A program made the translations under genes and the position numbers. From Perna viridis (lineage: Eukaryota): 64,000 nucleotides of DNA. Shown one piece after another: positions 1 through 64,000 of the stretch; position 1 is the first letter of the stretch; each line of letters starts with the position of its first letter. The stretch is from positions 8,618,001 to 8,682,000 of the forward strand of contig CM074514.1 of the NCBI GenBank assembly GCA_037379345.1. The letters run 5' to 3'. The notes beneath the pieces are model-generated. The model was given only the letters and a program-made list of their open reading frames with translations. It was not told the DNA's origin and did not search any database.

Positions 1-128
1 AGATTTATTGGTAAAAATACCAATCATATTTATTGCAAATTTCGATATGCTGTACACGAGTTTCAAGGAGTAAATATTCAATGTAATTTTTGCTTATTAT
101 CTTTATTTCTTTGTAAAACGATACTAAC

Positions 129-234
129 CAACAGAGACCAAGTAATGGGATATCCCGGATGAGTGCATCGAATGCCCTTCTTCTTCAACATCAATAAAGG
201 AATCCCATGTAACGTAAATATCTGACGAGGATGT
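129..234 (-). CDS. Copy A exon (TSSSDIYVTWDSFIDVEE...SGISHY); B equivalent 60294-60399
   Basis: CAG/GTTAGT; true frame differs from the 96-aa ORF in the track. Confidence 0.85.
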
Positions 235-3200
235 CTGTGACAAAAATGACATCGTTTTAAAATAGAAAATACTTTACGGTTTTTGTTATTAAGACAAGTG
301 TTAGTGCTGATGGGATGCTTTTGAATAGAGTACGACATTGATACGACATTAAACAGATTAAGGCTCAAAGTCTTCTAGAAAGGTCTCATCACTCCAAAGT
401 GTTCATGTTCCCTATCCTACTTTATCATATTTTGATATTTTAAATTAATGACGATTTCATGTCTGGTAAATTCGTGCATTGTGCACTTTTGTGACATCAT
501 TATAATGTATGTTATATGTTATAAGAAATTTAAAATGTACACAGGAACATAATAACAATCTATGACTGGAGCTTCGACATATATTGGAACATTACATTCA
601 CTGTGTCATAAATGAGCATCTAAAATATTAATACTCATATAGACCAAATACCTATCTTTGAACCTTTGTATGGAATCAACTTTTTAATAGAAAAAATGAT
701 ATTTGTGTAATCTTGCGTCAGACTCTGCCTTTGTTTGGTGCCATGGGATTTAATATTAAGCTATTTAATATATTATATTTTCTCTGTTTTTGTTATGTGT
801 TTTAAGTTTCATTATTCGATGTAATGACATCTAATTTATTTATCGCTAGTCCTGCCTGTTTCGGTTAGTATGAATTTTGCTAATAAGCTATTTACCTGAT
901 ATAAAAATTCCTTATTTGTTCCCACCCAAACATTTCCTCCAATTGGAGCTGTAAGGTCTACTACTACACCATCACTGCAGGTCGATACAGCATCTAATAT
1001 TTCTGTCCATTTTTCATGTTGAATTTCCTTTCTTTCAGCATGGACACATACAGCGTATCGTTTTCCATGTATAAGTTCGTGAGAATCATTGAAATGTACA
1101 TTGATATACCTGTGTTCTTAAATTTTAAAGTATAATATTTCGTCAAATCAGATGTTATTGAATTTCACATTTCAGGCGTAAGTTAAATGTAGTAACAATC
1201 TTACAGCTTTATTGGCTTATAGTAAAAATAATTTCGAAGAATTATAGCAAGTAGCAATATTTGGAATAAGGCTTTGAAATGTGAGTGGTTTGTTTTGATA
1301 GTTTCATTAAAATTTGTATATCATTCAGGTCCTTAAATGTGAGGTTTGTTTGTATTTTCACTTTTGTGAAACACCTATCATAATTATATAACATATCCTC
1401 ATTATCAGACATGTCAGTTTTCTAAACCACTCCAATTAACATAAAAAAGTTGTACCTCCATTAACACATTTGGTGATTCGCTTATACCATTATGTTTATA
1501 TGGTCTCGTACAATGCTTATTACATTAATACTTATACAGCCAAAAGAACAAATTTGATGATACTATCAGGAATATTTCTCAATATTGGCTTCATTTGGCT
1601 GTTTCATTTTACCAGAATAATCTAATTTGATAATTTTTCTGGTATCATTTTACTTTTATGACTACATTGATAATAGTTGAACACGCTAGATGATTCCTCT
1701 GGTAGCACTCTATATGTGTAATCTTGATCTGTGATAGTTATGGTAATATTTTACATTTGTGGTCCACAATATGACTCTAATAAAAACAATTTACCTGTAT
1801 GACCACATTTGATGATATCTGGATGAGAGCAAGAATCGGTGATAACAAGATCAGTGTAGTTTCTGTAAAATGTCAAAGCATCATTTGGTCGAACTTCTAA
1901 AACACCCCACTGATATGAATCATGGCGTAAAGATGGCCACACAGCTGATAATACGTTTCTAGTTGGTATATAGTCTACATCTGGTAAATTCCATGGTGTG
2001 TTAGGTTCTAACAAAACATCCTTTAATGATCCTTCTTCTTATTAAAAAAATTATACAATTAAAACTAAGTTTTAAATCAAACAAATCGTTCAATGCCTGG
2101 CATTTGGTTGAGGATTGTTTTATTGGCAATCATATCACATTTCCTACGTTTATATAAATTATCGAATTCATAAAGAAAAATATTCAATGTATTGTTCATT
2201 TTCAATTTTCAACTGGCTTTCACCCAATTTGGCCAATTTTGTTGCTGAATTAGACATATTTCCTTCCTTACAACTATCCTCAAATTGTTTGTGTGTGAGA
2301 TACAGGAAAATGTATGTCATAAAAGAATTCCACGAAAGATATAATTGTCTTCTCCAAAGAATATCTTTAAGTATTTTGTTATGATTTTAATAATATCTTT
2401 GTCATCTCGAATATCCATAAGGATATCTTTAAGTATCGTTTTTATGATTTGAAATGCGCTTTGTACCAACAAATGTGACTTAGAAAAATAAGTGAATAGA
2501 TAATGTCCGGACAGGCTCTTTTTAACTAGTGCATTTGATCAATGGTCAAACACAACCAAACCATCCATCAGCTCAAGGTGGCTTATCTAATTGCATTTTC
2601 CTTTTAGGGTTTTTTTATTTTGTAGTTTTTTTTTTTCCTAAGCCATTTCATCTCATTTCACAATTGTTAATACTGTATACATTTTACTAGAAAAATATAA
2701 ATTCTATTAAATTGTTTCTATTCTTTATCTTACCAAATGTTATACCGCATATAGGTTCATTGACAGAAGTAATATAGCTGACATGAACTTGTCAACACAT
2801 TATAAATGTAAATTAAGCATAAATATTGTACCTACCAGTTCTTCCAATAGCGTCAATTACTGCCCTTGGGATGATCTGGCTATGCTCATCTTTTATGCGA
2901 CATTTCTTTATTTCTGTCTGAACTTCACTCCATACGCTAGCCTTATTGTATCCTCGTAAAGCAATTCTTTTACACTTTGCAAAATCTATATCATCTTCGA
3001 GGATGATGTCAAATTTTACCTAAATACCAAGTTTTGTATTATTTCTTTTTTTGTGGTTGGGTAATTTTTTTTTCAAATGTCAGACATTTCATTTATTTTA
3101 CAGTCGTGTGTTCAATCTTCAATCAAAGCTGGACAGAAATACTATCGAGTGCTTGACACACTCTCTTATCCATTACAATAAAAAAGAAAATACACCGTTG

Positions 3201-6200
3201 ATACAGAAAATGATTTTACAGAAAAGTAAATATTTTGATGACACGGAAATCTAAAATTAGAATAACTCACATGAGTATTATTTATCCTTTGAACTGTTAA
3301 AACCCTTTCCCACTTTTTATAAACACCCGCTTCTCTTGAACCGTCGACAATTGCCCATTCATAAAAGTCGATAGCTTCTTTGGCTTCCGTTCTGTCTTCT
3401 ATATCAGGGTCATACATTTGTTTTGTAAGGACTGTCATCTACAATATAAACTACTAGGACATTGGTTACTTAAAAATAATTAAATCAAACAAAATAAAAC
3501 AAGATACAAAGGTAGATTTGATACGTAAAAGCCGGGTGCTTTAGTGTTAACATAGTTAAAGTGGAATCAGTTCGACCCATGGAAACACTTTCGTCAGGCA
3601 ATCTCTTGATCAATCGTAAGATAAAATAAAAAAAACAACAAATTTGCCTATAACACAAAAGATAATTTTTGTATACGTAGCACAATACTCATTAATTAAA
3701 TTCAGAATACACAAATAGTTCAAACTATCGATAGTGTTTATTATTGTGCGCTTTTTGGAGTTAAAATGGTATATAATACAGAACATACTCCTGAACAATA
3801 TCAAACCACTGTTTCTGTTGAATTGCCAAGTTGTTATATTGATCAGTTTTACCTTCGACTTATCTAGTTGAACTTCGATATAGCCTGTAACTGGGGCAGT
3901 AGGTACTACTGTAACACCATCACTTCTCAATGGAGGAAAGCAAAGATTGTCAGCACATAATTTTATATTAAACCTGTAAGTTCTTCCCGGCTGAAGATCT
4001 AAATTCCCCAGTACTGCTACTTGATGACTTCCAATGTATCCATACTCAATAAAAGTACTCCAGTAGTCTGTGTAAAACAATTTAGGGTATGCATGTTTAT
4101 ATGAACATAGTGTGGGTCATATTATTTCAAGCCAGTTTCAAATTTTCATGTTAATTTTGGTCTGTGTATTAGCAATAAGTCAATAGGTATAAAATGTATG
4201 GTAAATGTATGAGCTATAATGAAACGTCTATTAATACTGCTAAAGAAATTGCTTTACATAAACAAGTTAATTTAAATATAGGGCGCACTATTTTGCAAAT
4301 GTACAACATGTATGAAAGTATGCCATATATTTATTCAATTCAACCATAAACATTGCGTGCATGCATATAGTGTTATTTCCCTAACCTCCAACGGGTGATC
4401 GTATATCTACAGATATCCAGGAACTTCTGATAACATCGTGTAAAGCTGTTGGAATATCCCATTTAGCAAACAACGTAGTCGTTGAGGTTTGGTAATCAAT
4501 ATCTTGTAGACAGTCCTTCAAAATATCCTACAACCAAATTGTCACAATACACATAATATTTAAAACTTTATTACAGTTATTAAAGCATCAAAGCTTTATT
4601 GATTGCTCATTGGTGTAAGCATTGCTGTGTGCAAACCAAACGGGTGCAAACACCAAATCGTGTATCATGAACTTCTGAAGCAGTAATCTTTGTCGGCTTG
4701 AAAGTTAATTAATAAGTCTTAAAATTTGATTATTATACTTACATTTGTATGATGACTTTCATTTAGACTTGTTTCATCTACAATGAAATGACGGGAGATG
4801 TTACCAGTTAAACTAACATTATTCATGGACATTTTTAAATTCATATTGGTATATTGTTTGTATATATTAGTGTGTGTGTGTTTTCGGAGTGGAATACCGT
4901 TACTGTAATTATGTATAATCTATAGTAATTATAAATTTATCTTAATACTATTGACATTAAAATTATAGATAAATCTCGAACCAGAATGGCTGGTTAAATT
5001 TTATTGCACAGAAGTTTAACTGATAAGGTCTCATGGAGCTTTCTAATGGGAATATTAAAAGATGAGTTAATCAATGACTTCTGACATAAAGTTATCTGAT
5101 TAATGTCAATCTGTAAACTATTTATCTCTTGTTCTATACTTTGATACTAAGCATTTTTCAGATTCAACGAGTCGATGCAAACAAAAAAAAACAATATAAT
5201 TTGATGATTTATTAAATAATCAGCAAATTCAAATCAAGAAACAACTTCATCATCTTCCGTACAATGTAAACATAACATGTTTCTACGTACAAGTGCAAAC
5301 GGGACCGTCGTGTATTGAGATTCCTGATAGTTTAGTTCCGGTGTCAACAACCATTACTCCATCAGAATATGACTCAACCGTACCAGCTGAAGTAACGGCT
5401 TTCACAGTGAAATAATATTTCTGAAACATTGTTTTAAATGAATATTAAACAGAACTCTGTTCAGATCACATCTTACAGTTACACGCAGTTCTTGATACCA
5501 TTTTTGAGTTTACACTTATCTTAGTTTGTATGAAATGCATTTAGAATTCAAGTAGAATGAGGTATATCCTACATACGGTCTATAATGAACAAATATATGT
5601 AACACATACAGACATTTATTTTGAAATATTGATGGATCAACTTCTCAGATCTCCCTTTTATTTAAATTTTAGAGCTGTGATCGTTGTTTGTCAAAATGCA
5701 AAGGGAATTGAGACAATAATAAGAAAGAGGTTTTATTGTTATATATTGCATCAAATAAACTCATTCTACATTATCTCCGTATATTGTGTGTATAATCTAT
5801 GAAATATGTTCTGCAAAACTGTTGTATGGTTTGAAATTTAATTTACACCATACATCAGCACAATTCTCGTCCCGTTCAGGATTCCAATTCCCATTCTTAA
5901 ACTCAAATATACTATAGAATAAGTAGATTATGTAACATCCAATAGTATCCTGTGTCAGATACTTTCCACCGAAAAATAATACCAAATTTAATCCGGGGAT
6001 ATTTTATAGTTAAATGTTTTCCATGACTATTAAATTGTTTAAATACCCAACCTTATGATAATAGGATTTAACACACACATGTCTGAAAGGGTTTTCTTTA
6101 GAGATACTATAACATTTTTTAAAAAAATGTCGGGCTTGGTTTTCTGTTGGGTAAACATAGTTCACAGTGTTGTAAGTGTTAATGATTTGGAAAGTTTTTT

Positions 6201-9200
6201 GATATGACATATTATCCAGGAAGATTTTAAATATTAATTTTCATCAAGGATGTTTTTCGATATTAATAAGTATCCTGGATGATGTTTCATGGGATATTTA
6301 CAAATAGTTTTTCATTTAGGATACTATTTACTTGATATTATCCATTTTATCATGAGTATGAGCTCTTCATATGTGTATTTTATTCAGGATTTTATTTAAT
6401 ACTGTAGTATGAAATAATATCCTGTCTTCAATTGGGAATACCTCTAGCTTTTTCATAACAAAATATAGTAATTAAAATATCATTGTTCAAGTAGTGGAAA
6501 CAATTTGATAGGTGTGGAAACTTTTTCATAGCGAAATAATATCCTTCGGAAAAACAATTAATGTGAAAGAATTTCTACAGGATAAGATTTCATCCAGATA
6601 GTATTATGTCTTACAATTATATCTATTCAAGAACTATTCATGTAAAGATACCTGAAAGGAGACGAGTTGCAGGTTTGTAAATATAATTCGATTGATAGAA
6701 TCATCAATGTTGTCTCTTTTGGCGAAATCACAGTCTCCACTTGTTGTTCCTAAACAGACTATGTACATAACAGGTAGATGAGGATGACGAAAACCTGTCC
6801 ATTGCACAGCCAAGGTATTAGATTCTTCCGAAAAATCGACATCTATTACATCCTGTAAGATAAATCCAATGTTCTAACTGGGTTATGCATCTGATCAGAT
6901 GTATTTACCTACTGCATGAACATTTATACATTTCATTTTATGTTCGATCAGTAAAATGAAGTAAACTTACAGAAGAAATAGAAAGAGTAATAATCAAAGC
7001 AAATAAGATGCGACCTAAAAAAATAAATAGATACACATGCCAAAGAACACGAAATGAATTGAATAATACGTCCAAAGAAACACAAGTAAATAAGGTACCC
7101 GGACAACTAGAGGCTCTTTAGGGCCTAAATCGCTCACCTTGCTCGATAAGCAACATTCATTTTTTGTAAAATCGGCCATATTTTTTCTTCAATAAAATTT
7201 CCGAACGCTCATACCTAAGAAACAATCATATCAGTTTTCATTAAATTCTGTCCACTAAGGAGGAGCACATCTTTAAAGTAATTAAATTAAAAATCGCAAA
7301 AATATGTCGAAGTAGGGCAATATTTTTAACGTTTGCTCAACAGATCTACATGAAAATATGACCACAGATAGATATCACCATGCAAAACATTTATTTTTGT
7401 CAGAATTTGGCTAAACTTAACAATTTTGGAAAAATACGTGAAAAACTCCTATCTTAGATCAATATTCTTTTTTTTTTAGTAACGGCTGTCATGTTTTTCG
7501 ACAGCTGAAAAATACCCACATCTTTTCTTATCTAGAAACATCAATCGAAACGCTAATAGGAAGTCATGTCAAGGGTAAACGAAAGAAGAAAGGAAAATAT
7601 GACAGGGTGAACAAACAAGTTCTCATTTTGGAAGATTGATACACCATAGTTCATGATAAATATTATAAAACTTCTGAAGTGATAACTTCACAGATGAAGC
7701 AGCATACTCCTCTTTCCTGAAGCCTTGTTGTTTGAAGTCTAGCACGGTACAAAGGGTCCACGTAGCGTCGGTAAGCTCTGGCATAACGTATGGTATGTGA
7801 TATGAAAACTCCATACACAGGTGCTAAGGGATGTTGCCACAGATGAAAGGGAAATTGACAATACTGTATGAAAAGTTATCACATTTGTTACATTTATGGT
7901 TCAGTACAGTGAAACATACCTTAACATTTTTGTTGTTGACATCGTTTGGATTAATATCATAAACAACACCCACTGAAGGCACCTGGACATCATGTATATA
8001 ACCCTCAGATATCTTTGACGTGCTTAACCCTGCTAGGTTTGTTACTTTAATTGTCACATAATACATGTCATGAGCGTGTAACTTAGAATCTAACACAGAT
8101 AGATCGATAGCTGTACATTCTGGTGGAAGTGTAGGCGTACATTTAGAGTTATAATTCAATGGTTGGTATCCTGCAACTTCTGTGCGGTCTTTAGTTTGTC
8201 CTTAAGTTAGATATAATTAGATAATTTATTTCATTGATCCATGATTAATAGAAAAAAATATGTACATTAAAATCTAAGCAAATCTGAAAAAAATAAAAAT
8301 AGACCAATGCGGCAAACAGGATAGAATAAAATTACGTAAAACTTAAGTAAAGATAAACAATACTTCACACATCTAGAGTTGGCTTTTAAATAGCCCCTGG
8401 AACTGCTAATATACCATTTTAGTGAATAAGGCAACACACTATACTTTAATGGGCATGGGATCCGGATTTGGGATTTGAGCCAAAGATTCTGCGGGTATAA
8501 TTTACAGTAATGTGTCCAAATCTTCCACTTAAACTCGGGCAAATATAATAGCTTCATTATCTTGTTACAGTTTACTCAAATTTAACACATTATACAGAAT
8601 GGGTATTGTTTTTCCTGACAATGTACTTTTGATCCGAGTAGCAATTAAAAAAAGCTTAGTAATATTTACCGATTGCAAATTTAAAATTGAGGAGATAATG
8701 GTCCTCGGTGTCTTGAAAGGCTCCTTTTGGCCAATTTGCAATAAGTATTCCGTCCTCGTATTTGACATCTATTGTTGATCCATGATATGTTGGAGGTGTC
8801 ACATCTATTATAATCGGTCCAGTGCTCTATAACATATGGACGATTACCGTAATCTGAATACAAATTGTTTGTAATTCCTTATCCATTTTATTTTGTAATA
8901 ATTAATATGTTTCCGGCCTAAAAATGTTATACAGTTGCATTACAATAGGTTAAAAACATATACAGGAGTTCATCGAATGTACTGAACATAGCTTCTTAAA
9001 ATATTATCAGTTGTAGATCTCACATTAATCCCTGAAAGACACAGAAATATCCATAGAATGTTTGGCACAATTGTTAATTATACTTTAAATCATTTATTTT
9101 GTACCTGATATCCGGACACTCCACTTTTACTGATGCTTTTTATGACAATATAAAACAAAGTTCCCTCTGCTAGGTCTGGATTATCTACCCTGATGTGACG

Positions 9201-12200
9201 ATGATGTTTGGTTGACCTGAACGGCAAAATATCAGGGGCAGGGCTATGTCTGGTGGATGCAAATCCTATTTCATAGTCAAACACAATTCTCTCCTCATCT
9301 ACTGAGTCCCACGTAATAACCATCTACAGACGATTTCAATGCAGTTCATAGTTGTTACAGTAACATTTATCAAACATGTTCAAATAAGTCATATTACTGG
9401 TGGTAATAAAAACTACCAAATAGTTGTAGTTAAAAAAACAGGTTTTGTAAGAAAACTAATATAAAATATTTATACCTCGTATTTCTTTTATGACCATTAT
9501 ATCAATACTTAGGTAAAATTAATATCGTTAAGTTCAACTTAAATATTACTTGTAACTACATTTATTTATTTTTAAACGTACTAATGATATTAGACTTGTT
9601 TCGGTGAATTAGAAAATCAGTCTGACTACATGTAATATAATATTGTCTAAATTTATTTTTTAAAAGAAGTTAGCATAGCCTTGTGTCTTTGTAAATCCAT
9701 ATAACTATTAAAGGTATGATACATACTTGAGATGTTTGGGGAATAATCTGTAACAGGTTAGAAAGGGATGTCTGAAGCTGGTTACATGTCACTAAAAATG
9801 ACCGAGTTTCTGGAATCAGTTTAATATCATCTACTATCAAAGGACTGGCGCTACAAAAAAGTAGCAGTTACTTACAATACAGTTTTAATCTCAATTAATT
9901 CAGAAGGCCGAACACTTCAACAATATGTTTAAAAAACCATACAACAAATTTACCTAATATTTTATTAAAATATAACCTTTTAAAACCAGGACAAAAAGTC
10001 GATCGTACTGTATTTACCTGCAGCCTGAAGAATGATTATATGGTGCTCGTGTCATGTTCTCCGCCAAAACCCACACTTGACCATCCATGTCTTCAATGAG
10101 TTGCGGAGCCGTCCTTGCTCCCTCAACAACGACATTTTTTACAGATGGTGTAATTGTTACTATGGTGACACCATTTGAACATACAGCATGCGAAGCATCA
10201 TTTGCTCTGTTCATAGCCACAACAGTAATAATGTATGTACCCTCTACAGTGGCTGTGTGGCTGACGGACGTCAGAGTGGTTTCTTTTATCTATAATATAA
10301 TTATGTTGAACAGATAAAAAATGTGTGTGACAAGTGTTAAAATACATATATATGTTTTATTTTCAAGTAAATATATTTTTATCGGGTAAAGATACTGACA
10401 TTATCAACAACGTGAATCAATGACATAAAATAACAACAGTAAAATAAAAAATCAAGGTAAATACCGCTATCTTTATACATATGGTAAAACTGAGAGTAGA
10501 AACATGACTGTAGATTTTTCTTAAATAACAATAAATAGAGTCAACAACCCTCGAAATCACTGTTTTTACTGCATGTGCGTTTTGCAGGTTTTTTTATCAA
10601 ATAAACGTGAGACCTCAATTATTAAGAAAACAGGCAAAACATTGGTCATCGATGTTCTAAACCATTTCATCTATGCCTGAGATAAAATAATTTATATACC
10701 TGATCACTTGTTAAAACATCCTGTATGTTTTGACAATGATCTGTCACTATGTATTTGTAATATTTTACTCCACTCTCTGGGTCAAAGAACCCGTCCCAGT
10801 GAAAGTTCAATGTTAAATCCTGCTGATAGTCGACTTCTGGACCTCCTGTTACACCATCATGCACACTGCCTGGTTGTGGTGGACTAGTATCAATAGTTAT
10901 CTGTAACAAAATGGTTTATATTCCAAATAAATTGACTAAAGTTTGGTGATTTTTAATCTCCAGTACGATTATATACTTTTAATTGAAATTTCTTTTCTTT
11001 TGCACCTTCACAATTTCCTTGAAAAACTTGAAATTGAAGTTAGTTAATGTCAAAATAACTTGTAGACGGCAAAAGTTAGCCTTGGGTTATTGCGAGAGAA
11101 ACAAAAAGTATTGAATACAGATAAAGCATTCCTTAAAAGATTTCCGAACATTAAATTATATTTAAATGAGTCTATATCGAACTTGTCTTTACGGAGTTAG
11201 TACATATGTATACACTATATATTTATAAACACTGGATGTCAATGGCTTTTATATTACTTTTCAGAGCTTAGCTATGCTCTCAGTTGGATTTTGACAAAGG
11301 GAGCTTAAGGAAATCAACTATTTACCTTTCGAGTAAGTATCGAAGTCAACATTGCCTGGTTAATAACTGTGATCTCTATAAAATAATCTGATTCGTGCAG
11401 GCCCTTGTCTTTCCCTGGATAAAGACCAGCTCCGAGTACTATTTCCGGTTTAATATGAAAATGCCGATGGAAACATCCATGGTATAATGTACAGTAACAA
11501 TCAGGACCACGAGGATCAGTCTCGTAGAGATCTTCACACAAAGTAATATTCTTGAAAAAAATGTAGCATTTTTTTCTCATCAGTATGAAATAAAAGTCAC
11601 AATAAAACTGATGTTTTGGATGAAATCTACCTTTTAAAAAGTTTTTACAAAGAGACGAAATTAGGAATATTCGGAATTTGTTTAATCTGAGAATCAATGA
11701 GATTGATCTAAGATACAGTCTGTCCCAATGTGAATAGTGAATAAATGCATTTTCCCTTACGAAAAATATTCTAAATCTATGTAGGAACGATGTAATCATA
11801 TCATCTTAGAGTCATGAAAATAATACATTTTATAGATATTCATTTCTTCAATTTTCACCCGATAAAATGTAGTCACGAATATTCCATCTGTCATAACTGT
11901 TGCACTTCACAAATATGAGTTTTCAGACGTATGTGAATTTCAGTTGGAAATACATACTTCTGCATTGCCCTGAGCGAGGATATGGGAACTTCCATGCAGA
12001 ATTTCACCTCCTGTAAAATTATCGTATAATTTCCAATGAACACTGTGGAGACCGCTGTGGTAATCAAAAGCATTCCATTCAAACCTGTCGGTCCAAAAAT
12101 TAAAAATCAAAAACGTCAAATTCAGCTCCAAGAAGATTATTTTTCTAAGATTAATCTTTAACTTTGCGTCAAGATATTGAAAATCCTTTCAATCCGGTGC

Positions 12201-15200
12201 TAATTTAACAGTATTCTGTTTAAAAATAACTGATCTCTGTGTTCTAGAATCATGATAATAAAACCCCAAAGACATGAACTAAACTACTAATACTAATTGA
12301 TTGAATATTTTTCAGGAATATATAAAACTTAAAATTGCTCACGTCATTTCTGTAAAGTCCTCCAAACGGTGTACAAATAATTCTGTTTTATTCCCATATG
12401 ACAACCATAAGTTTTCTATAATTGGATAGGTTACATCCCGATATACTGTAATATAATCTTCAATATATTCTCCAATTATGTCTGTTGCTTTAACGAAGAT
12501 GTCTAGTTTCTCGCCATCTTCCCAAACGACGTTAAGCACTTCCGTTTCCTGTAAAATATCTATCACGTTGGTGTAGGCTTTGTACGACTTGACATCTTCA
12601 CCGGATACTGTATAGTTAACGTCGAATTTAACAACTCCTACAACCAAAGCATATTTAAAACGCTATATTATCGTGTTCGATACACGTGGACTTCACTTCA
12701 AATTATATAACACGTTAACGTTTTTAGTGTTGCGTCTTGACGATATGCAAAACATACATTGTGTTGTATTCCAAAATCATTCAAGAGAAATTGGTGCACC
12801 TTGTCCATGCTCCCAATTTTTAGTGGAGTCCGAGTTGCTCATTTGCTTTTGTTACTTTGTATGTATGATTTTAGTTACTTTATGTTCTTTGTTGTGTATG
12901 TCTGTTTTCCATGTCTGGTCTTTGTCCCTGGATTACATTCTTTTGATTACAGTTATAACCTTGGTTCCCTTGATTACTCTTACATATCTTTTAGGAGATT
13001 TTCAAAAACCGCATTATTGTAAAGGTTTTACCACTTATAAGAGAAGTAATAATTTGTACAAAACATATGTCACGACATATATAAAACAAAATGACAATAT
13101 TTTTCTAATTCAATGCGTGTTTCCTATATCTTTTAGGTTTTAAATTAAGGACGCTTCAGCCAAAGTTAAGTGTAAATATTGGCGAACTGATACCTTTGAC
13201 ATTAGTAAACAAATTAACAGTCCTTCGTTCAAAGAAGTCGTCATATAAGTTGTCTACGTGACTGTTGTTTTCCACTGGAAATAGCCATTTATTCAAATCA
13301 TGTCTTTCATTCATAAATCTTCCAGGCCACGTGACATGAAGCGGAGTTGTTTCTGAGACTACCCATGTCCGGTTGGTATCCATGGTGCTCTCCTTGACTA
13401 TCGTTCTGGTTCCCTCTATTTTTTCTACTACTGACTGGTCATCAAAGAACAATAAGGATCTCGTTGACTTATAGTTACCAGCCTTATCAAAAGCTGTTAG
13501 GATAATAGAGTACATGCCTGGCTGTGTTACATTAAATTCACCCTTAAGAAGAAAAAAAATAATATGGTATTATTATCAGGAACATGGCAATATATTACTT
13601 GCGTACGGGGAAGAGTTGTGGCAGGAAAGCTTGTGCGTGCACGGTTCACCGTGTATATATACATCGTTATCAGAGGGAGTTTTCAAATTATCGAAATGAC
13701 AATGCGTAGTTTCAATACAAAGCGTGTTCATCGCTAGAAACTAAGAATACAAATGAAGATGCGTCACAATACAACAAAAGTAACAGATAAGAATATTTGT
13801 GACCGCTGTGAACATGTTCTTTTGTGAATATGGTATAAGACAGTGATAGAGTTCTCTTTTTTTTTTCTTTACTTTTACGTTTTACAATATCCATACCTCC
13901 TTAAGATTTGTCTTGTTGGAATGAAACAACTTGTTTTCTTCTCTAAGAAATTGTCCATAATCAGCTAGGCGGTAAATTTCATACTCATAAAAATCAACTC
14001 CAGCTAAATCATCTGACCACGATTTCCATGTAAACATTATCAATTTCTGGAGAAATTAAAAATTCCATTTTGAATCAAAATCCACTTGAAACATATGTTC
14101 ATGTATCTTGAATGCTAAAGACAAAATCCAAAACTACATCTCCAGTATCACTATCAAGTATTCTTTAATAAACTCGTTCCAAATTTAATCGTCAGAGTAT
14201 ATAATAAGACAATAACATAAAGCAAAGCACGGGACATAAAGTTGATGAGACGGACAACAGTTTTAAGTAACATTAAAATAGCAACTTCAATAAAAGTAGG
14301 ATGACTTCGGGAGTTTTGGATTGATACGTCCTTTTGCTAATTCTCAATGCTTTTCAATCAGCGCATGGAAAAAGCAAACATATACCCGACTAAACAACAT
14401 TTTTCATCTTAGGATTGATATATTGTACACTAGACTCTCGAACTTTACTGAAAATTCAAGTATTTTTAAATTTGATTAACATGATAACTAAATGTTAATG
14501 ATAAATGGCTTTAGTAAATTTAAAATCACCTGATCAGTGACATCCGTTACATCTATTGGTGAGTCGGAACATCTTCTGCCTAAGTTCTGTAGACAGGTAT
14601 AATAAGGAGTTATATAATCCCATTGAACAGTGTAACTCCTTGTTGTTGTAATACCCGTGAGTGATGTTCTGACTGTTGATGTCAAAGAGTTTTCTCTGTT
14701 CAGATATCTTAAGTAACCTCCATTGCGGACTTGTATTGTGAAAATAAGCCTTCAAAATTAAAACAAAATGATTATAGAGCATAATATGAAATTATCAAAA
14801 AGTACAAGACGAATCAAGAAGTACAATTTTTTTTCCTACTTACTTGTCTCTATGGCCAAATGTGGGTAGAGATATTGCACTATTGTTAGTGTTTGTTCTT
14901 GAACATACATAACTTGTTGTAATAGGGTAATCTTCAGTGGCAGGACAACTAAATGTGCTAAAACTGCTGGATGATCCTGTAATTATAAAAACATGTAATG
15001 TGGTGTCAACTTAAACTTTAGCACGGGCTATAAATAGAGCGTCTCTCAACTTATTGTGTGTTATTACGCTACATATTGTAGACGGAATTCGGATTTTACC
15101 ATGATAGTTTTATTTTCAAAAATATTCAAATTAGATATTCTAAAACAAAATTAATTCGACAAATAGACGATGATCCTTGCAAAGAGTAATCAAAGAAAAC

Positions 15201-18200
15201 CAAGAACCAAGATTCTAGCAGCAATTTTCCTTTTGCGTTACTATGTACGAAAATATTATTATTAATCTTGTCACTCTTGTATTGATCTTATGAATACTGA
15301 TTTTAAATAGTCAATTCTTATCATATAATGTATACAAACTTACCTATTATATATTCCAATTGCATCTGTCCATAAACAATGCCATAAGTAAAATACGTCA
15401 CAAAATGTTCAGGATCCAGAGGTGGAGGGGTACCAGAAGCGACAAATTTTGCATGAAATTCTATTTCTGCTTTATTTAAATCCCCTTTGTTTGTAAATCT
15501 GATCGGCTGAGGACCGGTCTCACTTGGATCTGTCGGTGTCGTCACAGTTTCATGAGAGGGATTATGTAATTTTATCTCAGCATAAAGGATTGATGTTTCT
15601 TCTGTAACTGTTTTGTAATATAATAACAACTTTAATTGTATGTTTAGATCAGTGGTGGATAATCAAATAATTTCAGGTAGGTTTGATTATCAAGAAAATC
15701 ATTAGTTGTGTTAGCATTAGAGATTGATCAATGCATTGGAACTCATATCTATGTAAGATTTAAATAAACGGCTACGAAAACGTTTTACTCTCGTCATTTC
15801 TTTGGTATTACTCAGATGTTTTTTCATGCTTATTTTTATCCGTTAAAGTAATTTCATACGCGATAAGTAGTGTTTATATAAATATATATTGTCAAGCAAT
15901 ATAATTTCCCCATAGAAAGCAATGCAAAGTCAGCGTGAAATAATTTTCCAATAGCACGAATGCAAATATTAATTAATTAAATTTATTAATTGATGACGTC
16001 ATCCGTGACAAAATTTCATTTTAAACATGACTGAATTATATTTCCATACAATAAAAGGGTTGTTACATAAGAACTGTGGAATATTATCCCTCGAAGATCG
16101 TATATTACATTCGTAAACTCGTGCAATATAAAATCCCATTCGGTTAACCAATTGATTAAGTACGCCCAGAAGGGATTATTGTTCAATCATAAACAAAATT
16201 GGGGAATATTATCCCACGTGGAATGTATATTGCAATCGTAAACTCGTGCAATATAAAATTCTACTCGGGATAATATTCCACAGTATTCATGCAATAACCC
16301 TATTTTCTTTGTATATTTGTGTTATTATATAGATGCATGGAAGTTTGTTTGTTTAAGGGTTTGGACGGAGATCGTTCTCACTGTTTTCGACCCTTACATC
16401 GAAGTCAGTCCCAAGATGATGACAAGTATCCAGCTTTGTTATAATTTAAAGTATACTAATTCTCAGCTTTCAATACTATTCATATATTCTGTGTATATTA
16501 TTCCTTCGGCTACAACAATTTCATATTCGGTATAGCAAAATTTTCCTGGTTAAAGGAATTTGGACGTTCTTGTAAATAATCGTGACCAACACAAGTGACC
16601 AATAAAATTTTCCTCAAAATACTACAAGGAGGACTCAGTTGCTGAGTGGGTGGTAGGGTTTCAACTTTTATTGCATTTAATTATTTTTACTCTGTAGAGT
16701 TAACAAAAGTAATCAATTACATAGTATTATATTATATTGGAACAAATACAAGCAAATTGTCTTTCCAACAAACAAATCGCTGTGAAGTGAGGCTAATAAA
16801 ATGCAAGAAATAACCATATAATAAACACTCATCTCAACCCGAGGGCGTAATAATATTAACTTGATATAGATGGTTCTGTTAACCATACAAGATAGAGAAC
16901 GGAGTGATTAAGCAACGCTCCTTTCAGATTGGACTTCATCAACTGACTTTTTAAAGTCCACATAGAGTAAAATAGAATTTTGTTACCCTAAAATATGGCG
17001 ATAAGGATAAGAAAATACGAAATTGTGTTATCTCCTCCTCTTTACCGTTTATTGAATGGCTTTTATGTCAATAGCATATAAATATAAACAAAATATGATA
17101 ATAATAAAAATGGTGTGAGACAACGATTCATATAAGCATAATCAAGGAAACCAAGGTTATAGCGGTAATCAAAAGAATGTAATCCAGGGACAAAGACAGG
17201 ACATGGAAAACAGACATACACAACAAAGAACATAAAGTAACTAAAATCATACATATAAAGTTACAAAAGCAAATGAGCAACTCGAACTCCACTAAAAACT
17301 GGGAGCATGGACCAGGTGCACCGGTAGGGTAAGCGTCCTCTGCTCTTCTAGAAACATCCGCCGAGTTGCTCATAAAATGTCAAGTCCGGGGTAGACAAAC
17401 GAGGAAAGGAAAACTATGACCCGTTGAATAAATCAGTTTTCATGGTGCAGATGGATACACCATAACGATCCACGAGTTCATGATGACGACCATAAAACTT
17501 CTGTAGTGATGACTTCAATCTTGTAGCAACTGAACCCTATTCCAGACGCCTATTTGTTAGAGTTCTAGCGCGAACATACTTCTATCACATTGATTGCCTC
17601 CAAAGCCAGAGGTACAAGAGCAAGACTCTACTATTTCATTTGTACAGTTTCCTGGGTAACATCGGGTGCTATCTGATCGCCATGAACACGCCTCTGAAAG
17701 TAGATTGAACAGCGATATGTCAATACATTATGTTTTATTTACAGCAATAACATTTCGAAAAGCTAGTGTTATCATATCCCTTCTTTTAAAATTGAAAAGG
17801 CATCATACGCAGCTGATAGACCTAGATGTATATTTGTACCGACATATTGGGCAATTGAAAAGTGTCTGATTTTACAATGTTCTGTTCATTTTATGGTGAG
17901 ATTTATATAGGTTCAACTGTATTCTTATTAACCAAATTGATCATGTGCATAAATTTATAGGTAAGTTTGTTTCGATTTGGATGCAGGTTCNNNNNNNNNN
18001 NNNNNNNNNNNNNNNNNNNNNNNNNNNNNNNNNNNNNNNNNNNNNNNNNNNNNNNNNNNNNNNNNNNNNNNNNNNNNNNNNNNNNNNNNNNNNNNNNNNN
18101 NNNNNNNNNNNNNNNNNNNNNNNTGCATACTTTTTTTCTTTATATTTTTAGTCAATTTTTTACTTACTTCTACATTTTTTCATAGCTCCATCATAATGGC

Positions 18201-21200
18201 GTGTATATCCTCTAAAGTATATCTTGTCCAATATCTCGTTCTGACACCATTCGCAATAGTTATCACTTATTGAGTTACACCTTCGATGGTTACAATTATC
18301 AATACTCGGACAAACTAAAGAATAGTAGAAAAAAAAGAAATTAGAAAATAAATAAATATAGTGAATCAAGTAGGATATTTAAGTTGTTTCATTGATAGAG
18401 CTTTTTAAACATTTCCAGTGGTATACAGGGATATATGAAACAAAATATTAAGTGCCCTGACGTATAACAACAAAATGATTGTATAAATATTTGCATGGTA
18501 TTTACAATCGAGTAAGCATAAAAATGTAATTATGGCATCGACACCACTGATGTTCGCTGTGAACATTACCTGTGTACTTAAGGTTTAAAGTTCTGTAGTA
18601 AAATTTATTTGTAAAAAACTTTATTTAACAAAATGTACAAGGAAGTAACTAATTTTCTTTTCACATCATGGGATGGTGCATGTCTTTATGAATATATCGT
18701 CATTTTTGGCGACAATGTTTGGTTTTTATGCTTTATGGTAATCTTAAAACCCCATTCAATATTTACTCAAACATTGGCCTCCAGATTGGTAAAAGCCATC
18801 CTGACAGTTAGTACAATATCCAGGAGATGAACAAGTTCCCCCTCCACTATTACGTGAACTACCTGTACGGTATCTTATTATATCGGACGAATAAGGTTCG
18901 TTGCAAGCATTGTTAAGACGTGTACGTCCATTGCACACAGCTGAAACACAACATTGAAAGTCAAAGATAAATATTTGTTTTAATTTCTATTGTAAATAAC
19001 AAAACTAATGTATTTAAATGAAATACGGTGAAAAAAAAAACGTGAAGGCCTTCAATATTATAGTATTGTTATGAAGTAATTTTCATATTGATATTGGTTT
19101 ATTTATAGGTCCAAGGCTTGTCATATATCCATGAGGCAACGCCAAAGGCCAATATGACGAGCTCAGGACACATAAACCACCCAATATGATAAGTACTAAG
19201 TAATGTATTAACTACAGGATTAAACTATTCTTTTATATAGAGTAAGCTGCCCAAAATCATTTTATGAAAAACAATGGTTCACTATAGGGTTATCTCGACG
19301 TGACTAACACTATATATTTTCTCTTCTTATGCTTGTCTTTAGAGTAAAGGTCCAATGTTGCCAAGACTTTAATAACCAAATATAGACCTCAACTAGGGAA
19401 CAACTTCAACAGTATCCCAAAACACTAACAGCATGGTTGTAAGTTACACATGGCGCTATTGATTGATGACGTCAACAGTATTGATCTGCGTTAGGAAAAT
19501 ATTGATTTTATTATTAAAAAAAAACAATTTATTGCTTTCTTATTTTTCTTTCCTGATGTTCTTCACATTAAAACATACGAATTGTTTATAAATGATGGTG
19601 ATTGGGTAAAAACAACTTTGGCTTGGTTTACTCTTCAACATAAACCGCTTCAGGGTAAGGTTTATGACTTAACGCACTAATTAATATAGGGCAGATTAAT
19701 AACAATAATTAAGTATGCAGTATGGGCATTTGGGTAATTTCAATCATAGAAAGAAAAATATATATAACAGTCCTTCCTTATGTTTAATCTTATATCAAAC
19801 TTTAACGAGTCGATCAAAAAAAAAGGCTAAAAATACATACAAAAACTATTCTATTAGATGATATACAATATACTTTTATCTTTCCCAGAAGCCATTTGAT
19901 GTCCTATAATCAATAAGATCTTAAACCCACAAAAAAGTCATGCTGATTTATACATTATGAATGATATTGGAACTTAGACACTGAGAAAAACACTGCAAAT
20001 TTTGATGTTTCTTTTATGCTTTGACGTTTAAGGTGATACTTATACAAAATCATATTAGCAAACAATCGAGTATACCCTTTGAATCAAAATTGTCGTTTTC
20101 TCTACAGGCGTTTAACTCCATTACAATTATTAATGCGGAGATGAGACTATTATAGAAAACAACAAATATTCAAATGCAGTGACGTTTGGTATTGATTGGA
20201 TAGACAGTTGTATTCTCTGAAAACTGTTCGAAGTATGTCTAACTTGTTCTTATTCTATTGTTTGGTACAGAGGTGTTTTAAAGAATCAAGAAAAGACACA
20301 ATAATACAAACCTTGCTAAAATATTTTAAAGATATAAGACCATTCATACATATCTGAGCCGAAACAGTTCATAAATTTGGAAAAATTGCCTTCCGCAACT
20401 ACCGACCTTAACAGCAAGCATTTTTCTTTATGCTTATCATTTATATATTTTATTGGCTTTCGACTGATGTATGTTTTAGATATGTGTCAGTAAGGTTGAT
20501 TGAAATGAAAGTGTTGCAGAATTTCACGCTCATCTAATTAATCACATCGATTTTGTTTTAATGAAGGCAATTTTCTCTTCATTTTCATCATTTAACCTAG
20601 TGATGTGGGTCTGTATGCTTGTTTTATTTCATATATATGCTGGTTTGTATATATGCGTGTAGTTTACAGTCAATCTCCAAAATTAATTTCACAGAAACTT
20701 ATCATTAAAAAGGATATATCTAAGTAACGGTTTAAGTTACATGGTCATTTCATAAATATGAATTAACGACAATAAATGTCATTCGACGACAAACATTATT
20801 GCTCTGTAAAACTCTTTCACTACAGTACTTTTGAAATGTATACACATATGCACAAAGCATATTTACAGACTATTATTAACATTTTTTTATTCCAATTACT
20901 AAATCTGTTGTTTCATGTATAAATGCAATTGCTGCGTAATAAACTCGAACCGTGATTTGTTTTCTGTAACTTCAATACGTACGATAACAGTTAGGCAAAG
21001 GTGAATATCCAGAACAGCAAATGTCTATCTTACGTGATCTACAAAGCAAAAAGAAGTTATTTACTTGGCCCATAGTACCTCTTTTGACTGGGAGTATTAA
21101 CCAATGTTCCCCACCAACAACCTTCATTTCCTATTCCTTATACCTATTTATTTTTACCATTTCCACGTACGTATTAATAGTGGCTAACACATGCACATGT

Positions 21201-24170
21201 AACGAAATCTAATCAGTTCACTTAGACATTTTATTTTCTACATAAAATAAATCTTTTTGAAAATGTTTCGTCTGTTAATTACGATTTTCCTGATATTTCT
21301 ATTAACAAGTATGCCATGAGTCATATTTGTATAACCCCATGCGTCAACAGAATAGGCCTGCAGCGGTTAGCTTGTCGTAAAAGGCGACTAAATAGTGCTC
21401 AGAAACCGGGGGTTAGGTGCTCTGCCCACAGAGCAACTGGGATGTGTGCCCCAGGTGGTGGAATGGGGTACCCCTGGTGTGTCACATGCTGGGTTTGTCA
21501 GGCTATTATACTGAAAACCTGACCGCAAACCATAGTGGTGCACCGTGTTGGGAAAGATGCCACGTTCCTTGCATGTTAAAGAACCCTGCTGTGGTATTCG
21601 ATAGGAGTAGGAACCTTTGCGCTCCGCCACAGGAGGCTAAATTGCCCGACCCTACCTATCCCTCCCTTTTTCTAGTGGCAATCTAAATTTGTCGACCCAG
21701 TTGCCCTTGTGTCCCATCCTTTTTTTATTTTATCATCATTTCATGTTCTTTTTATCATCCCTTTCATGTTCATCGTTTGAATATAGCTGAAATATTGCTG
21801 CTCGGACGTTAAACCCCAACAATCAATCAATCATATTTGTATAACGCAATCGAAAGTCGTCGCCTTTTTTCTGAATGAACAGTCAAAATAAAGTTTCAAA
21901 AGCTGCCATTTTTGTGCGACCTTAAATGGCGAATCTTAAAATGAAATTATAAAACGGAAATGAATGTTAAAATGAGATGTATGACCTCCCGAATCGATTG
22001 CAACTATTCCAAAATCTGTGCGACATTTAATACCAAATATTAAAATGGATGTTGAAAGAAGAAATGAATATAGAAATGAGCCCTTGTTCCGTCCCAAATT
22101 CCCCTTCACATTCTTTTTTTCAAAGATGCTTCAGGATTTGTTAAAACTTTAAAAAATATTTAATTTGTGAAAAAGCCATTGAGATGTTCCCTTAAGTAAT
22201 TTCCATTTTTTTATTTCGAATGCTGAAAAAGGTGAAAGGAAATTGAGTTCCGTTCACTTTGTTGACTGTAAGGTAGTGATTAAGTACTAATCTCTGTAGG
22301 AATCAGCTAGTAAACAAATCATGGTGAAAAAAACACACACAAGTCTTTCCATAAAATCGTGTTCGAAAATGTTAACTGAAAAGCAAAAATGGCATCAATT
22401 TCCTTTTTTAATAGTCAGCAATTTCAGGTATAAATTATATAAAATGAATTCCAATTTCGTTATCAAAGTGATACATCTAACATTCCCCTATTATATATTG
22501 TAACTTTGAACTCGCTTGTCTGCATAATCTGACACTTATCAAACGAATGAACTGTCAATTCGATTTCAATAGACCATCATCTATGTGACCACTTTGACAA
22601 ATTCAATTTTTTTTCTGAGCAAGATTTAATTTCTTTTCAATTTTGCTTGACTCTTACAGATTCAAGTAACGAAAGACTTTTTTTCATAATATAGGTTGTA
22701 TAACCTTGTTATATAAGCTTAATTGTAGTTATTTAGTTCGGTCAAAAAAAAATCGGGTTTCAACGGAGTTTTTTCCTAAGATAGTTTTTATGAATATATA
22801 TTAAGTAAATGCATTTCAGTGTTTATTCCTTTGATTTTCACTTTGGGGTAGCCAAATTAATTATGAGTTGTGACATAAATTTCGTTTAAAACATTGCTCA
22901 TATTTTGCCGTACATCACATTTTTTTCCTACCTGTGATAAGTGCAACGACTCCATCCTAAAAAGCCACAGCTGGTATAATGTGTTGTTTGTATGTAATAA
23001 TCACATCTACTGCAATAAATAGGATATAACACGTTTAACCTTATATATACGTTCGTTTAATTTTTTAATCATTTTATTTATTTATTTATTCAAAAAGATG
23101 AAAAATCACGAGAACAGACGAAATTTGAAAGAAGATAAAGCTAATTTTTCTTTGCGTTTGTTTTATTTACTTGTGTTTATGCATAGTTTTGTAATTTACG
23201 ACTATTGATTGTATATTTATTTATGGGTAAAATTATGCCCACACGTAAAGGAGTAACGAAATTGAAAAACTTGAAAGACAAATGCAATTATTAATTTTTT
23301 TTTGGGGGGGTGTATAATTCGCGCAAGCAAAGTGAGATAAAAACGTCTTTACGAGATAAGTTGAAAGTAGGTTGTTTTGCAAGTAAGTGATTTTGAAAGA
23401 GTAATCAAGGGAACCAAAATTCTAGGGGAAATCAATAGAATTAAATCCAGGGACAAAGACCAGACATAGAAAACAGACAAAGACAACAAAAAACACAAAA
23501 TAACTAAAATAATACGTACAACGTAACAAAACTGGGAGAAGAAACATCTTGGTTTATATTGTTGATTTTCGCCATTAACTATCCTTATTTATTCATACAT
23601 TATAACTATGTAAAATGAGGTTTCTATGTGAGTACATTTTGATGTCTTTTATCTCTGTTCTTTGAAGAAACACCCGAAGCCCATATATGGATAAGGGATC
23701 GTGAAGAGAGAAAACAAATTACGATATTCAAGAAACTCAATTGCTACCAAAAAGGTGAACAGTTCTTGCTTCCTACAAAACAACCGCCGTGTTATTCGTT
23801 AAAGTTCGTGTTGGTTGAAATACAGGAATTACGTTAAAGAATGACAGATGGATATTGAATGTCATACCGGAATATCCATATTAAACCAGGTCTTGGAGAC
23901 CATCTAACGGATACAACTTGTTAGTCGATATTTTTATAAGCATGGCCGCCTTATTCAATAAATACATTGTTAAACCGAAAGAAATTATTTTTTCTTCAAT
24001 TTCTCCTGTTCATTTTACACTGACAAGGTTTCTTTTGGGGGCTTCCTGAGCACAAGTGTGACAAATAAGAGTGCTTTACAAAACTGAATTATAATAACTT
24101 ACTTTGACGTTACTGGCTCAAATAATACAAGAATAATCAATAGTGCAATCATTCTTATTATATAAGGCAT
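129..24170 (-). CDS. Copy A (5' part; continues past left edge) of giant secreted EMI/EGF-like + FN3/Ig-like repeat protein gene; 29 coding exons visible
   Basis: Exons joined manually by GT/AG sites with consistent phases: 24103-24170, 22932-23009, 20983-21038, 18767-18940, 18168-18314, 15344-15607, 14844-14976, 14530-14749, 13897-14046, 13194-13542, 12343-12637, 11958-12084, 11326-11550, 10700-10900, 10018-10289, 9727-9850, 9105-9323, 8670-8826, 7920-8200, 6652-6852, 5291-5420, 4743-4777, 4386-4527, 3853-4067, 3271-3438, 2836-3019, 1795-2037, 896-1116, 129-234; no in-frame stops seen. Confidence 0.88.
896..1116 (-). CDS. Copy A exon (HRYINV...CSDGVVVDLTAP...); B equivalent 61079-61299
   Basis: AAG/GTAAAT; duplicated. 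Confidence 0.85.
1795..2037 (-). CDS. Copy A exon (...PDVDYIPTRNVLSAVWP...); B equivalent 61979-62221
   Basis: AAG/GTAAAT; acceptor position uncertain by up to 6 nt. Confidence 0.82.
2836..3019 (-). CDS. Copy A exon (VKFDIILED...VIDAIGRT); B equivalent 62660-62843
   Basis: TAG/GTAGGT; duplicated. Confidence 0.85.
3271..3438 (-). CDS. Copy A exon (MTVLTKQMYDPD...); B equivalent 63094-63261
   Basis: TAG/GTGAGT; duplicated. Confidence 0.85.
3853..4067 (-). CDS. Copy A exon (YWSTF...LRSDGVTVV...); B equivalent 63675-63889
   Basis: CAG/GTAAAA; duplicated. Confidence 0.85.
4386..4527 (-). CDS. Copy A exon (DILKDCLQDIDYQTS...)
   Basis: TAG/GTTAGG. Confidence 0.85.
4743..4777 (-). CDS. Copy A 35-nt mini-exon (YETSLNESHHTN)
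   Basis: Pyrimidine tract + TAG acceptor, GTAAGT donor; needed to bridge phase 1 to phase 0. Confidence 0.6.
5291..5420 (-). CDS. Copy A exon (KYYFTVKA...SDGVMVV...DGPVCT)
   Basis: CAG/GTACGT. Confidence 0.85.
6652..6852 (-). CDS. Copy A exon (DVIDVDFSEE...WTGFRHPH...)
   Basis: CAG/GTATCT; repeat motif. Confidence 0.85.
7560..7900 (-). mobile_element. Penelope-like (Naiad-type) RT C-terminal fragment
   Basis: Translates to KCDNFSYSIVNFPFICGNIP...LQKFY, the PLE RT C-terminal region. Confidence 0.75.
7920..8200 (-). CDS. Copy A exon (QTKDRTE...YYVTIKVTNLAGLS...)
   Basis: AAG/GTATGT. Confidence 0.85.
8670..8826 (-). CDS. Copy A exon (STGPIIIDVTPP...FQDTED...FAI)
   Basis: TAG/GTAAAT; repeat motif. 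Confidence 0.85.
9105..9323 (-). CDS. Copy A exon (MVITWDS...SGYQ)
   Basis: TAG/GTACA; ORF track. Confidence 0.85.
9727..9850 (-). CDS. Copy A exon (ASPLIVDDIK...QTSQ)
   Basis: TAG/GTATGT; open, bridges phase 2-0. Confidence 0.75.
10018..10289 (-). CDS. Copy A exon (IKETT...VCSNGVTI...)
   Basis: TAG/GTAAAT. Confidence 0.85.
10700..10900 (-). CDS. Copy A exon, canonical repeat (ITIDTSPPQPGSVHDG...WDGFFDPESGV)
   Basis: CAG/GTATAT; repeat consensus. Confidence 0.9.
11326..11550 (-). CDS. Copy A exon (NITLCED...DCYC...TRK)
   Basis: AAG/GTAAAT, phase 0-0. Confidence 0.85.
11958..12084 (-). CDS. Copy A exon (FEWNAFDYHSGL...)
   Basis: CAG/GTATGT. Confidence 0.85.
12343..12637 (-). CDS. Copy A exon (VVKFDVNY...DFTEM)
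   Basis: TAG/GTGAG; ORF track. Confidence 0.85.
12792..12981 (+). mobile_element. PLE 3' UTR fragment
   Basis: Near-identical to ~26088-26278. Confidence 0.82.
13194..13542 (-). CDS. Copy A exon (GEFNVTQPGMYSIILTAFDKAGN...)
   Basis: ORF track; AxDxAGN Ig-like strand; splice sites. Confidence 0.85.
13897..14046 (-). CDS. Copy A exon (KLIMFTWKSWSDDLAGVDFYEY...)
   Basis: CAG/GTATGG; repeat motif W..W.D...G...Y. Confidence 0.8.
14530..14749 (-). CDS. Copy A exon (LIFTIQVRNGGY...DVTDQ)
   Basis: AAG/GTGATT, phase 2-0. Confidence 0.8.
14844..14976 (-). CDS. Copy A exon (SSSSFSTFSCPAT...GHRD)
   Basis: CAG/GTAAGT, phase 1-2. Confidence 0.75.
15344..15607 (-). CDS. Copy A exon (TEETSILYAE...QLEYII)
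   Basis: CAG/GTAAGT boundaries; ORF track. Confidence 0.8.
16056..16301. repeat. MITE-like inverted repeat with internal duplication
   Basis: agggttgttacataagaactgtggaatattatccc / gggataatattccacagtattcatgcaataaccct; internal tcgtaaactcgtgcaatataaaat occurs twice. Confidence 0.7.
17135..17575 (-). mobile_element. Penelope-like (Naiad-type) 3' fragment: ORF end plus 3' UTR
   Basis: RLKSSLQKFYGRHHELVDRYGVSICTMKTDLFNGS* followed by the shared 3' UTR. Confidence 0.82.
17991..18123. other. Assembly gap (133 N)
   Basis: N run. Confidence 1.
18168..18314 (-). CDS. Copy A Cys-rich exon (CPSIDNCNHRRC...YCEWC...KKCR)
   Basis: TAG/GTAAGT boundaries, phase 1-1. Confidence 0.85.
18767..18940 (-). CDS. 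Copy A Cys-rich EGF-like exon (VCNG...GGGTCSSPGYCTNCQDGFYQSGGQCL)
   Basis: ORF track plus CAG/GTAAAT boundaries. Confidence 0.85.
19090..19190. repeat. Imperfect palindrome (MITE-like hairpin)
   Basis: atattggttt...cttgtcatat / atatgacgag...aaaccacccaatat. Confidence 0.55.
20983..21038 (-). CDS. Copy A exon, EMI-like second half (SRKIDICCSGYSPLPNCY)
   Basis: TAG/GTACG boundaries; CCxGY motif; bridges phase 2 to phase 1. Confidence 0.8.
21336..21830 (+). mobile_element. SINE-like retroelement with (CAAT)n tail and 15-bp TSD
   Basis: TSD TCATATTTGTATAAC at 21321-21335 and 21831-21845; tail atatagctgaaatattgctg...aatcaatcaa; second copy at 33308-33697. Confidence 0.9.
22932..23009 (-). CDS. 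Copy A exon, EMI-like first half (NRCDYYIQTTHYTSCGFLGWSRCTYH)
   Basis: CAG/GTAGG boundaries, phase 2-2. Confidence 0.8.
23397..23540 (-). mobile_element. PLE 3'-terminal fragment
   Basis: aaagagtaatcaagggaacc...ccagggacaaagacc homology. Confidence 0.7.
24103..24170 (-). CDS. Copy A first coding exon: signal peptide MPYIIRMIALLIILVLFEPVTS
   Basis: ATG 7 nt after a TAG acceptor, hydrophobic core, GTAAGT donor; phase 2 matches next exon. Confidence 0.8.
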
Positions 24171-25971
24171 TTTTGTCCTACAAAAATAAAAACATTTTTA
24201 AGCCAGGAGAGACAATACATGTGGGTCAAAACTTTATATCACAATATACAGACAAGTATTTTTAACAGTAGGTGGACCATGATTTACTTTTGTGTTAACT
24301 GTAATATACATGAATGAGAAATAAGCTCGTAAAAGCATTGGTGTTTAGATGTCTAAAGGCAAATTTGTTTGTAATAAATGTAGCAACGAATTCTGTTCCC
24401 TAATGATATCTGCCAAAGCTTGAAACACTGTTTTCATATCAAACGCAAATAAAGATTTAACTGTCTCCTGATTCTAACTTTTGAATGTAAAAAGGCTCTG
24501 TATAATTATCTAATCAAATGATTTAGAATAGCCCTGTCTGTTTTCTCTTACCGGAAAAAAATATCTTAAATACATGTATATGTACAATGTACACATAGCA
24601 TACATGTCCCTTTATAAATTCGATATTCTATATGCATTTTAACGCATTTTTGTGTGTACAAAATCCTGTCTCTTAAGATTTTTGTATATAATGTAAAATT
24701 ACATTTTTTTCGTATTTAGTATACACTTTTTTTAACACACACCAAAAAATAAAACTTTTATAAACCCTGACCCATTATTATATAAAAGCTGTCTTTGCCG
24801 CACCTTTTACGAGGTGCATGGATGAACATCTAAATTCTCAACGGTCATGTGTACATGTCTTCATGTAGTTTTAGGATTTGTTATGAAAGGTATAATCTGA
24901 TATTGGTTCCAAGCTCCTGTCGTGGTATATGTAGTCAGAAGTTCAGCTTTTTGTCTTTTTTTTTTTAATATTCATGCAGATTTTAGCGTCTTATTTTGTG
25001 TTAACAAAGTTTTATTTTATATCATTCAGCTGCCTCAAATGATACATTTCATTGATTTCTTTCCAAAGTTTTGTTATCCGCCTCCTGAAAATCTTGAAAA
25101 ATAAAGGCAGGGTTGTGAACTTGGAGGGGTTGGAACAATGCATTTTACGTTGTAATGTTATATATGCATGGCTTGGCTGCGAATTATTTGAGGTTTCATG
25201 GTAAGAATATCTACGTGACATTTAAACAAAAATCGTTTTGTCAACCTGATTTTAAGATATGACAAGTTTTTTGCATTGGACTGGAAATATTATCATTTGC
25301 ATAGGTAAGCGTTAATCTTCAGAAACTCAAGAAAGAAGACACCCCAGGCACCCCAACCCCGCTGTAAATATTATACGAAAGAGGAAGATTTGACGTAGCG
25401 ACATATCCATTTGCTATAGAACTATACTAGAATTCGTGACAGATTATTTTCATACATTTTAACATCAGATTGCTATACGTCTTTAAAAAAAATACTATAA
25501 TATTGATCCATGATTTCCTCTTTTCTCGCCATCTTTGTGACTAATGAATACCGATAATTCCGAAAGCGGCAGGTTCTTAGCTCCCGCCGTGAATCAGACA
25601 AGACCGTAGGAGATAACGAAATGTATGATAAAATAATGAACACCCATATAGATACATTTATTTCAATCTTTCAGGACTACTTACTTACCCAGTTTTAAAA
25701 ATGTATCAAATCTATCAGAGTGAACCCTTACATTATTTCAACTTGATAATGTTTGGAGTTTGTTATTCTCCTGGTATATGTAACACAAGAAATGCAGATA
25801 GATACTCTATAATATGACAGATCTTTTCATTCTTCGTTGCCGAGAAAAATTTATAGGAAATATAATTGAATGATCCTATATTGTTGAAACTCATTGCCGA
25901 CAATACCAGTACTTCACCAAGTATAACAGTGCTGATTGGTGAAGTTACAATGATAGTGGCAATTATCATAT

Positions 25972-26278
25972 AAACTGATTTATTCAACGGGTCATAGTTT
26001 TCCTTTCCTCGTTTGTCTACCACGGACTTGACTTTTTATGAGCAACTCGGCGGGTGTTTCTAGAAAAGCAGAGGACAATTACCCTACCGGTGCACCTAGT
26101 CCATGCTCCCAGTTTTTAGTGGAGTCCGAGTTGCTCATTTGCTTTTGTTACTTTGTATGTATGATTTTAGTTACTTTATGTTCTTTGTTGTGTATGTTTG
26201 TTTTCCATGTCGGGTCTTTGTCCCTGGATTACATTCTTTTGATTATCGCTATAACCTTGGTTCCCTTGGTTACTCTTT
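25972..26278 (+). mobile_element. PLE 3' fragment
   Basis: Homologous to the 17135-17440 copy; followed tail-to-tail by a diverged minus-strand fragment at ~26330-26480. Confidence 0.82.
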
Positions 26279-28251
26279 CTTATTATTGTTTATATTAGTT
26301 CTTTGTATTGATTTTATTCGTAAGTAGAAAAAGTAATCAAAGATACCAAGATTTTAATGGAAATCAAAAGATCATTATCCAGGGATAAAGAGGTCAATAC
26401 AAACAGAAACACACACAACACAGAACATAAATAACCAAAAAAGGTAATACAAAACCAGTTAACAAATCAATATAGACCATGATTTCCAAGTTAATAAAGA
26501 TTTATTTGTGCTCAAAGAGCAAACAGGGATCGGAAAAAAAGTTTTCCGACTCACGTGGTCTTCACCCCCTCAATACAATTTATCACAACAATTTCAATAT
26601 AAACGCAGAAGCATGCAACAGTTGAACAATCATTACCAAAGGACATTTACATGTAAAGCAACAGCAATAATAACAGTGGAAAGATTGGACACGATAAAAG
26701 TAGAAATCCGTTGACAAATGAAATATTTAAGTGTTTCAAAATCTAGGTGTCGTTATTCTTGTTTTACAAGGGGTCGGTCAGGAAAAAGCTGACAGAATCT
26801 ATTGTGTAAAGCATTTTGGCCTCTTTAATGCTATGTTTTTTTTTTATGTCAAAATGAACAAAGATTCCCAGCATGTCAGTGTATTTTTTTCCAAAATGAA
26901 ATTGAAGTGAGTGTTTTTTTTTCAGTGTAAGTTGTGGCAGTGGAAAGTATCTAGGGTTGTTTGTCAAGTGGTTTTTGCAGACTGGTGCCGCCAATTTATT
27001 GACTTTGCTTTTCGGATGTTTCGAGTTTATTGACCACCATGTTCGCAAGGAAACTCATTGCTGCGTATATAGTTAACTTAATGCATATGGTATCAATCTT
27101 TTTTTGTCACAAGTCTTATAATGCGTGCTTTCGTCATACATATACGATATTACACGTTAATTTGGAAAATTATCGGGTATTTTGCGAAATTATCGAGTTG
27201 TAACACAATAGTATCAAGTTATTATAAAAGTACCGCATTATAACGCGAAAATAATCTTTTTAGTCTACCAAAATATGCTCGATGGGCTTTTGTTAATTTT
27301 GAACATAATGTGTGTCCAACAAATATATCAAAAATTGATATGGATAAAGTTAAATACCTTTGGCACTGTTTGTTGCCAATTTGGCAAGTTGAAATGACAT
27401 GTATTCATTATTATATTAATTAAATTAATTATATAATTATATTAAAGGGTTTTGAAGAATATAATATTTTATTCTTCATTTTATGGAAACAAACAGATAC
27501 AAACAATCCGCATTGTAAAATGTAAAAGATACCATCAATATAAATGCAGACGGAGTACAAATAACCACGACAGTGATGTTGTTTACGAGATCTTTAATTT
27601 GTGAATAAAAACATTTGATATAGGCCATTACCTTCGAGGCATTCGGGAAGTTTGCACGCAGCATCGTAGAGGGAATTTCCGAAGTTTTATTATCCATACA
27701 TATTTTTTACATTAACAACACCCTTTCTGTTCTGGTGATTTAAACTTATTAAAATGCCATCAGTTGTTTTTCTTTACCTATGGATACACAGGTTTGTGCA
27801 AAACAACTTTAGGTGCTGTTCATTTGTTAATAAAACAAGGACAATCTCGCTTCTTATATTTTATCTAAAACCTAAGAAGTTTGATAAATTTACAAACTAG
27901 TCGTTGATATTGATGTAGAAATGAATATTTTCATATTAAATCTACTCCAAAGGTCCACTTTAACTAATACGTGAATGCAAATGCGTGATTTAAATTGGGT
28001 CTTTCTGCCCTGACATTTAAGGAAACACTGAATTTTGTCTAATTCTCATGACCATTCGGCTAACTAGACTGTACAGCCATATTAATTCCTCGTAATAATT
28101 TTACAGCGTAAACGATATCGCAAAGAAAGTTTTGTAATTAAATAATAATACAAAATCTATTTTCTGTTCACAAGAAACATTTTTGTTTATATATTATAGA
28201 CTATATGTAATATGTATAATTCTTATATAGAATTATAACATTAATACTTAC

Positions 28252-28350
28252 CAAATCACCCTTGACTTCATTCAAACAGGTTTTGATAGGTTCTTCTCGG
28301 TTTAATTTAACGGCCTATTTTCCGAACACAGGTATTTATCTTCTTCACAA
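28252..28350 (-). other. Candidate non-coding first exon of copy A
   Basis: GTAAGT donor at 28246-28251; the ATG exon has its own acceptor, so an upstream exon is expected; 5' limit is a guess. Confidence 0.3.
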
Positions 28351-28534
28351 CGCAAGTGCGTAAAATAAGAGAAATATGAAGTATTCACTTCAGAATTTTA
28401 AATCCATACAATTTAAGCTATTTAAAAAAAAATGCTATCATAACTTTTGTATTGAATAAAATGATACACACGCTCTTAACTGTCTAAATATTTTAAACTT
28501 CCTTATTTATTAAGTTAAAGGATAAAGATTATTT

Positions 28535-31500
28535 TTTTTTAACTTTTTATTTTTTTTATTCAATAAGATACATATATACATAACAGATAGTTTAAACTAC
28601 ATGAAGAACATCACATGTTGTTTACTTAAACCGCATCATTCTGTACATACAAACAACCAGCTTAATAATGAGATATATGCTTTATCCTATTGGGTTTATT
28701 AAAAATACAGTAAATTAGGTGAAAAAAGGAATAATTTGATCTGAAAAAAAAGGAAAAAAAAGTCTGGCTGAATGTTTACAACATTGGGAGCATTAGGTTG
28801 CATTCAAAAATCTATAAGAGTTCCAAATTTTTTCAAAATTTTTCACACGTTTGTTTTTCGCAGCTATCATTTTTTCAATATTATACATATACTTCATTTT
28901 TTCTAACATTCCTTGCACATTTAATGGTTTATTATAACACTTCATACTGTAAATATAATGTTTCATCCAAAGAATAATATTATTTTGTGGATCACCTTTA
29001 CAACATTGTTTAATATTACCAAACAAAAATATGATTTTAGTGAATGCTATGCTTATACCATTATGAAGGAGCCATTGATCAATTTCTTCAATAAAATCCT
29101 GTACGTGTTCACATTCCCATAACAAATGTTCAATAGTTTCTATTCCTGAATTACAGAAGAAACAAAATGGAGAGGAGGCATTGGCAACTATATTGATAAA
29201 TTTGTTGGTTGTCAAAATCCTCTGATTAATTCTGTACTGGAGCCAATGCAGTTTTTGTGTTTTGTGTAACGACAAATGGAAGTTTATTAAAAACTTTCCA
29301 ATTCTCAATATCTACATTTAAAATTGTGCTCCACTTGGTGTTCCCTGTAGACGTACAATCATTTCTATTTAAAATACAATATATATCTCTTGAGCCCTTC
29401 TGACTCTTTAATATAGTTTTCACATGTGATGGAATGAAAGGAGATGCTAGTTTGTAGCTTTCTTTTGTAAACTGCTTACATATCTTTGATGTCAGAGACA
29501 TAATACTATTGTATTTCATTATATTCAAATTTACATAAAAAATATTTTGTAATTCGTCGTGTTTCAAAAAAGAACCATCTTCTCCAACCAAATCATTAAC
29601 ATAACGAATACCTCCATCAAGCCAGTTCTTATAAAGAATTGGTCGTTGTTCAACTTTAAACAAATTATTCATCCAAAGAGGACTGGCTAAAAAATATTCC
29701 CATTTTTTATCTTTCTGTCTCTCCGTTACCATTTCCCATGACAACAGAACATCTCGCCAAAAATTATTTTTAATATTTTCTCTTAAATGAGATATATATG
29801 CTGATCCACAGGTGAACAATTTTTCTTTGTCTACCTGTGATAAGAAAATATTTTGCCAATTTCCTTCATTTCTAAAAAGTCTCCTTATCCATGTACATTT
29901 CATGGCTTGAATGAAAGCATTTACATTGATCATCTTAAGGCTTCCTTCTTCATAGCATTTTTGTAATACATCTTTCTTAACTTTATGAACAGGTGAATTC
30001 CACACAAATGTATAAAAAATGTCGTTTATATTTTTCACCGTATCATCCCTTGGGTTTGGAAGTGACATTATAAAATGAATCAAAATTGGTAACAAAAGTG
30101 TTTTAACAACTGTTATTCTACCAATTACTGTGATATTGCGTTTTGACCACTGGTTTATTATACTTTTGATCTTTCTGATACTTTTATCATAATTTTGTTT
30201 TATCATCTTATCCAGGTCGACCTCAAAATTAACACCTAATAATTTGAAAGATGTAACTCCCCAAGAAAGATTTTTCTCTCTACATAAAACCTCCTTAGAA
30301 TACTTTTTGCTCCCAATCCAAACAACTTGAGTTTTTGAAAAGTTGATGTTAAGTCCCGAAATCTGGCCAAACCAATCAAGTTCATGTAATGCCTGGTTCA
30401 AGGACTCTTCTGAACCATCTAAAAGTAAAGATGTATCGTCTGCAAATTGGGACAATTTATGTTCAACCTGGATGACTTTGATTCCCTTTATATCATTCTT
30501 TCTAATTTTCACACTCAAAATTTCAGCACATAAGATAAATAAGTACGGTGACAAGGGTCCCCTTGTCTACAGCCCCGTTCAATTAAGAAAAACTCTGAAA
30601 GATTCCCACCCTGAATAATAGCGGAGTTTATGTTATTGTATAAAACTTCTGTCCATTTTATAATAGAATCCCCAAAGTTAAAGAACTTTAAAACATTTTT
30701 CAAAAATCTCCATGAAATGGAATCAAAAGCCTTTTCAAAATCGATTAATAATAAAAGGCCAGGTATATCATTTTCTTCACTATATTGCATAATGTCATAA
30801 ATAAGTCTAATATTCTCCCCAATATATCTTCCACTGATAAATCCAGTCTGATCAGTATGTATAAGATTACTCAAAACAGTCTTAAATCTCATAGCTAAAG
30901 CACCAGAACAAATCTTATATACTGTGTTCAATAAAGATATGGGTCTCCAATTCTTTAAAAAATGTCTTGGTTTATTTCCCTTAGGTAGACAAGTAATAAT
31001 GCCCTGTTTTTGTGTGACAGATAATTCTCCCTTTTGGTACCCTGCATTTAATGATCTAACAACAAAATATTTGAAATCCTTCCAAAAAAACTTAAAGAAG
31101 TCAGTAGAAAACCCATCAGAACCTGGCGTTTTATTATTTTTCATACGTTTTAATGCCAGACCAGCTTCATTAACAGTAATAATACCTTCTAAACTGTCTT
31201 TTTGATCATTTGTTAACTTTGTAAAATTTACACCATCTAAACCTTGATTAATATCATCATATACATTGACATTGTCATTGTCTTTTTTCTTATAAAGTGT
31301 TTCATAAAATTCCTTAACCTGGTTTAAAATCTCTTTCTGATCTGTAACTACCTCCCCATTATCTTTTTCAACTTTAGGAATGATTTTACTCGTAAAGTTC
31401 TTAGATTCTAGACTACAGAAATAACTTGTTGGCTTTTCCCCTTCCTCTATCCATTGTACTCTAGATCTAACCATTTTACCCTGCAATCTCTCCTTTCTGA

Positions 31501-32761
31501 TATTCTCTAATTCTTGCTTTTTTTGTTCTAATTGCTGTATTGAACCATTATCTAAATTTTCTTCTATATATCTTACCTCTTCCTTAAGTTTTTCCTCATT
31601 TTTGTTTTTCTCTCTCTTTTTAAAACTTGAATATGAGATGGATTTTCCACGTATTTCCATCAATAAAGTTTCAAGAAAGAGTTGATCATTTATAATGAAT
31701 TCAATTGACTCATTATCAATATCTTGTATACTCTCATGATTATAAACTGGAAGACAATATTGTTTCTTTACATCAAGTATCTTCTGGTGTACAATTTTGA
31801 TATATTCCTCATCATAAAGTAATGAGTTATTGAACTTCCATAACCCTTTCCCTCTAACAAATGGACAGATCTCCAATTCTAGTAATGTCTTAGAGTGGTC
31901 TGAACGATAACTTGGTTCAGCACAGCAATTTTTTTAAAATGATAACATACCCTCTGATATCAGAAAAAAATCAAGCCTTGCTTGTTTTAGAGGGTTTTTC
32001 TTCCGCCAAGTAAATCTTTTTAATTTTGGAAAAAGCTCTCTGAATGGATCTACCAGAGATCTATCCTCTATTATTTGCAGTAATTTATCTCTAGCATTGG
32101 GGTTGTTTATATGTAGATAATTACTATAATCTAGATCTGGAGACAAAACCAGGTTATAATCCCCACATATTACATAATATTCATTCTCAAAGTCATCAAT
32201 AACAGACATAATCTGGTCATAAAACGCAGGGCAGTCATTATTAGGACCATAGTAACTAATGTAAAACGTATCTTATCAACCATAACATCTAAAGCTAAAT
32301 AATTTCCATTTTCAACTTTTTTTTCCTTTGTAATCTTGAATTCAAAATTCTTATTAAATAGTATAGCAACTCCTCTAGAGTTAGTAGTGAAAGATGCAAA
32401 GAAACAGTCAAAACCCCAAAGTGATATAATATTGTTCTCTTGTTCAAATGCAAAATGAGTGTCTTGAAGGCAATATATGTTATACTTTTCTGATTTCAGA
32501 AAATTGAAAACATCCGTCCTCTTGGACAGGTCACCTAATCCTTGACAATTGACTGAAAGTATTTTTAAAGACCCCATGATTGTTGGGATATATAATAAAT
32601 CATTTTAAAATTTTGACAACAAAGACACAAAATAAACCATGTCTTAGGAATGCATAAAACATAAACACAGTAATGTACATGTATATTCAGTATTCTAATG
32701 AACTGCTGTTTCAACAAAGTCACCAAGAGAACAGCTAAACAACCACAATGTTTTTTTGCCA
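28535..32761 (-). mobile_element. L1/Tx1-clade LINE, 5'-truncated (ORF2 only), disrupted
   Basis: APE (SVNCQGL, CLQDTH, GDYN, RLDFFL, SDH), RT (WRPISLLN, DFEKAFD, RQGDP, QFADD), CCHC finger (CFFC...HLLWEC); A-rich 3' tail; TSD GATAAAGATTATTT at 28521-28534 and 32762-32775. Confidence 0.95.
28793..32577 (-). pseudogene. LINE ORF2 (endonuclease-reverse transcriptase) with 3 frameshifts and 1 stop
   Basis: Five ORF-track pieces; breaks at ~32250, 31934 (TAA), ~30555, ~29255. Confidence 0.9.
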
Positions 32762-33307
32762 GATAAAGATTATTTATGTTCGTGCTTTAGCTGTAGAGAC
32801 AACAACAGTTTTATTATGAACGTAAAAGTGTCTTTTCCGTGCAAGATTCTTTAAAAATTGTCATACATTTAGTACCGATTAACTTTTAAAGTGCTATAAA
32901 TGTTGATTTTGACCTGTCCATTGGCTACCTTGTCGCAAAAATTTTTGCTGATGACTACAACATAGTCTGAATATATTTTGACTTTTTATCTGAAAGTTAT
33001 TCATGTCCATTCCATTATTTGTTTTGTGTTGTATTGATCCCCTACTGGAGAGAATAAATATATCAACTGAATGAAATGTGTTATTTTGCAAAGAAGGCCA
33101 ACATATATCACACTAGCGACGAAGAACCAGCAAATAACGCAACAAGAAATATGTGTAGAATGGCCTAAACACCCGTTCTACTGCATAGAGTGTATAAATA
33201 ACTAAACAAAACATAATCACGTACAACGAAAATAAACATTGCCAAAAACATCTTTTCCACCCTTCTCAACTTCAATTGAGAAGGTTCGACATTAGCACGG
33301 TGGAAAA

Positions 33308-33370
<63 letters not shown>

Positions 33371-33391
33371 TATTTATTTATTGATTGATTG
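33308..33391. repeat. (ATTG)n microsatellite (SINE tail)
   Basis: About 20 units with a short ATTT interruption. Confidence 0.95.
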
Positions 33392-33697
33392 TTGGGGTTT
33401 AACGTCCGAGCAGCAATATTTCAGCTATATTCAGGCGATGAACATGAAATAGATAATAGAATGAACATGAAATGATGATAATGAAATGAAAAAGGGATGG
33501 GACACATGGATAATAGGATCGACAATTTTGATTGCCACTAGAAAAAGGGAGGGATGGTTAGGGTCGGGCAATTTAGCCTCCTGTGGCGGCGCGAAAAGGT
33601 TCCTACTGCTATCGAGTACAACAGCAGGATACTTTAACGTGCGATAACCGTGACATAGCCTGACAACCCCAGCATGTAACACGCCAGTGTACCCCAT
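33308..33697 (-). mobile_element. 5'-truncated copy of the same SINE with expanded (ATTG)n tail
   Basis: Reverse-complement homology to ~21463-21830 with an internal ~50-bp deletion. Confidence 0.88.
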
Positions 33698-33849
33698 GGA
33701 AGAACTGATCAGATAATTTACTCATAGCAATGACATTAAAGACAAACCCAGACAAAAAGCCATATATATACATATATATATTGCACTATGCCGGAGATAA
33801 GGTGCAAGATTTTTCTCGACCTTGACCATTGCTCCCTATGATGAAGATT

Positions 33850-36800
33850 GTGATCTCGGTGTATACAAACAAGCATTCGATGCATTGAATGCTTAATTTT
33901 TTCCAAAATGTAATAAGGTGTTTGACATTTACACATTTAGACAGTGCAAGCAAATCGCATATCATACAATTTTGCACATTATCAAGGCTTCGGCGTAGGG
34001 CCACCCGGGAAGAGCAAATGACTCTTGATGAACTACTATCTTTAGCACGATCGTTTGAAATTAGCGAACAACAAACCGTAAATATTGAAAAAGATGAAAC
34101 CATCCATGCTGTCCATCACAAAAGTAAACTAAAATTTTCGAGAGATCGTGGACCACCTAGGGGGCTAGTAAATTATAGGGGCAACCTTAGAAATCACAGA
34201 CAAGACAATCAAGGTAGAAATGAAAGAAAAAAGAATTTATAATTAAGGAGGTAATTTCCCTCACTCTAGGGGATTATGCGCAGCCAAAGTCAAGACTTGT
34301 AACAATTGCTAAAAGCAAAACCACTTTGTTTGCAATTCAGGCACAAAAATACATGCTATGAAGGCACAATCACACGAACAGTAACATGAAAATTACTCAA
34401 GCTCTGATGATGAGGATTTGATTGGCATTACAAAACAACAAAATTTTAAACAACCAAAAGCTTAAATAACAAAAAATACAATGCAGATTTCGAAATAGTA
34501 ATTGACACGTGTGCAACGGTGAACACTATGGATGAAAGAACTTTGTCAAATCTGCAAGTAAAGCCAAGATATTTCTTTATAAATCAGGAAATACTATTAA
34601 CCTCTTTGGAACATTTGACACTAAGATCAATTCCACTATCTACAAGACATGCACTTAAGCGACTGTCTATGTAATGAAAGGGATTTATGGTTCTTTCCTC
34701 AGTTACTCTACTGCAGCTGATCTGTACAAGTTTCCGACTATAAGAGTTGTTGATAGTAGTTGAAGTAGATGATATCAATTAAGAGTATGATGATCGTTTT
34801 CATTGCATAAGGAAAATCAAGCCGAAATACACATTGACGAGGATGGTACACCGGTAGCACATCCTCACCGCAGAATCCTCTTTCACGTTAGATAAAAAGT
34901 TGAGGATGCATTAAAGCCTTTGGAGGATTTAGACATCATCGAAAAAGTTGTTGGCCCCACTCCATGGGTTTTTCCTAAAGAGATTGCACCAAAACCTAAA
35001 AATCCAGAAAAAATCCGAATATGCGTCGATATGCGCTTGTCTAATGAAGCCGTCAAAAGAGAACAACACTTTTCACCTACTATAAATGACATCATAGTGG
35101 CGTAAAATACAGCAAAAATATTTAGTAAGCTAGACTTAAACCCTAGATACCAATACATCTAGAACTACATCTGGGCACATGTAGGTTTAAGACGTTATAA
35201 AAGACTGATATTGGACATTTCATCAGCTGCGGAGAAATTTCAGATGATTATCCGAGAATCTTTATATGGGTTATAAGATGTAAAAAAAACATACTGCTTA
35301 AACCTTTTTTCCGATGTATAACTGTTCCGATGTATTATTAATATCTCCTTTTTTGTACGGAACTGATTGCACATCCTTGGGTCAGAGGTCAGAAGCTTGT
35401 CGACACTGAAACCTGCTTGTTTCATCAACACACTAACAACGGTTTTATTGCCGGCTTTCCATGTAATTTTTAAGTTTTAGTCTCAACATAGAATATGTCC
35501 AACTATTCCCAAATTGTGGTATGCCATATTATTTCATCCCTTTCAGATATGTAGAAAATACACATGGAACCAATCATTCGATATTGATTTATCGCCTGCC
35601 ATTTGAAAAGCTTCCAAAAACAATCACATGACCAAAATACGCCATGTTTGAAAGGAAAAAAAACTATGGAAAGGCAGATAAATAAAAACATTGTCCAAAG
35701 ATTTGACAAATTAAAACATTTCTTACCTCATCTTAAAGCAATTTTTTTAAAGAAAAACATAATGAAAACAATGGTTGATATTTGACAACTGATTTTCATT
35801 AACAGGTTTAATAATTAAACAAAAAAAAAACAAGAATATGACATAATGTACAGAGGTGGAAAGTAAAATATCCGAATTTTATTTATATAAATAACATTAG
35901 TGTCGTCTGGCCAGCTCGGTAACTAGATCGGACGAATGACATTTTAACCACCGGATTACCAAGGGAATATCCAAGTATAAGCGACGATATTTTTGTGTAT
36001 GGCACAAATCAACAAGAACACAATGAACGACTCCAAAAAGTGTTTCAGTGCCTTCGAGAACGAAACATAACACTTAATAAAAAAGTGCAAATTTAATCGA
36101 GACAAAGTGAAATTCTTCAGATATGTATTTTCGAAAGATGGAATCTCAGCTTAACGAAACAACGAAACGAAAGCGTTTGAAACTCTGAAGACAAAGTTGA
36201 CTGACAGTGTAATGACCTATTTCCATCTATCATAACACACAGAACTTATCGTTGATACCCAGTTTGTTAAGGGGAAATTCTTGTCCAGGAAAGCAAAATT
36301 CTATTGTATGCAAGCCGTGCGTTATCCGATTTGAAGAAGAGATATTCACATACTGAAAAGAAACCACTGGCCATTTTATGGGGATGCGAACATTATCATT
36401 TGATTCTATTTGGATTTAACTTTACTTTGATCACTGATCACAAGCCCTTTGAGGTCATCTTTAACAACAAAAAGACACCAGCACGCAAAGAACGTTGGAC
36501 TACAAGCGTACAGTTTCACTGTGAAGTACCAACAAGGTTCGAACAATCAAACTGATTATATGTCACGACACCCTTGTGGAAGCAATAGCCAGGCAAGTTT
36601 TCGTCATGAAAATAAGGCAGAAGAATGTCTAACTTTTGTGACAAAAATTTTATTCCAAAAGCCATGTCGATGTCTGAAATAGCAATCGCGACAACAGAGG
36701 ATACATTGTTATTCGTGGAAAATTGGAAAGGACTACAAAACAGGTCAGAATTAGAATCATACGTTTGTATCAATGACAGTCTAACTATCGTCCAGACTAA

Positions 36801-37950
36801 AGATAGTGCTTCAACTGTCGTATTGTCATACCGCCACCGCTTACACAAAAAATAGTAAACATTTCTCAAGGACTGGTAAAAACCAAACAGCTTCTGAGAG
36901 AAAAATGTTTTTTGGTATAAATAATATTGTTGAAATTTTTAATCGAATCGCACGGAATGTCAAGCCATCATACTCGTTAACAAGCTCCCAGATAAATCAT
37001 GGACTTTCGTCTCTTCTGATTTCTATGAACCGCTACTGAGAGGAGAGTATCAGGTCTAACCGATGACTATTTGACATTCCCAGTAGTTGAAATTGCGATG
37101 TCTACCAGTTCGAAAACAGTTATTCGGAAGTTAGGTAACATTTTTTGCGCTATTTTGCAATTCCAGAAGAGCTTAAGTCCGATATTGGACCACGTTTCAG
37201 ATCCAAGAATTTGAAAATTCTCATATTATTTAGGATTACGCCAGAGGAAAATCGTTCCGCTTTGGCCAAGAGCAAATGCGTACGGAGAGGCCTAGAGGTC
37301 TGTGCGCACCATTAGCAAGACTGTTAAAGCAGCTCGTACTGAAGATAAAAGTTAGAAACGGGAATGCACAAAGTCTTAAAAAGTTATCGATCGACTCCAG
37401 ATGGCACCACAGGTGTAGCCCCAACTACAGCTTTATTCGGAAGGAACATTAAAACTAAACTGCCCGAATACAATATCAAATCAAAAAAGACAACAGACAT
37501 GTTGATGAAAAGGACAAACAGAAAATAAAAGACTATTGAGGCATTAAGAGCAAGTTAAAGACTCTGTTTTAAAGGAAGTTTGTTTTGTACTAGTAAAAAC
37601 ACCACATGCAAATAATCTATTAACACCTTACAAACTTGTTCCGTACACCATAATTGAAAATAAAGATTCGTTCGAGGATTACACGAGAAACTCTTCACAC
37701 TTCCAAATCTAATAAAGCTAAGTTATTTGTGTTTTCCTTTAATTTCAATAGTTTATTTAGTTGCTTAGTATTTATAGTTAATTGGAACTGTTCTTTTTGT
37801 GTTATTTGAAAAGCTGATAATCCAAATTTTGAGTAAGAATGTATTCAATTTTCATTTGTCAATCGCGGACATTTAGTGTATTTTCAAAAGTGACAATTTC
37901 GAAACAATCGAATGACAATATTTCTTAAACTTACAAGGAAAGAAGAAGTT
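33850..37950 (+). mobile_element. Decayed Ty3/Gypsy LTR retrotransposon internal region
   Basis: gag (TLDELLSLARSFEISE, Zn-knuckle remnant), protease (IDTCAT), RT (IRICVDMR, FSKLDL, SDDI), RNase H (YASRAL...TDHKP), integrase remnants; polypurine run 37935-37948 then TGTT at 37950; many stops and frameshifts. Confidence 0.88.
35263..35949. mobile_element. Insertion splitting the Gypsy RT, possible non-autonomous DNA transposon
   Basis: RT breaks after EKFQMIIRESL and resumes at TGLP...SDDI; ends tgggttataagatgt / acattttaacca form an imperfect inverted repeat. Confidence 0.5.
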
Positions 37951-40900
37951 GTTATATCCGGAAGTAATGCATATCCGCTCCGTTATTCTTATTTTGAATT
38001 GTTGGTCTAAAATGTCACAGTTCTCTCCCTCTACAGAGAGAGTAATGGATCAGTGTACATTAATTTGTTCGGAGATATTATAGCGAGTGACTTTCAGTGA
38101 CAATTTTCATTTTTAACGACACCTAATATGAACCTTTGTCAAAAATTAGTCGAAAGCTGACGTTAAGAACTTTTTTTGGAAATATAAGTCGCAACAATTT
38201 TTGGGTAAGATATGTTTGTACTTCGGGTCAAATTTACACAACAGAAATTACACTGAATACCTTTTACTATTGTGGCTCTCATGTCAACTAGAGATCTTCG
38301 AGCTTTAAAAATCTCATGTTTATGAAACACCAAAGAAACTCAGCATGCATAACAAAATTGTATTTTGCAGAGCACCTCGTAAGGCGTCTCGGTAATTTCT
38401 AAAGATCTTGATCGAGAGTTTTGGATAATAAACGCTGTGGCATTGTTATCTGTTATCGCAGTGAAACAATATTCGTTTTAGTGTCCACCCATGAACCCTT
38501 ATCATCAAAGCGGCAATTACAATTGCATATAATTCAATGTAGGCCATTGATAATTCCTTAGTTTCAAAATAAATACTTCTTCCCATTTGAGATACCAATT
38601 ATCCTTTTAATTCTTCACATTCTTGTAATTGAAATTTGCCATTTTATGACAAAATCGAATTCGACTGTTGCACATAATTTAGGATATTTTATCTTTATAC
38701 ATGGATATCTAGACTTGATTTCAAGCTTTTATTTTGCAAACACCCAAAAATAAACACTTGTATTTTACCATATTCTAAAAAACGATTATGTATAGTCAAC
38801 AGCCAACACAAAATAATGATTAATTCTCTTGTACTGTAAAACCTATACCGCTGAAATAAAAACAGTTCAGGCAGTCACGTATATTGATGAGTTTTACTTC
38901 ATTCATACTTCGATGCTTAGTCTGTATTTGGTTTTAGCTCATTAACAATGACGAGTATTGGTTAACTATATTCCTTCATTCCTATATAAATTATGATTCC
39001 CAACCTTTCTTTAAAGTTTGATAAAATTCACTTGAGTGACTAAGGAGAAGTTTTCTTGCTATATTCAACCATATAAATGACTTATAGTTAGATGAACCCC
39101 TCCCAATATCAATTGCCCGGCGGAAGCGGTGCAAATAAAAAGTTGTCCAAAAAAGTTAATGTCTCATGCGGAAAATTATTCAAAAAAGTTTTTTCCCATG
39201 GCACTCTTGATGAAAAATGTATTCGTTCCATGGAAACTATAATGCATTAACTAAAAATAAAAATCTGTATTTATCCTTTCTGTCCTTGATATTTTTATTT
39301 TTATGTAAAAATGGGCTATTTGATATCTCATTTTGAGTTTGTTTGCGCACATAAAACGTAACAACAGATAAACACTATTCATGATCAATTGACAGGGAAT
39401 ACGCAAACATTTTAACATTTAGAAGATGTTTTAACCTGCCGCACAGGATATATGACAAAAACAGTTTTTGTCAATTGTTGCAACCTCTTGTAAATCTCCT
39501 GTGCACTGTATTGGTATGAAATTCTGAATAATGAGAACAAAAATGTGTAGAAGGTGTAGAAGAAACTATGATTACCCATTCTTCTGCATGTGTATTAAAT
39601 AAATGTGTCACTAAAACACCTACTGACTTGTTCGAAAAACAGTTGCTTTGAAGTAGATCATACACCAAAGAACTTCAAAGCAGAAACAATATCTGACCTC
39701 ATAAGTTCACAGGTACCACATGAGTATCAAAACATATGTTCATTACTTTAAGCCTGTAAGGGAAATATCTATGTGTAACTGGTATATTCAGCAAAACCGG
39801 CAGTTTTAAAACCCTGTTCTTGGCATAGTTTGAAATACCTCAACTAATAATTTTCTCTACAAATCTGTTCTGGTTGCTTTAAAAGTACATTTGGTCAATG
39901 CTTTCTTAGCTGCTATAAAAACAGTTCATTCATACTCCGATGCTTAGTCTGTATTTGGTTTTTGCTCATTAACAATGGCCGCTTTGAGTTGACATTTTTC
40001 ACCCCGGTAGGGTTGTTAACTCTGACATATTCACCAAATCCATTCGATTATATTGATTTCGATTTAAGCTCTGACGTGTGACCTATTGCAATACGTATAA
40101 AGCGGTCTTACTCTGATATTCACAAGCATGTGACAATTCCATTTTAAGTTCAAGATTTATGGTTGCACAGAATGAGTCTTAGACCATTACTGAATTAAAA
40201 TATGAAATTCCAGTATATGTCTTATGCCAGTTTTCGTCTAATACGAGCATAATAGTATACAATTGAAACCTGATACGTTCGCAGATACGAAGAAACATAA
40301 ATTCATTCCATCTTCCTTTTTATCAGCCTTGTTATATTCATGATAACTTTAAAAGCCTCATGTGTACAATATGAATAGTCCTAATACACCCTCCGAATTG
40401 TCATGGTTTGATATGTCTTATGTTCGAATTGTTCGGCAAGGAAATAGGTGTATGACTGATAACGTCATTTTCGTAAAGACATGGACGCTATATTGTTGAC
40501 TGTTTGACCACTCCTATATTAAAAAAGCTATGATTCGATTTATATTTATTCATCGAATCTAGCAAATGTTTTCCCTGTTGTTGTTCTAAATCGCATTTAT
40601 ATTAACCCCTCAAAATATATGCAAAAAAATGGAGCAGTCGTGTTGAAATTTTAAACTGTTGAATGAAGGTACAAACTGGATAGTAAGAGGCTTTTGAGAA
40701 AATCATACAAAAACATTTTCTTTCCAAAATTCTTTTTAAAAAAAAGTTTAAAATAACGGAATAACAATAAAACACATTTAAAGTAGATTATAATAGTAGA
40801 AATATAAGTAATGAAAAAGTCATTGAACAAAATAATATATATCATTAAAATATCTAATTTACTTACCCAAGGTACACAACCCTATTTTATTTATTCGGGA

Positions 40901-41049
40901 GTAGAAAACGCATAGTTATACAAACAAACACTTATAGTGTAAGTTGGTCAAACTAGGTCGACAAAGAATACAGAACAAACACTATCAATCATTGTCACAA
41001 AGTATGAAGAAATAAATTCAATTGACAAATTATGTAATATCACTCTTTG

Positions 41050-41375
41050 AACAACAAGTGCACAAAATGGACGGAATAGTTCATATCACAGAGTAAAAAT
41101 AGGGCATTAATATATTGATATCTCGCGATGTTATGGTGCAAAAGGAGGGATGGCAAAATGTTCGAAATGGCCTAACATGAAAACTACATTTTGAAAATTG
41201 AAATGAGCCTGTATATAATGGTACTTTAATACGTTGAAAGCTTTTAAAAATCATTGATCCGTTCTCTAGTTATCATCTGGAAACCGTCGGTGGACGGACA
41301 GATTGGCGGACGGACACGCATATTTTCGGACGGAATCACATAAAAACACACCACTTCGTTTCGAGAGGTAATTAA
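41050..41375 (+). mobile_element. Possible pearl/CvA-like (Helentron-associated) non-autonomous element
   Basis: aacaag start, gacggac-like microsatellite, short 3' palindrome and A-run; recognised by pattern only. Confidence 0.45.
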
Positions 41376-41979
41376 AAAAAATACTCAAATTAATTGTAAA
41401 AACTTAAAATAAAAGTTAGGTACAATAATGTACATAAGAAACAATTTAAGACAGCACACCATGACAACATGTGTCACTAAAGGTTGAAATGTATAAAAAA
41501 GAAAGTAAAACCAAGCACCTCGTTTAAAAGATAGCTGACACAGTTAAGTTTGTTCTTTGTACTTGTAATTTTCTACATTTCATTCAGGAAATAACACATG
41601 GCACGCAGTTTTTTTTTTTTTTTTTTTTTTCGAACGGCACTAAGTCATCAGTATGTGGCCAATTGGGAAACGGAATTGCTATCAGGTGACCTGCGTTTTC
41701 ATGGAAGAGCGTCTTTAAGGCCAAAAGGTTTAAAAAAAGCGAAACTATACCGACTGCGTCGTAAACAAAGTATGAACTATTAACGATATAAATCAGAATT
41801 TAAGTATAAAAGAGTCATTTTCACACAAAACATACCTTAATCCAAACCAAGGATAATCAAAATCAACAATCAACAAAAGTTATTTTTCAAGTTGTCCATT
41901 TTAACAATGACTTGTGTCCTTTTGAATTTTTGCGTCACAAATATAGTTTCACGCACACAGAGAGGGCAGTTTATTTTGT

Positions 41980-42257
41980 TTATAGAGACACGTCATCATT
42001 CATAGTAGAAAACAAACCACTGTCACTGATAGCTCTTATATAGATATAAAATTTCAGAGTAGATTTTGTCTTCAGTTTTTCAGTTACTGTTACATCAATA
42101 AAATGGTTGGTTGTTTCCTGCCACTGTATGACATCAGCTCCGCCCAGAAATGTTCCTACCGATACTTCATAAACCAAACGTCCAGTGTGTATAAAACAGT
42201 CCTGCCAGTCAACATTTACGACATCACCTGTTCTTGCAATTTTCATCGATGACCCTT
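41980..42257 (-). CDS. Copy B last coding exon (...YEVSVGT..GGADVIQWQET...DDVSL*)
   Basis: CAG acceptor, TAA stop; no TM or GPI-like tail. Confidence 0.85.
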
Positions 42258-45200
42258 CTGAAGAATTACATTTTATTAAGACTGACATAAAACGAGAACA
42301 AATACATTCAAGAAATACCTTCGTAACAACACACTTTAATTAAAAGAAATTATAAACGTTAGAAAAGAATTAAGAAATTAATAATGATTTATGTCAGTAA
42401 ACTTTATAACTGGAATAAACAAGTCAAACACAGACTAGCTCTTATATGAGGTAATCATCATGCCATCTCCGTTAATCATTGCCCATACCCTCTGACTAGA
42501 TTTTGTTTTATCATATCAACAACGAAATGCTCGCTGTATAGTGAATGTAAGGGTGGTACATTTGCATACAAATCTAGGCCTTGTACATCAAAAAAACTTT
42601 ATGAAAGGAAAACAAGATTTCCGAATGGCCTTATTGAGCTTTTCATTATAATTTATAAGGGAAATATATCTTTGCCAAAAGTCTATTCTTCCTTAGCAAT
42701 ACTATCGGGAACAGTTACAAGATTTTGAATGAGAGGTTCGATTATTGAAAATGGAAATTATCATGATAGTTAGTACCGAATGAACTTTGAATACAGAATA
42801 TGAAACAAAATCTAGAAGAAATAAATATGGAGTATCGAATGGTAGCGGCGACCAATGCCCAAATGATTACCTGTACTTGATTTTTATTCACACCATACAT
42901 ATTCATGTATTACTGATCTTTGAATATATCATTTCTACTAACCTTTAACTGAAGGTGAAGATTGGTTAACAGTAATATTAGTATAGACTTGGCTACTTCT
43001 GATGTACATAGAATTGGTTGCAGCAACACTCGCTGTATAAACATCATTTTTCAGCGCTAATCCGTGGAAGGACATGTATGTAACACCTTTATTTATATTT
43101 AAGATGGTATTCCTCAAATGAACGTCTCTGCCATCTAATTTAACCTTCAAATGCAACACAGACTACATTGGTAAAAACGGTAATGAATTCATTGCTATAT
43201 TATTTTATGACATTTAGTATTTCTCATGATAGATATCTTAGACATTGGGCTACAAGTTGAATCCTGTATGTGTTGATTTATGTCGTTCAGTATAATAAAC
43301 TCGTTTGAAGAATAAAAAAAAATTAAATAGTTTTACCTCGACAAGGTATAAAAGTTGCCAGATAATTCAACAATGTTTCAGTTTATTTTTTTTTTTTTTC
43401 GAATTGATTCATAAATGGGAGGTATATGGGTACATACAAGTTATTTTAATGTCGATGCATGAGGGTGCATGGGCGTTATCTCTGTCCACGTAGTATGATA
43501 TATTTATGCACTTTCAATGTTGCATGTCATCTTGAAATGTGAAAATAGCTAGTCTAGTCTTTTATGTTCATTGTTTCCCTTTTAACGTCTTTTTGTGTAA
43601 ATTTGTATTGATAGGAGATGTGGTATAATTGCCAATGAGACCATCATCCACAAAAAGCCTAAGCAACAAACAATAACTTTCTACAGGTTGATTTTCGTCT
43701 TTTATGAATAGTTTCACATCATTTGTTTAAGGGCTGTTTACAGCTTGCTTTGTTGTGTGCGGTTTGCCAATTATTGAAGACAGTGCAATGACCTGTAAAA
43801 GTTTAATTGTTCGATGTTTGCCATTTGGTGAATGACTCATTTTTAACGACAGTATAGTTAATGTAATTGGAATAATTCAATAAAGATGACCTTGCGACCA
43901 AATAGATATGCAGATCAAGACCATTTACCACAAATGACATTATTCCATATTGGTCGGTAAAACCCGTCCATTTCATTCGAATTGTGGCGGCATTTCCTTG
44001 TTCAAAATCTTCCGGATTGTATTCCGTCACAGGAAACGGAATTATAGTTATCTCAGCATTGTCACTAGATGGCGGTTTTTCTGATACAGTTACGCCGTCT
44101 GATGACGCTGTTGTGTATAATCCTCCTTTGTTATGACATATAACGGTAGAATATATAGTTTTCTGTGAAACAGATGCTTTGTCTAAGACAGCAGATGCAG
44201 AACTGAGATCAGTGGTCTGTGTGAAAGATTGAAGCTCATTACCAAGTGGTTGTAGACCTGAAGAGGATTTATGATATAGATTAAATTATTGAATAAGTTT
44301 GAAATTCGTCCTTCCCTTTCCAAGTTATTTCTTTTGATTCTATTTTTTACAAATCTGAACATGACCTCAACAATCATAAAGGAATAAAACTTACCTTTGG
44401 AGACTAACCAGTGACTTTTTACAAATTAGTACTGCATTTTGTTGACGTTAAGATTAAATAACAATGTACCTTAAACATGATGAAAACATGTATAGTTAAG
44501 CGAACAGTAGATATGATTCGATGTAGGCAAACTCTCTATTCTAAATCTTTTTTCTATGACAGCAATTTTTCTACAACCATGACACTCTCTCGTTGCCAAT
44601 ATGCTAAACAATACAAAGAGTTGACCAACTGTTAGTGCACTGTAACTGCCCAGTTGATATTGTAAGAGTCGGTGAGTAGGTAGCCACTCACCCAAGAAAA
44701 TTTACTTGGGCAAATGTAAAGTAAGCAGTCACTACCCTATCATATGGAATAACCTCAGCTCATGTATATTAATCACATTTGTAGAGTTTTGTATGCTTTT
44801 TGAACTTTTCAATTATTCCTATTTAGATATTATTAATTTAATTGTAGTTGACAATGTCTATAGTCATTTTTGTACAAGTCTTACATAGAAAATATATTTT
44901 ACACTTACAAGTATCATAGTCGATTTCAAGTATGAAATGGCAAGTTAAAGAAAGGCAATTAACACTGTTTTCTTAAAATGAACATTAACTTAATGATACA
45001 ATTTAAAGCATCCTGTCTCTGGACCCATTGAATACTGGCATTACATACAAAATATATACATCAGATAGTGTCCTTCAACGTATCTACTTAACTGTTTCAA
45101 ATTCTTATATATTCTTGCATTTTTCCTGTATTAATAATTATGCATGTATACATAGTTCTGATGAAATTTTATGCACATAATCGATATAAAAGTATAATTC

Positions 45201-48200
45201 CAATAAGAATCTTTCACACGAAGCCTTCATTTAAGAGCTGTAAAGCATAGTAATTATTATGTTCATATCAATTTATTTATAATCTCAAATCATATTTTTA
45301 ATCACACTAAATCCTAAAGTATAATGAAAATCATAATAATTAAGACACTTTATCCCGAACTATACAAACCAGTGTAGTTAATCCATAATAAGATAATTTA
45401 CAACTTCACAACTTGACACTTGAAATTTACTTATAATAAGAACTATACACCTTTCATTAAAAGGACATCTTAGTAGGACTATTCCAATTGTATAAAGGAA
45501 GGAATCAGCATTAATTTAGGCTTCATTTTATAATGATGTATAAGACTTCTTTGCAGTGTTTAAAATTAAAGTAAAGATTTTAGAGTACTATTCTAAATCC
45601 CGTTTTTCTATATTGCCTACAAAATAAAAATGAAAAAAATTTTAGTAGCAAGTTTTACCTCACATTACCTAGGAAAATAAGCATAAAACAGGTAGCAGCT
45701 TCAGATTTAAATAACAAGGAGTTCTACAAGTGAGTATTCGTCAAACTAGTCAGTATGAATACTCAAATAGTTTTTCGTCAATCTTTGGTATTTCTTGTTA
45801 AGTAGATTGATGACAAAATAATGTCATTATTGCAAGAAAATCGTTCTAACTAATACTGCCTACAGTTTCACTTACCTATTGACCATTCACAGAAGCTTAT
45901 TCCTGATTCTGGATCCAACAGTTTCCAGTTAACAGCTATAGTGTTACTAGTCTGACCATCTATATCGACACCTGATAATATAAGACATATTCCCATCAGT
46001 CACATGGAAGAAGTTTTTTTTCTCGAAATAATCGTAAGCCAATCATGTTCTTGTTTTTTTAGGTTGGTGTTAAATATTTATGTGTCCAAATTATTACATT
46101 TACTATGTTACATGCATATATAACTACTGAAATTTAAATGCAATTTGGATCAAAAGTATAACAGAGACATATTTAGTATTTAAACTATCCTCCATTATTA
46201 AATTCTCTTCCATTACGTATTCCCTCTATTCAAACCATCTACATTACATCAAATCACATGTCACAACATTACGATCATTTTTATATTCTTATAATTATAT
46301 TGTGTGTTTGAATAGTTATTTGCTGGTTCGGAAGAAATGACCATTTAGTACAACATACCTGTTCCATCATGAACTTCCTCTAGTACTGGTGGTGTTTTGT
46401 CTATGTCTATCGCTGTTGAGTATGCTACATTTCTCAGACCAGCACCGTTGATAGCTACTACTGTTACGTATACTTGTGAAGAATGGACTAATGTCAAGTT
46501 ATAATTGTAGGCAAATGTATTAACGCCAACACTCTTAAAATCCTGTAATTCAGCACTTCCCTCTGTGTTTCCTAAGTAGACAAAAAAGAATATGGTAGTT
46601 TTTTTTGTTAATATTTGTTTATATTTCGAATTCAATAGGTTTCTGTTTTAGTAGACAATAAAAATACTGCCTGCAATAAACCACCGGAAACAAAATATCG
46701 AATAAAAAGGTGTTTCTGTAGGAGAGAATTCACATAATATTTTGTTCTTCTTTTGATTCATATGACAAGGCAAACTTCATATCACCAATACAATACAGAT
46801 CAGATTGATGATTGTATAACCTGTCTTCTGAATGTCAATACCATATAATCAACATGTTAACTTTAATAAAGACGTCCAACACTCGCATGTCTTCAACCAT
46901 TCCGATTTATAATACATTTTACAGGAGGAAATGTCTTAGCTTACCAACGGCCCATAAATATTCCTTAATTGAACTCTCGGGATCCACAAAATGCCAGGAT
47001 GCGTGAATAGAAGACCATCGGTGTAGTTCTACTGTATGGACTTGTATAGCTGTATCATTACCAGTCTTTCCTTCAACTTCTTCGATTCGGATGTCATCAA
47101 CCAGAAAACCCACGTGATTATCTAAACTACTAAATTTGATCAATGAAATATCATGTTCTAATTTTGTGTAAAACACGTGACGATGCCACATTATACCAGA
47201 CTGGTTTGACTTGGTGTACATTTGAAACACGTGTTCCTGTTGACCAAAGCTGACTGATCCTTCTACATTAGAGATCATAGCTTCTTGTATTGGTAGGTGT
47301 GCTGTCACGAACGAAAGTCTATAAATAGATCCGATATTCAGTTGTGTAACATTCTGTTGAATCACGCCTTTTAGAAATATAAAGGACCGTCCTTCATATG
47401 CTGCATTGACGTCAGAACGGATAATGATAGCACATCCCTCTACCGACCATGAAACAGGATGATAACAATTGTCGAATCCACAGATGTTTGTTGATGAAAT
47501 TTCTGTTATGTTCATGAAACATCCGTGAGTATCTTCAAAGGATGGATTGTTTACATAATTGTGGTCCTTATGTACAAAGTTGACGGGTATTGGAGCTGTT
47601 GTGTCTACCTTAACTCTATTTGATGTCATGACATCTGATACGTGACCGACACTATCAGTTGCTTTGATTTTGCTGTATGCGGTTGCTCCTGTATATTAAA
47701 AAAAGTATTACTCCATTTACAATCTTCAGTCTATCAATAATATTATGCCTTCAATACTAATTGGTAAAATATTACTATACTTTGCAGCAATTTTGATATG
47801 CCTTTATTTTCATTAAGATCCCTTAAGATGATAGAAATTTCCAATTTTGATAAATAATAAATTTGTTTGTTTCACATAAATGTACTGACCGTTTTTTAGT
47901 GGCGTGTGTAAATTGAACGAAACAGATGTCTGCATTCCATTATTTTTCCAGGAAATAATGTCACATGTGTCGCCTGTCTTATCAGTACCCATGCACCATG
48001 AGTATTTTACGATGCCAGACTCCATGTCCGTAAACCCGTGCCACCGAGATGCGGTTATATCTGATCTATTTTGGTAATCCATGTCATTTAAACCTGTTGT
48101 TTTGATGAAAAATAATTATTACTTATAGTTCAGTTCGCGTACAATATGAATCACTCATACAATTAATACAATTGATAACTTACACTAAAATTATTGCTTT

Positions 48201-51200
48201 GACAGTTTAAAATTACATTTTCCGACATTTTCAAAACAATAAAAAATGTTAACGTTTCTTTATTTTTTTACCTTCATTCTAATTTTCATTATTTCATATT
48301 TTCTTATGATTTATTATATCATTCAAAAGCTATAATGCTTATCTTTAACCTATTTATCTTACCGATTCCATCATAAACTGAACCATATATAGGCTTATAA
48401 GCATCTACCATTACACCATCAGAAGACGCTGTTGTCTGGAGTCCCGAGTGTGTTTTAGCAACAACGTTACTATCGTAACGCACACTAGGGCTCATGGCAA
48501 GGCGGCTGATGTTTAAAGCTGTTATTGTAGGGTCTATGTTTACATTTACGGTGTGTAAATCTGTACCTTTATAAAGTATATTATACTAAACAAGTATGCA
48601 TGATATCAATGATACATTCCTAAGATGATGCAAATAGTTTGTCTTGATAAGAGAATAAATATTATTTCCAGTAATCCAATACTGTATATATATATATAAG
48701 ACGAACCTGTGTATTTTATTTGTTCCATAATAATTACAAAAAATAATTAACAAAAAACTCTAAATAGCAATGAAGTCATTCTTTGCGTTTATCTTGCAGT
48801 AAATATAACTGTAGTGGGGTTTATGCAAACCTAAGGCTTCATCTTGACATTAAACTGTGCAGAACACAGTCGTAGCATAAACTCATTTTCAGTATTTATC
48901 TAAGGCATTGGACAAGTTTTAACTTTAACTTTTGTTTCATTATTTCTGAGACTTCAAATGACATTTCTTAAAAAACTAGTTACCTTCGGGATAAGTACTT
49001 AGGTACACGTTAAACATTTTTATACTTCCCGGTGATGACACGAACACATTCTTCCAATCAACTGTGTATAAAGATCCTTGTTCGATGAAATCAACATCAG
49101 CCTTCCAGAAGTTTCGAATCTTTTCTGAGACCTTTATGCAAAAATCATCTGACAATATTTAGTTCAAGAAGTAAACGTATTTTCAACAGATTAATAAGAT
49201 TGTTGTAAGATCCTAGTAATTTGACCTTCATTTAAAAGATAAATAAAAGAAAATATGTTTTGAAGGGTAATCAAAAATAACATAATCCAATAAAAATACA
49301 CACACATAACAAAGAACTCACATGAAATAATCAACATAACATGTTCATAGAAACAAAGTAAAAGACCAATCTGGAACCCCACTAACAAAAATTAGAAGAA
49401 TGGCTCCAATATCAATTTCTAAAAATTAATGTATTTTGATAAGTATTTTTTTATGAATCCTAACTGATACAAAGAGTAATCAAGAGAACCAAGGATCGAG
49501 CAAAAAATTAAAAGAAGGTTATCTGAGGAAAAAGATCCCACAAAGAACATGAAGTAACCAAAATGACAAATACCTAGAAACAAAAGCAAATCAGGAACTC
49601 GGACTCAACCAAAAGTTAGAACATGGACGTGCTACACCGGTAGGGTAAGCGTCCTCTGCTTTTCCAGAAACACTCACATAGTTGCTTAAAAATGTCAATT
49701 CTGGGGTAAACAAAAGAGGAAATAAAAAGTATGACATTATGAACAAATCGATTCGCATGGTACAGATGGATACACCGTAACGATCCACGAGTTCATGACG
49801 ACGACCATAAAATTTCTGTATCAACATTACTTTATTGGAGCATAATCCATATTAAATTTAGTAAAATGTCTAGTGATTTTACGTTGCTAAATATGTTTTC
49901 TTATTACAAAGCAATTGCAACGAACATGAAAATTGTAAAAAAAAAATTTGACCTACTGCAGTTCCACGTTGGTCATTCACAAGTATAGAGCGAGATTGAA
50001 CTGTGATGCCATTGGATTTAAATACAGCAAACTTATTACCACTATACCAAACTCTGACAAAGACGGAGTATTTATATAGTTCTTTTAATTCTTGTCCTGC
50101 AAGCAAAGAGTTGATAAAACAGTAATAATCACAAAGTTTCGACCAACATATCGTTTAATAGTTCACTGTGACCAAACCATAGCAGCAACGAAGGTTATAG
50201 GTTTGAGTTTTTCGTATATCATCTTTGCCAATGAATGATTGATAAAAGTCATTGTTTTTTTTATATGAATTGATTTATTACTAGGAAAATCTTGTATGGT
50301 CCTAATTTGTTTTATACACTACAAAGCTTTTCTTTCGAGTCTAAAACGTAAATCCAACCTGGCTTTAAACAAAATATTGCTTCTTCTTTCTGTCCAGAAT
50401 GTCTCCATAGTGGGTCTGTTGATGTATCAATAACACCTTCTGGAGAATCTTGAGAAGACAGACCAACACTCCATTCATACCTTAAATATACCGAGGAAAA
50501 AGGAAGCAGGAGGTTTAGTGGGCTATAGAATCCTGTTTAACATACCATTTCTATCGGAAATGCCTGAACGAAGACAGAACCAATACTGTGGTTTCTGGTT
50601 TCTGGTTTCTGGCCTTAAACCTGATATTGCCATTTTGATAAAGAATTTTCAACTGACTTCTCCATTTGATTATTGTCTAAAGTGTTTTTATCATTCATTT
50701 AATGATTTAAAAAACTGAAAAGCAAAAGTACTTGTTGCAGTTTATCCTTTTATTCCCTAAAATGAAAAAAAATCAAATACCATTGAGGGGATACGCCCTG
50801 TTGTTTTGTGATCTTCCATTTTGCTGCTAGTAAAGAATTGCTAGGTGTAAACTTTACGTCAGACTGAGGTGATCCAGACAGATCTGGAATGTCATCGACA
50901 GTTATCTTTGTGTTCTCTTCTACAATAAATAAGCAAATCTAACTTAACGACATTATGTACATGTCATGACGTACATAAAAATTATAAATATCATAAAAGT
51001 GATATTATTTTTCAAGTTAAAGTTTTATGGATGGGTAATGGTTTTTGGAAAAAGTTATCTTCTCTCGGAATACGTTAGTACGGTGATGGAATATTGCGTG
51101 GGAAACATAAATCACACGGTAGATGACGTTAACGTTAAATCTTTATACGAAAAGCTGACATTGTTTCAATCTCCATTCCGGGTTGCTCATTTGTGATAGT

Positions 51201-54200
51201 TTCTGTGTACGACTTTTTTTACTTATTTATTATTTTTTTATTTTATTTGTGTGTGCCTGTTTTCTCTTTACACTTGGATTATAATCTTCGCTTTCTAATC
51301 GAATCCTGATTCTCTTGGTCCCTTTTCAATTCTAAAACAGCATAATCAAATCTTAAGATATTTATCACAAAGAAAAGTTGACATGACGTCATTTTAAAAC
51401 CAATTGTACTACACATCAAATCGACATACTTAGAAAGTCTTCTATCTTTTATTATTATTTTTATATAAAACACAGGTACTTAGTCATAAATTTACAATCA
51501 CTGACAAGACTGACCTACAGTTACATCCGTACAGGTCTGTCCATTTATATGACAACGTTGGCCTTTTGGAGAACAAACACAATGTCCTAAACAATATAGA
51601 GCATCACATCTTCTGACCAGATCCAAATATCCTCCCGATATTAACCGGAACTGATAATGAATCATGTGGCTTCTCAGGCCGACCTAGAAAGGAGTATATT
51701 ACATATTAGTGTTTTTGTAAGCGTTTATACTTAAGTTTATAACTTACAGGAAAGGTTGTATTGTTTAATTGAATATTTACCTCTTTGAAAAAACATTTTC
51801 TACAAAGAGAGATTTATAATATAGTTTTGTCATTTTTCATATAACTTTTACAAGAGTATATTGCAAAGTGTTTACAAATGTACATTCATAAGTAATGAAT
51901 TATAAAGGCTAGGCTTTAAGATGGAAAATAAATAAATTCTGCAGATATATGTAAACAAATGAACATGTATCACCAAGATTAAGGTATAATTTAATTTTAG
52001 TTGATTCTTAATCTTGACCAAGAAGCATTTTCATGCGTATTCACTGAAGTACATTTCACATTTGAAATCAGCTTGTAAAGCCTACAACTATTATATCTAA
52101 GAGTTGATAATGGTTGTCATTATTTACGTTAAAAACGGAAGTAGAGAATCACCTTAGGATCATGTGTTATGCATAATCAGTTTGTATTATTTGTACTTTT
52201 TGATAGGATAATTATATTTATCAACATATTCATCAAATCTTAAATGTTGTAGAAAAAAAGATGATTATCATGCACACTAAACTTTGTGTTAAATGCTTTT
52301 TATATTGAATTACATTATTCGTTGCCCATACAGTGATGAATACATGTTCGTAATTAACAAGATGCTGCGTTGAAATTACAAAATACTGTAAAGGACCTTC
52401 GTCTGCATACTCTACAGTAGACTCATTATGAGAGAATTCTGCAGGGAGTCCAGGTGTTACAATGAATTAGTATAAACATTTTTTATAATCAAACATTTTG
52501 ATCAGGTACAAACAACATGACTGAATTATAGCTTTTCTGTATTTAACCCAAATTTAATATTTTTGAAAACTATTTACAGATTAATACATCGCTTTTTCAT
52601 ACTGGCCAAGTTCTTGATATTGAATACGAGGGCTTTAGCTAGTAATGAATTATTTACATTTCGTTTGAAAAAAAACACACACCCATAAATGACATGTGGA
52701 TAAAATGAGTCTCTATTCTGTTGATAATTCATATTTCAGATTCTTTTGAAATTTCTCGGTAGTTATAATAGTATCGGTCTCCATTATGACAGCAGATGAT
52801 TAAGTTTGGCAACATATTGTTTTTCCATTATCCTTGCTGTCTTATATCTCGTGCTGAAAAAATGGCAATTTCAACTGACAAACGTTACATAAACCGACTA
52901 TGATGTCACCAATAAAGTGAATAAGTCTCATTTCATTTTTAAAACTTGGGCGGAAGTGACGCAAGTTTTCTGTACTGCTAAAATATCATTGCCCTTGGAA
53001 AGATAGTTTACAGAAAACAATGATTTTATTACATATGCAAAATCTGTGTTATTTAAATAAAATGTGTAAACAACTAGTATTAAAAATTCTAGTTATACGT
53101 TTCGGCGATAACAAGAAGTAATCGAAAAAGGAACAGATATGGTAAAAAAGCAACAAATACACCATCGTACACTCTTTAAAAAAAGTTAATACTAACAGAG
53201 ATTAACAAAACGTCTTTCATAAGTATAAACACACCCACAAGTAAGTTCTGAAAGACCCGGCAACAAAAGTAATAAAATCCAAGGTGAGGACAGGTGCACG
53301 TCTGCGATGGGATTACATTAGTTTTATAATGCCTTAAAAATCCCACTTTAATGTAAGGTCAAAAATGAGCTGAAACAACAAATAAACAGACCAGAAAATT
53401 CACTCAATTATATATCATATTCTCCTTAATCCAACATGCAACATATAAACAAAAGGAGAAACTGCAAGTGTTTTTTATATTTTTGTATCAAACGTGTGCA
53501 ATGGTAAGTCAACGTATTCCTAGGAAATGTGAGTGAGTGTGCTTTGAGTGATAAATAATATTTGTGCATATGAGTGAACGTGTACTGTAGTAGTCTTATA
53601 TTTGTGTAATGAGTTAGTAATCACGATTGTCCTTAGAATTTCTCTAAACTAGTGTGTATATCATATCCTGTTAGAGTCATTTTCCACGTAATGTCCCAGC
53701 AGATAAACAGTATTTTTCTATACCAATGTGTGTATCATACCTTGTTTAAATCATTCCCCATGAACTGACTCCCAACAGATACATAGTATTTGTCTATACC
53801 AGTATGAAGATCAGAAAATCCAACCCAGGATAAGTTCAGTCTATAGTCAGACCAAGTCATCCATCCTTCTGTATGTCTTGTGAGTTCAGCAGCGTGATAA
53901 GTACCAATAGCAAACATACCTTGAAACAAAATGATAAAAAATGCATGTTTTTCTATTAGAATTTTTAACCTGGAAAGTAACGACTTTTAATCCAGATTAC
54001 ATTTGTAACAAATGCAAGTTTTCAACTCTAGCAGGCATAAAAAGACGCTGTAAGACACTGTAATAGAAAATATAAATTTAAACGAATATTCACTATATAT
54101 CCCTTTATATTGTTGTTAGAGGTATATTGTGATATCAACTATCCGATCTTGTTAGTTTTTAAATAGTTTACCTGACGTAGGTGGGGTTGTATCTATCAAT

Positions 54201-57200
54201 ACTCCATCAGACTCTGTCTCTGTACATATCTTAGCTCCGTTACAAACTATCAGTTTGAAGTAGTAGGTTCCTCCGTCTTGTAACTCTAAATCAGTCAGCG
54301 TATATTCTCTGAGTATTCCATTTATCTAAAATAATTTGACATATAGCATATTGTGTTATCCATTGAATCGTCTCATTATTTATCTAAATTACCAACGACA
54401 ATGATAATTTTGTTTTGTATTCATGTCAATTACGGGAATGGCTGTAGTTGAATACCGTTTTAGTTATTTTTATATTGTATAACATTATTACAGCAAATGT
54501 ACTAAGGAAAACAATTACCATCACTGACGATGAATTGAACTCTCCATTTTGGTGTGATACAAACGATATATATTGCCGGAGTATAGATGACTGTTTATCT
54601 TCAACATCCCATTGGAATCTAATTGCCGATCTCAAGACAAATGTGTCCTCAGTTAATGAGCCAATATCACGTGATAACTTTGGTGGCTCCAAAACATCTG
54701 GGGGTGACACATCAACAAGAAATCCATTTGATGTAGATTCTGTGTATAAACCTGAGGTCATAAATATGAAGCTAAGAGAAGGTTAACTTTTCTGAAAACA
54801 TAAACTGAATTAAATTTACATTACAACATTAAGCTTACCTTAGTTTTCTTTGGTTTATTAATTTTAAACATAAAAAGCATTACAGTAGAGACACATATTT
54901 ACTGAAAGAACAATCAGGAGAACCAAGCTTCAAAATCAAATAATTATACTCCAAGACTGGAAAAACACACAAAACAAAGGATATAAAACAACCAAAATAA
55001 CACACACAATGAAATAAAATTTATTGAGCAGCCTGGACTCCATATAAAACTTGGAGCACGCAAAAGGTGCACCGATAAGGTAAAAGTTCTCTGCTCTTCT
55101 ACCGATTTGTTCACGTCCGCGGTTCACGAGCGATGTTCCTTTCTATAGGTCAGATCTTATGATAGTTAGTCAGCATCATAAGACAGAAGGATTGGTCAGT
55201 GAGTAGCGGAGCACAATTTATTCCCATCAGAATGCCGACAGCTTTCTGAAAATCACGTCCAACCCACTAGACAAAATGTTGTAGAAAGAAAATTCCAGGA
55301 TTTATACAACACCTTCGGTATATTTAAAAGATGATATTTTTACAAAAAATGAGGAATTACGTTCCAAGTACTATGTTTTTGTATCTAGGTTTATCGTCTT
55401 ATTTTCTTTTCTTTTTTGGAGTAACAACGATGCCTCATGTTTCTGAGTTTCCTTTTCAACCGCGCATGCTATTATATTCTGAAAATAATCTAGCATTTAG
55501 GGTTTCCAGAAGATCTTTCGAATCTATTAGAATTTTCACTGAATCGATTCCTCTACGGAAACCTACAAAAGGGGCACCAAATCCATGTCTTTACGATGAA
55601 AGAGTAATCGAGTGAACAGACAAGACATGGAAAACAAACACACACAACAAAGAACATAAATTAACAAAAGTAACACATATCAAGTAACAAAATTAAAGGA
55701 GCAACTAAGACTCCACTAAAATCTGGTAGCATGGACCAGGTGCACCGATATGGTAAGTGTCCTCTGCTTTTCTAGAAAAAAACCCGCCGAATTGCTTATA
55801 AAAAGTCAAGTTCAGGGTAGACGAAAGAGGAAAGGAAAACTATGACAAATTGGTTCCCATGGAACCGATGGATATACCGTAACGATCCACAATGATCAAA
55901 GGCCCTTTCATAGTCTATGTATTTTTTCTTCTTCTAACTTGTCTTACAGGTCAAATGCTAGTCTCATCAGTGCAAGCTAAACCCATGACCTTAAAAGCAC
56001 TGATAGCCTTTCAGTCTGCCAGAAAGTTAATATCTATACTTTGTTTTCGTACTGATAATAGTTTGAAAAATAAATCCTAATTCATTTGAAATTGTAGAAG
56101 GCATTATGATTTTTTTTTTTAAATATATCAATAAAATAAACTACGTCATCTTACAGGTTACATTGCCTCATATAACATCCTCCTTTATCCCTACCTTTCA
56201 GAAATTCAAACTTTAATTCAATTTTAAAAGCGAAATAAGAAATAAATCTTCTAATAGATTTTGTCATCGAATCAAGACAAAATTGGTAGCTGCAAGTACA
56301 TGACATTTTGATAAAAACTTTCGTTAGTTTTACTGTTTTTGTTTTGAGGTGTTCTGTATTATGGTATGCATAGATGATTTTATCAATAAATCAAGAAGTA
56401 CCTGCTTTGTTGTAAACACGGACGGTGCTATAAATACGTCTTCCAGGTGGTAGAGGTGCTGGCAATTCTGTTATAATCACCATATCTGTTTCACTGATAA
56501 TATGTGGGGGGTAAATATCAGCTGATCCCGGAGACGTACCAACCCGAACAACAATGTAATCTATATCAGACTGTGCATCATTAAATCCAAACCATTTAAT
56601 TGAAATGTAATTCCTGGAAAGATATTAAGACATAAATAACTAAATAAGACATGAAATACGGCTTGTTTGAAATTACATCTGTGAAACATAGTTCAAAATA
56701 CATCTGATCAAAAATGAAATGATATTAGCCAAAACAACGAAGGTAGTCACATATATAACACATTATGAAATATATCTTGTACTCTGAATAAAATTGAATA
56801 GACGCTTATTTACCTAACTGACAGAAATTCGATATCATAATCAGCAGAGCCATCTTGAACAACACCTGGTACAGGGGGGCTGTTGTCAATGGTTACACCG
56901 TCTGATGTCACAGATGTACACATATTTCCAGTGTTACATGCTGTTACTGTAGAATAATATGTACGACCAGCCTCCAGGGCGACATTTGACCAGGTAAAAT
57001 CTGAACAAAAATATATTGAAAATCAATTGTAAATCTGTGCTCACAATAACCCTTGGCTTTTATCACACTTTTATATGAGGTTACTATCTAACAAGTATCT
57101 TTCTTAACTCACGAAGAACGATTGCATTCACGTGTGTGTTCTTCAGTTGCATTTGGTCGCATTTGAAATATCAAAGTCAATGAGTTGATGCATTCCAACC

Positions 57201-60200
57201 CTATCTGTGATAATGAATTCTTTTTTTGTTTAATTTTGGTCGTGGCTTGACTTTCAAGATCAATGTATTCACATATCCAAAGTCAATATGAGATGCAATT
57301 GCGGGATTGAAATACTTATATGTATGAGCACCTACAATTTGTTCATTAATGATATCATGACATCCAGAACAAGTTCCGATATAAACGCGGTAGCACTTTA
57401 TAACTGAATGGGGATCATAAAATCCTTCCCAGTAAACGGATAGTTGACTCATATCTGTTTGGTAATCAATGTCTTTAGAGTGAGGCGAGACTGCGTCTGA
57501 TTTCCCATCATACACATGTCCGGCAACAGGGGGTGAAATGTCGTAAATGTTAGCTAGGGATGATTTACTGGTGGAAAGTCCGGCCATGTTGTATGCCTAA
57601 ACACAACAAAAAATTGTCATGTAATATTCAAACAAGTAGAAAGTTCTCTGTTTTACATCAATCAACATAACAGCATTCGTTACGTATATGAAATGGACTT
57701 AGTGTTGATGTAATGTCATATGATAATCATGCATTATGATTTATACGATAATTAATTATCTTCCGCAGTTTTACATTGAGGATACAAATTGATTAGCACA
57801 TGAATATTTCAGATGTGTATATTTATATTCTTTATATGTTTATTCATATAAAACAATATTTCGTTTGGCATTGGTTCTAACATGAAACCGTTGATGTGAA
57901 CAAAAAAAGTAATGATTGTTTAATTCAATTCGCAGTTGACATACTATTGTTTATGAATCATGAATTACCTTCACAGTAACAAAATAAGGGTGGCCTTCTA
58001 TCATTTGATGATTATGGTCTGGTTTCAAGTTGCCACATTCCTGGCCGGTTCTAGAAAAATTTATTTGATCATCCTGACCGGATAATGAACCTAATCCAAC
58101 CATGTAATGGTCGATACCACTTTCAATATCAAAGAATATATTTTTCCAGCTACAAAAAAGGAGGAAATGAATTTCATATGAAAAAGAAACAACTAGGTAG
58201 ACAAGTAGTATTAAGCCTTTTGTAAGTAATTTTAACTGGTATATTTCAAACAATGAATACATAAGTGCAATGTTATTCGGATCATCTTTAAGTGACTGTA
58301 GAACTCAATTCTTGTAAAATCTCAAACACATTTCATATATTTATTAATAATTTTAATAATGAATTCAAACTACCAATCAGTATAATTATTTCGGGTGACT
58401 TTCAATAACAATAATAAATTAAACGCACGTACTGAAAACTTTGATATCGGGTGTGAAAAGGTATTTTAGTGTACTTAACTAGTGCTCCAGCTAAGAATCA
58501 TGCGAAATGTGATTCATGGTTGGAAATCTTAATATTTTTTTCATTTTTAATATTTGGTTTAAAACGTTATACTGACCAGAGGTTAAAACGTGTTTTTTTT
58601 TTTCATATAATCCTTGTTCATAAGAGATATCAATTATTTAAATGCACTGAAGAATTCCAAATAAACGGAGATAAACCTGTAAATAACACTAAAATACAGT
58701 AGAAATCATTTAATTTTTTGCGTGAATTATCTCCTAAGAGCAGAAAGATTGGAATGATCATTTTACAGTTCAACATATAGACCTATAAAGCCACTTAATA
58801 ACAGAAATAGAAATAAGTTATTTACCAAATAAAATCTACTTTGTTTACATAAAACATGTGTTCGGATTGATGCAAAAGCACCACGGGCAACGTAAATTAT
58901 AATTCTTATACAGTTAATGTGTTCAGCAATATTTCTGAACTGTGATCTGTTCAGAACAATTACTATTTCGATTTTAATTTCTTCGTGTAAATATGGCTTT
59001 ATTTGATAAGATGTATACCACTTTTCTGAATGACCTTTGTATATCAAATAGAGAGCGGATCTTTTCAAAAGTATCATTTGGCTATCTTATGGAACCAAAA
59101 TAGATTTGAACACTCTTTAATATGGAACTTTTCAGAAAATCTATGACAAAAAATGCACAGTTTTCCGCACGTTCTTGTACCTTATGAAGTCACGTTTTAA
59201 TGTATGTATATATAATTTGTATTGAGTAGAAAATTCATATATTGTCCCATGTAACAAAATACGTCTGAACTTATTATTTCTAAGTAATTACAATCAGGCC
59301 ATTCTACTTCAATTATATTTACCAAATCTCTATCTGGCTTAAATTAGTTAAAATTCTGCCACCAATATATATAGATTCTGATGAAACTACTGGGGGTGTT
59401 GTATCTATTGTTACGGGATTAGCATGAACTTTTGTCGTTCGGTTGATGAAATCAACACCTGATGATAAAATTCAACAACATTTAATACAATTGTATGGTT
59501 ATTAAACTAATAAATATTTACGTAAAAACTACTGATCAGAAATAAAGAAGTTTAGACAGAGATGTACATTTTTCATTGCGATAACTTTAAAACAGGGCAG
59601 CGGAAATAGTTTTATGTTATATTTGTTTTCTTTTAATAGTCAGTTAAATTAAACTTACCTGATACAGAAACGAAATATGTATGTCCTTCTTGCAAGGTTA
59701 GGCCGTGAAAAGACACGTGATTGGTAACGCCAACATTTCGTTCGTCAATAACATCAACTCCATCTTTAACAGAACCTTCAAACAAGATAAAATTATATTA
59801 TCAATAATCTAATAAATACAATGTTGAAATTTGTATTGTAATTTGAATATCGAACAAATCATGCATATGTGCGTTTCTTTTTTTCATTTATCGTTTTTGT
59901 TTTGTTGGGTTTTCTTTTGGAGGTTAGCTTTTTAGTTCTAAAATGAAATGCAATTAACACTGAAATACTGAATTACATAATAAAGTTAAAAAAATGACAT
60001 TAAGAAATAGTTAATAAACCCAACACAATATTTCGTCTTCGTCTGTGTCGTTTCCCTTATACATGTTTACTGTAAAATCAACTATGCAAACAAAACATGA
60101 ACAAAACAAAAACAAACACAGAGACAACAATAAAATGTGTGTACGCTTATAAAAGCTTACTGATAAGATTTATTTGTAAAAATACCAATCATATTTATTG

Positions 60201-63200
60201 CAAATTTCGATATGTTGTACACGAGTTTCAAGGAGTAAATATTCAATGTAATTTTTGCTTATTATCTTTATTTCTTTGTAAAACGATACTAACCAACAGA
60301 GACCAAGTAATGGGATATCCCGGATGAGTGCATCGAATGCCTTTCTTCTTCAACATCAATAAAGGAATCCCATGTAACGTAAATATCTGACGAGGATGTC
60401 TGAGACAAAAATGACATTGTTTTAAAATCGAAAATACTTTACGGTTTTTGTTATTAAGACAAGTGTTAGTGCTGATGGGATGCTTTTGAATAGAGTACGA
60501 CATTGATACGACATTAAACAGATTAAGGCTCAAAGTCTTCTAGAAAGATCTTATCACTCCAAAGTGTTCATGTTCCCTGTCCTATTTTATCTTTGGCCGC
60601 CGAACATATTTTGATATTTTAAATTAATGACGATTTCATGTCTGGTAAATTCGTGCATTGTGCACTTGTGTGACATCATTGTAATGTATGTTATATGTTA
60701 TAAGAAATTTAAAATGTAAACAGGAACATAATAACAATCTATGACTGGAGTTTCGACATATATTGGAACATTACATTCACTGTGTCATAAATGAGCATCT
60801 AAAATATTAATACTCATATAGACCAAATACCTATCTTTGAAACTTTGTATGGAATCAACTTTTTACTAGAAAACATGATATTTGTGTAATCTTCCGTCAG
60901 ACTCTGCCTTTGTTTGGTGCCGTGGGATTTAATATTAAGCTATTTAATATATTATATTTTTTCTATGTTTTTGTTATGTGTTTTAAGTTTAATTATTCGA
61001 TGTAATGACATCTAATTTATTTACCGCTAGTCTCTGCCTGTTTTTGGTAAGTATGAATTTTGCTAATAAGCTATTTACCTGATATAAAAATTCCTTATTT
61101 GTTCCCACCCAGACATTTCCTCCAATTGGAGCTGTAAGGTCTACTACTACACCATCACTGGAGGTCGATACAGCATCTAATATTTCTGTCCATTTTTCAT
61201 GTTGAATGTCCTTTCTTTCAGCATGGACACATACAGCGTATCGTTTTCCATGTATAAGTTCGTGAGAATCATTGAAATGTACATTGATATATCTGTGTTC
61301 TTAAATTTTAAAGTATAATATTCCGTCAAATCAGATGTTATTGAATTTCACATTTCAGGCGTAAGTTAAATATATTAACAATCTTACAGCTTTATTGGTT
61401 TATAGTAAAAATAATTTCGAAGAATTATAGCAAGTAGCAATATTTGGAATAAGGCTTTGAAATGTGAGCGGTTTGTTTTGATAGTTTCATTAAAATTTGT
61501 ATATCATTCAGGTCCTTGAATATGAGGTTTGTTTGTATTTTCACTTTTGTGAAACACCTATCATAATTATACCACATATCCTTATTATCAGACATGTCAG
61601 TTTTCTAAACCACTCCAATTAACATATAAAAAAGTTGTACCTCTATTAACACATTTGGTGATTCGCTTATACCATTATGTTTATATGATCTCGTACAATG
61701 CTTATTACATTAATACTTATACAGCCAAAAGAACAAATTTGATGATACTATCAGGAATATTTCTCAATATTGGCCTCATTTGGCTGTTTCATTTTACCAA
61801 ATAATCTAATTTGATAATATTTCTGGTATCATTTTACTTTTATGACTACATTGATAATAGTTGAACACGCTAGATGATTCCTCTGGTAGCACTCTATATG
61901 TGTAATCTTGATCTGTGATAGTTATGGTAATATTTTACATTTGTGGTCCACAATATGACTCTAATAAAAACAATTTACCTGTATGACCACATTTGATGAT
62001 ATCTGGATGAGAGCAAGAATCGGTGATAACAAGATCAGTGTAGTTTCTGTAAAATGTCAAAGCATCATTTGGTCGAACTTCTAAAACACCCCACTGATAT
62101 GAATCGTGGCGTAAAGATGGCCACACAGCTGATAATACGTTTCTAGTTGGTATATAGTCTACATCTGGTAAATTCCATGATGTGTTAGGTTCTAACAAAA
62201 CATCCTTTAATGATCCTTCTTCTTTTAAAAAAAAATATACAATTAAAACTAAGTTTTAAATCAAACAAATCGTTCAATGCCTGGCATTTGGTTGAAGATT
62301 GTTTTATTTGCAATCATATCACATTTCCTACGTTTATATACAGGCTCTTTTTAACTAATGCATTTGATCAATGGTCAAACACAACCAAACCATCCATCAG
62401 CTCAAGGTGGCTTATCTAATTGCATTTTCCTTTTAGGGTTTTTTTATTTTGTAGTTTTTTTCCCAAGCCATTTCATCTCATTTGACAATTGTTAATACTG
62501 TATACATTTTACTAGAAAAATATAAATTCAATAAATTGTTTCTATACTTTATCTTACCAAATATTATACCGCATATAGGTTCATTGACAGAAGTAATATA
62601 GCTGACATGAACTTGTCAACACATTATAAATGTAAATTAAGCATAAATATTGTACCTACCAGTTCTTCCAATAGCGTCAATTACTGCCCTTGGGATGATC
62701 TGGCTATGCTCATCTTTTATGCGACATTTCTTTATTTCTGTCTGAACTTCACTCCATACGCTAGCCTTATTGTATCCTCGTAAAGCAATTCTTTTACACT
62801 TTGCAAAATCTATATCATCTTCGAGGATGATGTCAAATTTTACCTAAATACCAAGTTTTGTATTATTTCTTTTTTTGTAGTTGGGTAATTTTTTTTCAAA
62901 TGTCAGACATTTCATTTATTTTACAGTCGTGTGTTCAATCTTCAATCAAAGCTGGACAGAAATACTATCGAGTGCTTGACACACTCTCTTATCCATTACA
63001 ATAAAAAAGAAAATACACCGTTGATACAGAAAATGATTTTACAGAAAAGTAAATATTTTGATGACACGGAAATCTAAAATTAGAATAACTCACATGAGTA
63101 TTATTTATCCTTTGAACTGTTAAAACCCTTTCCCACTTTTTATAAACACCCGCTTCTCTTGAACCGTCGACAATTGTCCATTCATAAAAGTCGATAGCTT

Positions 63201-63889
63201 CTTTGGCTTCCGTTCTGTCTTCTATATCAGGGTCATACATTTGTTTTGTAAGGACTGTCATCTACAATATAAACTACTAGGACATTGTTTACTTAAAAAT
63301 AATTAAATCAAACAAAATAAAACAAGATACAAAGGTAGATTTGATACGTAAAAGCCGGGTGCTTTAGTGTTAACATAGTTTAAGTGGAATCAGTTCGATC
63401 CATGGAAACACTTTCGTCAGGCAATCTCTTGATCAATCGTAAGATAAAATAAAAAAACAACAAATTTGCCTATAACACAAAAGATAATTTTTGTATACGT
63501 AGCACAATACTCATTAATTAAATTCAGAATACACAAATAGTTCAAACTATCGATAGTGTTTATTATTGTGCGCTTTTTGGAGTTAAAATGGTATATAATA
63601 CAGAACATACTCCTGAACAATATCAAACCACTGTTTCTGTTGAATTGCCAAGTTGTTATATTGATCAGTTTTACCTTCGACTTATCTAGTTGAACTTCGA
63701 TATAGCCTGTAACTGGGGCAGTAGGTACTACTGTAACACCATCACTTCTCAATGGAGGAAAGCAAAGATTGTCAGCACATAATTTTATATTAAACCTGTA
63801 AGTTCTTCCCGGCTGAAGATCTAAATTCCCCAGTACTGCTACTTGATGACTTCCAATGTATCCATACTCAATAAAAGTACCCCAGTAGT
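41980..63889 (-). CDS. Copy B (3' part; begins past right edge) of the same gene; 29 exons visible; two splice lesions, possibly pseudogenised
   Basis: Exons 63675-63889, 63094-63261, 62660-62843, 61979-62221, 61079-61299, 60294-60399, 59659-59775, 59323-59458, 57969-58149, 57320-57596, 56814-57000, 56402-56613, 54519-54751, 54172-54325, 53741-53919, 52314-52457, 51515-51683, 50781-50919, 50359-50480, 49957-50096, 48984-49131, 48363-48566, 47890-48093, 46945-47688, 46359-46571, 45876-45971, 43929-44257, 42943-43144, 41980-42257 (TAA stop); phases consistent. Confidence 0.87.
42943..43144 (-). CDS. Copy B penultimate exon
   Basis: AAG/GTTAGT. Confidence 0.8.
43929..44257 (-). CDS. Copy B exon (LQPLGNEL...SSDGVT...WTGFTD...)
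   Basis: CAG/GTAAAT. Confidence 0.85.
45876..45971 (-). CDS. Copy B exon (VDIDGQ...DPESGI...WSI)
   Basis: CAG/GTAAGT. Confidence 0.85.
46359..46571 (-). CDS. Copy B exon (NTEGSAELQDF...IDKTPP...DGT)
   Basis: TAG/GTATGT. Confidence 0.87.
46945..47688 (-). CDS. Copy B largest exon, with galactose-binding/CBM/DUF642-like domain (NNPSFE...GFLVDDIRI)
   Basis: 236-aa ORF; CAG/GTAAGC; NxSFE...YRLSF...W...DDV/I pattern typical of CBM-like jelly rolls (pattern recognition, no HMM run). Confidence 0.85.
47890..48093 (-). CDS. Copy B exon (DMDYQN...WHGFTDMESGI...)
   Basis: CAG/GTCAGT. Confidence 0.87.
48363..48566 (-). CDS. Copy B exon (TDLH...SSDGVMVD...VYDGI)
   Basis: AAG/GTAAGA. Confidence 0.85.
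48984..49131 (-). CDS. Copy B exon (VSEK...DVDF...LSTYPE)
   Basis: AAG/GTAACT. Confidence 0.82.
49471..49820 (-). mobile_element. PLE 3' fragment (diverged)
   Basis: QKFYGRRHELVDRYGVSICTM plus 3' UTR. Confidence 0.8.
49957..50096 (-). CDS. Copy B exon (QELKE...FKSNGITV...)
   Basis: CAG/GTAGGT. Confidence 0.82.
50359..50480 (-). CDS. Copy B exon (YEWSVG...)
   Basis: AAG/GTTGGA. Confidence 0.8.
50781..50919 (-). CDS. Copy B exon (ENTKITVDD...LAAKW...)
   Basis: TAG/GTATTT. Confidence 0.8.
51515..51683 (-). CDS. Copy B Cys-rich exon (LVRRCDALYCLGHCVC...C...C)
   Basis: TAG/GTCAGT. Confidence 0.82.
52314..52457 (-). CDS. Copy B exon (TPGLPAEF...TVWATNN) lacking an in-phase AG acceptor
   Basis: Open frame joins the next exon (VGLRS); GTAATT donor; acceptor reads ...cattgta|ACA. 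Confidence 0.7.
53741..53919 (-). CDS. Copy B exon (MFAIGT...WVGFSDLHTGI...)
   Basis: AAG/GTATGA. Confidence 0.85.
54172..54325 (-). CDS. Copy B exon (INGILREY...SDGVLIDTTPP)
   Basis: TAG/GTAAAC. Confidence 0.85.
54519..54751 (-). CDS. Copy B exon (LYTESTSNGFLVDVSPP...)
   Basis: CAG/GTAATT. Confidence 0.85.
54905..55100 (-). mobile_element. PLE 3' UTR fragment (diverged)
   Basis: ggtgcaccgataaggtaa...ctctgct motif. Confidence 0.65.
55599..55890 (-). mobile_element. PLE 3' fragment
   Basis: Homologous to ~17200-17470. Confidence 0.8.
56402..56613 (-). CDS. Copy B exon (NYISIKWFGFNDAQS...YNKA)
   Basis: CAG/GTACTT. Confidence 0.85.
56814..57000 (-). CDS. Copy B exon (FTWSNV...SDGVTIDNSPPVPGVVQDG)
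   Basis: CAG/GTAAAT. Confidence 0.85.
57320..57596 (-). CDS. Copy B exon (AYNMAGLS...DIDYQ...WEGFYDPHS...) with non-canonical ATAAGT donor
   Basis: TAG acceptor; phase requires a donor at 57319, which reads ATAAGT. Confidence 0.8.
57969..58149 (-). CDS. Copy B exon (WKNIFFDIESGI...)
   Basis: TAG/GTAATT. Confidence 0.85.
59323..59458 (-). CDS. Copy B exon (VDFINR...IDTTPP...)
   Basis: CAG/GTAAAT. Confidence 0.85.
59659..59775 (-). CDS. Copy B exon (SVKDGVDV...LQEGHTYF)
   Basis: AAG/GTAAGT. Confidence 0.85.
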
Positions 63890-64000
63890 CTGTGTAAAAC
63901 AATTTAGGGTATGCATGTTTATATGAACATAGTGTGGGTCATATTATTTCAAGCCAGTTTCAATTTTTCATGTTAATTTTGGTCTGTATTAGCAATAAGT
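60166..64000 (+). repeat. Segmental/tandem duplication, copy 2
   Basis: Near-identical to 1-4180; lacks 2157-2511. Confidence 0.97.

Follow-up and report, generated by a model that had tools for sequence, protein, structure and literature searches.

A transcribed tandem gene of Perna viridis predicted to encode a giant secreted FN3-rod protein

Results and Discussion

The 64,000-nucleotide window analyzed here contains parts of two near-identical tandem copies of one real, transcribed gene of Perna viridis. This multi-exon gene is encoded on the minus strand and occupies the whole window: copy A begins at 24170 and exits the window at 129, and copy B enters at 63889 and ends at a stop codon at 41982-41980. 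The window would hold the 5' two-thirds of copy A and the 3' two-thirds of copy B, from a gene that appears to have been recently amplified. Taken as a whole, the locus probably encodes, from such an amplified tandem gene, a giant secreted, extracellular FN3-rod protein of the matrix type, with a predicted length of ~3,300-3,500 residues.

Reading frame and exon structure

Independent exon chaining yielded a stop-free chain for each copy, comprising 50-54 exons over 10.3-10.7 kb and comparable in size to the initial annotation (52 exons, 9993 nt); these chains are approximate, with several over-extended exons and two to four weak bridging mini-exons that differ between the copies. An HMM built from 18 orthologues matched 45 successive minus-strand ORF pieces, from positions 57 to 3194 of 3196, and because these matches are in strictly ascending order, chance is excluded. 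The chaining agreed with the earlier proposal that copy A supplies the N-terminus and copy B the C-terminus, with six exons of overlap, and the earlier limits (129 and 63889) are exact exon edges. The motifs quoted previously were also recovered, CGFLGW at 22969 and CCSGY at 21019, with W.GF.D..SG, N.AGL and SDGV spread along the minus strand. What had been presented as a complete protein combines two paralogues in one chimera, although copy A alone, with flanking sequence added, gives a stop-free chain running from start codon to stop codon, several of its junctions being tentative.

Exon 1 of copy A (24103..24170; this and all exons below are on the minus strand) carries the start codon and a signal-peptide-like N-terminus in 22 codons and two bases, and was the top-scoring combination of ATG, hydrophobic stretch and donor (AAA/GTAAGT) in 23010-28600. 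Exon 2 (22932..23009), for which both acceptor and donor were identified, encodes the first half of a Cys-rich head, C..CGFLGW..C, and aligns with residues 41-61 of the amphioxus orthologue P0031; exon 3 (20983..21038), with one leading and one trailing base, encodes the second half, CCSGY....C. Two Cys-rich modules of phase 1-1 follow: exon 4 (18767..18940), which is furin/EGF-like and aligns with P0031 residues 81-121, and exon 5 (18168..18314), the last before an assembly gap, with donor GAA/GTAAGT and one trailing base.

Transcription was assessed in four RNA runs, for exons 1-5 only. Run X4 contained a spliced contig with the joint 24103/23009, and the joints of exon 2 (23009/24103 and 22932/21038) and exon 3 (21038/22932 and 20983/18940) were found in contigs of X4 and X10; those of exon 4 (18940/20983 and 18767/18314), including the acceptor joint of exon 5, were likewise confirmed by RNA. 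The first four junctions of the proposed gene are therefore exact in spliced contigs from two studies, while two of the four runs yielded no spliced contigs. The RNA comparison stretch ended 11 nt short of the exon 1 ATG; at the other end, the contig alignment stops exactly at 18168, and 14 more letters match nothing in the comparison stretch. At 22974 and 18214 the contigs match neither copy, so expression attaches to the near-identical family rather than to either copy in the window. Over its first five exons, then, this is a real gene that is both spliced and transcribed.

The assembly gap (17991..18123) lies inside intron 5 of copy A (18167-17694). Exon 6 (17580..17693), an EGF-like module of phase 1-1 with two leading bases, matches HMM positions 57-90 (E 2.4e-7), shows 51-65% identity to P0073, P0038 and P0031, and joins exon 5 in frame, in phase 1, across the gap. 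Exons 5 and 6 align with residues 128-169 and 172-204 of amphioxus P0031 and with residues 136-176 and 183-219 of Lottia P0073; as the two modules are adjacent in both orthologues, no module is hidden in the gap. Judged from coordinates alone, both sides of the gap correspond collinearly to the sister copy, ~107 nt apart.

Exons 7 to about 28 of copy A (129..15607) encode the HYR/Ig-like region near the N-terminus together with the first of the FN3-like units. The stable exons here (15607-15344, 14749-14530, 14046-13897, 13542-13194, 12637-12343, 12084-11958, 11550-11326, 10900-10700, 10289-10018, 9323-9105, 8826-8670, 8200-7920, 6852-6652, 5420-5291 and 4527-4386, followed by 4067-3789, about 3431-3196, 3019-2836, 2037-1755, 1109-896 and 234-129) occur in both chains and give collinear matches to HMM positions 88-1593; weak bridging exons near 14976-14844, 9850-9727 and 4777-4743 fit gaps in the HMM coordinates. 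The last six, 4067-129, are duplicated in copy B at 60294..63889 with 96.8-98.7% DNA identity.

Copy B continues with a central FN3-like array of about 19 exons (47890..59775), whose copy A homologues span HMM positions 1593-2579 and whose pieces share 40-62% identity with Mytilus P0076 and the unionid proteins P0019 and P0028. Its stable exons are 59775-59659, 59458-59323, 58149-57969, 57596-57273, 57000-56814, 56613-56402, 54751-54456, 54325-54172, 53919-53741, 52421-52278, 51683-51515, 50919-50781, 50522-50359, 50096-49926, 49148-48984, 48566-48363 and 48093-47890; the assignment is only tentative at junction 57273/57000 and for piece 54102-54001. A large single exon (46923..47688) then completes one FN3-like unit, encodes a whole CBM-type beta-sandwich and begins the following unit, and the C-terminal exons (41980..46642) are 46642-46359, 45971-45876, 44257-43929, 43162-42943 and 42281-41980, their copy A homologues reaching HMM position 3194 of 3196.

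Orthologues

Orthologues were found in bivalves (Mytilus galloprovincialis LOC143056054 and hypothetical proteins of Sinanodonta and Potamilus), gastropods (Lottia LOTGIDRAFT_165393 and Haliotis asinina), a nemertean (Lineus LOC135497317), a brittle star (Amphiura filiformis), amphioxus (Branchiostoma LOC118405866 and LOC118415516) and a sponge (Oscarella lobularis). Exon-by-exon BLAST was collinear with P0019, P0028, P0031 and P0073, and full-length orthologue models comprise 3,381-3,573 residues. These proteins share with that of P. viridis near full-length collinearity, signal peptide and Cys head, Cys modules, FN3-like array, CBM-type module and C-terminal end, but identity per exon is 35-62%, and one adds SRCR, VWA or TSP1 domains; the recent tandem burst of copies also sets the P. 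viridis genome apart. Every named orthologue that was looked up is annotated only as "uncharacterized", "Fibronectin type-III domain-containing" or "EGF-like domain-containing", and searching the literature under seven accession or locus names belonging to orthologues from Lottia, Branchiostoma and Mytilus returned no relevant paper. The earlier statement that the protein could not be assigned to a named, characterized family is upheld: by sequence comparison, it is one member of a conserved family that extends from sponges to amphioxus, with no characterized representative among those looked up.

Domain composition and predicted role

Heuristics bear out the proposed signal peptide, in that the start of exon 1 is hydrophobic, as are the orthologue N-termini. 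At the other end, the alignment of the last exon stops just 1-19 residues short of the termini of P0058, P0127, P0054 and P0045, and the C-terminus is non-hydrophobic, consistent with the reported lack of a membrane tail. The protein would, on these grounds, be secreted.

Two domain assignments of the initial annotation fared less well. The Pfam EMI model did not match the window head exon (E up to 1), three orthologues with full N-termini (E up to 10) or P0031 (E up to 0.05); only the cysteine motif is similar, and the inference of EMI-based multimerization is therefore not supported. Like emilins, multimerins and MEGF/Nimrod proteins, the Perna protein appears to be secreted and to carry an N-terminal C..CGW..C..CCxGY..C motif followed by EGF-like modules, but its head spans about 46 residues, shorter than the about 75 of an EMI domain, and its body is an FN3-like array without gC1q or coiled coil. 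As for the EGF-like modules, Pfam matches are sub-threshold only: Furin-like_2 in exon 4 (E 0.007, under the cut-off) and JAG1-like_EGF2 in exon 6 (E 0.023). A Pfam search of 10 window exons (E up to 0.1) gave nothing meaningful, only a chance MCR match and the weak Furin-like_2.

The array units are of Ig/FN3 type, as had been claimed: Pfam fn3 matches 13 of 15 orthologues, and AlphaFold models the closest one, P0076, as an all-beta string (mean pLDDT 78.5) that matches titin/MyBP-C, contactin, LAR FN3 1-4 and gp130. Long tandem arrays of FN3-type sandwiches also occur in tenascins, usherin, contactins and LAR-type phosphatases, and in tenascin and usherin EGF-type modules precede the array; the Perna protein differs in having no fibrinogen globe, laminin domain, transmembrane segment or phosphatase domain, and in its own repeat motifs (TPP..G.V.DG, W.GF.D..SGI, N.AGL and SDGV), which have no dedicated Pfam model. 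The same repeat subtype is found in giant proteins of metagenome-assembled bacterial genomes (Acidimicrobiia MFN8035841.1 and Schekmanbacteria MBI2571446.1), with GhpA of Aureispira as a structural parallel; these are rod-like strings of Ig/FN3-type domains, and one window exon matches the former in 14-24 stretches at 36-41% identity. The whole-protein E values of these matches, 1e-90 to 1e-107, arise mainly because the repeats are many; the proteins are prokaryotic and are not collinear orthologues, and a Pfam scan of bacterial P0003-P0005 found FN3/Ig-type families only, without DUF642 or CBM.

The CBM-like insert reported earlier is supported at the level of fold. AlphaFold places a beta-sandwich at about residues 38-207 of the model of exon 46923..47688 (core pLDDT 70-89), for which Foldseek returned CBM22, CBM16, CBM61, CBM4 and the CBM-like domain of Cry1A protoxin, and VIA gave Z of 12.6-13.1 and rmsd of 2.1-2.4 Å over 121-133 residues (CBM4-2, CBM16 and CBM61). 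The module shares the beta-jelly-roll of CBM4/16/22/61 and DUF642 (galactose-binding-domain-like fold), but sequence identity is 10-19%, and the module is embedded in an animal FN3 array. Pfam did not match the window exon itself; among amphioxus orthologues DUF642 comes near threshold (P0031, 6.5e-6, 26.5 bits versus a cut-off of 27). Fourteen paralogues retain an N-P-S-F-E motif and a paired DD. The modeled fold suggests that the module may bind glycan.

We propose that a cleavable signal peptide precedes the small Cys-rich head (C..CGW..C..CCxGY..C), three Cys-rich EGF/furin-like modules, each encoded by one phase-1 exon, and the HYR/Ig-like region; at least about 17 detectable FN3-type beta-sandwich units of 100-130 residues would then form a long rod, with one CBM-type jelly-roll near the C-terminus, a few more units after it and no membrane anchor. 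The most likely role would be as a structural or adhesive part of the extracellular matrix, mucus or a coat, in which the head would anchor or cross-link the rod, perhaps with some oligomerization, and the CBM-type module would hold polysaccharide.

Alternatively, the protein could be a fast-evolving immune factor, for pattern recognition or agglutination rather than structure, whose CBM binds microbial glycans and whose gene was amplified in an arms race. The fold is typical of bacterial glycan binders, one orthologue has an SRCR domain, the genome holds five near-identical copies (97-100%) and about 11 older paralogues, and codon differences between copies A and B are 54 non-synonymous and 41 synonymous. 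We nevertheless consider this unlikely, since a lack of constraint would be expected to give a ratio of roughly 3:1, higher than the one observed, and the strict 1:1 collinearity that links sponge and amphioxus across about 3,200 positions indicates that the architecture is conserved, in contrast to most immune receptors that diversify rapidly.

Tandem duplication

The copies are arranged head to tail, at least four in a tandem array. Positions 1-4180 and 60166-64000 of the window are 96.8-98.7% identical, introns included, and the six exons common to both copies are 97-99% identical (0-4 mismatches per exon). With flanks added, the duplicated unit is ~60 kb (-30000..28319 versus 27509..88387, 95-99%).

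Could this array be an assembly artefact, with haplotypes of one locus laid in tandem, or different copies fused at the gap, so that the real genes are fewer or rearranged? The copies differ by just 1-3%, within the range of heterozygosity of marine invertebrates, the gap sits within copy A, and a scaffolder could join the wrong units among near-identical repeats. This is nonetheless improbable. Sequence to the right of the gap (18124-88387) by itself contains both ends of the 60-kb period, 18124-28319 matching 78173-88387, and the gap flanks are consecutive and non-overlapping relative to the sister unit. Five copies exist, so two haplotypes cannot be the explanation; four lie on the same chromosome with uneven spacing (110, 60 and 80 kb) and one on another contig, and a LINE is present in one duplicated unit only.

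That the array is instead a set of decaying pseudogenes, its open frame produced by free choice of splice sites, is very improbable: weak, copy-specific bridging exons are needed, one exon of copy B beyond the window has a 1-nt indel, and the family member at C4:8458379 carries six stops, but the ordered, stop-free ORF pieces cover about 3,100 HMM positions, canonical splice dinucleotides are retained in the sister copy at nearly every exon, spliced transcripts were found, and exons diverge by 1.0%, about half the 1.2-4.7% of the whole unit. The codon changes between copies A and B, at this exon divergence, fit constraint rather than decay. Copy B may itself be broken by its indel. The CBM exon has at least 17 open copies in the P. 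viridis genome.

Gene model

In a search with a profile HMM built from 18 orthologues (3196 positions), copy A, the first of two near-identical, head-to-tail gene copies, gave 45 consecutive matching ORF pieces on the minus strand, in strictly ascending order from position 57 to position 3194. We chained exons by dynamic programming, in which homology evidence was combined with codon bias and splice scores, and obtained chains of 50-54 exons (10.3-10.7 kb) that contain no stops. The initial annotation had placed the limits of the gene at 129 and 63889, and independent chains set exon edges at exactly these two positions; they likewise found six exons to be common to copies A and B. Every motif quoted in that annotation was also recovered, on the minus strand. 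The chains themselves are imperfect: some exons extend too far into introns (e.g., 54751-54456), two to four weak bridging exons are required, three of which match gaps in the HMM coordinates, and chains from different runs disagree at a few junctions. At junction 57273/57000, no canonical in-phase donor compatible with the orthologue length was found. Because of this over-extension and the weak bridging exons, the true coding length is probably closer to the 9993 nt first proposed, and to the 3,381-3,573 residues of full-length orthologues, than to the length of the chains. A chain built on BLAST evidence only was discarded, as it missed the N-terminus and carried spurious exons of 7-44 nt. 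The joined model was used locally to check the reading frame, to count stops and repeats and to compute hydropathy, and searches were performed with single exons or with database orthologues.

The stop codon of the last exon lies at 41982-41980. This exon encodes no hydrophobic tail and aligns to the C-termini of the orthologues, so that the protein ends where its orthologues end, in agreement with the absence of a membrane tail claimed earlier; a transmembrane exon further downstream was dismissed on the same grounds.

An assembly gap (17991-18123) separates exon 5 (18314-18168) from exon 6 (17693-17580). Exon 5 ends in the donor GAA|GTAAGT with one trailing base, and exon 6 has a good acceptor with two leading bases, giving an in-frame join. 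Their aligned counterparts are residues 128-169 and 172-204 in the amphioxus orthologue P0031, and residues 136-176 and 183-219 in the Lottia orthologue P0073; judged from these proteins, no additional module fits between the two exons. The flanks of the gap are collinear with the sister copy of the tandem unit described below, in which the counterpart spans ~107 nt (by coordinates only). Nevertheless, the scaffold join at this point may connect pieces of two different near-identical units.

Transcription

Exon boundaries at the 5' end of copy A were compared with contigs from four public RNA runs (X1, X4, X9 and X10; four studies), aligned to positions 18160-24159. Within this 6-kb stretch, the boundaries of exons 1-5, which had been predicted beforehand, were reproduced exactly: the spliced joint 24103/23009 was present in X4 only, and the joints 22932/21038, 20983/18940 and 18767/18314 were present in both X4 and X10. 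All four joints read CT..AC on the plus strand, corresponding to GT..AG on the minus strand. The contig match stops at 18168, the predicted donor of exon 5, and is followed by 14 letters that match nothing in the tested stretch. X1 and X9 yielded just thin intronic pieces. At exon positions 22974 and 18214, the letters of the spliced contigs agree with neither copy A nor copy B; these transcripts therefore derive from another near-identical copy or allele, and expression is demonstrated for the family rather than for a given copy.

Domain architecture

Exon 1 (24103-24170) encodes a charged n-region that leads into a hydrophobic core of 11 residues; its donor is perfect, and the N-termini of the orthologues are similar. 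The only hydrophobic windows beyond exon 1 fall in the stretches where the chain over-extends exons into introns. By this hydropathy heuristic (rather than SignalP or DeepTMHMM), the product is predicted to have a signal peptide and no membrane anchor, as had been proposed.

Exons 2 and 3, joined by an RNA-confirmed junction, encode a C..CGFLGW..C..CCSGY..C head, which the initial annotation had read as an EMI domain and had taken as a basis for possible multimerisation. An EMI-type cysteine pattern (CGW plus a C-terminal CCxG[YFW]...C) is present across the two exons; the loops of the head are much shorter than those of the EMI domain. No match to the Pfam EMI profile (PF07546) was obtained with exon 2 (E up to 1), with P0073 and two further orthologues that have full N-termini, P0038 and P0051 (E up to 10), or with P0031 (E up to 0.05); nor does EMI figure among the 25 Pfam families tallied across 15 orthologues. 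The likeness is thus one of motif only. The initial observation was right, and so was most of its reading, apart from the EMI assignment and the multimerisation built on it. Exons 4-6 are Cys-rich, have symmetric phases (1-1) and gave only sub-threshold Pfam matches (Furin-like_2, E 0.007; JAG1-like_EGF2, E 0.023).

The bulk of the protein had been described as an FN3/Ig array. Pfam searches with ten single exons of the window returned nothing useful, because the repeat units are split by introns. When whole orthologues were searched, the fn3 profile matched 13 of 15 (best E 2.7e-16), and several Ig-like families were matched as well. Most of these matches are sums of weak stretches; the repeat subtype therefore lacks a Pfam model of its own. 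At the level of fold, the AlphaFold model of P0076, the closest orthologue (Mytilus; 46-62% identical to the window exons), is an all-beta string of beta-sandwiches (mean pLDDT 78.5), whose top PDB matches are Ig/FN3 arrays (E 1e-12 to 1e-21), including titin/MyBP-C, contactin-2, the bacterial grappling-hook protein GhpA, gp130 and FN3 domains 1-4 of LAR; the tandem Ig-like fold is therefore borne out in this orthologue. With P0076 as the query, phmmer retrieved no PDB sequence. A locally iterated repeat profile counted ~17 repeat units in the copy A chain.

One repeat exon, used as a query, had 711 protein matches with E up to 0.001, and many of the matched proteins are 2,000-7,000 residues long. 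The best whole-protein matches of this single exon are giant bacterial repeat proteins (P0003, P0004, P0005 and P0007), with 17-24 matched stretches at 36-41% identity, encoded in metagenome-assembled genomes (Acidimicrobiia and Schekmanbacteria). The repeat subtype is common to bacteria and marine animals.

One 766-nt exon (47688-46923) contains a complete extra domain, previously noted as a CBM-like insert. We modeled it (window 46940-47686) with 13 rows of paralogues and relatives, and the core reached a pLDDT of 70-89. The model matched CBM4-2, CBM16, CBM61, CBM22 and the CBM-like domain of the Cry1A protoxin with Z scores of 12.6-13.1 (121-133 aligned residues, rmsd 2.1-2.4 A), identifying a beta-jelly-roll fold of the CBM type. 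Pfam gave no match on the window exon itself; among 15 orthologues, DUF642 was found in three (best 6.5e-6, in amphioxus, at 26.5 bits and below the cut-off of 27) and CBM_4_9 in one (E 0.042). The module may bind carbohydrate, an expectation drawn from the shared fold, which by itself shows no function.

Orthologues and comparison with known proteins

Among named proteins, the closest relatives come from bivalves and gastropods. Orthology extends over the full length of the protein and is collinear, with the head exons aligning to residues 41-204 of P0031 and the last exon to the orthologue C-termini. In public protein sets, the family appears only as "uncharacterized", "Fibronectin type-III domain-containing" or "EGF-like domain-containing", and a literature search by architecture terms and orthologue accessions retrieved no paper on it; the earlier statement that the protein belongs to no named, characterized family therefore stands. 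The profile test excludes the gene from the emilin/MEGF-type EMI proteins. Its product also differs from tenascin and usherin, whose defining terminal domains it lacks, and from hyalin: HYR matched in no scan, and membership of the main repeat in the hyalin/HYR group was dismissed. The product is a giant secreted FN3-array protein, a kind already known. Our result is a well-supported annotation, not the description of a new type of system, and it does not overturn current understanding.

Amplification and integrity of the copies

The assembly comprises 723 Mb in 46 contigs. In the window (C4:8618001-8682000; G+C, 32%), copy A is represented by its 5' part, from 24170 to 129, and copy B by its 3' part, from 63889 to 41980. 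The two ends of the window, 1-4180 and 60166-64000, are 96.8-98.7% identical, introns included. A self-comparison with 30 kb of flanking DNA on each side revealed a tandem unit of ~60 kb, in which -30000..28319 aligns to 27509..88387 at 95-99% identity. Between copies A and B lies intergenic DNA carrying a LINE that is specific to one 60-kb unit. The 4.2-kb shared stretch occurs at four sites on C4 (97-100% identity) and at one on contig C1. The large CBM exon has 19 occurrences genome-wide: five at 97-100% identity, one at 88%, one locus with stops that was matched twice (63% and 74%), and 11 at 39-43% on contigs C8 and C6. At least 17 open copies of the family are present in the genome.

The two tandem copies of the initial annotation are thus real, but they are only part of a larger, recently amplified family. 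Similarly, the 3330-aa protein reconstructed there is a chimera of paralogues A and B, whereas for copy A alone, once flanking DNA is added, a chain free of internal stops runs from the start codon at 24170 to a stop codon at about -17707 on the window scale. An origin of the duplication in overlapping haplotigs was ruled out, as the flanks of the gap are consecutive and do not overlap. A 355-bp intron stretch of copy A (2156-2511) has no counterpart in copy B. At the edge of the array lies a pseudogene, a family member (C4:8458379-8459107; 63% identity) with six in-frame stops in the CBM exon.

Between copies A and B, exons diverge by 1.0% and the aligned blocks of the unit by 1.2-4.7%; 41 codon differences are synonymous and 54 non-synonymous, and splice dinucleotides are retained at almost every exon. 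Taken together, the low exon divergence, the codon changes and the retained splice sites fit moderate constraint. Outside the window, at ~69.4-70.5 kb on the window scale, two indels distinguish copy B from copy A, one of 1 nt in the counterpart of exon 9323-9105 and one of 18 nt in that of exon 10289-10018, and the exon chain of copy B must shift splice sites around them. The 1-nt indel suggests that copy B may be damaged 5' of the window.

Possible function

In its anatomy, the protein would be a very long secreted rod built of FN3-type domains, which bears a disulfide-rich head and a single module of glycan-binding type; its secretion, its rod shape, the binding of glycans and any oligomerisation are properties that we infer. 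Strict collinearity from sponge to amphioxus argues for a conserved structural role, which might be exerted in extracellular matrix, mucus, a coat or an adhesive. A role in immune recognition is a less likely alternative, for which the recent amplification of the family leaves room.

A broader reading, which we regard as possible but rather unlikely, is that this is an ancient animal matrix family, extending from sponge to amphioxus and never studied, that combines an FN3-like repeat subtype, known elsewhere from giant bacterial surface proteins, with a prokaryote-style CBM and has just been tandem-amplified in P. viridis. No member was found among the vertebrate or ecdysozoan names looked up. 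If true, this reading would imply (i) an unrecognized major component of the mucus, coat or adhesive matrices of marine invertebrates, and (ii) possibly an ancient exchange of domains with bacteria. The analysis provides a gene model with RNA-confirmed junctions of exons 1-5, and a fold-level domain map, for a giant family listed only as "uncharacterized" across many marine invertebrate phyla. As a large and recently amplified family, it is a candidate for proteomics of mucus, byssus, shell matrix or egg coats. Two features merit a Pfam model and a binding test: the CBM-type module, embedded here in an animal protein, and the repeat subtype that bacteria also have.

Transposable elements and other repeats

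A non-LTR retrotransposon (28534-32762, minus strand) lies between the two gene copies. Its coding regions are those of an APE-type endonuclease (32173-32604) and of a reverse transcriptase, the latter divided between the ORFs 30518-31933 and 29229-30566. Because the element is missing from the sister 60-kb unit, it was inserted after the duplication. Interspersed repeats occur within introns and intergenic DNA at 21360-21960, 23360-23560, 17139-17473, 25972-26283, 12793-12987, 33380-33656, 49540-49820 and 55599-55890. Rfam identified no family in the window, these repeats included. Two of them reached a summed contig depth of ~7,000-44,000 in all four RNA runs, and the repeats are probably an abundant, transcribed SINE-like element.
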